From positions 1,328,836 to 1,392,835 of the forward strand of contig CAJINV010000007.1 in assembly GCA_905178155.1 (NCBI GenBank): DNA of 64,000 nt. Reading direction: 5' to 3'. Below are positions 1 through 64,000 of the stretch, piece after piece; the stretch's first letter is position 1; every line of letters starts with the position of its first letter. The notes beneath the pieces are model-generated. The model had not been told where the DNA came from. It saw only the letters and a list, made by a program, of their open reading frames with translations, and did not search any database. The stretch comes from Amoebophrya sp. A120. Its lineage: Eukaryota > Protista > Dinoflagellata. Both the position numbers and the translations under genes were made by a program.

Positions 1-1545
1 GACGATGTATCACATGTAAAAATGTCTGGGTCTGGAAGGTTGGAACTTGTGATGCTAACTTTGGATGCTAAAAAAAACTGTATTGCATGACCAGCAAGAG
101 GAGCCCAGTTTGTGCTACGCGGGGAGGGCATTTGTCATGCGGGATAGGCATCAGGAAGGCCTCTAAAAATATGTGATGCTAGATCATGCATTACAGACAT
201 CTTGACTCATGCAAAATATGCATGACAAACCTTGTAAACTTCCAGACCCAGACATTTTTACATTTGATACGATGCGGCCACCGCCTACATGAAAAAATTC
301 GGCTGGAAGGAGGGCAGCGGGTTGGGGAGGGAGCAACAAGGTATGAGAAAAATGAACGGTTGCTTTTTCTTTTTGATAATGCTGGCTACACAATCAAAAC
401 CTATGAAGTCGTCTCTAGCTTGACGACGGCGAAACTGTTCTTCGCGTCGTGTCTCTTTGAGGTGTGATGTCGCAGGTCACGCACGGGGAGGGAGGATCTT
501 CTTCTTCTACCCAGCACAATTCTATCTCCTCTAGTACAACACATGAGGAGAAGAAACCATGATCATGATCCCGCCAGGTATTACTGCCCCGCTGATTATG
601 CGGAAGACAGATCGCGGCGCGGGGACGGTCGTGCAGGGTACGACGATGCCGGCCCGGAAATTCGATCCGAAAGTCGGCCCAAGCACCGTGGTTGTGCTCA
701 TGAACGCAGTCGGACGCGGGGAGGTTATCGTGGAGAAAAATGCAGCTCGATTTACTGCTGCGAGAGGTGGGGATATACTTGTCATGCTGTTTCAAGATCT
801 GATGACAGGTCAGTTGACGGATAATACGAAGCTGCTAATAGTTATACATGATTTTTCAAAGATGCATGGCAAGTGCAGAAAGCGCGGCCTCTGCGCATCA
901 GAACGCTGTGCATATGGCTGAGCTTTCTGTACAGATCAGTACATCTAACAGAGTAAGCATCACACATGATTTCTATGCTTGCACGACCACGAGCCGACCA
1001 GCAGGAATACGCGAGACAAATTTTTCTCTTCTCGATACCCATCGACGAAGATCTGCAGGAGGAGATGACGGAGGAAGCAGGTACAGAAATGATAATGCGT
1101 TCTTGCAAATATGTCTGGGTCTGGTTTTGTGGCATGAGCAGTAGTCTGTATTGCATGAAGCGAATTGATGACGAGTCTTTTTGTCGCGCTGGGAGGCAGT
1201 TTCTCGTTCGATTTACGAGTGAGTCTGCATCTGCACTGACGTCGTAGTTCAAATACTTGTATATGCGTTCATGTTGTCGTACAGAAAAAGGCCTTCTTGT
1301 GTAAAGTTTTGCGAAAAAATTATTCAGGTAAATACGGCAAAGTGGTGTCCTGTGTCATCAAGGAGGCGGCCAAGGACGTGCCCGACAAGGAGTCTGTCCG
1401 GATTTTCCTGGAGTTTGACAGCGTTCAGGGAGGGCAATTTGCCAAGGCGAAGTTTACAAACCGGTATTTCGGCGGCCGCTATGTGAACTGTCTCTTCTAC
1501 GAGCCAACCCTGTACAAAGCCGGACAGTACTTCGAAAAGCTGTGA
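1..1545 (+). CDS. RBM17: Splicing factor 45 (SPF45/RBM17/DRT111-like), G-patch plus C-terminal UHM; 5' partial, multi-exon
   Basis: G-patch MKKFGWKEGSGLGREQQG|GITAPL, then UHM VVVLMNAVGRGEV|DEDLQEEMTEEAG|KYGKVVSCVI...VRIFLEF...RYFGGRYVNCLFY. GT-AG introns 341-577 and 1081-1327; introners 8-269 and 726-1037; stop at 1545. Confidence 0.85.
8..269. mobile_element. Introner, family A (TIR TATCAAATGYAAAAATGTCTGGGTCTGGAA)
   Basis: TIRs at both ends; direct repeat CGATG at 3-7 and 270-274. Confidence 0.9.
726..1037. mobile_element. Introner, degenerate (D-like TIR)
   Basis: TATCGTGGAGAAAAA...TTTTTCTCTTCTCGATA; flanks GAGGT/CCCAT have diverged, but removing the element plus 5 nt restores GEV-DEDL of the UHM. 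Confidence 0.75.
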
Positions 1546-2487
1546 AGTTCATTTTCGAAGGCATATAGCAGCTGGCTGTTCGTCTTGCTGTGTCGGGGGA
1601 GACGAAAGATGTGCTGGCATAGTGCTCTACAACAGCTCGTGACAATAAAGTTATGAACACGCTTGAGCAGGACCAAGCGGCAGCGACAAGAAGTAGCCTT
1701 CCAGATCTTCATGCGACAAAACAGTTATTCATATCCTCCTTCGTGGAGGATTCCTCGAGGAAGAAGTACTTACTTACTACATCAATCCGCCACATCAGAG
1801 TTGTCACTCCGTGGTCGCAGAACTTTGGGGACTGTACTTGGAAGAACGACGACCGCCATGTTCGTTTCTCTGACCACCATCTCGTGAATAAAATCGATCT
1901 GTGTTATATGCCTAGTAAAAATCGCCATCACAACTTACCAAGGTATTATTTCGTCGTGAGTTGCAATTCCGTAATATCTATGTTGTTTCTACCATAATTC
2001 TCGACGTCTGAGACTGAGCGGACCGTGTTCATCAGCTTTCTCGACCCTTTCGTATTTTGTGCAGGAGGAGGACCGACTGTCTTTGTTTGAGTGAACCAAG
2101 GCTTGTTTGTTTGCTTGTTCTGTTGTTCTTCGGCTCGTCGTGTTGCTGCTGTGTCAATTCCACGCGACGTCTTTTGCATTTCGATCGGCAGTAGAACAAG
2201 CCTTAGTATGGCTTGTTTTACATAATTCACAGAACCTGTGTGGTTTGCAATTTGTGTGGGCCGCTTTGTGTCTCATTATGAAAAAATCAATTCATAGGCG
2301 AGGAGGGCTAGAAGGGATTAAAGCACCACACAAGTGGTCAGAGTCAACATCGCATGTGCGTCGACACGTTTGTGCAGCCACTTGACATCTCTGCCCGTTC
2401 AAGAGGGTCTTGCGCGGCGGGGGGTTTTCTACATCGAGAATAAGTAAGTTACGCAGGAGTTTCTGGAGCAAATAAAACTGGCACGAG

Positions 2488-2688
2488 ATGTTCGGGCTCG
2501 CGGACCGGTTTGACAAGCCCGCGGCCTACAGCCCCGGCCCCGGACACTACGAACACCGGAGCGCTTTTGGCACCAAGGGAAGCGACGATCTCACCACGCA
2601 GCTCGTCCAGAAGCTGTACCAACTGCCCAACGATCCGCTGAACCTAACCTCCATCAGCGTCCGGTCGACGAGATGTAATGAAAAATGA
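2488..2688 (+). CDS. Exon with STPG/SHIPPO-type repeat (SPGPGHY); probably 5' part of the gene continuing at 3529
   Basis: GC-rich coding-like ORF MFGLADRFDKPAAYSPGPGHYE; a second similar repeat (TPINIGPGSY) lies at 3529-3573 in frame with the 3574 ORF. Junction not resolved. Confidence 0.5.
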   Translation: MFGLADRFDKPAAYSPGPGHYEHRSAFGTKGSDDLTTQLVQKLYQLPNDPLNLTSISVRSTRCNEK

Positions 2689-3528
2689 GCTTAATATTCA
2701 ACGATAGAGCTGCTCGTGGACACGACTTTCATAGAATTCCAGCTGACCTCAGATCTTGTGCGTTTTTACGACATTGACCCAGAAGAAACAAAGTGCAGTT
2801 CTAGATGTTGGGAGAATCTATCTACTCTTCGGCCTAAATCAGACAGAGACAGCTAGCGGCCACTGATTTACATCAAATTTTTTATACGGAGTAACAAACT
2901 AACACAGCAACACACTTCGACGACTCGCTGGCGGCCAGGGTAGCGCGCTTGGAGACCTCCCTCAATTGCAACAGAACCTCTGCGTGCGCGCCGGGCAGGA
3001 GACGAGGCGGCGGACCTTCCGGGGTAAGATTGATTTTCTGCTGATTGTAGCGTCGTGATTCGTACTCGTGATTCGTTTATAATTGCGTGCATGATAAAAA
3101 GCGACATTCACATTTGTACTTCTGTAGCATGAGCTACCGCATCCTGCATATCACGATTAAACAGGTTCTCGCATCGTCGTCGACGGAATTCCAAAGCGCA
3201 CAGGACGCCGGCTTCCAGCGACATTCCTGGCTTGCGGGAGAGTTGAGCGGCGACGTGTAAGAAATTATTCTGATACGTGCTTATCTCGTCCTCCAATAAA
3301 TAGTTTTTTTTGCCATCTGGAATTGCGATTCTTTTTTAGGATTGTTGCAGATGCTCCTTGCATCTCACACGAAATTTTTATTTGTCGTGCGTCGCATCTT
3401 TGATTTAATTGTTGAAGAGGGCGCACGCGCACGCTTTGTTTCTCATGGGTCAGGAATACTACAGAGAGAAGATAAAACTAAAACCGGAATGAAAACTAAA
3501 CATAAAAAACATCAGCTTTTGCTTTAAG

Positions 3529-6368
3529 TCCACGAACACGCCCATAAACATCGGCCCGGGGAGCTACAGTTCCATGCAATCCACCGCCCCGGAGAAGGTG
3601 ATTCCGAAAAGTCACAACTACCTGGTGCAACGAAGCGAGGAGATCGCGCGGAACCGACGAGATCTGTGGATCCAGAAGCGACTGCACACCGGCGCAGCTC
3701 CGAGTCCGTTCAGCATGATGAATGGGGACAAATCTTTATCGCTCAGCTATACCCAGTTCGGAAACGGCGGTATGTCGGTCCAGCAAGTAGGTGGACCACT
3801 ACAGATGAACCCGCCGATGGTATCAAAATGAAAAATCCCCCCTCCCCATATCAAAACGAAAATTTGTGATGCTGATTTGTGACCACAAATCGGCTTTGTA
3901 TTGCAGAGAGGCACTGCGGCCAGATCCCCAGGCTAGGTAGGGGCGTATGGGTCTAGTAGTTCAGCATGGCAAACGGCCCCCCTTTAGGCCCAGCAGCATG
4001 ACAAATCGCTTCCATAATGGGGCGGAAGCTTCTGCCCTTGTCTTCTTGCAAGACAGATGTGATTTGTGACCTCAAATCCCCAACGCAAATTTTTAGAAGC
4101 ATGCCTTTTCAATATGGGGGGGGGGATTTTTCCTCTCAATAGATGGTGACGAACGTGCCGCAATCGGCGTCAGACCAGCAGCCCGCGGTCTACCCCCCGC
4201 CGATGGGCAGCGGACCGCAGCAGCCACCCATGGTGTACTACTCCGACCCGCCGGCGAACCCCCTGCAGCTTGCAGGCGCATCGAAGAGTAGCCGCACGGT
4301 GGACCTGCATCACGCGCGGGGGGACAACATGCAGCTCCAAGCGGAAAATTATATCAACAAACCGAGCAGCGAACAGCAAGGGGTAGAGCAAGTACAACAG
4401 CAGTTCCAGTCTACTGCTCTCCAGCAGCCACCACCGATGATAAACGGGGTGCAAATTATATCGGGAACGCAGCCCGCGATGTCCAGTTCCTACGTGCCCG
4501 GCGCTGGCCCACCATCTACTTCGGGAGTCTCGCCCGTGGCTGTGCAACAGCACTTGCAGCATCAACAGCACCAGCACCCCGGAGTCACGCAGAGCCACGT
4601 GCCGCGAACGATCAACTACAATGACGATCACGTTTCCCCCCACCAGTCACAGAACTCGCAGTTGCAGGAGGACAAGAATCCGTTTTCAGCTGCGCACCAA
4701 GCCGCGACAGCGGGGTATCACGGCTACGGATCGGTGCCGGAGCCGATGGGCAGCAGCAGTAGTGGTTTTCATGACCACAGTGCTCCGACAAGTCGCAATC
4801 AGCGTCAGCAACTATATGGCCGTACTAACTACGGATTTGTCAAGTAGTCCAAAAAATTTCAGGGTCCGCGCGTGATGGTATCAGAGGAGGCAGCACAGCT
4901 CACGCATAAAGGCCTCCTTGTATTTTTTTGCATCGTCCGATCCTTAAGCTAGCTAGTTAGGAAGGCGGGCCGCTTCCAGTATCCCCGAGGTCCTGGTACA
5001 TAAATTCGTGTCGGAGCGGGGGGCTAGCCCGCAACCCCGAGCACCGGCAACAAGCGGCACAGGCTCCACGCAACGAAAAAGCTTCCGGGAAACGAAGGCC
5101 GTGGCAACCTGGCTGGCAAGACAAGAGCCATTCTTTTAGGACTCGCGACACAGTTCCGACGCACAGTGTCAGGACTCCACGCAAGACGGCTATGCGATCG
5201 TGAGAAAACGGCGCCAGGCCTGACCCCAACAAAAGAAGGGCACTGGCAGCGGCTTCTCCCACAGGCTGGGCGCACTGTTCATGGCCCCCCGCTTGCTTGG
5301 CTCGCCTCGCCTGACACTCACAAACGAAATGCAGGACGACCCGGCTATCGCGCACTTGCATACACCTGCCAAAGCCCCCGCTAAAGATTGCAGGCCACTG
5401 CCTCCGGGGGTGCTTGGGTTGGGTAATTTGCCTGGCGCCCATTGCAGCGGTCCCAATCCTTCAAAAGCGGGGTAGCCGGTGCCCGGCAAAGCTCGGCCCC
5501 CATCAAAGACGTGGCCAAAGCAAAACCTCAGAAACTAAGCAGCCTGCCCCACATCGCGACGGCCCTCGCAAAAAACCCAACGCGGGCGCACCTCCGGGCG
5601 GGCCGGCTAGCGCTAGTGTGGCTGCGCTACTGAAGCGCGGCCCGCCTGGTTCGGCGCCCACTGCTTTATGCAAAAGCAGGTGGGCGCAGCGCAGAAGCAA
5701 AAAACCCGGCAGGTGTGGACTAGGGCGAAAATTGAAGGGGAAGGTGGGGGGCCTGATATTTCCAGCGAAGGGGGGGTGGTGGGTTGAAAAGAGCAGCGGG
5801 AAGACTGGGTCTGCCACGCATCCTCTGTCGAAGGGGCTGCGCGGGACGTGTCGGAAGAACTGCGCAGCACCATCGTGGATGTGACACAGGGCCACAGTTT
5901 CAACGCCTTCTGCCTCGTCGAAGAGTTCGGGGTCTTCACCTACAGCCCCGTCGCACATTGGGAGGGCAAGAAGCTCTGGGAAGCCCCTTGGCTTCTCTTG
6001 GGGGTGCGATTGCCTCCACGCCCAAGAGGTCCTTACGAAAGATTCAAACATGACCCGGGTCCGCAGCTCCAGAAACTGGCGGCCCCAGTAGCAGCCTGCC
6101 TAGTTAACTAGTTCAATGAATCTGCGCACTCACAGCCTCATTAGTGGGCGACGGATTTCGCATAAGCAAAGACAACACGGTGAGGGATACGCGCGGAGAC
6201 CCTGAAATTTTTTGGACCACTTTGAAAATCCGTAGTTAGTATGGCCACAGTGCTCCGACAAGTCGCAATCAGCGTCAGCAACTAGTCCGGGTAGACGCTT
6301 ACGGAAGACCAATATCATCCTCATCCTCTTCCAATCGTAATCTATCCAGCAGGAAAAAAAGTGTGTGA
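3529..6368 (+). CDS. Q/P-rich hypothetical protein with STPG-like repeat, interrupted by an introner and a 1.43-kb TIR element
   Basis: ORFs 3574-3831 and 4143-4847 join (PPM-VTN) after removing 3821-4146. Removing 4815-6284 extends the frame QQL-VRVDAYGRPISSS...KKSV to TGA 6366-6368. Confidence 0.65.
3821..4141. mobile_element. Introner, family B (TIR TATY-N6-AAAAATCCCCCCTCCCCATAT)
   Basis: TIRs; direct repeat GATGG at 3816-3820 and 4142-4146; frame restored. Confidence 0.92.
4815..6247. mobile_element. Non-autonomous TIR element (~55-bp TIR) with 40-bp flanking direct repeat
   Basis: TGGCCGTACTAACTACGGATTT...CCAAAAAATTTCAGGGTCCGCGCGT at 4817-4873 is inverted at ~6189-6247; direct repeat 4775-4814 = 6245-6284; GC-rich interior with no recognisable transposase. 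Confidence 0.8.
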
Positions 6369-6632
6369 GTCTATACCGTCTATAGGCACTAGGAGCATCT
6401 TGACAAATCAGTGCGCCCCCATGACAAAAAAAATTCCAAACTGTTGAGCGCAGCTGGTAGAACGTGCATCAACCCCTTATGAAGAAAGAACAAGGTATAA
6501 AACTTTCCATGATAGTAATCTTCGTTTTGCATGAAGATCATGACATCTGTAGAAACAGTCTTGGTCGCTCTGCATGATAGATAATTGCTTGTACTCACTC
6601 AGTTTTTTCTTGGATGCAAGAACCCTTTTCAG

Positions 6633-7735
6633 ATGCACGACGATCCTCAGTGGATCGGGAGTTTGGTGCAGCAGTACCACCGAGGGGGCAGTGCATCCTC
6701 GGTTGTGCCCGCGCAGCAACTACAGGGCTACAGCTACCACCCGCAGCAGCAACCGCCGGTATTCACATCGCCGACCAGCCGCGCGTTCGATCCGCCGCCC
6801 AGGTTGGTGATGAGTAGTACGGTATCCTATGTAAAAACGTCCCAACATGGGGATTTTGCAACACAAACCTTGAAGTTTTGGGAACCAAGCATGACAAATT
6901 GCAGGCTGTAGTGTAGTGCAGTTTAGCAAGGGAAGCCGCATAACAAATCGATCTCCTTATGCTGTTTACAGCATTACAAGTTCCAAAACGCGATTGATTT
7001 TGCCGATCATGGGATCGCGCATTACAAACGCTCTTGTGCTCGCAGATCTGCATTACAACTCTGGGGTGGGGACGTTTTTACTCAGGATATACGGCCGCAG
7101 CGCCCTCCGCGCAGCCGCAGAGTAGACCGACGTCGGCCTTGCAGCAGTTACGCATCAGGCAGCAGTATCAAATGCAAAAATGTCTGGGTCTGGAAGAATG
7201 CAACTTGTGATGCTGCATTTGGACTCCAAAAAAATCTGTATTGCATGAGTAGCAAAGGGAATGCAATTTTTGCTACGCTGAGAAGGCATTTCTCATGCGG
7301 AATAGGCATCAAAAAGCCCTCAAAAAATCTGTATCGCTAGGGTATGCATCACAGACATGGTGGCTCATGCAAAACGTGCATGACAAGTGTCAGAATCTTC
7401 CAGACCCAGACATTTTTACAGTTGATAAGCAGCAGATGCAACAGCTCGGCCCGGCTGCAGGATCATCTTACGTCGGCGGCACCGTGCACAGAGGTAAATA
7501 CAATTGATGTCATTTTATTCGTTTGATGAAAAATCAAAATGCTTGTCGTGCTTTCGCTTACTACTTTGAATTGAAGAACCTACTTCGGCGGCACGATGAT
7601 TTGATCAGCTACAATTCCGGGGGTTTTATTCGTTTTGCTCTTGACTTTCTTGCCCATTTCTGCTATCAAGGTGCGTCGGTTCCGAATCCGCAAATGCAAG
7701 CGTACGGGCAACCACAGATGCAAGTCGCGAGATAG
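6633..7735 (+). CDS. Q-rich low-complexity hypothetical protein (possibly 3' exons of the preceding gene)
   Basis: Frame continuous after removing introners 6823-7089 and 7166-7427 and GT-AG intron 7494-7670. ATG 6633 is preceded by TTTTCAG, so it may be a splice acceptor. Confidence 0.65.
6823..7089. mobile_element. Introner, family C (TIR TATCCTGAGTAAAAACGT)
   Basis: TIRs; direct repeat TACGG on both sides; frame restored. Confidence 0.92.
7166..7427. mobile_element. Introner, family A
   Basis: TIRs; direct repeat AGCAG on both sides; frame restored. Confidence 0.92.
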
Positions 7736-9346
7736 CGCTTGGTAGTCTGAGAACGGGAGGGATCAACAAACCCAGAAATTGCTCGGAAAGTTTCATGATC
7801 TGGAACGTCGTTGAACGTCTGTCTTTCTTCAATTTCAATCAATTACAAGCCAATACTTCATTTTCAATCAATTACAAGCCAGTTTTTATCTAATGACTTC
7901 AGGGTTTGATATCGCTAAGAACTTACTAGGAACTGCAGGCGCACGGTCGGAGTGAAGACACGTTGTGCCTGCTCAGTTCTTGTCCTGCGGCTCTCCAGGG
8001 TCGCAAAACAAAATTGAACTTTTCTCGCTTTTCCATGCCACTGCGTGTGACATCAGGACTGGGTGATGTAGTTTTCATGCAATTGCTCTCGTGGTTGTGG
8101 TTCCACTTCTTTGCAGCTAGGAGTAATCCAAGTAGAACTCCCGAGATCTTCAAATTCGAAAGCCTCGAAGGGATGAAAAATACGTATTGAGGACACGTAA
8201 ATCCAACGTAGTGGTAGTCGTTCTGTAACTCCCGGGCATTATTAGAGCACCACGTGAGCAAGAGCAGGCTCCCGCCAAATAGTAGACTTGAAACTTCGTC
8301 CGATTTCTCTACCGCTGTGACCACGTGGTCATCTGGTCCTGTAGGTCTATCCGCGCATGGCAGCACAGTGCGTTTTTACACGCCGAAAAATTAAAGCAGC
8401 GGAAGAAGGATTTTTATCGGAAGTAGAGGAGGCTTCGATTTCAATTCCATCGCTGTGTTATCAATTATCGACATTTTTCTCTTGTATCTATCCCTTTGTT
8501 TGGATTGGAGCCGAGGAAAAGACTCTATGAACCAAAAAATGCACGAAGCAGCTCAGGTATTTTGTGAGCTGTGGAACGAAAATCAATGGTGAAAATGTGG
8601 AAAAATAAAGTCATCAGCCTCTAGTATGACGTCGCTGTTGTATTTGTTGTGAAATACTGTTTGAACTTATCAATTGTATGATAACGGGAAACTTTTTTCG
8701 GCATTATCGCAAACTACAGCGAGTTTGTTAATAATCCTGTTCCGCAACAGGCGAAGAGAGTCCTCTTGGTGTTCTGGCTTCAGGCGTTTGAATCGCAAAA
8801 ATAATGGCAATCGGTCAAGGTAGTTCATCTCCGCATAGTCGGTCGTTCGGTCGTGTGCAATTATAAAACTTCTTCGGATGCTTCTATGTGCAAACTGGCT
8901 GCAAAAATGCAGGTTCGGTCGAAACAATGTAGATTTCGTGCAAGTTAGTAGAAGAGCTGCAACACATTCCTTCGGTTCGTACAGGATGAATATCAACTCG
9001 CGTTTGTCGTTCTTTTCGTCCAGATTTATGCTCCGCGGAGCAGCAGTAGCTTCGTGCAGGCAATAGAATACAGTTGTGTGATGCATCAGGTTTGGTACTA
9101 TAATCTGCTTCTCGTCGCATGGTAAAGTATAGGTAAAAATTTCTACAACCAGGATTTTGTTGTATTACTTGAAACCCAATAATGCCCCCTGCTTGATCTT
9201 GTGGTCCCACATTATGTGATCCCGCAGTTGTCAGCAATCCATTATCTCTTTTGTCCCACCCGTGTTTATTGTGTGTCACCCACCTCATTGTTTCGCTACT
9301 TCATTTCGAATTGATATTGACCATAAAAAAAAGTACAACGCCCACC

Positions 9347-12300
9347 ATGGCTATACTAGCTTCACAGAACGTTCTCCGCACCTCCGGCCGCTCCTCCCGG
9401 CGGCAGAAGAAGGGGATATCCGTGATGACGGCGGTTTTTGGGTCGGTTGTCTTTCTCCTCCTCGACACACAACTCTTCCCTTACTTGTTCGGCGACCAGC
9501 ACGTCCCCCTGACGGCAGATTTTTATATCAAAAAAAATAACTCTCGTCGGGAACAAAAGATGCGAACCATTTATTTGAACGAGAATTCAGTTACGAATCC
9601 TATACCGCAGACGGGGGAGCTGCTGGTCGAAGAGCACCACACGGCAAGAACCAGTACATCGCCCGGAAGTAGCTCTACAACAGCGGCAGATGTTAAAAAT
9701 GATGTCAAAGAGCAGGTGTTGGGAGCACAGCAGGAGTACAACGATGATATTAACGCCAATTCTGGCGCTCCGTCCTTGTTCAACATCGCGTCTTCATTCG
9801 GTAAAAATGGTAAAAATGCTGCTATCACTCTGGAGGAAGAGGAGCTCGAGGTTTCCGGGAACGTGTACGTGTTAGAGATCGCCGTGGTCATCATTCTCTC
9901 GCTGCTCTTCGAGTACTGCGAGGACATGCTCCGCGAGAACCTGGCGAGGAAGGAAAAGGAAGTGGCGCTGGATATTTTGGACTCCTGTTTCGGAGAATTG
10001 ACCGTGCTGGGCTTCATCGGTATTGAAGGTTTTCGCACGACCAAAAACTAGAAGAGGCTCCTTAAAATCATGTTGTATATCGACCTGTAAGGTGAAATAT
10101 CTCAAAAATATTGTGGTTTTTGCAAACGCAAGCTCCGCGTGGATGACCACGTCGTCGAGATTGATGTGAACGTGAAATACTACTCGCTTTTCAAAACTGT
10201 CAATGTCATATACGTACTATCATCCCAGGTCTCGCCGTGTTTATTTCCACGAAAACGGGGGCTGCGACGAGATTAGCGGAGCGGCTAGTGCCCGGCTACG
10301 ACGGCGAGGGGGAAAACCCACTGTCCGAGTCCTTTGAGAATGTGCACATGTGCATCTTCTGCGTGATGATGGTATTCATGTTCCAGGCGGCCACGTTGAT
10401 GTACATCGCGGAAGACTTGGACCGGGTGTGGGACCGATGGGAGTCCATGTCGCCCAAGGGCCGGTCGAATTCTATCGAGGCGGTGCTGAAACGCGCGGGG
10501 TACGTGGACCGCGACGGGAACCGGGTGCAGTCGTTTAGCCCGGGCACTTTCCGCGAACGCATGTGGCACCAGAAAAGCCACAAAATGGTATAGATGCTTG
10601 GAATTTGCACTTCGTATGAACCCATGAGTTTAATATTACGCTGTGATGTACTTGTACTACTAGTCGTGTATGTGCAGTCGTGAAGTAGATTTGATGAAGA
10701 TGCCTTTGACAAGAACACCGTAGATACCAATTTGTTTCATCTACCACGACAATTTCTTCACGACAGATGGTTTTGTGGCACGGGCTCCGGCATTTGTTTT
10801 GCTATCCGGTGGCGATCGACGAGGACGAAAATCATTTGTCCGACATTGTGGAGGTCAAGGACCCGGCCTCCTTCGATTTCCGGATGTATTTGTCCAGCAA
10901 GATGGGCCAGCTTTTGACGGATCTCGTGGAGGTCGACAACCGCACGTGGCTCTTCGCGCTGGTGGTCGTGGTGCCGTTTGTGTCCGTCGCGACCACGGTC
11001 TCCCCGGTCGTCATTATGGTGATGCAAACCGTCATGGGGCTGATCTTCTCCTGTACGATGAATTATATGATTGTTGTTTATAATGAAAAGTAAAAACTTG
11101 TGTGCGGCCACTCGATTGGTGGGGGGGATGGGCGGGTTTACGTTTAATAGAGGAACTATCTATTGCACAAAATCAAAATGAACTTGTTGCGTCGGAACCG
11201 GAAGTTGTTGGTTTTTTTGGATTGCGGCTGCTCAGTCTTTTCTACTAGTGGTACTCAATGAAAAGCATGATGAAGATGTACTTCATGTACGTTGGCTTCG
11301 ATTTTTAATCCAAAACCAAAACAGGTATTTTCGCGTGGCTGCTTTCCGACCTAACGCGTGTGGAGTACAACCTGTGCCCGCAGCTGGGCGCGGACGCGCC
11401 GGAGTGGCTGGAGTACATGGCGGAGAAGGAGTTCAACACGATGAACAACGCAGACAAGATATCCTGAGTAAAAACGTCCCCACGACCCCAGAGTTGTCAA
11501 GATGGGGACTTCGCAACACAAACCTAGAAGTTCAGAGAGTCACGCATGACAAGTCGCACTGCTTAGTGTAGTAGTGTCAAGCGGCAATCTGCGGCCATGG
11601 TGCAATGGGGGGGAAAAGTGTGTCGCATTTTGTTTAGCATGACCAGTCCGGTCGTGTGGGGACGCTTTTACTCAGGATACAAGAAGGGTCGCAAAATCGT
11701 CGCGATGGGCGTCACCCGCGAGTCCCAGGCGCCGGGGGCAGAGCACATGGCGAAGGGGGGACTGCTGAACGGGGACGGCATGAGCGCCGAGTTGCGGGAG
11801 CGGTTGCTTTTCAAAGAGTCCACCACGCTTGCGAGCCTGATGGCGCCGGTGCACTTCCGGATCCTGGAGCGGCGGTCCGAGCTGGAAAAGAAGCAGATGG
11901 AGAGCAGCAGCAAGGACGAGTACTTGGAGAAGGTCGCGGAAGAGATGGGGGAGAACAAGCGTCCGCTGCACGTCCGGCTGCTCGGCGGCAAGGAGGACTA
12001 CATTCCGCACGAGCACTATCCAAGAAAAAAACTGTGTTATTGTAACTTTCTTTGGCTGGTGACAGCATCGCAAATTTAGATTTTCTCTACGTGACAGAGA
12101 AAACCTGTCATGCGTGGCCCTTCTTGTAAGAGAAAACACACATGAAGAGAAGACTTCATGGCTGTCTGGCATGACAGGCGTAACTCTGTTGCATGTTCTG
12201 CATTTTTACAGAGTTCCACTCACAGAGTTTTTTTCTTGCATAAGCACGACCGGCTGTTCCACTTCCACGAGTTCGGGGTCGGGGTGTGCAACCAGATCAT

Positions 12301-15300
12301 GCGTACCATGATGTTCATGGAGGCAATCCTCGTCGCGTCGCTACTGGTGGTCCTGGTCGTCTTCCCCAAAGGCCCGGTCGGGTGGGGCTTGTTCATCTTC
12401 TCCATGCTCCAGTGGCCGTTTCAGTTGTTGGTGTTGCTACCGAAGATCATCACGAAGTTATCGCGAGGAAAATTGCCCCCTCCCCCAAGGTTGCAAAAAG
12501 TTGTGATGCGAAGTTTCCAAATGAAAAACTTTGCATGAAAGGAGTATGGATCTTTCTGATGCAGAGGCTAGGCGTGTTGCGCATCGCTTGCATGACAAAC
12601 GCCGCTCTTGCTGGGATCTTTTGCAATACAAATTTCCGCTATTCACGATCGAAAATCAGCACGCTGATTGATGCAAGAGGGCGAGTGTTTCACTTGGAAA
12701 GGTTTGCAATACAAATGCTTTCAAGTTCGGGGGTCGGGGCATTTTTCATTGTAATAGAAGTACTGCATCGTGTCCTCCATCGAGTGCTACAAGGACCACG
12801 AGCTGATCAACAAGGTCACGTTATCCGTGAAGGAGCGCCGCCTCCGGGAGGCGGTGTCCCTGATGCAGATGGTGAAGCTGCGCGGCCGCATCGAGCGGCT
12901 GGGCGGGCACCGGTTGTCCAAGCAGAAATTCGACGAGCTGTCCGAGAAATTCGACCACTTTTCCGAGGACAAGCTATTACAGTGCACAACTCCCCCTCGT
13001 TCTCATTTCTCATGCAAAACACCAACTCCACGCTTTCCCTCCTGTCACTATTATTTTTGGTAGCCCAAATCGCACTATGCCCCAGTGCAATTTGACATGA
13101 TGATACGTTTGCTGCCTTATGCTGTGCTCCTTTTCTTTGGCGCTAGCAAGGCAATAAGATTTCATTCTCATGTCTGATCGGCAAGATACTCTTCATCTTT
13201 TTAAATATTTTTAAGTGCTAAAACATGATATTTGTTGGGTGCCTCGCTTTCTTCTGCGCCTTTTTCCGCTGGGGCTCGCTTTCTTCTGCGCCTTTTTCCG
13301 CTGGGGCTCGCTTTCCCGCTGGGGCTCGCTAAAACATGATATTTCCGTCTTCGGGTGCCTCGCTTTCTTCTGCGCCTTTTTCCGCTGGGGCTCATCTTTG
13401 CATGACATCGGAGAATATCTCAATATAGAAACAGGGCTAGTAGAAATAAGTAAAAGTAAAAATTTTATTGGTTTACGTAACCGGGGGGCGGCTTGATGTC
13501 TGCGGCGGATGATGACAGTGTGCACACTCCTACAAGTATATGGCTGCCGGGCTGCTTCCCGGTCGGTCTAGTACAAATAAACATTTCGCCACTGATCCGC
13601 TAAACACCTTGCTGCCAGCCCCGCCCGCTCGGGGGTTAATTATCTCTAGACAGGGCACCAGCTGCGGTTGTCCTTTAGGGCGTTCGAGTCTAGATAAAAA
13701 ACTACCATGCGTAAATCTTCAATTTTGCATGGGCTCTTGGTGGCTGCTTCCACCGCGGGAGAGTATAAAAACGCAAAACATAAGTCATTGACCACTGGGT
13801 CGCTGTGACGCCGTGCCTGCACGCACCATCAGAAGTGCGACGAGGTGCCAATCGTGTTGATGCACGCACCATCAGAAGTGCGTTGATGCGCGAGGGTCGT
13901 GAATGAATGAATGAATTTGTAAGCTTATCGGCCGTTGTGCCATCGGGACTTCCTGCCCGCTGACCACCAATGTCATGCAAAACCGGCATTCGGGCTGATC
14001 CTGATGCTTGTATTGCTGTTCATGCTATACAAATGAGGGGGAGGGGGAGTTGTGCACTGTTATACAAGCAGCGCCACATCGAGAAGGCCTTCGTCCACAT
14101 GGATTTCGACCACTCCGGGCAGATCGGGGTCGAGGAGCTGGAGAAGTTGATGTCCTCGATGAACATTCTAGCCAATTCCGACGTGCACAAAAACGCGAAG
14201 CAGCTGGTGCACATGGTCGACATGGACAAGGACGGCATGGTCGATTTGACCGAGTTCAAGGTCCTGATGGCCCTCGCGTACGAGAAGCAGGACCCGATGG
14301 AGGAAATCCAGGACTTCGACAAATTTTTCGACCTCATCGACGTGGACATGGACGAGGCGCTCGCGTTCCAGGAACTCGCGCAGTTCTGCCGCGACAACTT
14401 CGCCATCCCGATGAACAACGCCGACATCGGGGAGCTGGTGTACCGCTGCTTCCGCACGGTGAAGGCGGAGTTGACCCGGGACGATTTTATCGTTTGGATG
14501 CGGTGGCTGCAGGACTGCGAGAAGGGGCAGATGAGCGAGGACGCGATGCGGGTGGATCGCGGGTTCGGTTTACTGTGAGGAAAAATCCCCCCTCCCCATA
14601 TTCAAAAGGTAGGTTTCTAAAAATTTGCGATGCGGGTTTGCGACCACAAATCCTGTCTCTGTTGCAAGAAGGCAAATTGAAAGAACCCGCCGCCTTATGG
14701 AGGCGATTTGTAGTGCTGTTTCACCTACATGGCAGGCCTCTGTCATGCTGAGCGCCTACAGCAAAACACCTCTACGCAGGCTGGGGCTTTGCCTCTAGTG
14801 CTTCACTGCAAGACAGGGCTGATTTCTGTACACAAATCCAGCAACAGAAGTTTCCGTTTCAATATGGGGAGGGGGGATTTTTCACTTTGATACGGTTCCG
14901 GCTCCGATCTGGACACGCCGGACGAAAACGTGGACCAGTCCGCCAAGGGGTTCGACCACGGCATCCAAGCGCCACTGCACGGCCACCACAAGAGCAGCGA
15001 CTTCGACGCGGACGGCGTGCGCACCTCGAAGCACCGCGACGACCCGCGCGAAGCGTCGACGGACGAAGATATCCTGGAGGAAGATGCTGACGAAACGCAA
15101 AGGCGAAGAACAAGTAACTCCTTCTTCTGGCGCAGCAGCGATGCGCCTGTGGTGGGAACAGGCGAGAACGCGCCCGCGTCGAAATCGCACCGGAAGTCAA
15201 CGAGGTTGAACAAGCGGGAAAGTGTGGGTAATGGCGCGGCGGTGAACATCAATGATGCTGTCGTTGTTCCAGTGGCGCGAGGGGGCGCAAGTCAACAAAC

Positions 15301-15802
15301 TCCTTCATCTACTGGAAAGAAGCGTCAGTCCCAGCACCGTTCCAGTGGCTTTTACTCGATCGATAACAAGCCGGTGTACATGACAAATGAGTCTAATCAG
15401 ATGGTCTCCATGCTGACGCAGAATTCCGTGGAACCGGTCCGGCTGGAAATGAGCACAGCACCTGCAACAAATAATGCTGACAGCACGACGATGTTGAAAA
15501 ACTCGTCAAAGACTGTGCCTTTACTTGCGAATCAGCAACAGACTGTAGTTGTGGACGAGCAGGAGGCCACTTGTGCGAACAACAAACCGCCGAAGAGGCG
15601 AGAGAGCACCAGTCGGCGGTTGAGCACGAAAGCGAATACCGCGAACTCGCCTGCTATGCTGGCGCGCGGGGACACTCAGCAAGGCTTGCCGGTACCGCCT
15701 TCTTGGCAGAGGGAACAGGAGATGCAGGCGGAAAAAAAGGCGCGCTTGTTGCTGATGGGAAAGTCGGAAGTCCCGGGGAACCTGGAAGGCGAGTTTGTGT
15801 GA
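9347..15802 (+). CDS. MLO-family membrane protein fused to EF-hand domain, with long disordered C-terminal tail
   Basis: MLO-like motifs ILSLLFE...GELTVLGFIG, VHMCIFCVMMVF, HDRLFHF...MFMEA; EF-hands DFDHSGQIGVEEL and DMDKDGMVDLTEF. GT-AG introns 10020-10228, 10588-10766, 11053-11324, plus 5 introners. Confidence 0.75.
11460..11679. mobile_element. Introner, family C
   Basis: TIRs; direct repeat CAAGA; DK-KGRK restored. Confidence 0.92.
12017..12242. mobile_element. Introner, family D (TIR TATSCAAGAAAAAAACT)
   Basis: TIRs; direct repeat AGCAC; PHEH-DRLF restored. Confidence 0.9.
12459..12756. mobile_element. Introner, B-related
   Basis: TATCGCGAGGAAAATTGCCCC...GGGGCATTTTTCATTGTAATA; direct repeat GAAGT; TK-YCIV restored. 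Confidence 0.88.
12975..14064. mobile_element. Long introner, family I (TIR TATWACAGTGCACAACTCCCCCTC), 1090 bp
   Basis: 24-bp near-perfect TIR; direct repeat CAAGC; EDK-QRHIEKAF restored. Confidence 0.9.
13215..13395. repeat. Short tandem array inside long introner
   Basis: Three copies of CTCGCTTTCTTCTGCGCCTTTTTCCGCTGGGG plus a truncated one; GCTAAAACATGATATTT occurs twice. Confidence 0.85.
14571..14892. mobile_element. Introner, family B (inverted relative to 3821 copy)
   Basis: TIRs (left end TAC variant); direct repeat CGGTT; GFG-SGSD restored; similar to 31020-31319. Confidence 0.92.
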
Positions 15803-16559
15803 TTTTTCGGATCATCGATTGGTGCTGCTGTCCTCTTAGGTGCGAGAAGATGCCCGTAGCTGCACCATGCTAGAAGTAGCATTCCCTTTGTGTATAGATT
15901 CATTGTTCCACCCCAAATGTTGGTATGTACCGCTATGAAGAACTACCCAAAGAAATCTTTCAATATTGGTGTACTATTTTAGCCGTAACCAAAGCCATAC
16001 ATAGATAAATCCAATTATGTCCTACTTACTACCCACGTTGTTGTCACACGTAAATGATTCATTTCAACAAGAATTCTAGTCACGTTTCGGTTTCTGTATC
16101 GAAGAAATTAATACACAGATTTCTTCCATATTAGGAACAAACGGCTTATAATTTCTTTTGCAATGACCCCGGACGTACGAGTGACCCCCAATCGCTGTAG
16201 AAGCTGCACTGGACCACTGCGATGTGAGTGGGAAGGTGATCCGAATCGATGCTGTGCTAGAGGCTCGTGTCGCAGCAACATCAAGTTTCGCACTCACAGA
16301 AGAAGCTGATTGAACACTTATCAATATGGTCGGAGTACTAGATCCAACAAAAGTACTAGAACATGCTTCCCGCTGAACCTGGATGGTTGCTGTTGCAAAT
16401 GCTAACAGTAACTACAGTAACTTTCAATACGCATACGGTGGTCCGCCGGTCTCGGTTGTCAAAAAAAAAATTTGCAGTTATAATATTTGCTTGCTAGTTG
16501 TGGTCCATTGATCTTCTGGTAACCAAATGCGTCCGCGCGCGGCTCCCCAATTGCCGAAA

Positions 16560-17085
16560 CAAATCCGATCGGTTCTTCAATATCGGTGTACTTAATCAGC
16601 CTGGTGAGAAGGTGAAACGTGAAATGAGGATCTTAGCTCTATTCGCCCGATGTGCAGTTCTTCAGTTTAATCAAGGATCCCCAGGAGCATCAAAGTTGTG
16701 CTTTCCAGTATAAAACAAGGAAGATATCGGTAAGCGTAAAAAACTTCTTCACGCGACGACCTCATGCAAGGATCCTCGGAAACGGAAATGAATTCGATCA
16801 CCGATAGATCTGCACGAGTAAACGCAAAGTGTTTATCACCGGTCGGCCAAGCATCAAGGCACATCGATATAGAACAAGCAGCATTCATCTCCATCAGGAA
16901 CGAGTGGCAGCATTGATTTGGAAATCAGGTTCTTAATCCTTAAGTTTTAGAAGAAATAATCCTTCCTACTAGCCTTACATTTGTACTGCTGGGCCTCGTG
17001 TCTTGCTGTATTAGGAGCGAATCAGTTCGAACACAAAGAGTATTCTTACAAATTTTCTGGCCTGGTACGCTCGACCGAACTCAGG
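16560..17085 (+). repeat. Diverged ~0.5-kb direct repeat, copy 1
   Basis: Shared blocks with 21011-21570, e.g. GAGAAGGTGAAACGTGAA.TGAGGATCTTAGCTCTATTC, CAAGGATCCTCGGAAA, ATTCATCTCCATCAGGAACGA. Confidence 0.8.
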
Positions 17086-17193
17086 TATCAAAAAAAGCAA
17101 GACTTGCTTCCGCCAGCGGAAAATCATACCAACTCAAGCTCTGAAGTCATTGGCAATTTTTATATCTGCGCCTGCAGTGGAAGCGAAGTCGAA

Positions 17194-18048
17194 ATGTTGC
17201 TGGTTACGACGAAGACTCACCTGCCGCGCGGGGTCATGCTGACAGCCCTGGCCGTCGTGGGGGCCGCGTATTTTGCGCCCGGCCTTGTGGACGGTGTCGG
17301 CTTACGTCCGGCCTTGCGGACGTTCAGCACAGAAGATTCGCATGAGATCCTCGTACTCGTTGGACTTGGGGACAAGACAGAGACGTTGCCCGGGAACACC
17401 AGCGCTGCCGAGGCGGCGCAAAAGCTGCATGACATGGCTGCGGGGCTAGCGCTAGTACCAGCAAACGATGCAATTACCTACGGCCTTACAACGGTGACGG
17501 TTGATAGTCTATTGCAGGACCCTGATCGCACGGTGGGCACTATCCTCCCAACCGGTACTGCGATGATTCGCTTGCTTCCTGGGGGCCCGCTCTTGTTCGA
17601 GGAGATGCCTGCCAATGGTCTCTGGAAGCCCGCTGAAGTGCGGCAAGAGGGCACTTGGGCGGTGCCGTCTGACAAAGAATCTGAAGTTGAATTTATTATT
17701 CGCACGGTTTTGGGAATCAGCACAGACGACTTGATTAAGGATCGGTACGCCGCCGCAGCTAGAAAAAAATACAACCTGTCGGGACCTAAACTCGACCTGT
17801 ATCTGATGCAGCTGCGCACACAAGCGCAAGCCCATCTTGAGAAGGCTCTTCCGACCATCGAGAAGCAGGAGGAGGAAGACCCAAAGCGCAAGTTGGACCA
17901 CCAACGCAAGCTGGTCGAGTTGATCTTTGCGTGGCGGAATTTGAACGGGTCCAAGGGCTGGGAGGGAGATTCAGAGTTCGACAAAGATAACAGGCTGATT
18001 CAGATTGCCGTCGAATCGATAATGTTCCTTTTCGATGATTATATGTAG
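17194..18048 (+). CDS. Hypothetical protein with predicted N-terminal signal peptide, intronless
   Basis: 284-aa ORF from ATG 17194; hydrophobic stretch VMLTALAVVGAAYFAPG; no family recognised. Confidence 0.55.
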   Translation: MLLVTTKTHLPRGVMLTALAVVGAAYFAPGLVDGVGLRPALRTFSTEDSHEILVLVGLGDKTETLPGNTSAAEAAQKLHDMAAGLALVPANDAITYGLTTVTVDSLLQDPDRTVGTILPTGTAMIRLLPGGPLLFEEMPANGLWKPAEVRQEGTWAVPSDKESEVEFIIRTVLGISTDDLIKDRYAAAARKKYNLSGPKLDLYLMQLRTQAQAHLEKALPTIEKQEEEDPKRKLDHQRKLVELIFAWRNLNGSKGWEGDSEFDKDNRLIQIAVESIMFLFDDYM

Positions 18049-18511
18049 TGAGGTCACCGAACGGTTCTAACCAGGGAGTTTCTTTGCCACCTCCCGTGAA
18101 AAACGACCGGCAGTTTTGAAGCCTGTAGAGAGTTTTTTTGCATGAAAAAGATTCCAGCGTGCAAGCCTGTTTGGCTTTGTCGGCACCGAATCGCAAGCGG
18201 ATTCTATCGGTCGCCGCTTGAAAAAACGACGCAGGGGAGCCGGCAAAAGGGGCGCCCTTCGGAGGCGCCCACCGCCTTGGTTTCTGGCGATTTGGGGCGC
18301 CCAAAAGGGCGCCCGAAAAAAACGCGCCCAAAATCAGAACAGCGAAACAGCATGACACGGCCGCGATTTCGGAGCATTTTGGGCGGCCGCGAAAGCGGCC
18401 GCCTTTTCGCCGGTTTCAGAGCCTGGGAAGCTTTGCAAAAAGCGCGGGCGAGAAAAATAAAAACGCAAAAAAGAAAAAGCGCGCCAGACGCGCAAAGCCA
18501 ACCCGCATGCT

Positions 18512-19495
18512 ATGGGCCCGATTTTTCCTCGCTTTTTGGGCGCCCCCTGTGGCGCCCGGATTGGCCTCATAGCATGGGGGCTGGCTTTCGGAAAGGAATT
18601 TCAAAAATTTGCCAAGATTTGCGACGCTTATCAGACGGCCGCCATACCGTGGGGCCTAACTTTACCCACGCCGGTATGGCGAGCCCAGAAAAAGCAAAGC
18701 CGCGGCCAAGGCGACGGCCGGCAAGAAAACGCCCACGACCTCACTATCTCCGCCCCGGCGGCTATATTTGGTACTACCCGTGACACGAATATGTGGGGAC
18801 CACTGGCGTTCAGTTATTTGTGTACGTACTACGGCTTGGTGACTGGGGAGTTTCGAGACGCTCTAAAGCGGGCCTGGAAAACACCGGTGGGGACTTTGGC
18901 TTTTCCTCCGACGGAGATTCGGCGCGACATAGCAGAACGGGCTTCCGAGGCGCTGCTTATGCTCCGTGTTGATGACGCGGGTCGCGTCGCGTGTCATGGG
19001 GTCGAGGCGAACAAGGACTCCAGTGATCGTGTTTGGAAAGACCTGCGGAGAGCGAGATTCTGGGAAGCGGCGACAGCAAGCCATCTAGAGGATATAGAAG
19101 CTTTGTTGTCGTCGGGCGTCGATGGTAGGGGGCCCGTACGCTTTTTTAATCGGAAGGGGAGGCTAGCGGAGATCACAGCGAGTCGGGTGCAAAACGAGCG
19201 CAACGAGCCCGCGGGCAATTACCTATGTCGCAGAGATGGGGGAGGTGGACGCAGGGAAGTGCCCCGGACTCTAGTGCCCATGTCTCAGGCCGACCTTCGC
19301 CTTGGGTTCGAGGGGCTGAAGAGCGCTCTGGCCGAGACGGTGGAGGATATCAACAAGACAGTGGACAACCGTTTGAGAAGGCTGAACGTCGCGCAGAGCA
19401 GCAGTGTTGCCGGGCCGGTGCCGGGGATGACGGGTGGGCAGAGGCGCCCCGCCACTTCGGGGCGCTGCAGGCTATCGTCATGCAAAATCTCCTAA
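18512..19495 (+). CDS. Hypothetical ORF in GC-rich region
   Basis: 327-aa ORF; the part from ~18790 looks protein-like, the 5' part resembles GC-rich noncoding sequence; no domain recognised. Confidence 0.3.
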   Translation: MGPIFPRFLGAPCGARIGLIAWGLAFGKEFQKFAKICDAYQTAAIPWGLTLPTPVWRAQKKQSRGQGDGRQENAHDLTISAPAAIFGTTRDTNMWGPLAFSYLCTYYGLVTGEFRDALKRAWKTPVGTLAFPPTEIRRDIAERASEALLMLRVDDAGRVACHGVEANKDSSDRVWKDLRRARFWEAATASHLEDIEALLSSGVDGRGPVRFFNRKGRLAEITASRVQNERNEPAGNYLCRRDGGGGRREVPRTLVPMSQADLRLGFEGLKSALAETVEDINKTVDNRLRRLNVAQSSSVAGPVPGMTGGQRRPATSGRCRLSSCKIS

Positions 19496-21010
19496 TTTTT
19501 TCTACCGCGATCGCCTTTCGAAGATTTTGTGTACAACTACAATAACAATAACCAATATAAAAGGAGCACTGCTCCGAAGCAGAACTTTTGGTCGTAGCAA
19601 GGTTGACTTGAAACCTACCGGAGCTTTATTGCGCGCCGCTTCGTGTTTTATTTTTTCTGGCCTAAGCCATTCATAAGTAAAAGTAACCTAGCCAGGTCTT
19701 GTTTTTCTTTTTTGTCGAAGAAGCTCCGACAACGTGGGGCGAAAGAAAGACCATTCCCGAACGGTTTTCAACGGTCGGTGCAGTGGAGTCGTAATTACCA
19801 TAGAGCAGCATAGTGACATTTTGAGTAAGTACAGGAAACGTCATATTTGTCATATGGTAGCAGAACGGGCTGCAACATCCTGAGCCAGTTTAAGTCGTCG
19901 AACATGATGTATGTTTACGGCAACAGAAATCCGAACAGTATGCGCAAGTATACGTATTTGACGAGCATGATGTTTAAGATACGACAACAGAAATGAACAG
20001 ATTTTGAGCAAGTGCAGCAAGTAGTTTGCTAGCGCGATGCTGCAATAGAACTAAATCAGGTATTTTTTGACGGATCTACCACACCCCTTTTTTACGCTGT
20101 TAGTGTTTTTTTTTGCAACGATAGCACGCTGAATTTTTCTGGACTCCCTGCGGGCCATCGTTTTCGCCTTTTCAAGACGTCAGCGGGGAGAAACTGCAGC
20201 AAAGGAGCAGCACCACGAGTGAAAGGCATAAAAAGCTCGCACTTTTCTTCGTTTATTTTTGTCTTGTCCTCTTAACCTTTTCACGACCTGAGATTTGTCT
20301 TAAGGTCAAAACTGTCATGCTCTTTGTGAGCTCGACCACCCGCGGCCCGTCACAGGACTATAAATCTAGAGCGTAGGCGCACAGTTGCGTCAAGATCTTT
20401 CTAGAGCAAAGCTACTAGTCCGAAGAGAGCCAGTAAGCTGAGAGTTTTAGCAACAGGCCGAGGAATTTAAGCCCCTAGTTTTGTTTGTGTTAGATTATTA
20501 TCCTCGTAAGTCTTTCCACACTAGCTTTTATTTTTGTAAGAGCTCTCACACTGAGAAAAAAATCAGAAGATTTTGAGACGCCTCTTGGACTTTCTCCAAG
20601 AAACATCGGAAATCGGAAAGCGGTCCAGCAGCTCACCAATGTACAACCCATGTAGTTCATCAGCCGGCAACCGGCAATGATTTGTTTGGATGGTCAATGT
20701 TGACCGCAAGAAAATATCGCAAACTGCAACACGAACAGGAGTGCAGCGCTGTGGAGATATTTTAGGAAGGAAGAGAAAATAAAATCCTTGCGGAAACAAA
20801 TAAACCGAAGGGCCTTTTCTGCTTTCTGCCGCAGAATGGAAGGGAGCGGGGCCTGATGCACGGTGTTCGTCCGAACAAGTGCTTTCGTCCGCCTTCCACG
20901 TGTTTTCTTCTTCTGAAGACGGACCATCAGTCATCGCCTCTTCAGAGTACCGGGCCAGAAATTACTTTGCTTCAGTGACTGTGCGTCATCCAGTCGTTTT
21001 TTTGCCGAAG

Positions 21011-21570
21011 CAAATCCGATCGGATCTTCGACGATATCGGTGCGCTTAATCCGCCTGAGAAGGTGAAACGTGAAGTGAGGATCTTAGCTCTATTCATCCG
21101 GCGGTGTGCAGTTCTTCGGTTTAGTCCATGATTATTAGCCTCAAAGGAGTTGCGGTTGCGCTTTCCAGTATAGACCAAAGAAGAAATCGGTGAAGAAGTT
21201 CTTCGCGCGACGACATCACGCAAGGATCCTCGGAAATGAATTCGATCGCCGATAGATCTTTGCGAGTATATTCAAAGGGTTTATCACCTGTCGGCCAAGC
21301 GAGGACGAGAGGCAATCGGTATACAACAAGCAGAATTCATATTCATCTCCATCAGGAACGAATGAAAACATTGATGATTAATCCTATCCTCATCCTAGTT
21401 CTGGCTTTCAGGTTTTGATGTTTGTCGAGAACCCTTCCTACTAGGCTCGCATTGTACTTGTAAGTAGGCCTGCTGTTTGATTTGCTTGCTAGTCGTCCTT
21501 TGGTACAAGTACAACAAGCATTCGTGTGGTACAGAAAGAAATTTTCCTCGGTCAAGCGAACGCAGTCAGA
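21011..21570 (+). repeat. Diverged ~0.5-kb direct repeat, copy 2
   Basis: Colinear with 16560-17085, with many substitutions and indels. Confidence 0.8.
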
Positions 21571-22628
21571 AATTTACGATCGGTTACTTGCATTGACAGC
21601 TGCTCTCAACCTACGTTTCGTTGCAAGAATCGTAAAAATTCTGGAACAAGTACTCGGTCGACGATTGCCTTACTGCTCGGTTTTGTCACAGAGAGAGACT
21701 CGTAGAAGTAGTACTTACCCCTTGCTTTGCTCAACAAACCATGCACCGCCATCCATTATGTTTCTATGCGTACAACCAGTACCAGATCGCTTTCGCTTCT
21801 GAACAATTGGTTGCTTGTCTCCCACGAAACAGGTCGGGCGTGGCCTCCAGGCGATGCATTTTTTCCCACCAATTCAAAAACCCCATGCCCGTTTTTTTTC
21901 TCATTTATATAGCATAATTTTTTTACTTTTTTCCAAAAGTTAAAGTCTCACTATGCCGGTCCTTTACCTTATTGCATTCCATAATTTGCGATACCAATTT
22001 TTACTGGTTGGGCGTTTCTTATTCTTCCTACCATAAAAATTCCTGCACACAGGAGTGTCATAACAATTTTCCAGTAATACGAATTTATTATTGCGTCTGC
22101 GATGCAAGACAATGTGAGTGTGACATCACATAGGTAGAATTGTTAACCAAGCTATTGCATGAGTCTATAATGCATCGTACAATTTATGTGTGAAGGTTTG
22201 TGAATTTATTTCCGTAGATAGTACAGGCAAGCGGCCTTTCATATTACGGTTGTCTCGCCCGAGGTATTTACTCGATTTTTACAGCTGCACAGCGAGATTC
22301 GATATTTTATTAGTACTGCTTTTTAACCTTCGAGATCGAGATATTTCCAGAAGGATCGAAAAGCTGCAAGTGGACCACCTGGACGAGCTCTACTTGCACC
22401 ACTTGATGTAATAACTTTCGTTTGTATAGTCCGTTTCCACCAGCGCCAGCAATTTCTATTTTTTTTTTACTCTGCTTACCCGGTGGAGGAATTGGAGGAG
22501 CTTGCTTTTCAAACCAGCACCGGAGTTGTAAAGCCGCAGGGAAAGAACAATAAGAACCACATCAAACAACTTCAACAGCAGCCGATGAACCCAGTGCCCC
22601 TCGTCCTCCTTCTCACGTAGTAGAACAA

Positions 22629-25600
22629 ATGGGTGGTTGTGTTGCGAAATCTGCCGGCAAGGCAACTTCCCCCACGGGGATCTTCCGCTCTTTCTCCAAA
22701 GAGAAGCAGGACGATTTGGATGCGCGGACCATTCCGGGCGTCGGCTACCACTTTTCCCTGACCAGTCTTTCCAGCGAGAACATCGGCCGGCTCGAGGATT
22801 ACCCCTCCGACCCGGCGCTGCTCGCGCCGGATGACGGCTGGCAGGTGAGAAGGAACGTGTTCCTCGACCCCTTTCCGACCTACGTCTTCGCCCGGACTCC
22901 GGCTTACGAAACGTTGCAGGAGGCGCTGCAGATGTGTATTGTTCTGAAGGGCGGGGGCGTGACAAAAACCGTGGCGGATAGCACGAATGGCGGGACCCGA
23001 CTCTTCGAGGTCCGCGCCGGGTCGAAGATGCGACCCAGTCCCCTGGGGGAAATCTCCTGGGTACCCTACCCAACGAAATTGTGCCGGGACGAGGACGATA
23101 GCTATCTGTTGAAACTCGTGGAAGTGCAGTCCGAGATTTCCCACGACCTGTCGCTTTCCCGGGACACGAGCAAGGGTATGGACGGTTTGTTCGACAATTC
23201 TGCTCCGGTGGAGCTCTCCGAGCGCGGCAGGTCCAATATCACACAGAAAAAAACTGGCAGGTCACATTTGTAATGCAAAAAAAAAAAACTGTATTGCATA
23301 TCCGAAACAGCATGCTATGGAGCCACATATGACAGATTTTTTTGTGTATTTATTTTTGCATTACAAATATGCCCTGCCAGCTTTTTTCTGTGTGATATCC
23401 AACTCCGCGCGGGCGACCTCGGGGCAGACCCCGTACGTGACGATCATCAAGCCCATGGACGAAGCCACCGGGATCCCGATGCTGCCGGATATCCTGAGTA
23501 AAAACGTACCCACACCAGAGTTGTAATGCAGATTCGCAAAGACAGGAAGACTTGTAATGCGCATCCCCATGAGAGCCATTTCCAATCGTGTTTTGGAATT
23601 CGTGATGCTGTGAACAGGATGAGCAGCTGGATTTGTGATGCGGCTGCACTTGCTAACCTGCACTACACTGCAGAGCTCAACTTGTCATGCGTGACTCACA
23701 AAACTCCTAGGTTTGTGTTGCAAAATCCTCATCCTAACTCTGGCGTGGGTACGTTTTTACTCAGGATACCGGGCGCGCGGTCCCTACCGGCGGCGGTGAA
23801 CGGACCGGTGCTGAACAATATTGCGCCGGGGTCGGATATGGATCTGTCAGGATTGAAATCGTCAAAGTTGAAATGATTTGCCATGCATAAAATGCAAGGC
23901 ATGAAGTGCCTGTCTTGCTGGGATGGCAAGTGAGGCAGATAATTGTGAGCCTATTTAGGGTCGTTTGGGATAGAGCTGCTAAAGGAGCATGACAAAAGCA
24001 ATCTTCTGTGCCCAAACAGCATGATAAATTGGATTCCGGTGGTGCTCCGAAAATTTGTCATGCGCCGCTTTGAAATTGCTCTTCCAACTGGTATCCATTT
24101 TATGCATGGCAAATCATTTCAACTTTGTCGATTTCAAGCCTGACGCTTCCATATCGGACGCCGCGGCGTTGGAGGAATCCTTGGCGCGGGAGAAGAAGCG
24201 GGTGCTGGAAAGCTGGGCGAAAATCGAGCTGGACTTTGCGGCGAGGGCGTGCCCGGTGAAATTGAAAATCCAGAGCCACGACAAGTTCATCGCGGGGGTC
24301 TACGGGCTGGTGCCGGAAAAGCGCCACAATAACAACCCCATTTGGCGAAAGGAAAACACGAATCCCAGTCACAAGAACAGGGAGAGGGGGAAACGTATAA
24401 AAGAATTTGATAGGATAAAATAAAATTTGCAGCCTCTCGCTGTCGTGTGTGACCTTCGCTTTATTTCTTCATTGGTATAATTCGTAAACGAAGCTTTTAT
24501 TTTCATTTTCACCGTGCGATTTGATGATGCAGCAGAGCACACGCATTGGTTTTGGTGTGCAAAAGCAAATCTTTTCCGCATGACGCAAACAATTCTTTGG
24601 CGAGGATGAATCCCTTCTGTATCAAACGCAACGAATTATCCCTTCTCGAACAACAAACAGAAAACGTCTTTCTCTCGCACACCGGCGAGCGGTGGGTTTT
24701 GTCCCGCGTCGCGTGCCCGGAGGCTGGGCCGCTGAACCCCGCTTCTGGCCCGATCATCACGCAGGGGCCGATCACGAACGTGGACAACATGTCGCCCCTG
24801 GTTGACCCAGTTTGGGAGGACCGGTTCGGGATCCGCATCGCGGATAAGAAAGCGCTAGAAGAGTTCCAACCCGGGCACACCAGCAACGGGTCAGTGACTC
24901 CACCGGGAGGAGGAACAACTGCTGCTTCTAACACCGGGACGACCACAACTTCTGCCAACATGCCCGGCGTAATACTATCAACCTCCGCGAACAACGCTGG
25001 CGCATCGACAACTACAGTAGATCCAAACTACCGTTCGGAGTCGAAGGAGATCGAAATCGCGGGATTGTATGTCGACCTGACCTTCCCTCCGTCGGACAAA
25101 GCGCTGACCGGCACAACTACCCTGGACCACCTGAAGCCTCACCGGTGGAAAGAATTCGAGCCGGTCTGGATGCGCGCGGGGCATCTGTTCAAGGGACAGT
25201 CCGTCCGGTTGTATGAGCAGATCACGCCGCTGGATTTCCAGAGTTACAGCAGTGTACTGGATAGCCAGTGGATCATGGCGGCGTTGAGCAGCTTGGCGGA
25301 GTACCCGAACTACCTGGAAGACAGGATTTTTGTCGACAAGGGGGACACGAACAACCTCCGGGGGGAGTACAAGGTGAACTTGTTCGACATCGGCATGCAG
25401 GAGTGGGTCACGGTCACCGTCGACGACCACTTACCCTGCGACGGCCGGAAATTGTCGTCCACTTTCAACCAGCCACTGTTCGCGCAACCGGTGCGCACGC
25501 AGATCTTCCCGTGCATCGCGGAAAAGGCGTTCGCGAAACTCTACGGCAGCTACTCGGCGTTGGAGCCCGGGCAGTGCGGGTTCGCGTGGCTCGCGTTGAC

Positions 25601-27287
25601 GGGCACGACCAGGGTGGAGAGGTGGAGCATCAGCAACCCGTTTTTTCAGCAAAAGGAACAACATTTAGGAGAAGAAGGTACAACTTCTAATCCCGCTGGC
25701 GCAAACGGGACGAACAATAATGGTGCAACTACGACGACGTCTGCGTCCTCGAGTGGGGCGAACAATAAGAACGGTTCTATCGAGAGAGAAAACAGTTCAA
25801 CATCAGGGATGAACAAAAGCAAAAAGGAATCCAAGAAGGACAAGAAGAACAGAAAAGGATCAGGAACAATAAACACCGGTAGCGACGAAGAGATTCAGCC
25901 CGGCCCGCAGCTTCCGGTTCCGAAAAAGTCGCACTTTTTCTCGCTGGAAAACAACAGCGACCAGCTGGACTACAGCAAGATTTTCGGCGAGCTCGCCGTG
26001 CCCTGCTTTGAAGGCAACCGGCAGGTGTACGCGAAGACGGGTCGGAAGGAGGGGATGGAAGACCTGTGGACCTATTTGGTGGATTGCGACCGGAAAAACT
26101 ACATTTTGACGGGGGGGATTTCCCCGCACCGACGGGCGCCGAGCGAAACGTGCGGGCTACTCCCCGGGCAGACGTACACGATTTTGAAGCTCTTCACCCT
26201 AGAGGTGTCCTCCAGCAGACCAACGTCCGCGCAGCAGGCGAAGGAGATCCAGACCAACAGTAGTCCTGCTGGTGGTTGTTCTACTTCTAACGGCGCGCAG
26301 AACATCAACCAAAAGCAGACCGTCCGGCTGGTGCAGCTGCGAAACCGCTTCCTGGAGTTCGCCTGGCGCGGCCGGTGGCACCCGGCCTGCCCGCTGTGGT
26401 GCAACCTTCCCATGGAAACCAGGCAGCAGCTGGAGCCGTGGACCTTCAATTTCAACGCGGGAAACGACAACAACCGCCCGTCGTCCAGCAACGGCGCTTT
26501 CTACGTGCAATGGGAGGACTTCGTGTATGGGGCTCTCAAACGTTACATTCTCAGCTGTTACATGAATTTGTCATGCAAAAGCACCATTATCATTCTCACG
26601 ATCAAGCTGCTCCGCATGACAAATTTGCGGAGGGCTAAATAGCACTATACTCCGTCCCAAATCTGTAATGCAAAAGGCGCAATCTTCCTCCTTTCACTTT
26701 TGCCCTTCTTGCATTGCAAATTCATGTAACAGTTGAGAATGTAACGTTTGAGAACGCCATATCGTGTGCGTGTTCCAGTCCGTTGGGGTGTGCAAGAAGC
26801 GGGACCTCGGGCCGAAGCGCGGGGCGGCGATTGAGCACTACCGAAACACGGTGACCTATCCTGAGTAAAAACGTACCCACCCCAGAGTTGTCATGCAGAT
26901 TTGCCATGACAGGAACATTTGTGATGCGCAACCCCATGACAGGCATTTTCAATTGTGTTTGGGAACTTGTAATGCTGTAAACAGGATCAGAAGGTCGATT
27001 TGTGATGCGGCTTTCCTTGCTAACTTGCACTACCTTACGGACTGAAACTTGTCATGCGTGACTCACAAAGCTCCTAGGTTTGTGTTGCAAAATCCCCATC
27101 CTGACTCTGGTGTGGGTACGTTTTTACTCAGGATATGACCGGGTCGAAATTCAAGAGAGCGACGACGGGGGATTTGAGCGCGTCCACAAGCATCTCCGCT
27201 GGGCCGTCGGGCGCAAGCATCATCTCGCCGGGGCAGCTGTCGCAGAGCCAGGAGGGAAGTCAAGACAACGGGGTGGACACGGTGTGA
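22629..27287 (+). CDS. Calpain-like (peptidase C2/CysPc) protein, predicted catalytically inactive, N-acylation motif
   Basis: YVDLTFPP, GEYKVNLFD...VTVDDHLP, IAEKAFAKLYGSYSAL, LVQLRN...WRGRW, GAFYVQWEDF. N-terminus MGGC. GT-AG intron 24395-24660 plus 5 introners; stop TGA 27285-27287. Confidence 0.85.
23237..23397. mobile_element. Introner, family E (TIR TATCACACAGAAAAAA.CTGGCAGG)
   Basis: Long TIR; direct repeat TCCAA; frame restored. Confidence 0.92.
23490..23768. mobile_element. Introner, family C (inverted relative to 6823 copy)
   Basis: TIRs; direct repeat CCGGA/CCGGG; frame restored. Confidence 0.92.
23837..24153. mobile_element. Introner, family F (TIR TATGGA...GTCAGG.TTGAAATCG.CAAAGTTGAAATGATT)
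   Basis: ~50-bp TIR; direct repeat TCGGA; GS-DAAALEE restored. Confidence 0.92.
26526..26761. mobile_element. Introner, family G (TIR TATGG...TCTCAAACGTTACATTCTCA.CTGTTACATGAATTTG)
   Basis: 45-bp TIR; direct repeat TCGTG; calpain motif WEDFV-CVFQSVGVC restored. Confidence 0.93.
26857..27135. mobile_element. Introner, family C
   Basis: TIRs; direct repeat TGACC; similar to 23490-23768. Confidence 0.93.
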
Positions 27288-28793
27288 TGCTGTTCCTGGT
27301 TGAAATAAAATTCTGAATTCTGCGGTTTTATTTTTTTCACAGGTTCCGCGCGCCTCTCGGTCTGTTGGTTCTTCGATTTCATCAAGGAAAAGACTGAAGC
27401 AAATTATGTTTGTAAATTGGGATTAATCATTCAAAAGTGATACTGTTGTTCACCTCCGGCGACAACGTCATGGTCCTTTTATTCCGAAAAAAGTTTGACG
27501 TCTTTTCCTTTCGCTCTTTGCCATTTTGATGCCCTCGTTCTGCTTTTGACTTTTTCCTGTAGTTTTGATGCGAAGTTGTAGCAGCTTTATGAAGTGATAA
27601 TGTAGTCACATCTGAATCTAAAGATTCAGCACTACTAAATAATTTTCCGCCTCCTGTGCTTGGCTCAAAAATTTGCTGCCATATGTATCGGTACACCTCG
27701 CACTGTTAAAATTTTCCGCGAAAATGCAGAAGGAATGTACCGACTAGACCAGCCTTGCATATCGATGGTATAACAGATAGTTATCATTTTCCTCTAACCC
27801 CTCGACTTTCAATAAGCATTTAGCAGATCTATTGCTCCACTTTTGTTGCACGGCAAAATCTAATTCAGGAGTTTCTGATTCATTTTTTCCTTGTAGCAAA
27901 AATCGTAGCAAATAGAACCCTGTTTTTTTGATTAAACTCTACTGCTTCTTGAAGACGAATTCCTAGCATTGTTAATACAACACTCGGAGGCCGCATATGA
28001 AACTGGTTGGAAAAATAAAACGTCGCGTTGCTCTGTCTTGTGTCTCTCGGACACAAAATAGGCTAGCAGAGACAAACATAGGTCATGTTTTAGGAATGTT
28101 TGGGGTCGTTTGCCAGGGATGCAGTAGATATGTGTGAATTTGAAACGCCCACTCCATTGTGAATTTCAACAACTTACTATAAAACAACCCTCTTGGAATA
28201 TAAAAAAAAACATTAGCCCACAGTGGGTTAATTATCCTGGAGCTACAACGAGGGAGGAACCTTTTTGTGTAGCCGAAGGTTCCATCGTCGTGTGATGGAA
28301 CTGACTAGGGTTCTTCCGGTGCGTCATGCTGAGGTCAGTTATCCAAAGTCGTGGCGAAGTGGCCGCGGTGAGTCGAGGTAATTTAATTATATCACGGTCC
28401 AGTACGATATCAAGTTGACGGCAGAGAGAGCATAAACTCAGCAGATTGGCGGCTTCTGTTTCTGCAAAATGGTCGTGTCTACTAGTAGTCTCTGCTGTTT
28501 TAATAGTGTAATTGCGCTCATCTTCTCTATGTCCTCCTCGTCTTCTTCGTGCTGTTTGTTTTGTTTTGAGCTAGAAAAAAACGACTTCTCGCTTTTGCTG
28601 CAGTCTAACAAGAAACCGAAATAAGTACTTACAGAAGGGACGAGTCAACACGGGACGAAAGGAAAACTTGCACCGTGGCGGGGCTCCTCCCTCCCAACGA
28701 AAGGGCCGCGTTTTGGTGTACCAAGGTGCGTTTGTCTTTCTAGTTCCTTGAAATAGCCCGTTATTTTCATCTTTTTGGTCGTGTCGACAAAAA

Positions 28794-31700
28794 ATGGAGC
28801 TGCTCCGCGCTCAACTCGCTGTGAAGGACAACATTATCCGGGAACTCGCCGACGAGCTCGCTCTCTACAAGGAAAATGCTGCAGGAAGATCCCCTGGTGA
28901 ACAAGCACTGGCATCATCTTCCCTGCCGCTCCACCAGAACTACACGGCGAGCAAAGACTCCGGCTTGGGATCGAGTACGACGACTGTACCTCCTACACAG
29001 CACGGCGGCACCATCAATGAAGACCACGGGAGCAGCAAAACCGCGAATGCGACGACCAGCGAGGAAGAAAACCAGCACCAAGTGGGCCAAGGAAACAACC
29101 AACAAGCGCAGCTGACCGCGGACTTCAATAAAGTCAACTTGGAGCTGAAAAAGGAGAATTTTGGTATGCATTGAAATTTTGATGTTTGTGCCTGGAGTTG
29201 GAGAAATAAATGCAGGTTTCTCGTCATGCTTGATGTTGCAAATGAATTTTAAGAACTCTGTGAAGTAGATGCACGAGCAGGAGGAAAAGAGCTTGTTACC
29301 TGTCATGCAAAAATGCAGTTTGCCAGCAGCTCAAATACCATACCTGTCACGCTTGACTGCGTAATATTGCGGTTCTCCCCCCAATAGTTCACAGATTCGC
29401 ATCCCAACTCTCCAGGCCCAGACATATTTGCAATGCACAGTCGCACTGCAGGAGCAAATTCAGCAGTTGGAAGACACGTTGACGAAGAACTTCAACTTGA
29501 AATTGCAGGAAATCCGGGAACACGATGCGAGCAACTTTCTCGATACCGCCGAGAAGAAATATCCCAGAGAAAAAAGCTGGCAGGGCATATTTGTAATGCA
29601 AAAATAAATACACAAGAAAGACTTGCCATGGGTGGCCCAATACAATAGCATGCTGTTTCGGATATGCAATACAGATTTTTTTGTCTATTTATTTTTGCAT
29701 TACAAATATGCCCTGCCAGCTTTTTTCTGTGTGATAAGAAAGAAAAGGTATCCGAAGGAAAAAACTCGTATACAGTTACACACCCACTGCCACTACTTCT
29801 ATATTGGTGAATTCAGTAATATGATCACAAACTCGCCTTAGCCTTGCATGTTGACAGAGAGCAATGCAGAGATCATTACCATAACTATTAGGTAAAATAT
29901 ACATGAAGCGACGCGCGCAACAAGCATGTCGCGCATGACGGAGCTTGTCTGTGGTCCTGCATGTTTTACAACTACACAGTGTGTAATTCATTGTAAAACA
30001 TTTTTTTCTTCGTATAAAAGGAGATTGTCGAGCAGTACGAGCAACTTCATAAGGAGCAAGTTCTGCAGCATGAACGGCAGGCGGAGGAGATGAAGCTGCA
30101 GTTCGAACAGCAGATGGAACAAATAAAGCAGGATTTAGAGCAGCAGTTGTCCCTCCAGTTTTCCCACGAGAAGCAAAAACACCAGCTGCAAGTGACGAAG
30201 GAGAAGGAGAAGGCAAAATTACTGGAGGAAAGGCAGAAGGTTCTACTAGAGGAAGTGGCGATATGGAAGTGTCAGAATCGAAATTGACAAAGTCGAAAAA
30301 TTGATTGCGATGCACAAAATCGACGTCAGTCGGAGCCTCAGTTTCTAAGTGGCGCATGACAAATTTCGGGGGCACCCACATCCAGTCTGTCATGCTGTTT
30401 GGGCAAAGAAGACCGCTCCTGTAGTCATGCTACTCTGGCAGCACATTGCATACCCCTAAACAGGCTAGCAATCGGTCTTATTTGCGGCCTGCCCCCCAAT
30501 ACAGGCCTTCAGTGCCCTGCATTTTATGCATCACAAATTGAAACTTTTCGATTTTGTCGATTTCGGTCCTGACACATACATAGGCGAAAAGGGACCAGAT
30601 CGCGAGCGAATGGCAGCAGGACGGGCTGAAACTGGAACAGGATTTCCGCTTGAAGGAGCAGGAGTGGAAAGAGGGGTTCGAATATCAACTGCAAATATGT
30701 CTGGGTCTGGAAAATAAAAAATTGAAACCTGTACTATTGGGTGTCTTGCACTCCTGTAAAATCTGTATTGCGTGACCGACAAAAGCGCGAATTCTTCGTC
30801 ATGCAAAAGCGCAGCTATTTCTCATCTCATGCGCATTACAGAGAGAAGCATCCTGAAAATCAAAATTTGTCATGCTTGGCTGCTCAGTCTCAGGAGTATG
30901 CTATGCTCAATCGTCGCCACTTAGCATCACAAGTTTCCAGACCCAGACATCTTTGCAATGCATATCGGAAAGGAAAGGGAAATGCTGGCGCAAGCGGAGG
31001 AAAAATTGACGAAGTTTTCTATTGAGAGGAAAAATCCCCCCTCCTCATATCGAAAAGGTATGTTTGCAAAAATTTGTGTTGCGGATTTGAGGTCACAAAT
31101 CACATCTGTCTTGCAAGAAGGCAAACCCAAAGAATCCGCCGCCTTAGGGAGGCGATTTGTAATTCTGTTTCACCTACATGGCAGGCCTCTCTTGTGCCAA
31201 GAGCCTACAACAAAACACCCCTACGCAGACTGAGGCTTTGCCTGTAGTGCCTCGCTGCACAAATCCAGCAACAGAAGTTTCCGTTTTAATATGGGGAGGG
31301 GGGATTTTTCATTTTGATATTTTCCGAACAATTTGAGCAGGAACGGGCGGAATTTGACAACCAGGTGCGGATCCTGGAAACCGAGAAAACGCAGCTTTCC
31401 GAGAAACTGGCGGAGACCACGGAAAAAGCCAATCAATGGCAAATCGAGTACGAGTCGGAAAGGCTGTGCAGGGAAAAATTGCAGGACCAGTTCAGAGACC
31501 TGGTACTTACTACTTTGGTAGTTTTAGTTGTTTCCTATCCTTGGTGAGTACTTCTTTTCGGGTCGTGGAGAAACGTGTTGCTAATACCTTTTTCAATATG
31601 TACTTCCGCTTGTATCTTTAAAGAAGCTGGCACTCGGATTGTATTATGTATTTAGCTACTAGTGCAGCAACAGCAAGCAAGGACAGTATATTGACAAAAA

Positions 31701-34700
31701 ACAGGAAACCGACCTCTCACACCGCCAAGAGCACGCGGAGCGCGCACTGAAGGCCGAGGACGCGCTTCGCGAGAGGGACCGGGAGCTGGCGCAAACGCTT
31801 TCCGATGTCCGCATGGCCAATGCGAAACTGGATGTATCAAATGTAAAAATGTCTGGGTCTGGAAGATTCCGAGATTTGTGATGCAGTTTATCGAAGCTCC
31901 ACCAAGTCTGCAACGCAGGGTCTAACATCACAGGATCTGCAGGCCCTTGGTGATGCCTGTTCTGCATCACAAATGCCTTCTCAGCATGGCCAGAAATGGG
32001 CACCTTTTGCAAGTCACGCAATACAGATTTTTGTACGATTCGCAACATGCATCACAAGTTCGAATCCTTCCAGACCCAGACATTTTTGCATTTGATAGGA
32101 TGCCCAGGGTGACCATATCGCGAAGTTGGAGGAGCAGCTGGAAACGACACTGGAAAGAAGAGAGAGGGAATACAAGGTGCGAACAAAGATAATATGATCA
32201 AGGAGCTTCTACTTCTTGTTTTTACTCTCACATTCTTGTCTGAAAATGACACTGACGCAAGAAATAATAAACATATAAGGCGCAGCACTATCGACCTTCA
32301 TTTTTCATCTGTATGTTGCGAGACGCAAATTTTATGTCTCGCAAATGAACTACAGGAGAACCTCGCCCGTTCCGAGCAGCTGCAACTTGAGTTGATGGAA
32401 CAAAGCGAACTTGTGAAGAAACAGTCTATCGAACTGGACTCCGCAAATCGCTATTTGGAGCAGCTGAAAAAAGAAGAAGAAAAGCACTACAAACAGGTGA
32501 AGGACTTGGACCAGAAACTAAGACAAACGAAGAAGGACCGGGACGAGAATTTTGGGCAATTGGAAGACTACGAAGTAGAACTTAGGCGGTTAGTCCGGGA
32601 GGTCGATTCGCTGCGAGAGCAAAACTCGCAACTGAGGAGTAGTACAACACCAGTAGCAGCATTATCAACAAGCGCTGCTAGTAGTAGAGAGCAAGTGCAA
32701 GGGCAAGTAGAAGCCTTGGTAGCTGCACGGCAGCCGGCACATCAAAGTAGCACAACTCCAAAGCGGTCGCCCTCCGTGCAGAAGTCGTCTCCTTCGCAGC
32801 CTTCGCCCGCGGAGCAACCGCTGGCACTAGATCAGGTCAAGATGAGGGCAACCAGCAGCCCACGATCGAGTATTAGAATACAAATTTTTGATTTGTGTTG
32901 CTGTGCTGCGTGTTGCAATTTTTTCGAAGACCACTTTGTCCTCTGTCAACTACGTGCTGGTCAGAAATACGGTCGAGTGCAGTCCTGATGGAAGATCGAT
33001 CAATCACATGATGAGAGGAAAAAATCATAACAGCTCTCCCCGTGGAATCTCGTGCGCCCTCGCGCCCGCGCGGGGTCAGCAGCGTAACTTCCTCTGCGTC
33101 AAAGCGATCGCCCGCTGGTGTTAGGATGAGCTCACCACTGTACCCTGCCGGTGGTACCACAAAGCTGAAGACGCCGCAGGAGACGCCGAACCGGGAGAAG
33201 TCGGTACCTTTTGCTTGTTGCGTTGATCAACATTGTCGTGCATGGTGAACATAGATTTTGTTCCCTGGAGGTATGCAAGGAAAAGTGAGCAGATCTAGCA
33301 TGCGGCCACTGGCAAAAAATATACGTCACAGGCCCACCCCCTCTCCGCTTCTGGCTCAAGAGGCGGACATCTTCAAGGGGGTTTATCGTGAGAAAAACGT
33401 GTTACAGTTACAAACCCGGGTGCAAAAATACAAGCAAGAGGACAGAAATCCTCTGTCATGCAGGAAATGCTCCTTCGTGCCAGCCTCATTCCATGCGTGT
33501 TTTCATCCCTTACAGTCAGCTCTTTGCAAGTTTTTTTTTGCCCTGCAGAGTGAGCAAGTTTGTGCTGCTGAAATTCCAAGAAATGTTGAACTGTAGCACT
33601 TTTTTTCTTGGATATGGTTCTTCCTCTTCTTCTTCCTCCTCATCGAAGCGGTCTGCTTCCCAGTATCAAATGCAAATATGACTGGGTCTGGGAGATTGCG
33701 AGATTTGTCATGCTAGTCCGGCACGGCTCTGAACTCTGTATTGCGTGGCCGCGAACAGCTCCTCTTGTCTGTCATGCAAAAACGCAATTTCTCATGCGGA
33801 GTACGCAACTCAGAACAACGGAAAAACTTGTCATGCTGGGCAGCGCATAAATACAGTGCGCTCACTATTCCCTTTCTTGCATTACAAGTTTATTCCAGAC
33901 GCAGACATACACATATGTGCAATGGATATCCAGCCCGCCACAACCAATTACCGAATTGTACCCGTTTACGGGCAAACCTTCTACCAGCCAGCGAAGGGCG
34001 ATGCCGTCGACGAGCAGCTGGGCAATTTCTTGAACACCCGGGAGCACAGCAAAATCCTGTTTTCTCGCGTTTCGAAGGGGAGGTATCTGTACGGGAGGCT
34101 GGAGGTGGAGCTCTCCGTCGCTCGCAAATCTTCTGCTTCGGAGCTGGTGAAGCGTGGCGAGAGCAGTAGTGGTACCAACTACACAAAGTTGCTGAAAGTC
34201 AACGTCCTCGTGATGCCCGACGAGTTGAAGCAGGAAGTTGGTGGAGAGGAAGTAGCGAAGGAGATCATGGAAAAACCGTTCACCATAAACGAGTTCGTGC
34301 ATTTCTTCGAAGATCTAGAGTTCGACGCGTGTGAGCGGCAGCAGGGTGGAGTTCTTGTTGCACAGGACGAGCTGCCCGAAGAGGATGGTGCAGCTGGTGG
34401 AGGCGCAGCTGCACGAGAAGCCGCCCATGCGGGTGGTGAACTACAGAAAGCTAGAAGAACCCGTGCCGAAAGGGTTGGGACGAGAAGAGGAGACCACGCT
34501 GGTTCAGGGCCAGCTGGAACGGGTACAAGCATTGCAGTAGGGCATCAGTCGGGGGCCAATCATCTCGCAAGTATACCGCATCACCAGGGGCTGGAACCTC
34601 AGCAAAGACTACCTCCCGGCCCGGCGAAGGTTTTCTCTTTCTCGTCGAAGGACGGACTGCATGGTGCGCCGGGTCGTGGACCACCTGCAAATTTCCTCCG

Positions 34701-36259
34701 GAACAATCCCTTTCCCCCACCAGCTTCTTCTTTTTCTGCAACTACAGGGGAAAGCAATAGGAATATTAGCAGCTTGAGAGGTACGACAACTATGGTCCCC
34801 TCGTCCGGGCCGCCACCGGCCCAGGCTGGAAATGTTCTCCGCGCTGGCTCCGTTCCGCCCCTCGTAGCTGCTACGGCGGGTCCAACAACATCACAGCGCC
34901 ACTTCGACCAGCAAAAAATGCCGCTCTGCTCCCAGCAATTATCTACCTCCCAGTCCCAGTCGAGGAGATTACCACGGAATCATTTGCTCTACAGCCTGCA
35001 GACACCCTCGCCGAGTGTGGAGGTGGGAGCTGCACAGGAACCTCCTCAAAATGGAGTGTTGAATGTGGCAAGAATAAACTCACACAATTATTCTTCATCA
35101 TCCGTGTCCGTCGGCGCCCCGCCACCGCGGTTACCCACTAGAATGTCAAGCGCCGGGAGTACATTCAACAATAAGAATTCATCTGCGTCGATCCCCATCC
35201 CGCCGTTCACGACCCACGTAAACACGGATGGGTCGAAACTCACCACGAACAGCAATCGGACCAATATCAAAACGAAAAATCCCCCCTCCCCATATCGAAA
35301 ACGATGAAATTTGTGATGCTGTATTTGAGTACACAAATCGACTTGTAATGCTAGAAGGCCAAGAGACGCAGCTGTGGCCTCGTTTGCAGGCAATTTGTCA
35401 TGCTGTCTCCCACTTCCAGCTGCCCCCTGTCATGCTGAAGATGCAAGGCTCTTCCACGCCAACCAGCATTACAGTCCGCATCTTTTCCCTTCTAGCATGA
35501 CAAAGCTGATTTGTGACCACAAATCTGCATCGCAAATTTCTAGTTTGAGTATGGGGTGGGGGGATTTTCCATTTTGATAACCAATTCCAGGGAAAGATCG
35601 CACACTTTCGGGACTGTCGCTGGGGAACATGAGCCGCCTGTGAACTTGAGCAGAGGTTATGCATTGCTGTTTTGGAAGTATCGATCTCGGTCTGGAAAAG
35701 CAGTGCCAGGTTTGTCATGCTCGGCTAGGCGCGTGACTGGCAAGACTGTCATGCATGGCGCCCAAAAGTTAAAGTGCCACTTTTCTGTGATTCATGCAAA
35801 GACGCGGTCGTCTATAATGCAGAAAACACAAGAACATCAATCTACACGTTGTACTTCCAGCATGATCCCCAAACCTTGTCATGCTTCGCCGTCAGAAATT
35901 CAGGCTCTCTCGTGATTGTCCAACCCGCATCTTGTTTCCAGACCCAGACGAAAGTGTTTGCATTCGATAATAGAGCAGGTGGCAGTGGGGCTACATCAAG
36001 CGGAAACAACAGTGGCAAACTGCTTGCCGCCTCGCTCAGTACCAGGCAACTGCAGCGGCCAAGTTCTGCGGGGGGGAACGTACAACCACAAGGCGCCTCT
36101 GTGGGTGCAGCCAATTCCCCCTTTGGCCCCATCCCCACGACCGGTGTGATACCCGCAGCGCATTTGCGACCCCCGCCGGCGCTGAACGTTGCGGCCGCCT
36201 TTGCGAACAAAATGGCTGGATCCTACTCCGTGCCGCAAAGTGTGCGGTTTGCGCAATGA
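28794..36259 (+). CDS. Large coiled-coil protein with possible GAS2/GAR-like domain and low-complexity C-terminus
   Basis: E/Q/K/L heptad-rich exons join in frame across 11 introner-derived introns and GT-AG introns 31503-31704, 32177-32355, 32870-33033, 33204-33331. YQPAKGDAVDEQLGNFLN...FSRVSKGRYLYG resembles a GAR domain. Confidence 0.7.
29165..29439. mobile_element. Degenerate family A introner, now bounded by GT-AG (29164-29440)
   Basis: TATGCATTG...CCAGGCCCAGACATATTTGCAATGCACA; direct repeat lost; GT-AG splicing gives ENF-VALQEQ in frame. Confidence 0.75.
29560..29736. mobile_element. Introner, family E (inverted relative to 23237 copy)
   Basis: TIRs; direct repeat AGAAA. Confidence 0.92.
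29749..30016. mobile_element. Introner, D-like; its direct repeat supplies canonical GT-AG
   Basis: TATCCGAAGGAAAAAA...TTTTTTTCTTCGTATA; direct repeat AAAGG; intron 29748-30020 reads GT...AG. Confidence 0.88.
30262..30582. mobile_element. Introner, family F (inverted relative to 23837 copy)
   Basis: TIRs; direct repeat GGCGA; EVA-KRDQ restored. Confidence 0.9.
30683..30964. mobile_element. Introner, family A
   Basis: TIRs; direct repeat TCGAA/TCGGA; GFE-KERE restored. Confidence 0.9.
31020..31319. mobile_element. Introner, family B
   Basis: TIRs; direct repeat TTTTC; KF-SEQF restored. Confidence 0.92.
31835..32097. mobile_element. Introner, family A
   Basis: ~30-bp near-perfect TIR; direct repeat GGATG. 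Confidence 0.93.
33384..33614. mobile_element. Introner, D-like
   Basis: TATCGTGAGAAAAACGTGTTACAGTT...AACTGTAGCACTTTTTTTCTTGGATA; direct repeat GGGTT/TGGTT. Confidence 0.85.
33664..33928. mobile_element. Introner, family A
   Basis: TIRs; direct repeat CCCAG/TCCAG; ASQ-PATT restored. Confidence 0.88.
35265..35579. mobile_element. Introner, family B
   Basis: TIRs; direct repeat ACCAA; frame restored. Confidence 0.92.
35658..35969. mobile_element. Degenerate family A introner
   Basis: TATGCATTGC...GGTCTGGAAA / TTTCCAGACCCAGAC...GCATTCGATA; flanks GAGGT/ATAGA diverged. In frame either as element plus 5 nt or as GT-AG 35656-35978. Confidence 0.75.
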
Positions 36260-37400
36260 TGAGTGGAGGTGTCTGTTGTAGTCCACGAACAAGCTACAGA
36301 GCCTCGACTCTTCAAGCGGAAAGTTAGTATAGAAGCTGCTTCAAATGTGGTCTCTTTGTAGAAGAAGTTCTCATTCTCATACGTACATTAGATCGGTGAC
36401 GCAAACAACCAGTATAATTCGTGCGCTGGAAAATTTCAAAAACCACATACGACAACATGGACCGAATGAAATTTCTTACATCGCAAGAACGTCCAAGACC
36501 AAGTGGAACTTTTTCACCCTGCTCCTTTGCGCAGATTTGCTACGAAAAGGAAGTTTCTGTCCGATGCTAGTGCATTTAAACGTGGTACTACTGCCACTAG
36601 TACCAGGTTCATCGAAGAAGGTCGGTAAGGAAAAAAGTGAGTATTGTCAACGTGCATGAAGACAGAACGTGGAGCACCTCGGTTTTGTAAATATATAATG
36701 CTGGTCGCATTTTTGTTTTAGTTTTTCGTCTCGGTTGTACAACTTGCCAAGCAGCTCTGCTACTTCCGTTTAAATTGGCTCTAATAAGTACGTGCAACAC
36801 CCCGTTTCTACGATACTAATGAACCACCTCGGTCGTGCCACCTCGCATCATGCTCGGTTTTCGTACAGTGCTTCTAGTCACCGAAGTTTAACATCGTACG
36901 ACTGTAACGTAGCTCGTTCAGGATTACTTACACAAATCGTTTTTCGCCGGTTAAGGTCCTGTACGAAAAGTAGATACGGACCACGGGAGAGGCGTGTCCT
37001 CACTCCTTCGTACAGTTTGGGCCGATACTTGTTTTTGTGACGATTTTAGACACAAATAACTTGTGATGTTGTTGAATTCATGGAGCTTTTCCTTCTAAAG
37101 CACAGGTGCAGGACCAGTTCGCGCACTTCACTTCTCCCAATTCCATTACCCGTATCAATACTTAGCACTGGTCGGTTTCTGATTGTGATGGTCCTCTTTC
37201 GAAAACTTAAACTACATTAGGCGCAACTACTACAACTAGAACTACACTGCTGTATCTTTTTCACATGTAGCGCGACGGCGCGGACCTTTTTGACGACGTA
37301 CTTTCTTTCCATTTTGAGGCCTTGACTTGCTGCGGCTTGCTCGGCTTCTGATCTACTCATCTTCTTCCTCTGGTGATAAATATTCATCCAGGTGAACAAG

Positions 37401-40400
37401 ATGGACGCATCGGCACCCGAAACGCCGAAGACGCGGCCTGATGAGATGACGGCCGCTCCGGTCGTGGCTACCGGGTCTCCGATCGACGCGAAGAGGATGC
37501 AAGAGGGAGCGAAAGTCGACCACATGGAGCTTGCTTTCCCCGAGACTGGAGCAGCGAGCACCGTGATCACAACCCACTTCAACGCACGCAGTCTCTTTTT
37601 GGGCTCCTTTTTCTTCTGGTTATTCGTTTCCGCTGGGCGGTTCATTCTGTTTCCGTTCTTCGGCATCATATCCCGAGAAAAATAAACGGTCTCAGTCTCA
37701 AACTCTACTTTGCAGTAGACTTTGCATAATAGGTTCGCGAAGTAGGATAAACAAAACCGGCAATCATGCGTCAAAAATAAAGTAAAACCCAAGAGATGAA
37801 AACACGCATATTTTTAAAGGACCTCGTAGTTCCACCTGCTCTTGCATGTCGAGCATGTTGACCAAAAACAGTCTGAACGAAGTTCCGCAACACAAGATGA
37901 GACTGAGACAGCTTTTTCTTGCCTATACACCACCCCGCTGATGTACTTCTCCATTGTCGACACGGCGATTGTGACCCTGCACGTTTTGGTGCTGTTCTAC
38001 ATGAACGAGCGGTACCACTTTCGCCCCCACTATCTGTACGCGCACCAGAAAGCCGTGGCACAGAACAAGTTTCTGCCTTACGAGCGCCCGGCCGCTCCTG
38101 CTTTGACGCCTTCTGCCCCCACTCCGCGGTTAACGGTGCGCGCCACGGAACTCGTCGTGGACGAACACGCACTTGCGGTGATTTCGGACCAAAAGCACCT
38201 ATCCAACTGCACAAGAACTCTCCCTCCTCCCCATTTGTATGATCTTCGATGTTCATCATCTTGAAGAACAGCAACAGAAACAACAGCAGAGATGTTGTAG
38301 CTTCTGCATGTGAAGACAAGTCCACAGGACACGAAAAATAAATAGAAGGACTATAAGGGAAAAAATCACCGCAACCTTCAGAAGAAAATTCTTCAGAAGA
38401 ACCTTCAGAAGAAAACAAAAATCTTCTGAAGGTTCAAAAATGGCTGTTTTGAAAAAGACACAAAATCGGAACGGATTCAGGTCCTGTTTCAAGAAAAACA
38501 ATTTTTTTTTTCAGACCTTCAGAAGCTTTTGTCGAGTTTTGACCTTCAGGAAGGTTTTTGAAACCTTCAGAAGAATTTTGATGCACAAAAGCTTCTGAAG
38601 GTTTGTCAGCTGTTCACTTTTGACCTTCCTGAAGGTTTTTAACCTTCTGAAGGTGCAATTTTTGCAACCTTCTGAAGGCCGAATGAAAAAAGTGGCGTCT
38701 TTTACAAAAAAAATTGCAAAAAGTCGCGAGTTTTTTTTTGACCTTCAGAAGGTCAAAAAACCTTCCTGAAGGCCTTCAGAAGGTTGCAGTTCTTCTGAAG
38801 GTCCAAAAATCTTCTGAAGGTTTTCTGCAGCTTTCCGCAAGCTTGCGAACCCAAAAAATGTTTTCTTCGACTAACGCGCCGCGTGGAAAGAGCGCGACTT
38901 GGCCTCGTTCGCGTTTAGATGCTTCGCGCACTGCTGTCGCGATTCCCGTCGCTCAAGAAGCGCCTGGCACTTTGACAAGAAACCAAAGCTGCCCGCTTTT
39001 GTAAAAACAAAAGGCGAGACCTGGCTAGGTAGCGGACAACAGGCGAGTTCTTTCCTGGTTTCTTCCTGATCTGGCCGGGCCTCCGAAATAAAAGCCGCCA
39101 AAGCTGGCCACTATTGTAAAGCGAGAAGCGACCTCGTTGCTTGTTTGTTAGTCTGGGCCTCAGAGACGAAGCCAAAAGCTGACCGTCTTTGTTTTCTCCC
39201 GAATTTGGCCACTTCGAGAGAAGCCAAACGCGGCCACTTTATTAGAGCCGACAAAGTCGAGCGCGAAAATTTTTCAGGGCAGACTGGCATGAAAATGGGG
39301 CCTACGCTGAAGAGTTGCTTTATTTTTTCCCACGCGGCGCACGCCGCGTGGATTGGTTCTTACTTACTATGTAGTTTTATCGTGTCTTCGGAGTACTGAT
39401 GTACAACTGCTTCGTATAAGTAACTGCAAGAGTTGATGATGTCCATCCTCGGACCCCCTACAACGTCCCATGGCTGGGATCTTCATTGCAATTATTCGCA
39501 TGACAAGTAATAGGTGGGGGTTGACGAGTTGTGCACATGGATAGCAGCACCCGCAGGTGCACAAGCAGGTGAAGAACTACATGCGGGCGTCCATGCGGCG
39601 GGACAGCACCCGGAGCCTCCTCGGAGGGCCTAGTCCGCACGGCTCACCGAGGTCCGACGTCGGGGCCAACAAGGCGGAAGACGCTGCAAGAAATGCATCC
39701 CCGCGATCCGACGTGGTTGCAGCTGCAGCCCAGCAACAAGCTGGTGAACAAGCTGGAGCAGCCCCCCTTGCAAATGTTGATGTTGAGCGCCCGGCCCCCG
39801 CGCAGGGGCAGCAGCTGTTGGCGCCGGTGTCCCCAGAACACGTGGATTTCGCGGATGCGACCAGCAACGTTGGCGCAGATCAGCAGGGCGTGGTTCCGTA
39901 CGTGCCGGCGGCCTGGGGTTCCACGGGCGACAACGAAATCATCCACTGCTTTGCCGTGTTGCACTACAAGGAGCCGGAGGAACAGCTGTACACGTTGTGC
40001 GAGAACCTGGCGGACCAGAAGGCCCGGGGCCGCAAGGTGCTCCTGATCGGCATGGAGAAGGGCACGCCGGACAAGGAAAAGAAGATGGAGAAGATTGCCG
40101 AGATTGCCAACACCCACCCGATCCGGGGGGGGCCGGGGGAACAGGACCGACCGGCGTTCGAGGCCGTGCTGTACACGGTGCACACCCTCCGGCCGGGCGA
40201 AATCCCCGGCACCGGCAGCAACCACTTCCAGTGCCAAGTGGTGGCCGAGCTGTTCTTCGGGCAAGCGGGCGAGCACATGCTCGACAAAGTCATCTTCTTA
40301 TCACAGGAAAAAAGTTAATGTTAACGGAATTTCAATTTCAATTTGTGATGCAATGACGCATCACAAAACGCGCCCGAATTTGTCATCCATAGCATTCATA

Positions 40401-43119
40401 TTTTTTTATATAAGTAGGCAAAAGTTGTAGTCACGCGTCCGACTGCACTCTGTGAAAACCGTTAACGTTATACTCTTTTTTGTTTGATACTTCTCCAAGT
40501 TCGACTGCAACATGAGGCTGTCCGGGCCGCTGGTGGAGGAGATGGAGGCCGCGTGGGAACTCACGCACGAGGACGAGCGGGTGGGGCTTTCCTTCATGCC
40601 CAATGTGTGCTGGGCCGCGGACGTGCACGACGAGAAGCGGTCGGCGTGCGAGATCGCGGCGAGCTGCGCCATGTGCTGCGGCATGAACATCGCGCCGTTC
40701 TCGATCGCCTTCGTGTCCGGGTCCCTGGCCAGTGCCATCAAGGCGGGCTACACCAGCCCCACGCTGCTCCCCGAGGACGAGATGCTGTTCACGAAGCGGG
40801 CCGTGATGGTGCCGCACTCGCGCACGGTCCGCCTGTACTCCCGCGTGATGAAGACGTTCTACCCGGCCGAGTGCAGCTCCTACACCTTCGTGTTCGGCGT
40901 GTTCTGGCCCAAGTACAAGCGGTGGTTCGCCGGGTGGCTCGAGCTCCACGCGTACATGTTTTGCTGGCTGGTGCTCGGCCCCCGCTTGGCCTCCATGCAC
41001 GACGAACACCCGCGCCGCCGCAGCGTGTACTGGCCGCGCGCCTGGTTCATCTTCTTGATGAGTGTCCTCCGGAAGTACATGTGCATGGTCGCCGCCGTGG
41101 GCGCCATCCCGATGACCTTCGTCCACATAAGCGCGTGGAACGATTCCGATCACTACCTGGACTACGGGCGCGGGAACTATCACATGGAGGTCGAGGACTG
41201 GCTCTACGAAATCTTTGCCACGAACCCGTCGTTATCAACTGCAAATATCGATATTCGCGCTGGATGTCTGGAACATTTTTTGCCGAGTTTGTCATCGACA
41301 AATTGTACATGACGCGCTCCCGCAATTTTCATGTTGCCTGCGATGCATGCTCTAGCATCAACAACATAGCTTTTATTGCGAAGCAGGTTTGCAGCCCATG
41401 CCTGTCCTGCAGGAGAAATAGTTCTTCTTGGCTACTTTCTAAGTGCCTTTTGCTGCTCATGCAGTACGTCGTGTTTTTGTATGATAGAAGCGCCATGATC
41501 GCAAGGGGGCGCCGCCATTCTTTCCAGATCGGAGGACATAGTATTTTTGCAATGCATAGTCGCACGCGTACATGACGGAGGCGTACGGATATCCCCTGTC
41601 GGACGAGTACATGCGGTCCCTTATCCTGCGGAAAAACGCCCCCACCCCATAGTTGTCATGCAAATCTGCATGCTCAAAGTGTTTGTCATGCCGAGCCCCA
41701 TGAGAAGCGATTTCTAGTTGTGTTTTGGAATTTGTTATGCTCCAATCAGCATAATAGGCTAGATCTGTGATGCTGCTGAACTAGCTAAACAGGACTACAC
41801 TACGAAGCCAACTTTGTCATGCGCAACGGCCAAAGCTTCTGCATTTGTCTAGCAGATTTCCCATTTTGCCTATGGGGTGGGGACGCTTTTACCCAGGATA
41901 GCCCTCCAGAACTACCGCCGGGCCCAGTTTCAAACGATGCTGGTAGCGGTCGGGACTTTTTTCGCCGTGATCACCGCCTTCCGCTCGCTGCGGAAATTCT
42001 ACCTGGCTTTCCCAGGGGTCATGAAGTTCAACGCCTGGGCTTTCTTCAAGGGCTTTCTCGTGACGGGGCCCATGAGCTTATTGATGACGTTCGCTCTGCT
42101 GTACACCTACCTGAAACACGGGCTTTTGAACGAGCCGATGTTGCATTCCGCGCAGGGAGATACGGTGGCGGCCATGCAGAAGGGCGGCGCACCATCTTCC
42201 GCGTCGCCGTCGGGCGACAAGCCCTCGCAAGAAGGAACAAGAACTTCTGCGCAAAACGTCGCACAACCGGCGCAAGAACTGCAAAGCGAACAAGTGCAGC
42301 CAGAACAAACGACGCCTATCCCGTGGAAAAACGCCCCCATCCCCATACCTGTCATGTAAATCTGCAAGCCTGAGAGAGCTGCTTCTCTTTCTCATGCGCA
42401 GCCCCATGAGGAGCAGGAGGGAGAGGAGGAGCATTTATTTCCATTGCTATCCTCTGGAAGTTTCAAGTTTGTCATGCTCGAATCAGCATACGCAACCTGC
42501 GTGAGGATTTGTGGTGCCGCTTAGGTTTATTCGCTAGCTAAACAGGATTAATGCACGACTGCGAGCTCAGGTGACCATTTGTCTTGCGCAACAGCCAAAG
42601 CAAACCTCGGTTGTTGATTTGTGTAGCAGAATTCCTAGCTTCGTGGCCCTGGAGTGGGGACGTTTTTGCTCCGGATAGCTTCACCTGCTGACGTCCTTCC
42701 CAGGGAGTCCCAGCAGTCTCAACAGTCGTCCAAACCAGCAGAGCCACAACATCTGGCGGTCCCCATGCCCCAGGTGCAGGTGGACGCAGAGAAATTGGAT
42801 GCAGAAATACGTTATGCATTGCAAATATGTCTGGGTCTCCTGGATCTGGAAAGATTGGAACTCGTCATGCAAAGTCTCGATCTTTGCAAAAAAGTCTGTG
42901 TAGTTGCATCATGAACTGCACCAAAAGTTGGCCTTTTCTTGCTAGGCAAAAGGCGGACTTCTCATTCGCGGTCGGCGTCAGGAGGGTCTCGCAAAATCTG
43001 TGATGCTTCTGTGCGCATTCCAGAGCGTACTCGTGGTCCGCGAGATGCATGACAAATAATCTTGCTTTCTTCCAGACCCAGACATGTTTGCAGTGCATAT
43101 ACTTACCTCGTATATGTAA
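37401..43119 (+). CDS. Membrane-bound GT2-family (GT-A fold) glycosyltransferase-like protein
   Basis: HYKEPEEQLYTLCENLA, LLIGMEK, HTLRPGEIPGTGSN, SKFDCN, LLPEDEMLF, YKRWFAG (QxxRW-like), flanking TM helices. Assembled across 7 introners; 3' end uncertain. Confidence 0.7.
37669..37927. mobile_element. Introner, D-like
   Basis: TATCCCGAGAAAAA...GTCTCAGTCTCA / TGAGACTGAGAC...TTTTTCTTGCCTATA; direct repeat CATCA/CACCA; FFGI-TPLM restored. Confidence 0.85.
38200..39543. mobile_element. Long introner, family I-like, 1344 bp
   Basis: TATCCAACTGCACAAG.../...GAGTTGTGCACATGGATA; direct repeat GCACC/GCAGC; DQKH-HPQVHKQ restored. Confidence 0.8.
38370..38830. repeat. Array of CCTTCAGAAG / CTTCTGAAGG units in both orientations inside long introner
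   Basis: More than 15 copies of the near-palindromic CTTC(A/T)GAAG core separated by A/T runs. Confidence 0.85.
40299..40489. mobile_element. Introner, family H (TIR with GTTAACGG)
   Basis: TIRs; direct repeat CTTCT; VIF-SKFD restored. Confidence 0.9.
41233..41558. mobile_element. Introner, family A (diverged)
   Basis: TATCAACTGCAAA.../...TTTGCAATGCATA; direct repeat GTCGT/GTCGC. Confidence 0.85.
41622..41900. mobile_element. Introner, family C
   Basis: TIRs; direct repeat TCCCT/GCCCT; RS-LQNYRR restored. Confidence 0.9.
42317..42677. mobile_element. Introner, family C (diverged)
   Basis: TATCCCGTGGAAAAACGCCCCCA.../...TGGGGACGTTTTTGCTCCGGATA; flanks ACGCC/GCTTC diverged; element plus 5 nt keeps frame. 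Confidence 0.8.
42813..43099. mobile_element. Introner, family A
   Basis: TIRs; direct repeat TACGT/TACTT. Confidence 0.88.
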
Positions 43120-44713
43120 GTCTTTCACGACTTAATGTTCTCTCCCCTTGCTGGGAATCACTACTACTACTACTACTACTACTACTATACTGCTGCAAGG
43201 CGGTAGAGAAGAAAGTGGGAAGCATGCAAAAACACGAAAAGTGGTGCAAAGGGAAGAAGCATGCCTTCCCACTAGAAGAAGTCGACGATGATGTCGACGC
43301 TGGAGCGGAATAAATAAAACAAGTAGTTCCCTCTAGTAACCCCGTCAGTTGGGTAAATCATTCACTCATTCATACGAGCTCGCAGTTCGATGCTCGGTTT
43401 TCTTTTTTCGATTTAAGTAGATACTTCGACTTCTCGGTCTTTTCTCGTTTTCTCGCTGTTTTCGCTTTGTCATTTGTATCTCCCAAAAAAAAATAGAATT
43501 TGCTTATGTACTTCTTCTACGCACAAAGAAGGAGTCAGTCGAGCAATTTTTATCCGAGAGCCGCGAAAATGAAACCCCTTGTTCCGCGATCGATTTTGAC
43601 TAGATGTTTTTTCTCGTCCAGTTTTCTTTTCCAAGTATCTTTACTTGATCTTATTTTTTCTCGCTGCTCTTGCATTCGCATTTTACTACATGTTTTTTCG
43701 TTTTCGCATGACAATTTGAAGCACGTAAATATAAATATTTTTTCACTACACTAAAATTTGAATATGAACTTCTTGTTCTTTTTGGTCCCGTCCAGTAAAT
43801 GTTGTTGGCCGTCCAGCTACAGCACGCAAGCCCGCGCACAACAATCTCAAACGATTTCCTATCCCTCTTTCCACTACTTCGAGTCACGCGCTGTGTCATT
43901 TTCTAGAATGAATGTCGCCCTGAAGACAGTTACACTACGAAAACGAGGTTCGGAGTAGTTGTTGGCACTATCATTCATTGTTGTTGTTCTGCATGAAAAC
44001 ATCAATGATGCTTAGAAAAAAGAAAGACTCTCCTCTGGTGATTTAATGTTCGTCCGGTTCGTGGTTATGGATACGCATACTACACTCTTGTTAATGAGTA
44101 CGCAGGTATTTTTCGGGTCGTAAATTCGTTGTCGACGGCGCCACTCGTAAAATAAGTAGGCTCCTCGAGGAGTCCAACTAGTAGCCTCCGATCGTTTGGG
44201 ATCGTGGTCGTGGACGAGTAAAGATATTAAGCCACTGCAAAAATGCTGCTGCTGCATGGAGCAGCACTAGTATGATGTAGAAGAAATGATTGACAAGTAT
44301 TTCAAATACTTGTCAATCAGATGAAGTGCAATCCAAAACTTGACTTCTAGTTCACGAAAAATGAGCCTCCTTCGTCTTCACGTCGACACGCGCATCTGAA
44401 TAATTATAGTCCGCGGTTTATTTTTTTTCTGTACTTCTTCTTCGTCTTCCATGCCTACTAGTACTACGCGAAGGAAAAAGTAATCGCACGTCTACTTCAA
44501 CACTAGCTGATCGTGATCCTTGCGCATCAAGCACCAACTTTGCAAGTTGCCGTGCCGCTCGACAAGTAGTTGATACTGCTTTTATTTTTGATTATAATTC
44601 TCACGACCAAACAAAAGAGCGTACAACTATCAACACTGGAAGAACGAGTGTTATAAAAAAATATAAAGCAGAACAAGCTTTAACTACAGATTTTTGAGCA
44701 CTGCAGTATCAGT

Positions 44714-47358
44714 ATGGAGGCACAAAAAAAGGAAAGCGTCGCGAGTAGCGGCAGCGGCGGCAGCAGCATCGCCGAGAAGCTACGCAACAACATTCAACGG
44801 TTCGACTTCATCACGGACACCGTGGACGTGAGGGCACTGCCGACGAGTGACGTGCACCTGCGCGTAGTGCTGAACTCGGTGATGCCGGCGCTCGCGCTCG
44901 GGCTCGTGCTGTCCGGCGCCGGAAGCTGCACGTGGTTCATCCACCTCGGGCTCGAGACTTGCGGACGGGTCCAGCAGGGTTCTCCGTCGGCGCCGGAAGG
45001 GGACATTGGTGCCCCCGGACCAGGTCCGGGCGCGGTGGACTGGCAAGTCCGCTTGGACTGCACATCTACCTTGCTGTTTGGCATACCGATGAGCGCAGTG
45101 AAGGCCTACAATTTGCTGACGACGACGTTCATGGTTCTGGGCATGTTCTCGGCTTGCCTGTTCGCGGGCGGCCTGAGTGACAGCCGTGGGCGGCGCGAAA
45201 CCATGCTGGACTTCGGCGTGTTCGGTGTTTTCGCCCACCTCTTCACGGCCTGCAGCTTCAACTGGCCAATGTTCTTCCTCGGCCGATTTGCGCAGGGGTT
45301 CGCGGTGGTAGGCGCGGCCGGGGTGGCGCCAACCTACATCGCGGAAGTGGTTCCGGCGGAGGAACGCGGGAAGTACGGCACCTGGTTTCAGATGATGGTG
45401 GTGATTGGCATTCTCGTGTCCACGCTTCTCGCTCTCGTGTTTACCTCGCCACAGGAGGAGTGGACAAATTTGAAAGCCGCCGGACCACTGGACTTCGTTG
45501 CCAAGAACGACGATGGTGCAGTTGATCCAACTGCCGCGTCGTCCTCATCTCTCTTGCAGTTTTACTTTGGGGGCAGTGCCACTTTTGCCGACAACGCTGG
45601 TGTCCCGCAAGCCAATGTTGGAACAACTACAGCGAGCACTACGTGCGTGGGCCGCGGCTCCACCACCATCACGCCGGGGTGCCTCGACCCGTCCTCAAGT
45701 TTTGCGCAGAAGAACGGTGGACCACAAAGCCAGCACTTACCGCTGTCTCTCGATGATATCGCGCGTTCCTACTACTTTCAAGCGCACGTGTGGTGGCGGT
45801 TCATTGTTGGGCTTCCGGCGGTGCCGATGATGTATGCCGTGCACCAATGGATGATCAATTTGCGGGCGTTGGAGAGTCCGAAATGGCTGGAGAGCAAGAA
45901 ACGATTCGACGAGGCGGAAGCAGCCTACGAACTCCTGATGCCGACGTATGGCCAGGCCAGCATCGCAGGCTTGATCAAAGACGAAACGGCCGCCATTGTG
46001 GATAATTCCATTCTCCGCAAGTCGGACCGCGTCTCTGAGGAGTCGGATCATTCTTTCGCGGCGCGCTTGTTCGATCCCCTAAACTTGCGTCAGCATGGAG
46101 AAAGCGTTGTGGGGATCTTGTTCGACCCGCTGGATATGCATCCAGATGGGGTTTCTAGCGCTTTGAGGAAGGATGTGGAACATGACGGCGCGGTGGAGCA
46201 AGAACAAGCCGAGCAGCACGGCATCATGTGGGCCTTGCAGAATCGTCGATTCAGGAAGGGGGTGCTGATCGGCTGCGGTCTGGCCTTGACGCAGCAATTG
46301 ACGGGCATCAATTTGATGATCACGTCCGCGAAATCGGTGTTCGAACGGTTTGGCAGCGACAAGGCGAGCTACTTTGCCACGGGTCTGATGTTGTGGAATG
46401 TGCTGCTGACGCTGCCGGCCTTTTGGCTGATGGACTCGTGGGGTCGCCGGTCCCTCCTGCTGCTGAGCGCGGTGCTGACCAGCGTCACGATGACCCTCAA
46501 CGCGGGCATGGAGTCCTACGGCCACTTCTTTCCCTACGGTCCGCAGCGGCCTTTAAGCCCCATGTGCGAATACGTGGTGGTAGCCATGGTGTTCGTGTAC
46601 CTGGCCGGATTTGCGCTGGGCTGGGGGCCGGTGCTGTGGGTGTACCTCGGCGAACTCTTCCCGCAGACGATCGCTGCCGGCTGCTCTTTCGGCGCGCTGC
46701 AGATCAACATGGGGATTCAGATCCCGTTGCTGTTTGTGCTGGGACTCTACATGGACGAGCCGTTCGTTCTGTACATCAGTTTTTCCGTCCTCAACCTGCT
46801 TTCCCTCGCTTTCGTGTACTTTTTCATCGTGGAAACGAAGGGAGTGGACGTCGAACGCAGTCCGCTGTACATATCAAATGCAAACATGTCTGGGTCTGGT
46901 TCTGGAAAGGTTATTAAACCTGTATTGCATTTTTTCGCATTCCTGAAAAATCTGTATTGCATAAGCAGCAAATCAAGCGCCACACTTTCGTCATGCAAAA
47001 ACGCATTTTGTAATGCGTTCTGCGCATGAGAAAGCGTTTGAAACATTTGTCATGCTGCACTGCACTTACAGGCACAGTCAATCATGACCATTTTTCAGCG
47101 TTACAAGTTTCCAGACCCAGACATATTTGCAATCCATAGTACATGTTGGGCGACGATGAAGAGGATGCGGATCATCGTTCGACCCTGGCGACGAACGCAA
47201 GCGGCGAGCAGGAGAAACAGTTTTTGTTTTACGGCTCCACGTCCAGCACTTTTTCTCCGTTTCCGCACCAGAAAAGCCTCGTTGGACCGGACAACCAACG
47301 CCCAGCGGTGAATGTTCACACGGAAAATAGTGATGTGCTGGAGGAGGGCGTCTATTAA
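44714..47358 (+). CDS. MFS sugar porter (hexose transporter-like)
   Basis: SDSRGRR, GRFAQG, YIAEVVPAEERG, ESPKWL, QQLTGIN, DSWGRR, GWGPVLW...GELFP, VETKG. One introner near the C-terminus. Confidence 0.92.
46872..47138. mobile_element. Introner, family A
   Basis: TIRs; direct repeat GTACA; SPLY-MLGDD restored. Confidence 0.93.
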
Positions 47359-48375
47359 GTTTGAAAAAGAGTTTCTACCTCTGGGACGATGAGATATGTC
47401 CCTGTGTGAGGCAGGTAAGGTAAGTAAATGAAAAAATCACTTTATTGATGTAGATGTTTCGGCCTCGTAAAAATCAACGCAGCATGCTAGTATTCCGTTT
47501 TAAGCACATCACTTTAACTCTTCAGCTAGGATGATAGATCCTACGCGGCGTTTTGCTCTTGACAGGGTGAATCTTGAAACTCCAGCAGTCGAAGGCCCGA
47601 ATCGACTTAAGGTCGGGCCATTCCCATTTTCTAGTAGTACTCCACCTGAGCAGAAGCGATAGAACCAGCAATGACGGTAAGAGTAACTAACAGCGCCAAT
47701 ACATTCTGCTCAGCTCGTTCCTTTCTCAAACGATTTATACGAAAGACTAATATCTTCAAGCCATGCTATCGGACAGAATGCGATACACATAACTTAGAGG
47801 GAGGACTATATCTCTAGTATTTTACGATTGCGAAATTGAAACTTGTTGTTGACTATTTGACTGTTTGAAAAGACTTTTTGGTTGTGTATCGTAGTTGGTT
47901 TCATCACAAAGGATTCTCTTAAAGTTCTAAATTTCATCTGTACAATATGTGTTGCAAACACTGCACATCCATGAAAAAACTCAATGAGAAGCTGCACAGA
48001 AACGCCGCGCATTAAAAGCAGTTGATGTTGATGATTATGAGGATCAGCAGCTTTATAATTGACGCCCAGGAGTTTTTGATGAAACGGAAACTTTAGTTGG
48101 TTCTCGCTTGGAATTTGACCTGGATCATTTTGTTCTTTTTGAACAATTCAGGTTTTTTCTTTTTGTTTCAGGAGATCCAGATCTGTCTTCCATATTTCTT
48201 GGTCGTGCTTCTCCTGTTGACGATCCTCTCTTTCGATTGTGGCAATTCTCGTTTTCACGATATGTTCAAGTTCAACTCCAATGTTTCGGTTTGCAGTTTG
48301 AGTTTGTTTCCTCTTGGGTATCATGGGAGGAAAGGTGAAGTAGTATCAAGAGGTACAACCATACACGTTAACGCG

Positions 48376-50163
48376 ATGTCGCAGTCAGAAGGTGGTCCGT
48401 CGGGCTCGAAGGGGGTAGAGATGAGTCGCGCTGCTGCTGCCGAAAATGATAAAGCATCTTCAAGTAGCGGCCCAAGTTGTAAAAAGCCGCTGCTGGAACG
48501 CGCATCGAAGATGCTCTTCGGGCTGTTTTGCTTTGCGGCGCTTTCCCTGCAGAACGCGTCCATCGTGCTACTGACCAGGTGGCTGAAAATCAACAAGCCC
48601 GAACTAGTGACACCAAAGGACGACACTCTGATTGTCGTCGGTGCCGAGCTGTTGAAGTGCGTGACGAGCTTAATTACCGTGTTTGGCTTAGTGATGCTGG
48701 GCGACGATAGAGATTATTCAGATGCGCTGAGGAAAAAGACGGACGGGGAAAAAAATAGAAGTACTTCTGCAGAGGCTACAGCTGGCGCGGCTCCTGCTGC
48801 TGCACCAGCACAAATTGATTCAATAGTATCACCAACTTCTTCACAAAGCACCTCCTGTTCGACACTTACCACTGAAGCGGGCAGCACCATTAGCATAAGA
48901 AAGCTTCGATATCAGCGGCTAGTTCAGCGGGAGCTCTTCAATTTCAAAGAGTTTGCGCACATGGGGATACCAGCATGTATTGAACAATGGCGTGAACAAT
49001 TTTTTCTGATTGATGTCCGATGTTTAAGTTTGGAATGAAGTGATTTCTTTGTCACGTCCACGAAAACGCCCAACATTGGCCTATACTCAATACAGGTATC
49101 TATCTTTTCCAGAACAAGCTGATTTTCCTTTCCTACGGGAAGCTCCCGTCGCCGATATTCCAAGTCACGTACCAATCAAAAATCCTCACCGCCGCCCTTA
49201 TGGCGAAAATCTTGATGCGCAAGGTCTTCACCTGGCGGAAATGGATAGCGTTGGTTCTCCTCATGACGGGCATCACCATCGTGCAGGTCGACGGCCACGC
49301 CTTCATCCAGTCACTGAGCGCGCAGGACCGCAGCGCCGTGGACTTCTCGGTTGGCTTGCTCGCAGCCTTGGGCGCAGTGTTTTGCAGCGGCTTGGGCGGG
49401 GTGTATTTTGAGATGGTGTTAAAAAGGGGACAGGTATAAATGAAATATGTCAAACGATGGACGAGGACTTCTTCCCCCCACCCCGTAGGTACACAGATGC
49501 TATTAGTTTAGCTTTTGATTGAAGATGAAGAACACGCAAGATTTATTACCGTGCGCGTGGCAGCACGACCAATTTCTGCTCTGTGTTGCGTTCATCTCCA
49601 CGACGGCTTGCGAAACAAATAAGCCTTTAAAATGTTAACAGGTGAACCTCTGGGTCCGCAATGTGCATCTTTCCCTCGTAAGCGTCATAGTGGGGGTCGG
49701 CAGCGCCGTGATGCCGCGAGTCGTCACTTTTGACGAGGAGGTAGTTTCACTGCTCCCTGACTTCAGCCTCTTCGACACAAGCGCGGCACCCCCGGTGTTG
49801 TTTTTGTCCCTCCTGACAATCCCCGCAAACACGCTTGCAATGGTGCGCAGTTACATCCCGACGGAGGTGAGGGTTGCGGGTTTTCTGTCAGAAACGATAG
49901 ACGTCACGCAGGATTTTCTAACCCGACTACAGCACGCGGACCCGCTGGTCTGGGGTGTGATCCTCCTCCATTGCTACGGGGGATTGTTAGTCAGCTTGCT
50001 GATCAAGTACACGGACAACATTGTGAAGGCGTTTGCCGCGGCAATCGCGATTTTAATCGCGTCCCTGGCGTCGCTGGTGTTGTTTCCGGACTTCCAACTT
50101 TCGCCGGGGTTCATGGTCGGGTTCTCGCTGGTCGCATACGCGGTCTACATGTACTCGAATTGA
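48376..50163 (+). CDS. SLC35A-family nucleotide-sugar transporter (UDP-Gal/CMP-Sia type)
   Basis: AELLKC, IPACIYLFQN, FQVTYQSKILTAA, SGLGGVYFE, NLWVRN, GGLLVSLLIKYTDNIVKAFA. GT-AG introns 48977-49095 and 49434-49641. Confidence 0.92.
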
Positions 50164-51908
50164 GAATGGCGCTGCGTCCTTCGATGTCGGGGAGGATAGA
50201 ACTCTGCATTTTTGCCGGGAAAGACCCTCTGCCGCATTCGCTTTGGGTGCACGAGGACAACGCATCGCCCACGTCGGGCTGGGGCGGCGTCGAGCGTGGA
50301 AAAAAGGCGAGCATTGATACTGGAGCAAGGCTATGTATTAAGTACACTGGCGGAGATTCTCTTTACTAAATCTATCTAAACATCGAACTGCAACAGCACT
50401 GAAGGCACAGTGATGCAACGACGCAACAAATACAATGAGCAAGTCCACCGTAGGGCACGGACTGCTGGCTTTCTTTGAAGTGGCGGAGGGCAAGAGACAA
50501 CTCTCGCGAAAGACCACAGTGGAGTATCGCTGTTCGCATTCTGGTTGCTGCGTTTATTACTGTATTTTGACGCACTTCTTGTTCTTCCTTTCGCCCCCGT
50601 TCAGTTCCTTGCGCGCTTGCAGTCGTGGCGGCCGGGCGGTGGTACAAGCGGCCGGGCGGAAGATCGGCGCGCGGGCGCTCCTCCGCAGGAGAAAAATGCC
50701 ACGGGGCGCCCGCGAACGGAATGGGGCGGGCTGGGAGCTTGGCGGCGCCCCCGTCATGCGTATAGATACAGCGCCGGCCACCGCATGCGCCCCCGCCGCG
50801 GGGCCCGCCTGTGCCTGCGGGCACCCAGAGGCGGCGCCGCGGCGCCGGTTTTTCGGCGCAGGGCCTTGGCCCGGATGGCCGCTGCCCCGCCTGCCCAGCT
50901 CCGCGGGCCGGGGCCGCGGGCGTCCGGGGGCCCGGCCCGGATGCGGCGCGAGCTTCCGCGCCCAGGGAAATAAACAAAACAGGCCCCGATCCAGTCGACG
51001 GAGGAGAATTACCGCCGCGCGAAATGACCCAGAGAAGGCATCGCGAAGGCGGGCGCGCGATGGATTTCATCACGCGGGGCGCCCCATTGCCGGCCCGGCG
51101 CGCTTGTCAGCCCTTCCCTGGGTTTCCCCGGCCGGCCTGCCTTTGGCGCGCGGGCGCCGAGCGTCTCGGCCGGCTGCGCTTTCCCCCGCCCGGCTTTTGG
51201 CGGTCGGCGCAGCGGCCCGCGTCTTGCGTGGCCTTCTCTGCCCCTGGCGGCCGGGGCGGCAGCGCGCAGCAGCCCCACCCCGCCTGCCCCTATTTTTCTG
51301 CTGCCGCCGGGCACCAAAGCGCCGGCCGCTTCAGCCGTGTTTTTTTTCCCGGCGGGCGCCAGCACTCTTCCGCCTTATTGTTGTTGGGGGCAATAGGCAC
51401 GCAGCGGGCACGCCCGGCGCTGTGTTCTTGCTTGGGCAATGAATCGGCTTGCCGCGACTGCGCGCCGCTAAGCCGGCGGCACGCACCGCCCGGGAGGGCA
51501 GGCCTGCCAAGCCGATGGCGCTGCCGGCCGGTATGGCAACCGGCTAGCTTTGGGGGCCGAACTCGCTGTGGCTACTTGTTGTGTGGGACTTTACCTTGCT
51601 CTTTTTTTTGTCGCCCAACTGCCCGGACGATTGCAAGAAGAAGGAGCGCATTGGCCTCGTGAAGGCTCGAGGTAGCACGGGGGAGCGCTTTCCTTCCTTC
51701 GAGTGTTCGCGGCTTTCACTTCTTTGTCCTTGTGCGGCCATTCTGGGGAGAGCATGCAGGGACATTGCAGGGCTGCTTGGGATTGGCAGGAAGCACTGCT
51801 CGACCACCACGAGGGCAACTGATAGAGCTCCTACAGAGAGAGGACCTTTTCAGGTGCGTGACAGCCAATCATTAAGATTGATTGGGATTGGCGAGATCGA
51901 GCGACAAA

Positions 51909-53474
51909 ATGAATCCGGAAGTTCTGAAGGAGAAGCTGCACTCCATCGTGAGTGACAACCGGAGCTACGCGAGCGAGCACAAGGAACTCTTTGACCGGGC
52001 GCGCGAACTGATGGAAAACCCGGAGGAGCTGGAGAAGAACTTGGCAATCATCGCCAAGGAGAGCCCGGTACGATGGAAAGATCAGGATTTTCATTTCTCA
52101 ATCCGCTAAGTAATGTCATGAGGAGCTACTTGCATCACAAGTAAGGATCGCAGTACAGTAGTTTTACTTCCACCTCCGCTCAACACCCAGGTCGGCCAAC
52201 TCCTGGCACTCGAAACCCTCGAACAAGCTGCCGATAACGAAAGCGACACCCAGTCCGAGCAGGGGCTTCTGCAAGCGCACGAGAACGATGAAAAAACGAA
52301 TACGAAATTGAAGTCGAAAGTGGACAAGCTGCAGAAGAAGATCGAGCAGGTGCAGATCGAGCAGCGGATCGCGAAACAGGCGGACCAGATCTTGCACCAG
52401 GTGAAAGATTCCATGGTGAACTACAAATTCGACGACGAGTTCAACGCTTGGCGGGAAAAGGTCTGGGCGCAAGCATTGTCACAGCAAGAGGCGGAAGAAG
52501 ATCGCTTTGCAGAGGCGGATGGGAAGCCGAGGTCGTGGGTATAGGATTTTGAATGCCACCAGGCGAAGATGAAGTTTTTGGCGCTCCTTTTCCTTTTGCT
52601 GTGATCATGCATACGAAAAAAATTCAGTCTTTGCATTTGGATTTGACAAAAAAAATGACACACATTCATCGTCGTGTTCTAGGTTCTCCTCCGCCACCTC
52701 GATGAGAACGGGGAGCAAATCACCCAGGAGGTCGGCGACATTTTCCGGCGCGACGTGGAGACAATTAACCCGGTCCAGCATGACTACCGCAACGACCCGA
52801 TTGTGCGGAAGACCAAGCGACATTCCTGGCTGTTCTTTTCCCCAAGTAAGTGGTGCGGTCTGCTGAACAAAAAGGGAAGCGGAGGGGATGGTCGTACGAA
52901 TAATGGTCATAAAAACTACATGATGACAAGCGCGAGCGGAGTTGCGAAATGGAAGGAGCTGTCCGCTTCGGAAAGCAGCAATGCTTGGAATTTCTTGACA
53001 AGGTCGGCGATGGTGAACACAGTTTTCGCAGTTCTTCTCGCGATCGGATTTGTCGTTGGTATTCTGCTGTATTCGGTCTCATTGGGCGGGAAGAGTGACG
53101 GCGTGGTTGCAGCTGCCGGCGCTCTTGCTGATCCGACAGTTGTGTTGCAAGGCGGTGCGAGCGGACGCGTAGGTGAGCTGGGTGCCGTCGTTCCAAAAAC
53201 GGACCTTGGCTCGTCCCACGTGACTTCCGCGGGCGGCGTTTCAAGTGTAGTAGAAACGAATGCACTAACAGCACCAGTCGCAAGAGGAAGAGCGGAAATT
53301 GCAGCAGCTTCTCCTACTTCCTCGGGCGTCGGTGCGAAAAGAACTTTGCTGCCACGACTGCAGGCATCTGCAGCTGGATCTTCCCTAGACGTGGAGGAAC
53401 AAGCAGAAGCGGACATGTCGCTCTACAGTGCCATGAAGCAGCGGACGAGCAGACGCAGTGCCGGCATTGTGTAA
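51909..53474 (+). CDS. Hypothetical coiled-coil protein with one TM helix
   Basis: Three exons joined in frame by GT-AG introns 52068-52190 and 52539-52682; TM VFAVLLAIGFVVGILLY. Confidence 0.65.
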
Positions 53475-53970
53475 GTTGAGGGAATTTTGGTACTTTTTCG
53501 ATCGAAGCCGATCGATAAGAAAAAATCCATGTGCATTTGCTTGTCCCTGTTCATCATCATTTTTGCGGTTTTCATGAAGCACAAGGTTTGAAGGAGGCCG
53601 TAGCAAAAACTTTTCTTTTGGACTCCGAATGAAACTTTCAGCTGACTTTTGCTGCGCCGAAACGAATGAATGCTTCCGAATAAAAATATGCTGTCCAAGT
53701 GTTTACTGCCGTCGGGAACATCTGGCGAAATGCGAGTTCAGGTCGAAAAGAGTAAAAGAAGAACGCGTCACACCATCCTCGCTGCGTCCTCTTGCGTAAA
53801 AACGTGTTCTCCGTTTTTTGTTCTCATTTTTCCCAGTTTTCCCGTTTGAAGGAAACATATCTTTTTGAATTTCTAGATCCACAAGGAGCCTCTATAATGG
53901 AGACAACGACGATGTTGTTGCTCGGGCTGATTTTTTGACGATCACGCGCTTTTCCGCGACAACAAAAATT

Positions 53971-54924
53971 ATGTTCCGCCTGTACGACGACGATCTGAAC
54001 CCCGAAACCAACGCGAACCCCCTCGAGCCACCACGGCCCCCCGAAGAGCAAGCCGGCAACGGACTTCCGCATGAGAGCAGCGGGATCACGAGCAAAATGT
54101 CGGACAGCAAAGCAGCAGGCGTCGGTAATAGCGGCAAAGAGCCGAGAACGAAGCTGCAGACGTTCAAGATGACGCTGTCGGCTGGGGGGATTTTGGTATA
54201 GTCATACATACTGTGTCTCTGACATTCCAGGAGCCTGCCCATATCATGGCTCTTGCATTTCGTCGAAACATGTTTTCTATCTGAATTCGCGTGGCAATTG
54301 TCAACTTCACCCAATGTTCACAGAACTGCCTCGGCATGCTGATCATGGCCGGGATGATGATCATTCACCTAGACCAGACCGACTTCTTTTCCGTCTGCTA
54401 CTCCCTTTCGCAGGCTATGCTGTTTTTCGCCGCGGCAGTGTTTGTCTTCATTATGGAGGGGAGGTTTATCTTCCCGCGCGAGTCGGACCTGCAGAAGAAC
54501 TGGCGACAAAAGCTGTCGGTGTTTCTGTTCAACAAACTCGGTATTATTGACTTGCTTTGCTGGTTGTTTCATGCATATCAATTCTAGGAAAACTACGAAA
54601 AGCAATTTCATTGCGTGGCACGTAGGAAAAGCGAAGTTTTAATTTTCCATTTCCGCATTGCAAATCTCCTCCCTTTCAGGTCTTGGGGTCTTCTACTTTT
54701 GGATCGGCGCGTTGATCATGGGTGGGAAGAACTACACCCACGAGAGCCAACGAACCTTGGGCCGCTGCATCGGGGTGCTGTCCTGGGTGTTGTTTGCCGG
54801 CAACATTTTGACCTCGTGCGCGATGGACCGGGCGACGCCCGAGGGGGAAGCGGCGGACAGGCAGGCGATCGGGAAACCCCTGGACACGGACTTGCACTTC
54901 GATGAGCAGGCGAGCCGGGTGTGA
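53971..54924 (+). CDS. COPI-associated (Tvp15-like) small membrane protein
   Basis: TM helices and FLFNKL-GLGVFYFWIG motif; GT-AG intron 54541-54679; first junction (~54196-54285) unresolved. Confidence 0.6.
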
Positions 54925-55314
54925 ACCTGGGATGTGATTTTTCTCCATTGAAAAGCGAATCGCGCCTCCACCTGCGCCAGTATATAATCCTCTTACTTAC
55001 TTACAGATACAGTATGGACCGCATAATAGAGAACATACTTTAGCAGAGAACCGTGAAAATACAAGTGCAGCACGGATATAGAAGAAGAAGAAGAAGAAGA
55101 ACGAGAAGCAAAAGCAATAAAGGTGCTTGTCAGACCAGGCGGCACTCGATCGCTTTCAAAATTTGAAAAACTACACTTGTTCAAAAACAAAGTCGTGTCG
55201 AACACGAATCAGCTGCTGTGGCCAGAACAAAGAAACGCACATAATCTCTGTGACCACGCGATCAGATTCGAGGTAAAGACAGGATGCGATCACGCCTCTC
55301 GATCTATCGAATAG

Positions 55315-56700
55315 ATGAAGGCGTTACTTGCAAAAATGCTTAGTGAGAGAATCTTTGCGACCACGGTACTACACGAGACTCTGATTTACCGTTTTTTTTG
55401 TCCGCTCCAAAGATCCTCCTTGCGCTTTCGCGCGACTGCGTTTCTTGTCGGGGTTCTTCTGGTACTCGGGAGTGCAGTTGTCTCCTCAGCAGCAGCAGCA
55501 GAAGAATCATCGTCTCCCGATGAGTATTCCTACAGCAGCACGACTAGCAGCAAGCTCGCAGCTGCCTATCACGACAGCCATGGCTTCTTCACGGACATCC
55601 CAGATGCCGTCTGGCAAAGACGGAAACAGAAGCATCGAAAAGTCGTCCTTGAGCAGCACAACCGGGGCGAGATTCCGGAGCGGCCGCAGGCATGGTACCA
55701 GAGAAACTACGACCCGACACTTACTTGCCCGGACCAGGAGAAAATCGGTGGGGCAAAGGACGGCGGGAAGTGGGTGTGCGACCCGCATAGGATAGGAACT
55801 TCTACTGGTGAAGATGAAACTACAAACGCGGCCGCGCATTCGTTTCAACCACCAGCACGTGCTCGTCCAAATAACAGCTCTTGTTTGATCTACAGCATCG
55901 GGAGTAACTTTGACTTTGGGTTCGAATTATCCGCCCTCGCGGGAATTTCGGGAAAGTGCGAAATCCACGTTTTCGATCCGTTGTTTGCTGATTTGGAGAA
56001 AGCAAAACGGGAATGGACACGGCAGCTGACGCAAAAGAGAAGAGACGACAGGGAATTTTTTCTGTCGACACGGAACAAGCAGCTCGATTTGCAAAATGTG
56101 CAAGTGTATTTTCACAACTTCGGACTGCAGGCTTCGCAGGAAGCGAGTGTATCGCACCTGCTCCTCCCCTGGAACCCACCGGAAGAAAGCGTTTTGGTAG
56201 AAGCGACGGCTGCGGCAACAAGACGGCGACAGGAGAAAAACATTGCTCCCAAAGGCGTAGTGAAGGTGATGAAGTCGCTGTTCGAAATGCGAAGTTTTTT
56301 AGGGCATACCAACCGGACGATCGACGTTTTCAAAATGGACTGCGAAGGGTGTGAGTGGGAAGTATTTGCGGAAATCTTTGCTATTGACGAAAAGGTAGAG
56401 GCAGCAACAGAAGCGGGGAAGGGGGATTTAATTGTTGCAGCAAGAACGCCGGCGATTCGGCAGGTTCTGATCGAGCTCCACGAGGGAACCAATCTGCACT
56501 ACAACAGCAGCAGTCGGAATCCGCACACACTAGCTCGAGGGTGCGGCCCGATACCGCAGGCAGAGCGGCTCTTTCGTACTGCCCGCAAGCACGGGTGGGT
56601 GTTGTTTGCGAAAGAGGCGAACATTCAGGGAACCGATGGTCGGTGCGTGGAAGTAAGTTTTCTGAAAATGGAACGAACTTTTTTCGGTTTGGAGGATTGA
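55315..56700 (+). CDS. Methyltransf_22 / METTL24-like (FkbM-related) methyltransferase
   Basis: KIGGAKDGGKWVCDP, CLIYSIGSNFDFGFE, CEIHVFDP, LGHTNRTIDVFKMDCEGCEW, RQVLIELH; N-terminal hydrophobic anchor; intronless. Confidence 0.85.
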   Translation: MKALLAKMLSERIFATTVLHETLIYRFFCPLQRSSLRFRATAFLVGVLLVLGSAVVSSAAAAEESSSPDEYSYSSTTSSKLAAAYHDSHGFFTDIPDAVWQRRKQKHRKVVLEQHNRGEIPERPQAWYQRNYDPTLTCPDQEKIGGAKDGGKWVCDPHRIGTSTGEDETTNAAAHSFQPPARARPNNSSCLIYSIGSNFDFGFELSALAGISGKCEIHVFDPLFADLEKAKREWTRQLTQKRRDDREFFLSTRNKQLDLQNVQVYFHNFGLQASQEASVSHLLLPWNPPEESVLVEATAAATRRRQEKNIAPKGVVKVMKSLFEMRSFLGHTNRTIDVFKMDCEGCEWEVFAEIFAIDEKVEAATEAGKGDLIVAARTPAIRQVLIELHEGTNLHYNSSSRNPHTLARGCGPIPQAERLFRTARKHGWVLFAKEANIQGTDGRCVEVSFLKMERTFFGLED

Positions 56701-57145
56701 GTTGCTGATACAATTGCAGGGTTGTGACGGAAAGCAAAGCTGTATTGTAAGGCGTCTTTGTGGTCCTGGTCAAACAGAGGAGGACACCAAAAGACAGTGT
56801 TATATAAAATAGTGTTGTTGTTTTCACATTCATAAGGAGAGGTGGTCTACTCACGACTCGGGGAGATGATTTAGATCCCGAATCTATCACACTGACATAG
56901 AAATTTTTCTCTTTGGAAAAGATATCAAACCAAGAGTAGTGCAGAATATCATTTGACGGATAGTACAACGTGGAAACCTCGCCACAGGGTACTCATCTTC
57001 GGCATGAAGCGAGGAGAGGTGTAGAAGAGTGATAATGTTCTTGTGCAATTTCTATTGCGCCGCCATAATATTTCAATAAAAGTAGTACTCATCTGGATCT
57101 ACTTCGTCAAGAAGCTGAAAGTCCGCGTGAGGCAGTAACTAGCAG

Positions 57146-60019
57146 ATGGTCGTGCGCTTCTTGCTGCGGTTCTTTGACCTCGGTCCCGCTGGTTGTGGCA
57201 CTTTGGCGGCGCAGCAAGCAATTTTGTTATTTTGCGCGCCAGCGTTCGGATTGGACTTGGAGGGTAGCTTGAGCAACGGAGGAGCCGCGCATACCTCTTC
57301 GCAGAATGCAGAGCCCAACGCTTCACTGCTGCAAGAGAGCGAGATACCAGGGGCGCCTGCCCACGGTGATGCCGGTCCGAGCTCAGCATCGGGAGAGCTA
57401 GCCGCCACGAGCAGAAGTGGAAAAGATCAGGATCTCCTCGATGTCCCAGTATCGCCACAGGTTGAGCACGTCGCCCTTGGCCAAGACGCCGAGTTCAACT
57501 TCTCTTCACCGAGCGACGAAGCAGACACGGAGGGTGATGAAAGCGTCATTGGTGCGGCTCATGAGGCTGCCTCCATGTTGGCTCCCGCAGGTGGTGGACG
57601 AGAAAAAACCAAAAGCAGTGAGCGATCATCTCCTTCGTCTTTCGCGGCGAAGACGACCGGCGCAGCAGCGCTTGCGACTGCTCTGGGAAGTGGCCAGCTT
57701 GATGTTCCATCACCACAAGATGGCGATCATCCGCCGGAGAGCACCGCCAGCAGTACTCGATCACTTCTGGAGGAAGCAAGCGATGTGGTGGCTGATGCGG
57801 AGCGCGCTTCTTTTTCTTCTGCGCCAGATGGAGCGATGAAGACCATGGGGGACGACGACCCTTCCCTCGAGCCGATGAAGCGAGAGTTGCGTGGTCGAAT
57901 GCTGCAAGACTTGAAGCGAGAGGTGATGGAAGAGGTGAGAAAGGAATTGGCGGGGCATGATCTTCTGTACCGGGGGGAGATCGAGAGGCTTTCCCAGGAG
58001 AATGTGGCGCTGAAGGCGAGAGCTGAGTCGTTTGAGGACGAGACGTGGCGTTCGTTCCAGCGAGTTCGCTTTGGCGGGACCGCAGTGTATCACATGCTTC
58101 GATTTCTTCTGTGGGTGTTCATCGGCACGGCGCGGAGCAGCCAGCAGATCACGTTTGTACTGCTCTCGTTCGGGTACGCATTCGTCTTGATTGGTTCCGC
58201 CGCGCCGTGGTACTTGGTAATGTTCGCTAGTGTCGAAACGCGCCGTCGCTATTTTTCGCGGGGCCAAGCAAGTACTCGCAGTCGCGGACGCTCCTCCGAC
58301 CACCTGGCAAAGGACCACCTGCGGGCCGGGACCGAAGCGACGAGGACACAACTGCAGGGATCCGAGAGTGAATCGCTGCTTGCGATTGCTCGCGAAGTCT
58401 CTGGTGGTGGTGGTGGTGGTGCCGGCGCTGGAGGAGAAGACGGAAGAATCCAACGGCGTGAACAAGAGCAGACCCTGCCTCTAGCCAAGCATGCCGAGTC
58501 CGAAGCAGGTGACAAGACGGACGAGGAGGAAGATGCAGACGACCCGCTGCCAAATGATTTCGCGAAGTTCGGGACCCTCTCTTGCGTGTGTCAGCGGCGC
58601 GATTCCGCGGAGGGGCTCGTTTTCACGCTCTCTGTGGTGCTGTATATGGTGAGCTCCCTGTTGGCGGTGCCTTCATTCGAGGCCTACCCGGCGTGGTGCA
58701 AGTGGCGAGACGTGGATGTGCTGCTGCAGGGCAACCCGGGGCTTCCGCGCATGCAAAACTGGAAGGAAGTGTCCGCTCGGGCAGTCTGGCACGTGTTTCC
58801 GATTTTCTGTTTCGTTTGTGTGGCCGTTTTGCCTTCAACCACCGATGAGGACGCAAAACTCAGGGTGGCACGCGCAAGGCTTCTCACCATTCTGCATGGA
58901 GTGAGCGCATTCGTGGGCACAGCGACGCTCATGATTTTCGAGTCGGTACAACTCTTCTGGGGCGAAAACGTGCCGCTCAGTTACTTGTTCGTCATTTTCA
59001 ATTCGCGGGTACCTACCAACTTCAACTTCTGGTCCACTGAAGCGCAGGATGCCTCTTCGTTCGGTGGTCAGGATTTGAGGGAGCCCCATGCTTGGCACGG
59101 TGGCTGCATCGATTACGAAGCGAAGCCCATCCCCTGGAATCGGTGGGCTTACGTGCGTCTGGTAGTGCTGGGCGTCGCTTGGGTACTGGGGCTGTTCTTC
59201 ATGTCTTGTGGGATTCTGCTGGCTGTCTTAGATGCACCATGTGCACCAGCGCAGGTCAAGGATGCTGGTGTCAGGTGTTTGTCTATCCTGACACTGAAAG
59301 TTCGGCTGCAGACAAAAAAACGGCTGGCACGGACGTCTTTTATTCTCGAAATCATTTTTATGTACTCTTTGTTTGCCCTGCCGCCGCTCAGCGCCTACTC
59401 TCGCCTCTACGATTCGACTTCCGGCGGCTTTCTGCGAACAAGCAACAACTCTTGCACGAATTGGGTCGACGAGTTTCTTGCCCCCGTTACTTTCCATCGC
59501 TTGCTGGATTTTGTGCCCCCGGAAAAGCTGTACCTTCGCGGGGAGACGCGGGAAGAGCGAGAAAAAATGACTCGTTTGTCGTATTTGGACTTTGCCGCCT
59601 GGCCCGCCGTCGCCTTCGAAACAGTAACTGCGAACACGGGCCCACTTCTTCGTATTTTTGCGTACCAGGACTTGGCTACGGAGCTAAAATTGAATCCGCA
59701 CAACGCAAAACTTTTACAGCAGACGTTTCGTCCCTCGAAACGGCCCGGCAAAAAGCCCTCTCTTTCAACCCTGGTCGACCGTGAAAGTACGTCCATCCGC
59801 GACGGCGAATTCGCAGAGAAGATGGCCCACTTCGCAAAACTTGAAGAGATTAAGCGCAGAAATAACAACACTGGAACATATCGGGATATCGACCTGGACG
59901 AGGTCCGTTTTCACTACAAGAGAGGTTTTCGGATGGTGAACAACTCGGCGTGGAACACGACTCGTACTACGGGTGCCGCGCCGCCTGCTCCAACGCCTGG
60001 ACGGGAGTCAACGTCTTGA
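57146..60019 (+). CDS. Hypothetical 957-aa multi-pass membrane protein with coiled-coil, intronless
   Basis: Long uninterrupted ORF; signal-like N-terminus, S-rich region, coiled-coil, about 7 TM segments; no family confidently recognised. Confidence 0.75.
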   Translation: MVVRFLLRFFDLGPAGCGTLAAQQAILLFCAPAFGLDLEGSLSNGGAAHTSSQNAEPNASLLQESEIPGAPAHGDAGPSSASGELAATSRSGKDQDLLDVPVSPQVEHVALGQDAEFNFSSPSDEADTEGDESVIGAAHEAASMLAPAGGGREKTKSSERSSPSSFAAKTTGAAALATALGSGQLDVPSPQDGDHPPESTASSTRSLLEEASDVVADAERASFSSAPDGAMKTMGDDDPSLEPMKRELRGRMLQDLKREVMEEVRKELAGHDLLYRGEIERLSQENVALKARAESFEDETWRSFQRVRFGGTAVYHMLRFLLWVFIGTARSSQQITFVLLSFGYAFVLIGSAAPWYLVMFASVETRRRYFSRGQASTRSRGRSSDHLAKDHLRAGTEATRTQLQGSESESLLAIAREVSGGGGGGAGAGGEDGRIQRREQEQTLPLAKHAESEAGDKTDEEEDADDPLPNDFAKFGTLSCVCQRRDSAEGLVFTLSVVLYMVSSLLAVPSFEAYPAWCKWRDVDVLLQGNPGLPRMQNWKEVSARAVWHVFPIFCFVCVAVLPSTTDEDAKLRVARARLLTILHGVSAFVGTATLMIFESVQLFWGENVPLSYLFVIFNSRVPTNFNFWSTEAQDASSFGGQDLREPHAWHGGCIDYEAKPIPWNRWAYVRLVVLGVAWVLGLFFMSCGILLAVLDAPCAPAQVKDAGVRCLSILTLKVRLQTKKRLARTSFILEIIFMYSLFALPPLSAYSRLYDSTSGGFLRTSNNSCTNWVDEFLAPVTFHRLLDFVPPEKLYLRGETREEREKMTRLSYLDFAAWPAVAFETVTANTGPLLRIFAYQDLATELKLNPHNAKLLQQTFRPSKRPGKKPSLSTLVDRESTSIRDGEFAEKMAHFAKLEEIKRRNNNTGTYRDIDLDEVRFHYKRGFRMVNNSAWNTTRTTGAAPPAPTPGRESTS

Positions 60020-60668
60020 GCTGTTACTTCCGTATTTGCCGGTCTGCCTCACAGCCACACGGTGAATGAGAAGAATAGTAGCAGGACGCGTTTTTCATTT
60101 TCAAAGAACAGCTGCATCAAGGTCGACATCGCGTTAGGCTTACAAAAACTGTAGTCCGCGTTCGGGGAATGCAGAAATTGAAACAGATTCTGGAATATCG
60201 AAGGCTCGAGATTTTACCTATCAAAATTAATAGCCTGAAATCGCAAAAAAATATCGATCACAGTCTTGTCAAAGCAGAAAATTTAAATTGCAATGGCAGT
60301 GTGGACAAGCTTCCCTCTCGTAATGAAGCAAGTACCCCCTGGGATCATTGGAGAGGGATTCTCTTGTTGTTCGAGACATCCTAGTGTGCCAATTCGTTAA
60401 AGCTTGTCACCCTGTTAAGAAAGTCCGCGTGTAAGTATAAAAATCAAACTGAATCATGGGCAATTCGGTTGATTTCTGTGTCATTTATCGCACTTCTTCG
60501 GTTTGTCTTCGTACGATGCTCCGATGTCATCTCGCGCCATGCATGTGCTTTGACTAAGTGCTAATCTTCCCCAAGGGGACAACGTAATAAAGCCAAAACT
60601 GTAGAAGCAAGCGAATAATTTTCGAGGAACCAAAAACAACGCAGTGTTTCTTGGTCAAACCAGAAACC

Positions 60669-63272
60669 ATGCTACCCATCCGTTTCTCCACATTCCTCCT
60701 CCTCATCTGGTATGTCGCGTTTCTTCTCTTTGCCGTGTACTACAATTTCACCGTGTCTTGCGTGATCGGGGGCACTTGTTACCAGCGGCACGTCCAGATT
60801 CCCTACCCCGAAGGAACCTTTTCCGGACACCGCGACATCCGCTTCATTCTTGCGGATGTCGCCTGCCAGGAGTCATGCTCAAAAATCTTCGCACAATTGC
60901 ACGGCGTCAACGCAACCAGAACTACAGAAGTACAAGCGTCTATGGGGAGTTTGCCTTCGCCAGCGGGATCATATGAGAACTTCACCGGAGATAAAAAATT
61001 TGTAGCACGACGAGAAGCCAACGGAACCATATCAAGAAACGTCACGAAAAATGCCACGAACTGGAGCGCGGATTTCAACCTGTACGTCCCCAAAGACTAC
61101 GTCATATGCATTGCAAATATGTGTCCTGGGTCTGGAATTTTGACCCGCGAATTCTTGCAAAGACAAAACTATATTGCATGTCTCCAGACCCAGACATGTT
61201 TGCGCTGGATACGTCGAGGCGGTGAACGACAAGATCCCCGCCTACCGCGATAAGTTCGCCGTGAATGACATGGGAGTGTCAGGATTGAAATCGTCAAAGT
61301 TGAAATGATTTGTCATGCATACAATGCAAGGTGGCGTGCGCGTGCCTGTCTTGCCGGGATGGCGAGTGAGGCGGATTGTGAGCCTATTTAGGGTTTGGCA
61401 TAGAGATGCTAAAGGGGCACGACAAAAGCAGTCTTCTGCGCCCAAACAGCATGGCAAACTGGATTTAGACGGTTGCGAAATTTGTCATGCACCGCTTGAA
61501 AATTGGGCTTCCAACTGGTATCGATTTCATGCATTACAAGTTATTTCAACTTTGTCAATTTCAATTCTGACGCTTCCATAAATGAAACGGATCTGCAAGA
61601 AGTACGGGACGGGATTGTGGAAGTCCTCCACGACTCCATTCCGGAACGATGGGAGATAGAACGCTTTAACACCATGGTTCCCTCGTTGCGTTTTAGATTT
61701 GGCATCACCATCGCGAAGAAGTGGGCTGGGGAGAATCTTCTTCTACTTCGTGACGAGCAGGGGGAACAAACAGCACTAGAAGAAAAGGAAAAGGTCAAGC
61801 GCGTGTTGCAGAACCTGATACCGAAGCTCCCGGACGAGGATTGGCTCGCAGGCCGGGAGGCGGAAAAGAAGAGCACTCTCCCGTCCATGTTGCAGGTGGA
61901 CGAGGCGATTTCTGCCGGGGCGGTCAAGCCGCTCTGGGAGGTTTCGATGCGGAAACTGGAGGAACACAAATCTGCGGAGGTTCTTGCGAACGTCCTCGGT
62001 ATGATCCAGACTGCGGGAACAAAAGTAGCTGCGCTCACAAGCTCGTTCTTCGAACAAAACAAAGCAGTTTTTCGAAAAGCACACCGATCCCTACAAGCCG
62101 CAGCACGAACTTTGACGCTGAATTTGTATGATCACCAGTCCCACACTTCCTGCAACCGGAACTGCCAGCAAGTTATCGCCTTGCAAAACTCGATGGAGCG
62201 GATTCCGGAGCAGATGTTTGTCTTAAAGTACTACGGCAGGTGGGCGTTCCTCCCGGTCTTCGGCCTGCACGAGTTCTTTTCCGTTTTGTTTTCCCTTGGA
62301 AACATGATTCCGCATCTCCTGTTCTTTCTCTGGTCCATTGGGCTTTGCGGGACAAAGAAGCGGAAAAAAAGTGAACGAGAAATTACAACGCCAAAAACGA
62401 CCTCCAGGGCTTTGGACAATGGGAGATCATCTACTACTACTTCGGTAACTCCGAATGAGAACAGCGTTGCGAACATCAAGAACAGTGTTCTTGATAAAAA
62501 TACAACTCTTGCTCCTGAAGGTGAAAATAGTTCTCCTGCATCTTCTACTGATCCTTCTGATATAATTCCTTCCTTCCCGGGCCACTCCGTGTTCCAATTT
62601 TACCAGCAATTGTGGCACTTTTTCGGCGTGAACCTCTTCCTGCAGTCGGCGCTGTTCCACGCGTACGAATCGAAAGTGACCCTTTTCCTAGACGTTTTCT
62701 CCGTGCAGCTGACGTTCGTAGTGTCGCTCTTCATGGCGCGGCGGCTGCACTTAATCGGTTTTCAGGTCGAGAAGAGGACTGGGAAGCAAGGTTCTGACCC
62801 GGAAAGAGAACAAGGTGCTGTAGAGGACCCGTCGACGGTGAAACGCGAATGCCTCTGCTTCCTTCTCCCGGCCCTTTTTCTGACGTTGTCCTTCAACCTG
62901 TACAACGCGATTGTGCTGGACAACGCGATCAGCCCGGTCGCGGTCGGGATGCTGATTGGAGGTGTGGGCACGACGCTGTTCTTCGCCTTACCCCTCTTCC
63001 ACAACTGCTACAAGAACATTTTGCTCGACGAAGCGGCTTTTCTCGTGGTCATGATCGGGCCGTTCCCGATGGCGTTCGCCTTCGAGGTGTTGGACTTCCC
63101 GCCGAGCGAATTTTTCTACTTGCTGGACGCGCATGCCATGTGGCACTTGGCGACCATCCCGATGCAGATCTGGTGGTGGAGGGTGTTTGTGCATTTGGAG
63201 AAGTGCTTGGTCACCCATGCGAGTGAAGAAACCTCGAAAGATGCGGTGGGTATCAGAAAGAAGAACGAGTAG
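60669..63272 (+). CDS. PGAP3: Per1/PGAP3-family GPI-remodelling protein with long luminal insertion
   Basis: KYYGRWAFLPVFGLHEFFSVLFSLGN, SALFHAYE, FEVLDFPP..LLDAHAMWHLATIP; C-terminal KKxx-like RKKNE; two introners. Confidence 0.85.
61105..61211. mobile_element. Minimal family A introner, 107 bp
   Basis: Both TIRs with short interior; direct repeat CGTCA/CGTCG; frame restored. Confidence 0.88.
61269..61580. mobile_element. Introner, family F (left end CAT variant)
   Basis: Similar to 23837-24153; direct repeat AATGA; VN-ETDLQ restored. Confidence 0.92.
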
Positions 63273-63747
63273 AATTTTTGTTGTACCGTGGAGACAATAA
63301 ACCTATTCGTTGTACTATCTGAGAGGAGAAGTAGAGGAACAACAACGATCTCTGCATATTTCTGAATTTGAAGGAGAGCAAGAACCAGATTTGTATCTGA
63401 AAGAAATAAGAAGAAGAACAGCTGTCAAAAACCCGTGTATTTATTTCTTCTGTCGGTATCTGAATGTTGGAAAAAAAAAAGAGAAAGTGACGCTGTGAGA
63501 CCCAGAAATCAATGGACTCCGCCCGTGCGGACTCGTTTCAGGTTTCCCGGGAAACCTTCGGCTTAGCTCGTGCTAAAGTGTGTTGCAACGCAACTTAAAA
63601 CGCGGCGCGCGCATGGACTCCGCTGCTGTTTGTGGGCACAACCGCGCCGCGTCTGTGTTGCAGTCTCTTGTGCCCAAAGCGCCGCAGTCGGCTGCGGATT
63701 GCGAGCAACCTGGCGGCCCCGGCAAACCGGCGCACATTTTCGCCTGG

Positions 63748-64000
63748 CCTAACTTGGGCCGCTTCAGACGATCTTCCGCCGGTGGCACGGCCTCGCTTTG
63801 CCGTTTTCGGAAGAGGATTCCTCAGAGGATTCCAAAATCCTCTCAGGAATCCTCTGGCCCAATTTGGGCCGTCTTCCGCGCCCTTCCCCCGATGGCACTG
63901 CCCCGATTTCGGGAGAGGTTTCCACAGAGGATTCCTCAGAGGATTCCTCAGAGGATTCCAAAATCCTCTCAGGAATCCTCTGGCCCAATTTGGGCCGTCT
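63748..64000. repeat. Start of tandem repeat (~127-bp period) with GAGGATTCCTCA subrepeats
   Basis: CAGAGGATTCCAAAATCCTCTCAGGAATCCTCTGGCCCAATTTGGGCCGTCT occurs at ~63822-63873 and ~63949-64000; runs off the window. Confidence 0.8.

What the first reader, a model, noticed from the sequence alone, without database searches (positions are those of the whole stretch)
8..61580. Massive invasion of exons by TIR elements that behave as non-canonical introns (36 introners, ~9 families)
Seen: 36 elements with TAT...ATA-type ends, TIRs and 5-bp direct repeats, all inside coding regions; I saw none between genes. Removing element plus one repeat copy restores frame and conserved motifs (calpain WEDFV-CVF, UHM GEV-DEDL, MLO EH-DRLF), yet most offer no GT-AG pair. 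Established: introner elements and non-canonical introns with inverted and direct repeats are described in Amoebophrya, but to my knowledge the excision mechanism and mobilising transposase are unresolved. Inference: MITE-like DNA transposons precisely removed from pre-mRNA by a structure-guided route.
Basis: partly seen in the sequence, partly recalled or inferred. Interest (0 to 1): 0.92.

Follow-up and report, generated by a model that had tools for sequence, protein, structure and literature searches.

The report
Hairpin transposon introns cut at fixed offsets
These are the already published jumping-gene introns of the marine parasite Amoebophrya: transcript assemblies lack them, and the cut appears to fall one base before and four bases after each element's hairpin, likely set by the hairpin ends rather than by normal splice signals or the flanking repeats.

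Summary
Observation confirmed. I count 39 elements (reader: 36), all in coding exons; 9 families plus 11 singletons. 33 have TAT..ATA ends, 22 a perfect 5-bp repeat, and only 1 offers GT-AG in a frame-restoring position. Encoded proteins match Amoebophrya sp. A120 at 100%, so these are the introners of Farhat et al. 2021: already known. RNA-like contigs lack element plus 5 nt at 9 elements; DNA-like contigs keep them. New here: imperfect repeats locate the cut. All 11 junctions that bound it fit one rule, intron = N+TAT..ATA+NNNN (-1/+4), and 6343 fits only that. It holds where the repeat has decayed. Beside a 35-bp duplication only 5 nt go, leaving 10 duplicated codons. Nearby GT-AG pairs are ignored at 2 of 2 sites. 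One public gene model disagrees. The -1 cut matches the host's own GTAY donors, so a relaxed spliceosome is likeliest but untested. No transposase found. I did not find the rule in four literature searches; the paper's figures were not visible. The scan earlier noted a similar element in Prorocentrum.

The parts
8..269 (+). Introner, largest family (A); repeat 5/5; in G-patch/UHM (SPF45-like) gene
726..1037 (+). Introner, singleton; repeat 1/5 (GAGGT/CCCAT); GEVDEDL restored only if 4 or 5 left bases are kept
   Evidence: motif label recalled
3821..4141 (+). Introner; repeat GATGG 5/5; a GT-AG pair at element+2 exists but the public protein shows element+5
4815..6249 (+). 1435-bp element, about 58-bp TIR, TAT..ACA, flanked by a 35-bp duplication (4780-4814, 6250-6284); only element+5 is removed, 10 codons stay duplicated
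6343..6616 (+). Decayed introner, repeat 2/5 (TAATC/CAAGA); only the -1/+4 cut (CT..AG) gives the public protein
6823..7089 (+). Introner, repeat 5/5
7166..7427 (+). Introner family A, repeat 5/5
10589..10765 (+). Strongly decayed element, repeat 4/5, may now be a GT-AG intron (untested)
11460..11679 (+). Introner, repeat 5/5, MLO-like/EF-hand gene
12017..12242 (+). Introner, repeat 5/5, splits EH-DRLF
12459..12756 (+). Introner, repeat 5/5
12975..14064 (+). 1090-bp introner: member of a ~220-bp family with an internal insertion; no Pfam transposase
14571..14892 (+). Introner starting TAC, repeat 5/5
23237..23397 (+). Introner, repeat 5/5; RNA contig skips 166 = length+5
23490..23768 (+). Introner, repeat CCGGA/CCGGG; RNA skips 284 and takes base 5 from the right copy
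23837..24153 (+). Introner, repeat 5/5; RNA skips 322
26526..26761 (+). Introner in calpain WEDFV-CVF; RNA skips 241
26857..27135 (+). Introner, repeat 5/5; RNA skips 284
29165..29439 (+). Decayed element, repeat 2/5; public model uses GT to an internal AG instead (does not fit the rule)
29560..29736 (+). Introner, repeat 5/5; merged with the next one in the public model
29749..30016 (+). Introner, repeat AAAGG; the only one whose -1/+4 ends are GT-AG
30262..30582 (+). Introner, repeat 5/5
30683..30964 (+). Introner family A, TCGAA/TCGGA; base 4 from the left copy in the public protein
31020..31319 (+). Introner, repeat 5/5
31835..32097 (+). Introner family A, repeat GGATG; GT-AG at element+2 not used in the public protein
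33384..33614 (+). Introner, repeat 4/5 (silent difference, uninformative)
33664..33928 (+). Introner family A, repeat 4/5; base 1 from the left copy
35265..35579 (+). Introner, repeat 5/5
35658..35969 (+). Decayed family A element, repeat 1/5; element+5 removed in the public protein (3-5 left bases kept)
37669..37927 (+). Introner, CATCA/CACCA; RNA takes base 3 from the left copy
   Evidence: record 11
38200..39543 (+). 1344-bp introner with a nested TIR-like insert; GCACC/GCAGC; RNA takes base 4 from the left copy
40299..40489 (+). Introner, repeat 5/5; RNA skips 196
41233..41558 (+). Introner, GTCGT/GTCGC; RNA contig ends after base 4 of the left copy (indirect)
41622..41900 (+). Introner, repeat 4/5
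42317..42677 (+). Introner, repeat 2/5 (ACGCC/GCTTC); RNA keeps bases 1-4 of the left copy
   Evidence: loose end
42813..43099 (+). Introner family A, repeat 4/5
46872..47138 (+). Introner family A, repeat 5/5, sugar transporter gene
61105..61211 (+). 107-bp introner, CGTCA/CGTCG; database protein P0005 takes base 5 from the right copy
61269..61580 (+). Introner starting CAT, repeat 5/5, Per1-family gene

Best explanation
These are Amoebophrya A120 introners, short elements with inverted ends that are likely non-autonomous DNA transposons; transcript assemblies lack each element plus five flanking bases, and the cut most likely lies one base before the TAT end and four bases after the ATA end. 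SHOWN: elements are in the DNA and absent from RNA-like contigs; 5 nt go with them; target sites show no base preference; both orientations occur. INFERRED, step 1: an integrase-like DDE transposase acting in trans inserts them with a 5-bp duplication. INFERRED, step 2: both cuts are measured from the TIR ends (-1 and +4). 1+4 equals the duplication length, so a normal insertion is erased without the repeat being read. INFERRED, step 3 (about 55%): the catalyst is a divergent U2-type spliceosome that has dropped its need for G+1 and AG, reads N|UAU like the host's own G|UAY donors, and places the 3' cut by distance from the stem base or the T-tract in the 3' TIR.
For: RNA-like run X3 skips length+5 at 5 listed joints and, by record arithmetic or a loose end, at 4 more: 9 of the 22 elements in the stretch; the rest were not displayed. 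DNA-like run X1 shows 0 contigs at the 5 listed joints, and its contigs run into the elements. Register, as number of left-copy bases kept: >=4 at 38200 and 42317 (RNA), at 30683 and 4815 (public proteins), and at 726 (motif); <=4 at 23490 (RNA), 61105 (P0005) and 41233 (indirect); exactly 4 at 6343; >=3 at 37669 and 35658. The outcomes for 4815 and 6343 were written down as predictions before the proteins were fetched. P0003 keeps the 10-codon duplication, and removal of all 35 bases does not match it. GT-AG at element+2 is ignored at 3821 and 31835. In 404 kb of a related assembly, 248 of 339 elements have perfect 5-bp repeats; no base preference; 47 of 50 need removal = 5 mod 3, as do the 4 correctly paired decayed-repeat cases. 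Family A lies 12:12 in the two orientations; predicted folds pair 13 or more of the first 20 end bases in 32 of 35 elements. Of 15 canonical window donors, 14 start GTA and 10 GTAT/GTAC. In Farhat Table S4, all 9 commonest A120 non-canonical pairs start N-T.
Against: Each junction but one gives only an inequality, so a single universal register is assumed. Five of the 11 bounds come from public proteins built from transcript alignments, not from reads seen here, and one rests on a recalled motif. P0001 disagrees at 29165 (GT to an internal AG) and merges 29560 with 29749. X3 is only guessed to be RNA and X1's kind is not on record; contigs drop rare forms, and X1 counts were incomplete. Table S4 may reflect aligner bias inside repeats. 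A mutation-direction test on 39 mismatched repeats was null (15:15), and the stop-codon test was nearly blind (2 of 48 informative). In the predicted stem both the UAU and the T-tract are paired, which a spliceosome would have to open. No call tests the catalyst. No transposase was found.
Confidence: 0.68

Rival explanations
1. Same -1/+4 geometry, but cut by a non-spliceosomal structure-reading nuclease and ligase (tRNA-intron-like, or the unknown euglenid route), releasing linear or circular introns.
For: Stable end-to-end stems and indifference to orientation; available GT-AG pairs ignored; U1 snRNA not detected in A120; Euglena non-conventional introns also use fixed spacers around a stem.
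Against: The -1 cut reproduces the host's GTAY donor spacing; A120 keeps nearly all spliceosomal proteins; three elements with changed repeats (6343, 35658, 38200) have AG exactly at +3/+4, though AG is not enriched overall (7 of 39; 6 of 47 in loci).
Confidence: 0.28
2. Repeat-guided removal: the two direct repeats are aligned and one copy is deleted with the element, crossing over anywhere inside the repeat.
For: 33 of 39 elements have a 4/5 or 5/5 repeat, and removal equals element plus one copy there.
Against: At 4815 only 5 of 35 duplicated bases go; removal persists where 1-2 of 5 bases match (6343, 35658, 42317); at 38200 and 30683 the crossover falls after base 4, not in the longer identical block.
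Confidence: 0.08
3. Reverse-transcriptase template switching across hairpins with direct repeats makes false introns in cDNA; real mRNAs retain the elements.
For: Such cDNA-only introns exist (PMC8240250, abstract); all RNA data here are cDNA-based; some X3 contigs carry element sequence.
Against: 34 of 39 elements have stops in all three frames, so most genes would be dead; frame is restored in 47 of 50; junctions occur without repeats and outside the longest microhomology.
Confidence: 0.03
4. Elements are excised from DNA (programmed elimination or frequent somatic excision) and transcripts come from empty alleles.
For: TIRs and 5-bp duplications are DNA transposon marks; only one DNA-like run was laid.
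Against: X1 shows no contig for the five precise joints and has flat 25-30x contigs running into the elements; canonical introns in the same transcripts are spliced normally.
Confidence: 0.03

Closest known systems
Amoebophrya sp. A120 introner elements (Farhat et al. 2021, PMC7789003)
   Same: Same genome (P0001 and P0003 are 100% identical over the query exons); TAT + 7 nt + AAA inverted repeats, 3-5 nt direct repeats, about 240 nt, non-canonical ends, RNA-supported.
   Different: The paper's Fig. [quoted passage not shown] Here they fit one fixed -1/+4 register that does not need the repeat. Figures 3, S19 and S23 were not visible to me.
A120 introner family 38 (Gozashti et al. 2025, PMC12130899)
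   Same: TIR DNA element, TA/TA termini, 5-bp TSD, same genome; classed Ginger, with integrase-like homology.
   Different: About 810 bp with ORF homology; no window element showed a transposase domain; I could not compare sequences.
Euglenid non-conventional introns (PMC12501133, PMC11282704)
   Same: Non-GT-AG, TIR stem joining the ends, probable MITE origin, fixed short spacers between stem motif and exons (3 nt and 5-6 nt).
   Different: CAG..CTG motif and a purine at the exon start there; TAT..ATA with 1-nt and 4-nt spacers here; unrelated lineage.
IS3EU/GingerRoot and IS481EU DNA transposons (PMC10045372)
   Same: TA..TA termini (IS3EU); TNT..AYA termini and discrete TSD lengths about 10 bp apart (IS481EU: 4, 15, 25), which the single 35-bp duplication would extend.
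   Different: IS3EU TSDs are usually 6 bp, IS481EU about 4 bp; here 5 bp; no transposase in hand; no 15- or 25-bp duplication among 339 elements.
Fritillaria and Micromonas/Aureococcus MITE-derived introns
   Same: Transposon-derived introns; in Fritillaria the spliceosome itself adapted to non-canonical ends.
   Different: Those carry or co-opt defined dinucleotides; here neither end dinucleotide is fixed apart from T at +2.

Membership tests
Amoebophrya A120 introner elements | Located in the A120 genome | tested here: met
   Two window exons are 100% identical to proteins named Amoebophrya sp. A120
Amoebophrya A120 introner elements | Inverted repeat starting TAT, 7 variable bases, then at least AAA | tested here: met
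   A at positions 11-13 in 88-94% of ends of 300 elements (TAT was required by the scan); 37 of 39 window elements start TAT
Amoebophrya A120 introner elements | 3-5 nt direct repeat at the junction | tested here: met
   33 of 39 at 4/5 or better; 248 of 339 perfect 5-mers in related loci
Amoebophrya A120 introner elements | Absent from transcripts, non-GT-AG ends | tested here: met
   9 junctions in RNA-like contigs; GT-AG possible in 1 of 39
MITE (non-autonomous TIR DNA transposon) | Short, TIRs, constant TSD, multi-copy families, no coding capacity | tested here: met
MITE (non-autonomous TIR DNA transposon) | Autonomous partner with the same TIRs encoding a transposase | tested here: inconclusive
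   No Pfam transposase in 32 ORFs from long window elements and candidate regions or 27 from long loci elements; only about 0.4 Mb searched; no whole genome held
MITE (non-autonomous TIR DNA transposon) | Empty sites in other strains | not testable with these tools
   The related loci did not overlap the window outside elements; X9 and X10 did not cover the genes
IS3EU/GingerRoot | TA..TA termini | tested here: met
IS3EU/GingerRoot | TSD usually 6 bp | tested here: not met
   0 of 339 with a 6-bp repeat, 248 with 5 bp
IS481EU | TNT..AYA termini with TSDs of about 4, 15 or 25 bp | tested here: inconclusive
   Termini fit; TSD is 5 bp; one 35-bp case, no 15 or 25
U2-type spliceosomal intron | GT-AG ends | tested here: not met
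   At -1/+4 the donors are AT 12, GT 10, TT 9, CT 7, AC 1; AG acceptors 7 of 39
U2-type spliceosomal intron | Lariat intermediate and snRNP dependence | not testable with these tools
   No raw reads of this strain covered the genes
Euglenid non-conventional intron | N3-CDG ... CHG-N5-6 signature | tested here: not met
   Ends are N-TAT ... ATA-N4; works like one, is not a member

The most novel reading that the evidence does not exclude
Amoebophrya A120 has a third splicing code: any exon-inserted TAT..ATA hairpin is cut at -1 and +4 from its stem, with no use of GT, AG or the direct repeat. The offsets sum to the transposase's 5-bp stagger, so splicing and transposon are matched and any 5-bp insertion in either orientation becomes a scar-free intron, while longer duplications survive only as 5+3n and add codons.
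Probability: 0.55. Interest if true: 0.78.

Novelty: already known. Interest (0 to 1): 0.5.

Why it matters
The elements are published, but how tens of thousands of non-canonical Amoebophrya introns are removed is open, and their borders were reported as variable. A fixed -1/+4 rule can be tested at once on existing RNA-seq by using mismatched repeats. It would let the A120 gene models be corrected, and it says where to look for lariats or circles. It also parallels the fixed-spacer code shown for Euglena. If it holds, it explains how a genome tolerates transposon insertion anywhere in exons and gains introns en masse without splice signals.

Tried and rejected
Splicing at -1/+1 (N-TAT..ATA-N, leaving 3 nt): my first idea, rejected by length+5 joints and by P0003 and P0001 at 3821 and 31835. 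Selection for G at repeat base 5 or AG at bases 3-4: none seen. Mutation-direction test: null, 15:15. Stop-codon test: 2 of 48 informative, both compatible. Four apparent frame exceptions among decayed-repeat elements were mis-paired arms, three of adjacent elements and one inner arm. One further mis-called inner arm (L069) that fitted the rule was also dropped. Transposase search in long elements: negative; L064's apparent 2.2-kb copy is two short elements. Family A TIR in viral contigs: 0 matches. Raw RNA runs X9 and X10 laid only 100 and 9 reads, on element ends: uninformative. No listed holder was on record as RNA. No read evidence was obtained for 3400-15000, so 4815 and 6343 rest on the public protein. 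Candidate regions 18040-19500, 50400-51900 and 63500-64000 show no TAT..ATA element. The third homolog search returned only a distant relative (P0004, 45%), so 41233, 41622 and 42813 have no protein check. Roy et al. 2023 (Curr Biol) is not held.
Full report
1. Observation. A scan for TAT..ATA pairs with inverted ends found 20 with TIR score >=22 and a perfect 5-bp flanking repeat; five shuffles gave 0, 0, 1, 0, 0. BLAST and manual reading added decayed copies, for 39 elements and 13,480 bp. Of these, 33 end TAT..ATA; the repeat is 5/5 in 22, 4/5 in 11 and <=2/5 in 6; 28 fall in 9 clusters and 11 are singletons; 34 carry stops in all three frames; 1 offers GT-AG in a frame-restoring position. 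All 39 lie in coding exons, which make up 57% of non-element DNA (partly circular). Removing element+5 nt gives open frames for the calpain, MLO-like/EF-hand, sugar transporter, Per1 and G-patch genes.

2. Identity. Exon searches returned proteins named Amoebophrya sp. A120 at 100% identity. Farhat et al. 2021 (PMC7789003; I read the abstract, sections 10, 11, 12, 16, 25, 32, 34 and supplement passages, not the figures) describe A120 introners that start TAT, then seven variable bases and AAA, with 3-5 nt direct repeats. [quoted passage not shown] The object is therefore known.

3. RNA versus DNA. On 22601-42600 (22 elements), run X3 (guessed RNA; depth varies by gene; it also skips a GT-AG intron) skips 166, 284, 322, 241 and 284 bases at five elements, each length+5. 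Record coordinates give the same at 37669, 38200 and 40299, and a loose end at 42317. The other joints were not displayed (962 rows hidden). Run X1 (kind not on record, flat 25-30x) shows no contig at the five joints, and its contigs run into the elements; its counts were incomplete. Raw RNA runs X9 and X10 did not cover the genes. No reads were obtained for 3400-15000.

4. Where the cut lies. Let d be the number of left-copy repeat bases kept in the mRNA. From RNA contigs: 23490 d<=4; 38200 d>=4; 42317 d>=4; 37669 d>=3; a contig ending at 41231 suggests d<=4. From public proteins, which were built from transcript alignments: 30683 d=4 or 5; 4815 d=4 or 5; 35658 d=3-5; 6343 d=4 only; and P0005 (no source name) 61105 d<=4. 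At 726, GEVDEDL needs d=4 or 5 (the motif's conservation is recalled). All 11 are compatible with d=4: intron = N+TAT..ATA+NNNN. I noted the predictions for 4815 and 6343 before fetching P0003. The 1435-bp element at 4815 is flanked by a 35-bp duplication; P0003 keeps ten duplicated codons, and removing all 35 bases does not match it. GT-AG pairs at element+2 are not used at 3821 or 31835. Against: P0001 splices 29165 from GT to an internal AG and merges 29560 with 29749. That may be a forced canonical alignment or real mis-splicing. Only 6343 fixes d alone.

5. Wider sample. In 153 loci (404 kb) there are 339 elements: 248 with perfect 5-bp repeats, 52 at 4/5, none with a 6-bp repeat. Repeat bases show no preference, and AG at bases 3-4 occurs in 8 of 91 and 6 of 47 oriented cases. 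A codon model called removal = 5 mod 3 for 47 of 50 perfect-repeat and 6 of 7 4/5 elements. Of 9 called at <=3/5, five were mis-paired arms (four against the rule, one for) and the other 4 fit. 225 of 294 junctions scored as coding, against 7 of 111 intergenic controls. Family A lies 12:12 relative to the gene; predicted folds pair 13 or more of the first 20 end bases in 32 of 35 window elements folded. Two DNA-only register tests were uninformative.

6. Mechanism. Mobility (inferred): non-autonomous TIR elements moved by an integrase-like DDE transposase. PMC12130899 (passages; 21 of 58 A120 supplement rows plus family 38) classes family 38, with TA/TA termini and 5-bp TSD, as Ginger-like. 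IS3EU has TA..TA ends with 6-bp TSDs; IS481EU has TNT..AYA ends with 4, 15 or 25-bp TSDs (PMC10045372, passages). I found no transposase. Removal (inferred): both cuts are measured from the TIR ends, 1+4=5, so the repeat need not be read. Catalyst (untested): 14 of 15 canonical donors in the window start GTA and 10 are GTAT or GTAC, so N|TAT sits in the host's donor register. The nine commonest A120 non-canonical pairs all begin N-T (aligner bias possible), and most spliceosomal proteins are present. A relaxed spliceosome, as in Fritillaria (PMC13326754, passages), is favoured at about 55%, a structure-reading nuclease and ligase at about 30%. Euglena's fixed 3-nt and 5-nt spacers (PMC12501133, abstract and section 8) are the closest working analogue. 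Reverse-transcriptase artefacts (PMC8240250, abstract) and DNA excision are unlikely for the reasons under rivals.

7. Novelty. Elements: already known. The -1/+4 rule and its independence from the repeat did not appear in searches, nor in the passages read of PMC11282704, PMC9860276, PMC11453091, PMC12787238 and two bioRxiv preprints. [quoted passage not shown] 2023 could not be seen, so part of the rule may be in print. An earlier scan note (e1-7693921) reports a similar element in Prorocentrum cordatum; I did not test it. Verdict: real, known system, with a new and directly testable boundary rule; interest 0.5.

Noticed in passing
window 1-1545: The first gene is a G-patch plus UHM/RRM protein (SPF45/RBM17-like, label recalled; G-patch confirmed by Pfam), a 3' splice-site factor that is itself split by two non-canonical introners.
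   Followed up: partly
window 4780-4814 and 6250-6284: 35-bp duplication around the 1435-bp element (40 bp if the shared CCACA is counted); 35 would continue the ~10-bp ladder of IS481EU TSDs. Single case.
   Followed up: partly
window 38357-39331: Nested insert with its own GGGAAAAAAT-type inverted ends and a degenerate 12-20-bp tandem array inside introner 38200.
   Followed up: partly
window 1103-1124, 10589-10765, 29165-29439: Decayed element remnants inside or coinciding with GT-AG introns; a possible route from introner to canonical intron.
   Followed up: partly
window 18040-19500, 50400-51900, 63500-64000: GC-rich, apparently non-coding insertions with internal repeats, no TAT..ATA ends and no Pfam hit in the ORFs scanned (first two regions); possibly other mobile elements.
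   Followed up: partly
window 16540-16900 and 21000-21370: Two similar intergenic stretches seen by eye; a dispersed repeat without TIRs. Not aligned.
   Followed up: no
window 29737-29748: 12-bp stretch between two introners leaves a 7-nt net micro-exon; the public model skips it.
   Followed up: partly
L056:3329-3608: Element with a perfect 8-bp duplication, lying within a 1031-bp TIR pair (3001-4031) that may be one nested element or two neighbours; L123:74-328 has a 7-bp one in a CTT repeat.
   Followed up: partly
whole window: All 14 gene models lie on the + strand, matching the unidirectional clusters described for Amoebophrya.
   Followed up: no

What the first reader, a model, noticed from the sequence alone, without database searches (positions are those of the whole stretch)
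48..61540. One internal motif, TGT(C/G/A)ATGC and its complement, is shared by otherwise dissimilar introner families
Seen: TGTCATGC/TGTGATGC/TGTAATGC and GCATGACA/GCATCACA/GCATTACA recur several times per element in families A, B, C, D, E, F and G (e.g. ~48, 133, 172, 189, 220 in the first element; ~23522, 23553, 23633, 23683 in a C copy), on both strands, and look rare in exons. Inference: common binding site for the transposase or for an RNA-binding factor that marks the intron, implying one trans-acting machine serves all families.
Basis: partly seen in the sequence, partly recalled or inferred. Interest (0 to 1): 0.78.

Follow-up and report, generated by a model that had tools for sequence, protein, structure and literature searches.

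The report
Paired DNA motifs inside jumping introns
Many different-looking families of jumping introns in a marine parasite's genome carry the same short, conserved sequence in pairs 31–33 bases apart, which is likely the landing site for the still-unidentified protein that would move them around the genome, and does not appear to be needed to cut them out of RNA.

Summary
The exact motif occurs 75 times in 8,548 nt of 32 short elements and 10 times in 51,586 nt outside; shuffles give 2–6. The elements are TAT…ATA inverted-repeat introners with 5-bp target duplications, matching the published Amoebophrya A120 type. RNA-type contigs skip element plus 5 nt.

The full motif is about AAYY-TGY-V-WTGC. 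It comes as same-strand pairs 31–33 bp apart in 14 of 17 family consensuses, built largely from 347 elements of another assembly. Core bases change at 0.19× the interior rate on internal branches, while the wobble base inside the motif drifts freely. So it is selectively kept, not just inherited.

The RNA-factor reading is not supported. Sites are strand-symmetric to transcription (523 vs 517). One-strand family C is excised in both orientations. An element with no good site is excised.

Best reading (0.62): subterminal binding sites for one shared transposase-type machine, like known MITE subterminal repeats. No such protein was found and binding is untested. Introners are known; my searches did not find this motif and pair in print.

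The parts
8..269 (.). Family A introner (TAT..ATA, TSD CGATG). Motif sites + 48/79 (pair), 133, 172; - 188/220 (pair)
726..1037 (.). Old D-like element with decayed TSD; sites + 780, - 864; also holds exact site 957
   Evidence: boundaries by eye
3821..4141 (.). Family B introner; three pairs: + 3865/3897, - 3964/3996, - 4048/4080
6343..6616 (.). Old D-like element, TSD 2 of 5 alike, no exact site and none of 10 bits or more (best 9.0); still excised from RNA
   Evidence: (joint 6341/6621)
6823..7089 (-). Family C introner; six sites, all on the minus strand (three pairs); excised from RNA
7166..7427 (.). Family A introner; pairs + 7206/7237, - 7346/7378; excised
11460..11679 (-). Short family C copy; sites on the minus strand only (pair 11513/11544); excised
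12017..12242 (.). Family D introner, 3 sites; excised
12459..12756 (.). B-like introner, pair - 12590/12623; excised
12975..14064 (.). 1,090-nt composite: ends of a roughly 220-nt family with a roughly 870-nt insert; 2 sites; excised whole
14571..14892 (.). Family B introner starting TAC; pairs + 14709/14741, - 14808/14841; excised
23237..23397 (.). Family E introner; inward sites 33 nt from each end; excised
23490..23768 (+). Family C introner; six plus-strand sites as three pairs 23522/23553, 23601/23634, 23683/23714; excised
23837..24153 (.). Family F introner (TATGG ends); pair - 23987/24019; excised
26526..26761 (.). Family G introner; 4 sites, no 31-33 pair (spacings 95 and 97); excised
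26857..27135 (+). Family C introner; six plus-strand sites, three pairs; excised
29165..29439 (.). Old A-like element with decayed TSD; 2 internal sites; removal inferred from RNA contig length
   Evidence: table 8 (118 letters between pieces)
29560..29736 (.). Family E introner; pairs + 29592/29624, - 29666/29697
29749..30016 (.). D-like element, no exact site, one weak site (10.5 bits); removal inferred from RNA contig length
30262..30582 (.). Family F introner, 3 sites
30683..30964 (.). Family A introner, 4 sites of 10 bits or more
31020..31319 (.). Family B introner, pair + 31075/31107 (variant cores, no exact 8-mer)
31835..32097 (.). Family A introner, pair - 32018/32049
33384..33614 (.). 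Family D introner, 2 sites
33664..33928 (.). Family A introner, + 33706/33737/33770 chain (31, 33)
35265..35579 (.). B-like introner, three pairs: + 35312/35344, + 35396/35428, - 35495/35527
35658..35972 (.). Diverged A-like element, 3 sites
37669..37926 (.). Old D-like element, no site of 10 bits or more
38200..39543 (.). Long composite element with an internal repeat array; 1 site
40299..40489 (.). D-like introner, 3 sites
41233..41558 (.). Old A-like element, no internal site of 10 bits or more; boundaries uncertain
41622..41900 (+). Family C introner, six plus-strand sites
42317..42677 (.). Diverged C-like element, 2 sites of 10 bits or more
42813..43099 (.). Family A introner, 3 sites
46872..47138 (.). 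Family A introner, pair + 46921/46953, 7 sites
61105..61211 (.). 107-nt A-type deletion derivative with no internal site; the Per1-family ORF is open only if it is removed
61269..61580 (.). Family F introner (left end CAT), 4 sites

Best explanation
The motif is a conserved sequence of about 12 bp (AAYY-TGY-V-WTGC) that sits in same-strand pairs 31-33 bp apart inside TAT..ATA, 5-bp-TSD introners of many families, and it is likely a double-stranded-DNA binding site for one shared transposase-type machine that would copy these non-coding elements to new sites. Shown: the motif, the pair spacing, the inward-pointing first site 33-56 bp from most ends, selective retention, strand symmetry to transcription, and excision of elements with sites on either strand or on neither. 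Inferred: a dimer or two-domain protein binds both members of a pair on one face of the helix (31.5 bp is three B-DNA turns). Copies that keep the sites are the ones that multiply, so the core is conserved in the multiplying lineages while spacers drift until families no longer align. Splicing is a separate step that likely reads the terminal hairpin and the 5-nt duplication. The protein, perhaps a DDE integrase-like enzyme as for TA..TA-ended IS3EU/GingerRoot elements, was not found.
For: Enrichment is 45-fold, and 75 sites against shuffle means of 1.9-5.5. Column-permuted matrices give 0.6 sites against 82. Same-strand spacings of 31-33 make up 24 of 87 in 17 family consensuses and occur in 14 of 17 families; the null mean is 2.5, and the best window of any spacing reaches at most 11 spacings and 10 families in 5,000 draws. 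In 8 clusters with no window member, there are 166 exact sites in 12,330 nt, and 46 of 73 elements carry a pair. Substitution ratio against other interior columns: core 0.19 on internal and 0.41 on terminal branches, wobble base 1.18 and 0.96 (8 largest families); trinucleotide matching leaves this unchanged. Within 60 nt of an end, 42 sites point inward and 6 outward. TSD is 5 bp in 197 of 247 TSD-blind detections, with no target preference. Sites on the sense and antisense strand number 523 and 517 in 224 exonic elements. Precedent: transposases bind subterminal repeats of MITEs (PMC1636448, passages).
Against: No transposase or integrase domain was found in 35 window ORFs or in 92 of 137 long ORFs of the loci. 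The only long TIR elements found look like nested composites. Farhat et al. found no transposase in A120 and argued against transposase mobilisation (PMC7789003 section 16). Helical phasing is not seen beyond the pair (R about 0.08 at 10.5 bp for the other 63 spacings). Three of 17 families lack the pair (clusters 6, 11, 14). Pair spacers are only weakly protected from indels (distinct length variants 6.1 vs 7.5 per 100 bp). Terminal branches still show conservation (0.41), and the test for neutral decay after insertion was uninformative, so some role after insertion is not excluded. No binding was measured.
Confidence: 0.62

Rival explanations
1. The pairs bind a host DNA-binding protein (architectural or chromatin factor) that the elements exploit for amplification, with the cutting enzyme reading only the TAT..ATA tips.
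For: All the DNA-level evidence fits this equally. TIR sequences beyond TAT-N7-AAA differ between families while the internal motif does not. No transposase was found.
Against: The motif is rare in host DNA: 7 exact sites in 50,697 nt outside elements, so there is little sign of native host sites. In 3 of 34 consensus ends the terminus itself is a full outward copy of the motif, and two of these pair at 31 bp with an internal site. That is the TIR-derived subterminal repeat pattern of transposase sites.
Confidence: 0.15
2. A protein bound to the DNA pairs marks the element for co-transcriptional excision, replacing the missing U1 snRNP; the motif serves splicing as well as, or instead of, mobility.
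For: It would explain the strand symmetry. The core stays conserved on terminal branches (0.41), also in copies with a TSD mismatch (0.38). None of 224 exonic elements lacks a site. U1 is reported missing (PMC7789003).
Against: Element 6343-6616 has no site of 10 bits or more and is skipped in contigs of all four runs. The 107-nt 61105-61211 has no internal site, yet the ORF needs its removal. Site number is the same in coding and non-coding contexts for family A (5.16, n=116 vs 5.07, n=15). The 224 were picked for intact ends and are young.
Confidence: 0.1
3. The motif is a structural element: complementary copies pair in RNA or single-stranded DNA and help fold the hairpin.
For: Motif cores are predicted paired more often than other interior bases in most families, often core with core.
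Against: In family C (cluster 3) all six sites are on one strand and core-with-core pairing is 0.00-0.10, yet the core is as conserved as elsewhere (internal 0.17). Stems would allow any sequence with compensatory change, not one fixed motif across families. Same-strand spacing is what is fixed; opposite-strand spacings scatter.
Confidence: 0.06
4. A single-stranded-RNA-binding factor recognises UGU(C/G/A)AUGC and marks the intron.
For: The motif is confined to these introns and absent from 7 GT-AG introns.
Against: No strand bias (523 vs 517). Copies 6823 and 11460 have no sense-strand site, and 23490 and 26857 no antisense site; all four are excised.
Confidence: 0.04
5. Relic of common ancestry or of mutation bias (for example CpG decay to TG/CA), with no function.
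For: Families share TAT-N7-AAA ends, and a few masked pairs keep weak similarity, so deep common descent is plausible.
Against: The core is 5-fold less substituted on internal branches while the wobble base is neutral, also after context matching. CpG columns show no excess on terminal branches, though about 1.8-fold on internal ones. 4-mer shuffles give 5.5 against 75.
Confidence: 0.03

Closest known systems
Amoebophrya A120 introner elements (Farhat et al. 2021, PMC7789003; Gozashti et al. 2025, PMC12130899)
   Same: Ends TAT + 7 variable nt + AAA, short direct repeats, about 240-nt non-canonical introns, many families, predicted hairpin; most rows seen are classed 'TIR DNA / Unknown'.
   Different: The passages, sections and supplement searches I saw describe only terminal IRs and DRs, not an internal shared motif, its 31-33 bp pairing or its conservation. 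Farhat et al. reject transposase mobilisation, which the uniform 5-bp TSD and paired sites argue for.
Subterminal transposase-binding repeats of MITEs and non-autonomous elements (Emigrant/Lemi1, PMC1636448; also hAT, CACTA, Sleeping Beauty and rice mariner as cited there)
   Same: Short repeated motifs inside the ends, in both orientations, in some cases copies of part of the TIR, bound cooperatively by the transposase.
   Different: Here one motif is shared across families whose TIRs and interiors no longer align. It comes in a fixed 31-33 bp pair, runs through the whole element, and the elements are also precisely spliced introns. Binding is untested.
IS3EU/GingerRoot DNA transposons (PMC10045372, PMC6839031, PMC12730594)
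   Same: TA..TA termini (34 of 34 consensus ends TAT; 6 of 34 TAYGG as in fungal IS3EU), no target sequence preference.
   Different: TSD is 5 bp here and usually 6 bp there; no transposase was seen here.
Euglenid nonconventional introns (review PMC11282704)
   Same: TIR-bounded, TSD-flanked, non-GT-AG introns of likely MITE origin.
   Different: The passages read describe conserved CAG/CTG near the ends, not an internal paired motif.

Membership tests
Amoebophrya A120-type introner elements | IR begins TAT, 7 variable nt, then at least three A | tested here: met
   34 of 34 consensus ends start TAT (required by my detector); A at positions 11-14 in 25, 28, 32 and 28 of 34; definition
Amoebophrya A120-type introner elements | 3-5 nt direct repeat at the exon/intron boundary | tested here: met
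   5 bp in 197 of 247 TSD-blind detections
Amoebophrya A120-type introner elements | Removed from RNA with non-GT-AG ends | tested here: met
   13 joints skipping element + 5 nt in RNA-type contigs that also skip GT-AG introns
Amoebophrya A120-type introner elements | Host is Amoebophrya sp. A120 | not tested
MITE / non-autonomous TIR DNA transposon | Short, high copy, TIRs, fixed-length TSD, no coding capacity | tested here: met
   DNA-run depth far above background on elements; no Pfam hit in the 9 ORFs tested from the three long elements
MITE / non-autonomous TIR DNA transposon | Cognate autonomous element with the same ends | tested here: inconclusive
   None found in 64 kb plus about 0.6 Mb of partly overlapping loci; whole genome not held
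Subterminal transposase-binding repeats | Repeated oriented motif near both ends, under selection | tested here: met
Subterminal transposase-binding repeats | Motif is a copy of part of the TIR | tested here: inconclusive
   3 of 34 ends score 8 bits or more in the register TGC-ATA; that register has the best mean score but it is still negative
Subterminal transposase-binding repeats | Bound by the transposase in vitro and needed for transposition | not testable with these tools
   needs EMSA, footprinting and a transposition assay
IS3EU/GingerRoot | TA..TA termini | tested here: met
   definition
IS3EU/GingerRoot | 6-bp TSD | tested here: not met
   0 of 247 at 6 bp, 197 at 5 bp
IS3EU/GingerRoot | IS3/integrase-like DDE transposase | tested here: inconclusive
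   no transposase found
Single-stranded RNA splicing element | Strand bias to transcription and presence in every excised intron | tested here: not met
   523 vs 517; excised copies with 0 sense sites or 0 sites

The most novel reading that the evidence does not exclude
All TAT..ATA introner families of this parasite are cargo of one undescribed mobilising machine: an integrase-like enzyme making 5-bp duplications, distinct from IS3EU/GingerRoot. It recognises a three-turn paired site instead of family-specific TIRs. The same DNA-bound protein may also hand the element to the U1-less splicing pathway during transcription, coupling transposition to precise self-removal from mRNA.
Probability: 0.12. 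Interest if true: 0.88.

Novelty: new variant of a known kind. Interest (0 to 1): 0.6.

Why it matters
How the tens of thousands of Amoebophrya introners move and are spliced is an open question; the genome paper found no transposase in A120 and dismissed that route. A conserved, oriented, fixed-spacing DNA motif shared by non-alignable families argues that one machine serves them all. It gives a ready bait (a roughly 45-bp pair probe with neutral-wobble and spacing controls) to catch the missing protein, and a signature to find the autonomous partner in the assembly. It also separates mobility signals from splicing signals, so the splicing problem narrows to the terminal hairpin and the 5-nt duplication.

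Tried and rejected
- Whole genome: not held.
- Viral contigs: three end patterns gave 0 hits. The pair pattern gave 1 hit (L167), which has no element beyond the matched motif and is treated as chance.
- Rfam: 0 matches in the window.
- Autonomous partner: long TIR elements look like nested composites or chance pairings. Pfam found no transposase in 35 window ORFs or in 92 of 137 locus ORFs of 230 aa or more. The whole-contig search could not run because these records are not held.
- General 10.5-bp phasing of sites: not seen. First-site distances cluster near 33, 44 and 55, but fit periods 9.5-12 alike and the ends are not independent, so this is inconclusive.
- 'Every terminus is a motif copy': true for only 3 of 34 ends.
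- Post-insertion decay: binning by private divergence is distorted by regression to the mean. TSD mismatch does not track interior divergence (0.233, 0.227, 0.226). Only one same-site pair exists among the loci. No verdict.
- The 473 exact sites outside detected elements in the loci are not a background, because many loci cut elements or hold older ones. Only the window background is used.
- Run X12 holds only a related element copy.
- My scripted length check assumed a GT-AG intron and gave 111 or 121. The 118-letter fit with element 29165-29439 was worked by hand table 8.
- Earlier scan findings: nothing returned.
- Roy et al. 2023 was not held.
Full report
Observation. A motif-blind detector found elements that start TAT, end ATA and are flanked by a 5-bp duplication. 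With a few more added by eye, I had 32 short and 3 long elements in my own family groups. The short ones hold 75 sites in 8,548 nt, against 10 in 51,586 nt outside; shuffles keeping 2-, 3- or 4-mers give 1.9, 2.3 and 5.5. Three older elements found later raise the inside count to 81 of 88. Seven RNA-verified GT-AG introns have none in 1,595 nt.

What the elements are. Contigs of RNA-type runs (RNA status guessed by the tool, but they also skip GT-AG introns) skip exactly element plus 5 nt at 13 elements: 5 among the joints shown (482 joints not shown) and 8 (5 not shown). These runs are two samples of one study, and contigs give no splicing efficiency. Three more elements (29165, 29560, 29749) must be absent from one contig, because only 118 letters lie between its pieces; I worked that fit by hand. 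The ends match the description of Amoebophrya A120 introners, TAT plus seven variable bases plus AAA (PMC7789003, passages and section 16). The host identity is inferred from this and was not tested. A TSD-blind count gives 5 bp in 197 of 247 and 6 bp in none, with no target preference.

The real motif. Flanks extend the core to about AAYY-TGY-V-WTGC, 13 bits. Sites within 60 nt of an end point inward 42 to 6, and same-strand spacings pile up at 31-33 bp (33 of 148; null mean 3.6). They yielded 347 elements; with the window's 32 they formed 37 clusters, 17 with two or more members. Whether that assembly is the same strain is unknown, since only elements overlap. Counting each family consensus once, 24 of 87 spacings are 31-33 bp, in 14 of 17 families. 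Random placement gives 2.5 on average, and the best window of any spacing never passed 11 spacings or 10 families in 5,000 draws. Merging related clusters leaves 8 of 9 groups, the exact 8-mer alone gives 14 of 47 spacings, and permuted matrices find 0.6 sites against 82. Eight clusters with no window member carry 166 exact sites in 12,330 nt, and 46 of 73 of their elements have a pair. The spacer between pair members differs among families, so this is not a tandem repeat. Against a broader phasing model, the other 63 spacings show no 10.5-bp period, and clusters 6, 11 and 14 lack the pair.

Ancestry or selection. With motif sites and tips masked, most family pairs do not align. Clusters 4 and 8 clearly do, and a dozen or so of the 136 pairs weakly exceed 30 shuffles, so deep common descent is plausible. 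Selection is nonetheless clear. On trees of the 8 largest families, the TG..TGC core changes at 0.19 of the interior rate on internal branches (70 vs 370 expected) and 0.41 on terminal ones (283 vs 698). The wobble base in the middle of the motif changes at 1.18 and 0.96. Trinucleotide matching does not alter this. Whether the constraint ends at insertion could not be settled. Pair spacers carry length changes of 2 bp or more in 12% of copies against 29% elsewhere, but one interval dominates that contrast and distinct variants differ little.

DNA or RNA. In 224 of 321 scored elements with confidently coding flanks (strand from a codon model, not RNA), families insert both ways, and 523 sites read sense against 517 antisense. 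Nineteen elements have no sense site, 13 no antisense site, and none lacks both. Family C has six sites on one strand; copies 6823 and 11460 (minus) and 23490 and 26857 (plus) are all excised. The old element 6343-6616 has no site above 9 bits and is skipped in all four runs. The 724-aa Per1-family frame opens only when the 107-nt element 61105-61211, which has no internal site, is removed (not checked in RNA). Predicted folds pair motif with motif in many families but hardly at all in family C, where the core is as conserved. These points speak against an RNA-binding mark and against a stem, and for recognition on double-stranded DNA. That 31.5 bp is three B-DNA turns is general knowledge.

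Mechanism. Most likely (0.62) the pairs are subterminal binding sites for one transposase-type machine in trans, which also reads the TAT..ATA tips and makes a 5-bp staggered cut. Lineages that keep the pairs multiply, and everything between drifts. A host DNA-binding helper (0.15) or a DNA-bound splice mark (0.10) fit part of the data. The weak point is the missing protein: none in 35 window ORFs or in 92 of 137 long locus ORFs, and no coding long element. That search covered about 0.6 Mb of partly overlapping loci plus the window.

Comparison. Cooperative transposase binding to subterminal repeats is known for the Emigrant MITE and cited for other superfamilies (PMC1636448, passages), so the principle is known. 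IS3EU/GingerRoot share TA..TA ends but make 6-bp duplications (PMC10045372, PMC12730594, PMC6839031, passages), so I do not file the elements there. Gozashti et al. report TIR-flanked, integrase-like A120 introners (PMC12130899, passages). In their table I saw 21 of 58 A120 rows, most classed 'TIR DNA / Unknown' (two supplement files were not searched). These are the natural candidates for the partner.

Novelty. Searches, term searches in PMC7789003 and its supplement (figures not visible), and passages of PMC11282704, PMC11453091 and PMC12005148 showed no description of this internal motif or its pairing. Roy et al. 2023 was not available. The introners are known; the shared paired motif appears to be a new variant of a known kind of signal, useful because it makes the open mobilisation question testable. 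Interest 0.6.

Noticed in passing
window 6338-6342/6617-6621; 23485-23489/23769-23773; 29160-29164/29440-29444: Where the two TSD copies differ, the RNA keeps the early letters from the left copy and the fifth from the right copy. This suggests the cut lies 1 nt before TAT and 4 nt after ATA. It is exact for 6343, compatible for 23490 and weak for 29165.
   Followed up: partly
element alignments of loci L001-L166, clusters 1, 2, 3, 5, 6, 7: Insertions inside these non-coding elements favour 3 and 6 nt (65 and 22, against 19, 14 and 11 for 2, 4 and 5 nt), and few are tandem duplications. Events were not de-duplicated by descent; unexplained.
   Followed up: partly
window 4813-6245: A 1.4-kb GC-rich element with 56-nt inverted ends (TATGGCCGTAC..), beside a 44-nt duplication of exon sequence. 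It has no motif site of 10 bits or more, no clear 5-bp TSD and no Pfam hit; probably a different mobile class.
   Followed up: partly
window 13100-13970: A roughly 870-nt insert nested in an introner appears to interrupt a motif copy; the whole 1,090-nt composite is still excised.
   Followed up: partly
window 38360-38830: Array of palindromic CCTTCAGAAGG-like units nested inside the long element 38200-39543.
   Followed up: no
window 16551-16917 and 21002-21375: Two 77% identical copies of a roughly 390-nt intergenic repeat without TAT ends.
   Followed up: no
window 18060-19500 and 50560-51620: GC-rich segments with local inverted repeats and long open frames lacking Pfam hits; possibly other mobile elements.
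   Followed up: partly
window 63744-64000: Short tandem and inverted GAGGATTCCTCA-type repeat array at the window end.
   Followed up: no
window 270-1545: The gene holding the first introner looks by eye like a G-patch/UHM splicing factor (SPF45-like, recalled); the 3' exon alone gave no Pfam hit.
   Followed up: no
clusters 1 and 15 (loci): Two 150-nt families with different TIRs share the same site map, with one terminus being a full outward motif copy paired at 31 bp with an internal site.
   Followed up: partly

Follow-up and report, generated by a model that had tools for sequence, protein, structure and literature searches.

The window analysed here, 64,000 nucleotides of contig CAJINV010000007.1 of the dinoflagellate Amoebophrya sp. 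A120, likely a parasite, carries 36 inverted-repeat elements of the form TAT...ATA, each flanked by a 5-bp target-site duplication (TSD). The two copies of the duplication are perfect in 22 elements and mismatched in 14, a rate that is biased because the scans behind this catalogue partly used repeat identity and the element ends were placed by eye. The terminal inverted repeat starts with TAT in 34 of the 36 (TAC and CAT in the other two) and continues after about 7 letters with at least three A, and the direct repeat at the exon/intron borders, 5 nt in length, falls within the 3-5 nt of the A120 type. In a second assembly (at least 156 loci), in which pairing relied solely on the inverted repeat, a perfect 5-nt repeat was present in 115 of 140, and as the letter next to it on the outside matched in just 32 and 30 of 134, the duplication is 5 nt long. 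From the 140 first-pass pairings 6 that were nested or had at least three mismatches were removed ahead of counting, as were 2 of 40 extra elements; 172 elements were oriented, and the 141 with a margin above 2 were used. Of the loci of the second assembly, which number at least 156, the best are 90-94% identical to window copies over at least 200 nt, and the depth of the elements in DNA reads far exceeds that of their flanks. With terminal inverted repeats, a TSD of fixed length, no coding capacity and high copy number, the elements have the features of MITEs; an Rfam search returned no match. DNA contigs carry them intact and unbroken, and short-read DNA contigs, from a run that may itself be the source of the assembly, showed 0 letters other than those of the window across both repeats of 29165, 33384, 33664, 35658, 37669, 38200, 41233, 41622 and 42317.

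Judged from their sequence, these elements appear to be the A120 introners of Farhat 2021 (PMC7789003) and are thus already known. The available text of that paper counts 29,850 such introns in the A120 genome and describes inverted repeats that start with TAT and contain an A stretch, direct repeats at the borders, lengths of ~250-300 nt, many families and non-canonical ends, leaving the splice position and the mechanism as unknown. In comparison with that description, the present elements have a duplication of 5 nt and a single register that fits, with an AG bias at it. Our literature search found no statement of a splice register, which the figures of Farhat 2021 (Fig. 3, S19-S23), supplements or subscription papers may show; the splice rule is the part that appears to be new.

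All elements are given on the + strand, each followed by the interval that extends from one base before it to four bases after it. In a gene for SPF45 (G-patch and UHM domains) an introner at 726-1037 (725..1041) lies between the dissimilar copies GAGGT/CCCAT, and a calpain gene contains an introner at 23490-23768 (23489..23772) whose copies differ at position 5. The gene at 37-43 kb holds introners at 37669-37927 (37668..37931; CATCA/CACCA, differing at position 3) and 38200-39543 (38199..39547; long, with internal repeats, GCACC/GCAGC differing at position 4, AG at positions 3-4 of the right copy), and further copies lie at 41233-41558 (41232..41562; repeats differing at position 5), 41622-41900 (41621..41904; position 1), 42317-42677 (42316..42681; positions 1, 3 and 4) and 42813-43099 (42812..43103; position 4). 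One homologue of this gene was found, with an alignment that begins only 3' of both the 37669 and the 38200 junction. A Per1-like gene contains a short introner at 61105-61211 (61104..61215; repeats differing at position 5), and removing it together with the introner at 61269-61580 (61268..61584), whose 5' end is CAT, leaves a frame free of stops over 60669-63272. Perfect repeats, uninformative on the register, flank the introners that start at 8, 3821, 6823, 7166, 11460, 12017, 12459, 12975, 14571, 23237, 23837, 26526, 26857, 40299 and 46872 (within 8..47138). Testing the removal length by open reading frames gave no discrimination (33, 35 and 33 of 36), and since de novo GT-AG gene models recovered exactly only 1 of the 4 introns seen in RNA, no donor consensus was drawn from them.

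The gene at 29-36 kb is covered by RNA contigs, which drop minor forms, from 4 runs of one sample. All 11 of the elements catalogued in 29000-36100 are skipped in these contigs, the removed length equals the element plus 5 at 9/9 single-element joins, and splicing leaves the gene with a frame of 1242 codons uninterrupted by stops. Perfect repeats flank the elements at 30262-30582 (30261..30586; GGCGA, join 30256>30583, again a skip of element plus 5), 31020-31319 (31019..31323; TTTTC, join 31014>31320), 31835-32097 (31834..32101; GGATG, join 31829>32098) and 35265-35579 (35264..35583; ACCAA, join 35259>35580). The neighbouring introners 29560-29736 and 29749-30016 (29559..30020) are both absent from a join, 29559>30016, with one letter between; their identical repeats are uninformative on the register, and a cut between repeat positions 4 and 5 (4|5) would leave a micro-exon of 7 nt (29741-29747) followed by a GT-AG intron. 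As hairpins bordered by direct repeats are the classic layout for template-switch artefacts, and the RNA nature of the runs is itself a guess, the joins could have arisen from reverse transcriptase switching templates across the repeat-flanked hairpins, or from excision at the DNA level. We regard this as highly improbable: the main contig has the elements removed and, together with the removal of four GT-AG introns, this recovers the 1242-codon frame, element 29165 is joined with only 2 of 5 repeat letters matching and no predicted stem, and DNA contigs traverse the elements unbroken. The four GT-AG introns among the RNA joins share the 3' end ACAG, and three of them start with GTA. In the raw-read RNA runs X7 and X8 only element-like ends were seen, the locus itself being absent. 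Run X1 showed no coverage of the calpain gene or of the gene at 37-43 kb in a comparison dominated by element copies from the DNA run, a result that carries no weight for expression.

Where the two copies differ, a join tells which letters come from the left copy, and we denote their number by k. Five joins are informative, each present in 4/4 runs of the one sample. At 29165-29439, whose right end is ACA (intron 29164..29443; TTTGG/GTCGC, GT...CG at 4|5), the join 29162>29443 (both=1) allows k=3 or 4; at 30683-30964 (30682..30968; TCGAA/TCGGA, AT...GG at 4|5) the join 30681>30969 (both=1) allows k=4 or 5; and at 35658-35969 (35657..35973; GAGGT/ATAGA, TT...AG at 4|5) the join 35655>35973 (both=1) allows k=3 or 4, an unspliced contig, 35627-36002, being also seen in 4/4 runs. 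Two further joins, 33379>33616 at 33384-33614 (33383..33618; GGGTT/TGGTT) and 33659>33930 at 33664-33928 (33663..33932; CCCAG/TCCAG), both=4 in each, take position 1 from the left copy and allow k=1-5. Thus all five mismatched TSDs with RNA fit a cut after position 4, and the intersection of the allowed values is k=4 only: the left copy supplies position 4 at 30683, and the right copy supplies position 5 at 35658 and 29165. The sole direct test of position 4 is 30683, and it depends on base 30968, which lies outside the DNA contig pieces compared and could be an assembly error. If each element chose its register freely, k=4 would fit all five with a chance of 0.026, and some common k would be found with a chance of 0.136. 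The initial annotation had placed the cut at 4|5 and, with the repeat pairs of 726, 30683, 33664, 35658, 37669 and 38200 correctly described, had read GFEKE and SASQ across two of the junctions, as the RNA joins do. Of the nine sites that it named for checking, RNA joins covered 30683 and 33664, and homology covered 726. The register N+TAT...ATA+NNNN, with cuts one base ahead of the element and four bases beyond it, is therefore supported by the RNA of one gene, seen in one sample, together with indirect data.

Each RNA-tested bona fide element allows at least two values of k, none being pinned singly, and a mix of registers, such as k=3 at 35658, where it gives a GT donor, and k=5 at 30683, may also account for the joins. 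More generally, every element might be cut at the most splice-like of its six positions, k=4 being merely the commonest outcome. The available parts of Farhat 2021 (PMC7789003) speak of "variable" positions in the legend of Fig. 3 and place the inverted repeats 1-5 nt from the splice sites in Fig. S23, and class 12 of Polarella glacialis is spliced at more than one site within its 5-nt TSD, as far as described in the accessible text of bioRxiv 10.1101/2020.10.14.339549. However, the ambiguity that perfect repeats present to an aligner would yield the spread seen in print, and at 726 (TT...CA at 4|5, placed by homology) a GT donor available at k=3 is disfavoured, as 152 of 162 homologous SPF45 domains carry V and 2 carry I. 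This conservation favours k of at least 4 and the reading GEVDED of the initial annotation, a comparison made on protein homologues. Since AG is in addition enriched at a single register (below), we consider a register that varies from element to element unlikely.

Among 177 oriented elements AG occupies TSD positions 3-4, the last two letters of the intron at k=4, in 24 cases against 12.9 expected in a phase-matched test (p=0.0033). The excess is 18 against 9.7 (p=0.011) in the second assembly alone (at least 156 loci, among those listed), 6 against 3.2 (p=0.13) in the window alone and 17 against 8.3 in perfect repeats, whereas AG at positions 1-2, 2-3 and 4-5 gave 12/11.3, 8/10.3 and 10/11.3 (observed/expected) and the antisense mirror CT 11/9.2; CAG at 2-4 reached 8/3.2. 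The AG cell is the top of 64, fails a 64-fold correction and stands as a cell named beforehand. The phase-matched test replaced a margin-based one (24 against 20.8), which hides the signal because the surplus of A and G is already built into its expectation. G at intron +1 showed no enrichment (51/55.5, 177 oriented elements), and in the same register AG ends occur in only 24/177 elements and GT-AG in 8/177, so that most lack the GT (or GC)...AG ends of U2-type introns. The AAAGG duplication at 29749 does give GT-AG at 4|5 and at no other position, as had been pointed out, and it is the sole element of 36 with GT-AG in any register; as ~1.2 of 36 are expected by chance from letter counts, it is no evidence by itself. 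The AG noted at right-copy positions 3-4 at 35970 and 39544 is present, and the suggested drift toward a 3' AG holds as far as the enrichment goes but is not supported as a later change: the intronic copies of mismatched pairs show 3 gains and 2 losses of AG and 3 gains and 5 losses of G at -1, and the bias is already present in perfect repeats, which points to filtering of insertions. T at intron +2, which the same annotation took to be kept as in GT, was found in 111 of 112 oriented 5' arms, the exception in the window being 61269 with its CAT. Mutation bias proved unsuitable for polarising the mismatches, since, contrary to the premise, C>T/G>A changes (0.031 per site) are no commoner than T>C/A>G changes (0.032), and the tests gave p=0.09-1.0; no arm asymmetry was found among oriented elements.

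A register fixed at 4|5 could also be the work of a structure-guided nuclease and a ligase rather than of the spliceosome, as proposed for the nonconventional introns of euglenids. Pairing of the terminal TAT with ATA is predicted in most elements, the letters at +1 and -1 showed no significant covariation (chi2 p=0.12), and at 29165 an in-frame GT...CAG alternative, 29164-29440, is passed over, the assembled form being GT...CG. Available portions of the literature add that U1 was not found in A120 (PMC7789003) and that the spacers of Euglena introns are fixed at 3 and 5-6 nt (PMC12501133). Against such a route, AG and CAG are enriched exactly at the 3' cut, which is a spliceosomal preference, and 29165 and 35658 are both spliced with predicted terminal pairing near 0, for which reason a ruler based on the stem lacks support as well. 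Moreover, according to the accessible text of PMC7789003 the layout of inverted and direct repeats is common to 15% of canonical A120 introns, and in the gene at 29-36 kb the intron 32870..33033 (+ strand; join 32869>33034, both=0) is GT-AG in the equal geometry G+TAT...ATA+ACAG, which together suggest a continuum with canonical introns. That intron, which was excluded from the main register count, has no inverted repeat or terminal pairing and one weak 27-nt match (E=0.006) to element loci, and it may be a decayed introner or a coincidence. We rate cutting by a nuclease and ligase as rather unlikely, and infer that the spliceosome is the cutting agent.

On balance we consider it probable that these introns are removed together with exactly one 5-bp copy, likely in one fixed register and likely through a relaxed spliceosome for which the ends of the element, and not GT/AG, are the reference points. 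The terminal repeat would supply intron positions +2 to +4 (TAT, resembling the GTAY donors of the host), and the other repeat end would provide, in either orientation, a U-rich stretch and an ATA four bases before the 3' cut; the letters at +1 and at -4 to -1 would derive from the target site and be mostly free, a residual liking for (C)AG filtering the insertions that survive. A scan of the elements for branch-point motifs showed no positional peak. The available text of Farhat 2021 (PMC7789003) lists 83 of 89 spliceosomal proteins with no U1 found, reports no cognate transposase for A120, and gives in Table S4 nine predominant A120 splice sites that all have T at +2, which may reflect aligner preference. 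More tentatively, and with somewhat less than even confidence, we propose a U1-free spliceosome with a transposon-end ruler, which places its cuts 1 nt upstream of TAT and 4 nt downstream of ATA, is indifferent to the adjoining letters and bypasses even a perfect GT...CAG.

The closest parallels, so far as the accessible text of each source describes them, are found in Euglena, P. glacialis and Fritillaria borealis, besides the A120 introners themselves. The Euglena code 5'-N3CDG-/-CH'GN5-6|R-3' (Nomura et al. 2025, PMC12501133) likewise has fixed spacers outside complementary terminal motifs, the 5' one being shorter than the 3' one; unlike it, the spacers here are 1 and 4 nt and consist of target-site letters, the motif is TAT/ATA and the lineage is unrelated, the ends being N-TAT and ATA-N4 and not N3-CDG...CHG-N5-6. 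The class 12 elements of P. glacialis (Roy et al., bioRxiv 10.1101/2020.10.14.339549) share the 5-nt TSD, and their NNAGG form resembles k=4 in having the 3' AG at TSD positions 3-4 and a 5' site made of the last TSD letter and the first letter of the element. There, however, splicing depends on a G and an AG provided by the TSD, and the cut can fall in more than one register, whereas here, with GT-AG in 8/177 ends, most insertions splice without it. Fritillaria borealis (PMC13326754, PMC11282704) also has transposon-derived non-GT-AG introns and a modified spliceosome, with defined ends (AG-AC, AG-AT), U1 retained and U2AF duplicated, in contrast to the nearly free +1 and -1 seen here and to the U1 reported as not found in the accessible text of PMC7789003.

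A fixed cut would supply the splice position that Farhat 2021 left unknown, turn chaotic end dinucleotides into one rule (NT...NN), permit correct annotation and show where branch points and the substitute for U1 should be sought; with public reads, thousands of elements are already open to the mismatch method. The fixed register would be a second, independent splice code based on spacer length beside that of Euglena, and would show a transposon making introns with almost no help from the target site. If the U1-free ruler is true, any insertion, in either orientation, would be a ready-made intron.

Removal of the TAT...ATA elements takes one copy of the flanking repeat with it, and k=4 (k being the number of repeat letters contributed by the left copy) is the sole register common to the RNA joins; AG at the 3' end is favoured but dispensable, and the base at intron +1 is free. 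The window is eukaryotic coding DNA with all traced genes (SPF45, calpain, a sugar transporter, a methyltransferase and a Per1-like protein) on the + strand, and it is interrupted by 36 such elements of 107-1344 nt, each with terminal inverted repeats and bounded by two copies of a 5-nt sequence. The repeat pairs named in the initial annotation were all correct on re-reading, and at most mismatched pairs in the 24-43 kb region the DNA contigs are identical to the window, the 30683 pair lying outside the pieces compared. A pattern scan for the same families gave at least 156 loci, all from one second assembly, a metagenome-collection record in which they are dense. With ends there paired by inverted repeat alone, without using the direct repeat, the 5-nt repeat was perfect in 115/140 elements among the matches listed, and one letter further, again among the matches listed, agreement was at chance level only; the repeat is a 5-bp target-site duplication. 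On every sequence feature tested the window elements match the published introner type of Amoebophrya A120 (Farhat et al. 2021, PMC7789003), a match that suggests A120 as the host. Two long members of one end type (TAT...GTGCACAAC), at 12975-14064 (1090 nt) and 38200-39543 (1344 nt), contain internal repeated or nested sequence. Element ends matching 31835-31868 and 30262-30302 were present in raw RNA reads of runs X7 and X8, which lack this locus, so the same families also occur in that material.

The window also holds an insertion of a different kind, of about 1.4 kb (4775-6284), with 56-nt inverted ends (4817-4872 and 6192-6247). It is flanked by an exact direct repeat of 40 nt, its copies starting at 4775 and 6245, which far exceeds the 5-bp duplications. 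The intergenic stretches 16545-16900 and 21000-21360 look alike by eye and may be a dispersed repeat; a 344-codon open frame (18461-19495), without a Pfam match, adjoins a GC-rich repeat-like stretch, and 50600-51660 and 63550-64000, both intergenic and GC-rich, contain inverted and tandem repeats and may be further mobile elements.

The joins come from contigs of four runs of one sample that cross one gene (28794-36262); that the runs are RNA is a guess, although four GT-AG introns are skipped in them. In all nine single-element joins the skipped length is the element plus 5, and one double join takes out two further elements flanking a micro-exon (29741-29747, 7 nt at register 4|5) that is included in the RNA contig. 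Among the five crossed elements with mismatched repeats, the join allows k of 4 or 5 at 30683, 3 or 4 at both 35658 and 29165, and 1-5 at 33384 and 33664, leaving 4 as the only value common to all. The initial annotation had placed the cut between repeat positions 4 and 5, and these joins support it, including 30683 and 33664, which it had singled out. Were k chosen freely per element, a fit of k=4 to all five would have P = 0.026, and the existence of any shared k P = 0.136; as k=4 had been predicted beforehand the former is the relevant figure, in a small sample from one gene. At 29165 an in-frame GT...CAG intron is available (29164-29440), ending like the host canonical acceptors, ACAG in 4/4 introns seen in RNA, and yet the assembled RNA cuts three bases beyond it, giving GT...CG at k=4. 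At this element position outranks a perfect AG, at least in the main isoform, as contig assembly drops rare forms. An unspliced contig of 35658 (35627-36002) occurs in 4/4 runs at a depth of 5.5-12.3 versus 38-64, depth being a poor measure. The 32870-33033 join is exactly G+TAT...ATA+ACAG, a GT-AG intron with introner geometry; no inverted repeat was found there, the join was left out of the register count, and we regard it as a candidate introner turned canonical.

A second gene, SPF45 (268-1545), is interrupted by elements at 8 and 726, the latter within its UHM motif. Of 162 aligned domains, 152 have V at the residue that corresponds to the 726 junction and 2 have I; V needs k>=4, whereas k=3, with a real GT donor, yields I, so that homology favours the predicted left-copy reading. 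This host gene itself encodes a splicing factor.

Composition was examined in 177 elements, against a phase-matched flank background. Orientation was assigned by applying a codon model to the flanking sequence, repeat letters masked (141/172 above a margin >2, plus the 36 of the window). Among these, with the second assembly represented by the matches listed, AG at repeat positions 3-4 was observed 24 times versus 12.9 expected (p=0.0033): 18 versus 9.7 in the listed second-assembly matches alone, and p=0.13 in the window alone. CAG at positions 2-4 occurred 8 times versus 3.2 expected, while neither AG at any of the three remaining positions nor CT, its antisense mirror, departed from background. 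AG at 3-4, named in advance, tops 64 cells and fails a 64-fold correction. G at intron +1 was not enriched in the same set (51 versus 55.5). The AG excess is already there in perfect repeats (17 versus 8.3) and so most likely stems from differential retention of insertions. Mismatched pairs showed no net drift toward AG (gained 3, lost 2; G at -1, 3 and 5; G at +1, 3 and 4), so of the proposed drift toward a 3' AG the preference is supported and the mutational change is not. The GT-AG reading at 29749, offered as support for the register, occurs at chance level.

We consider it quite probable that the register is fixed at 4|5 and, given that, likely that the spliceosome does the cutting. The inverted repeat, the same in either orientation, would supply TAT at intron +2 to +4, which would resemble host donors (GTAC, GTAT, GTAC and GTGC in RNA), together with a U-rich stretch and ATA ending at -5. 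A spliceosome without recognisable U1, as reported by Farhat et al. (PMC7789003), may then measure from the element ends to set both cuts. The predicted T at +2 has an exception in 61269, which begins CAT, not TAT. T occupies +2 in 9/9 predominant A120 splice sites in Table S4 (Farhat et al., PMC7789003), in agreement with k=4, and aligner preference may explain it. Alternatively, a structure-guided nuclease could cut the elements. A stem may play a part: TAT-ATA terminal pairing is predicted in most elements, yet 29165 and 35658, without predicted pairing (predicted lost at 35658), are spliced. The two arms are conserved to the same degree. The residual (C)AG preference counts against a nuclease, and for this reason the spliceosome is favoured.

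The window elements differ from ordinary U2 introns, failing the GT-AG test, and fail the motif test of euglenid nonconventional introns, which they resemble in working by spacers of set length; those of Euglena measure 3 and 5-6 nt. The NNAGG form of P. glacialis class 12 has equal geometry, but there splice signals must come from the target site, unlike in the window elements. In the literature searched we found no statement of a splice register for A120 introners. Support for the register comes from RNA in one gene, from homology in another and from composition in 177 elements; the rule is real and partly tested, within a known class of elements, and the register question becomes directly testable with public data.
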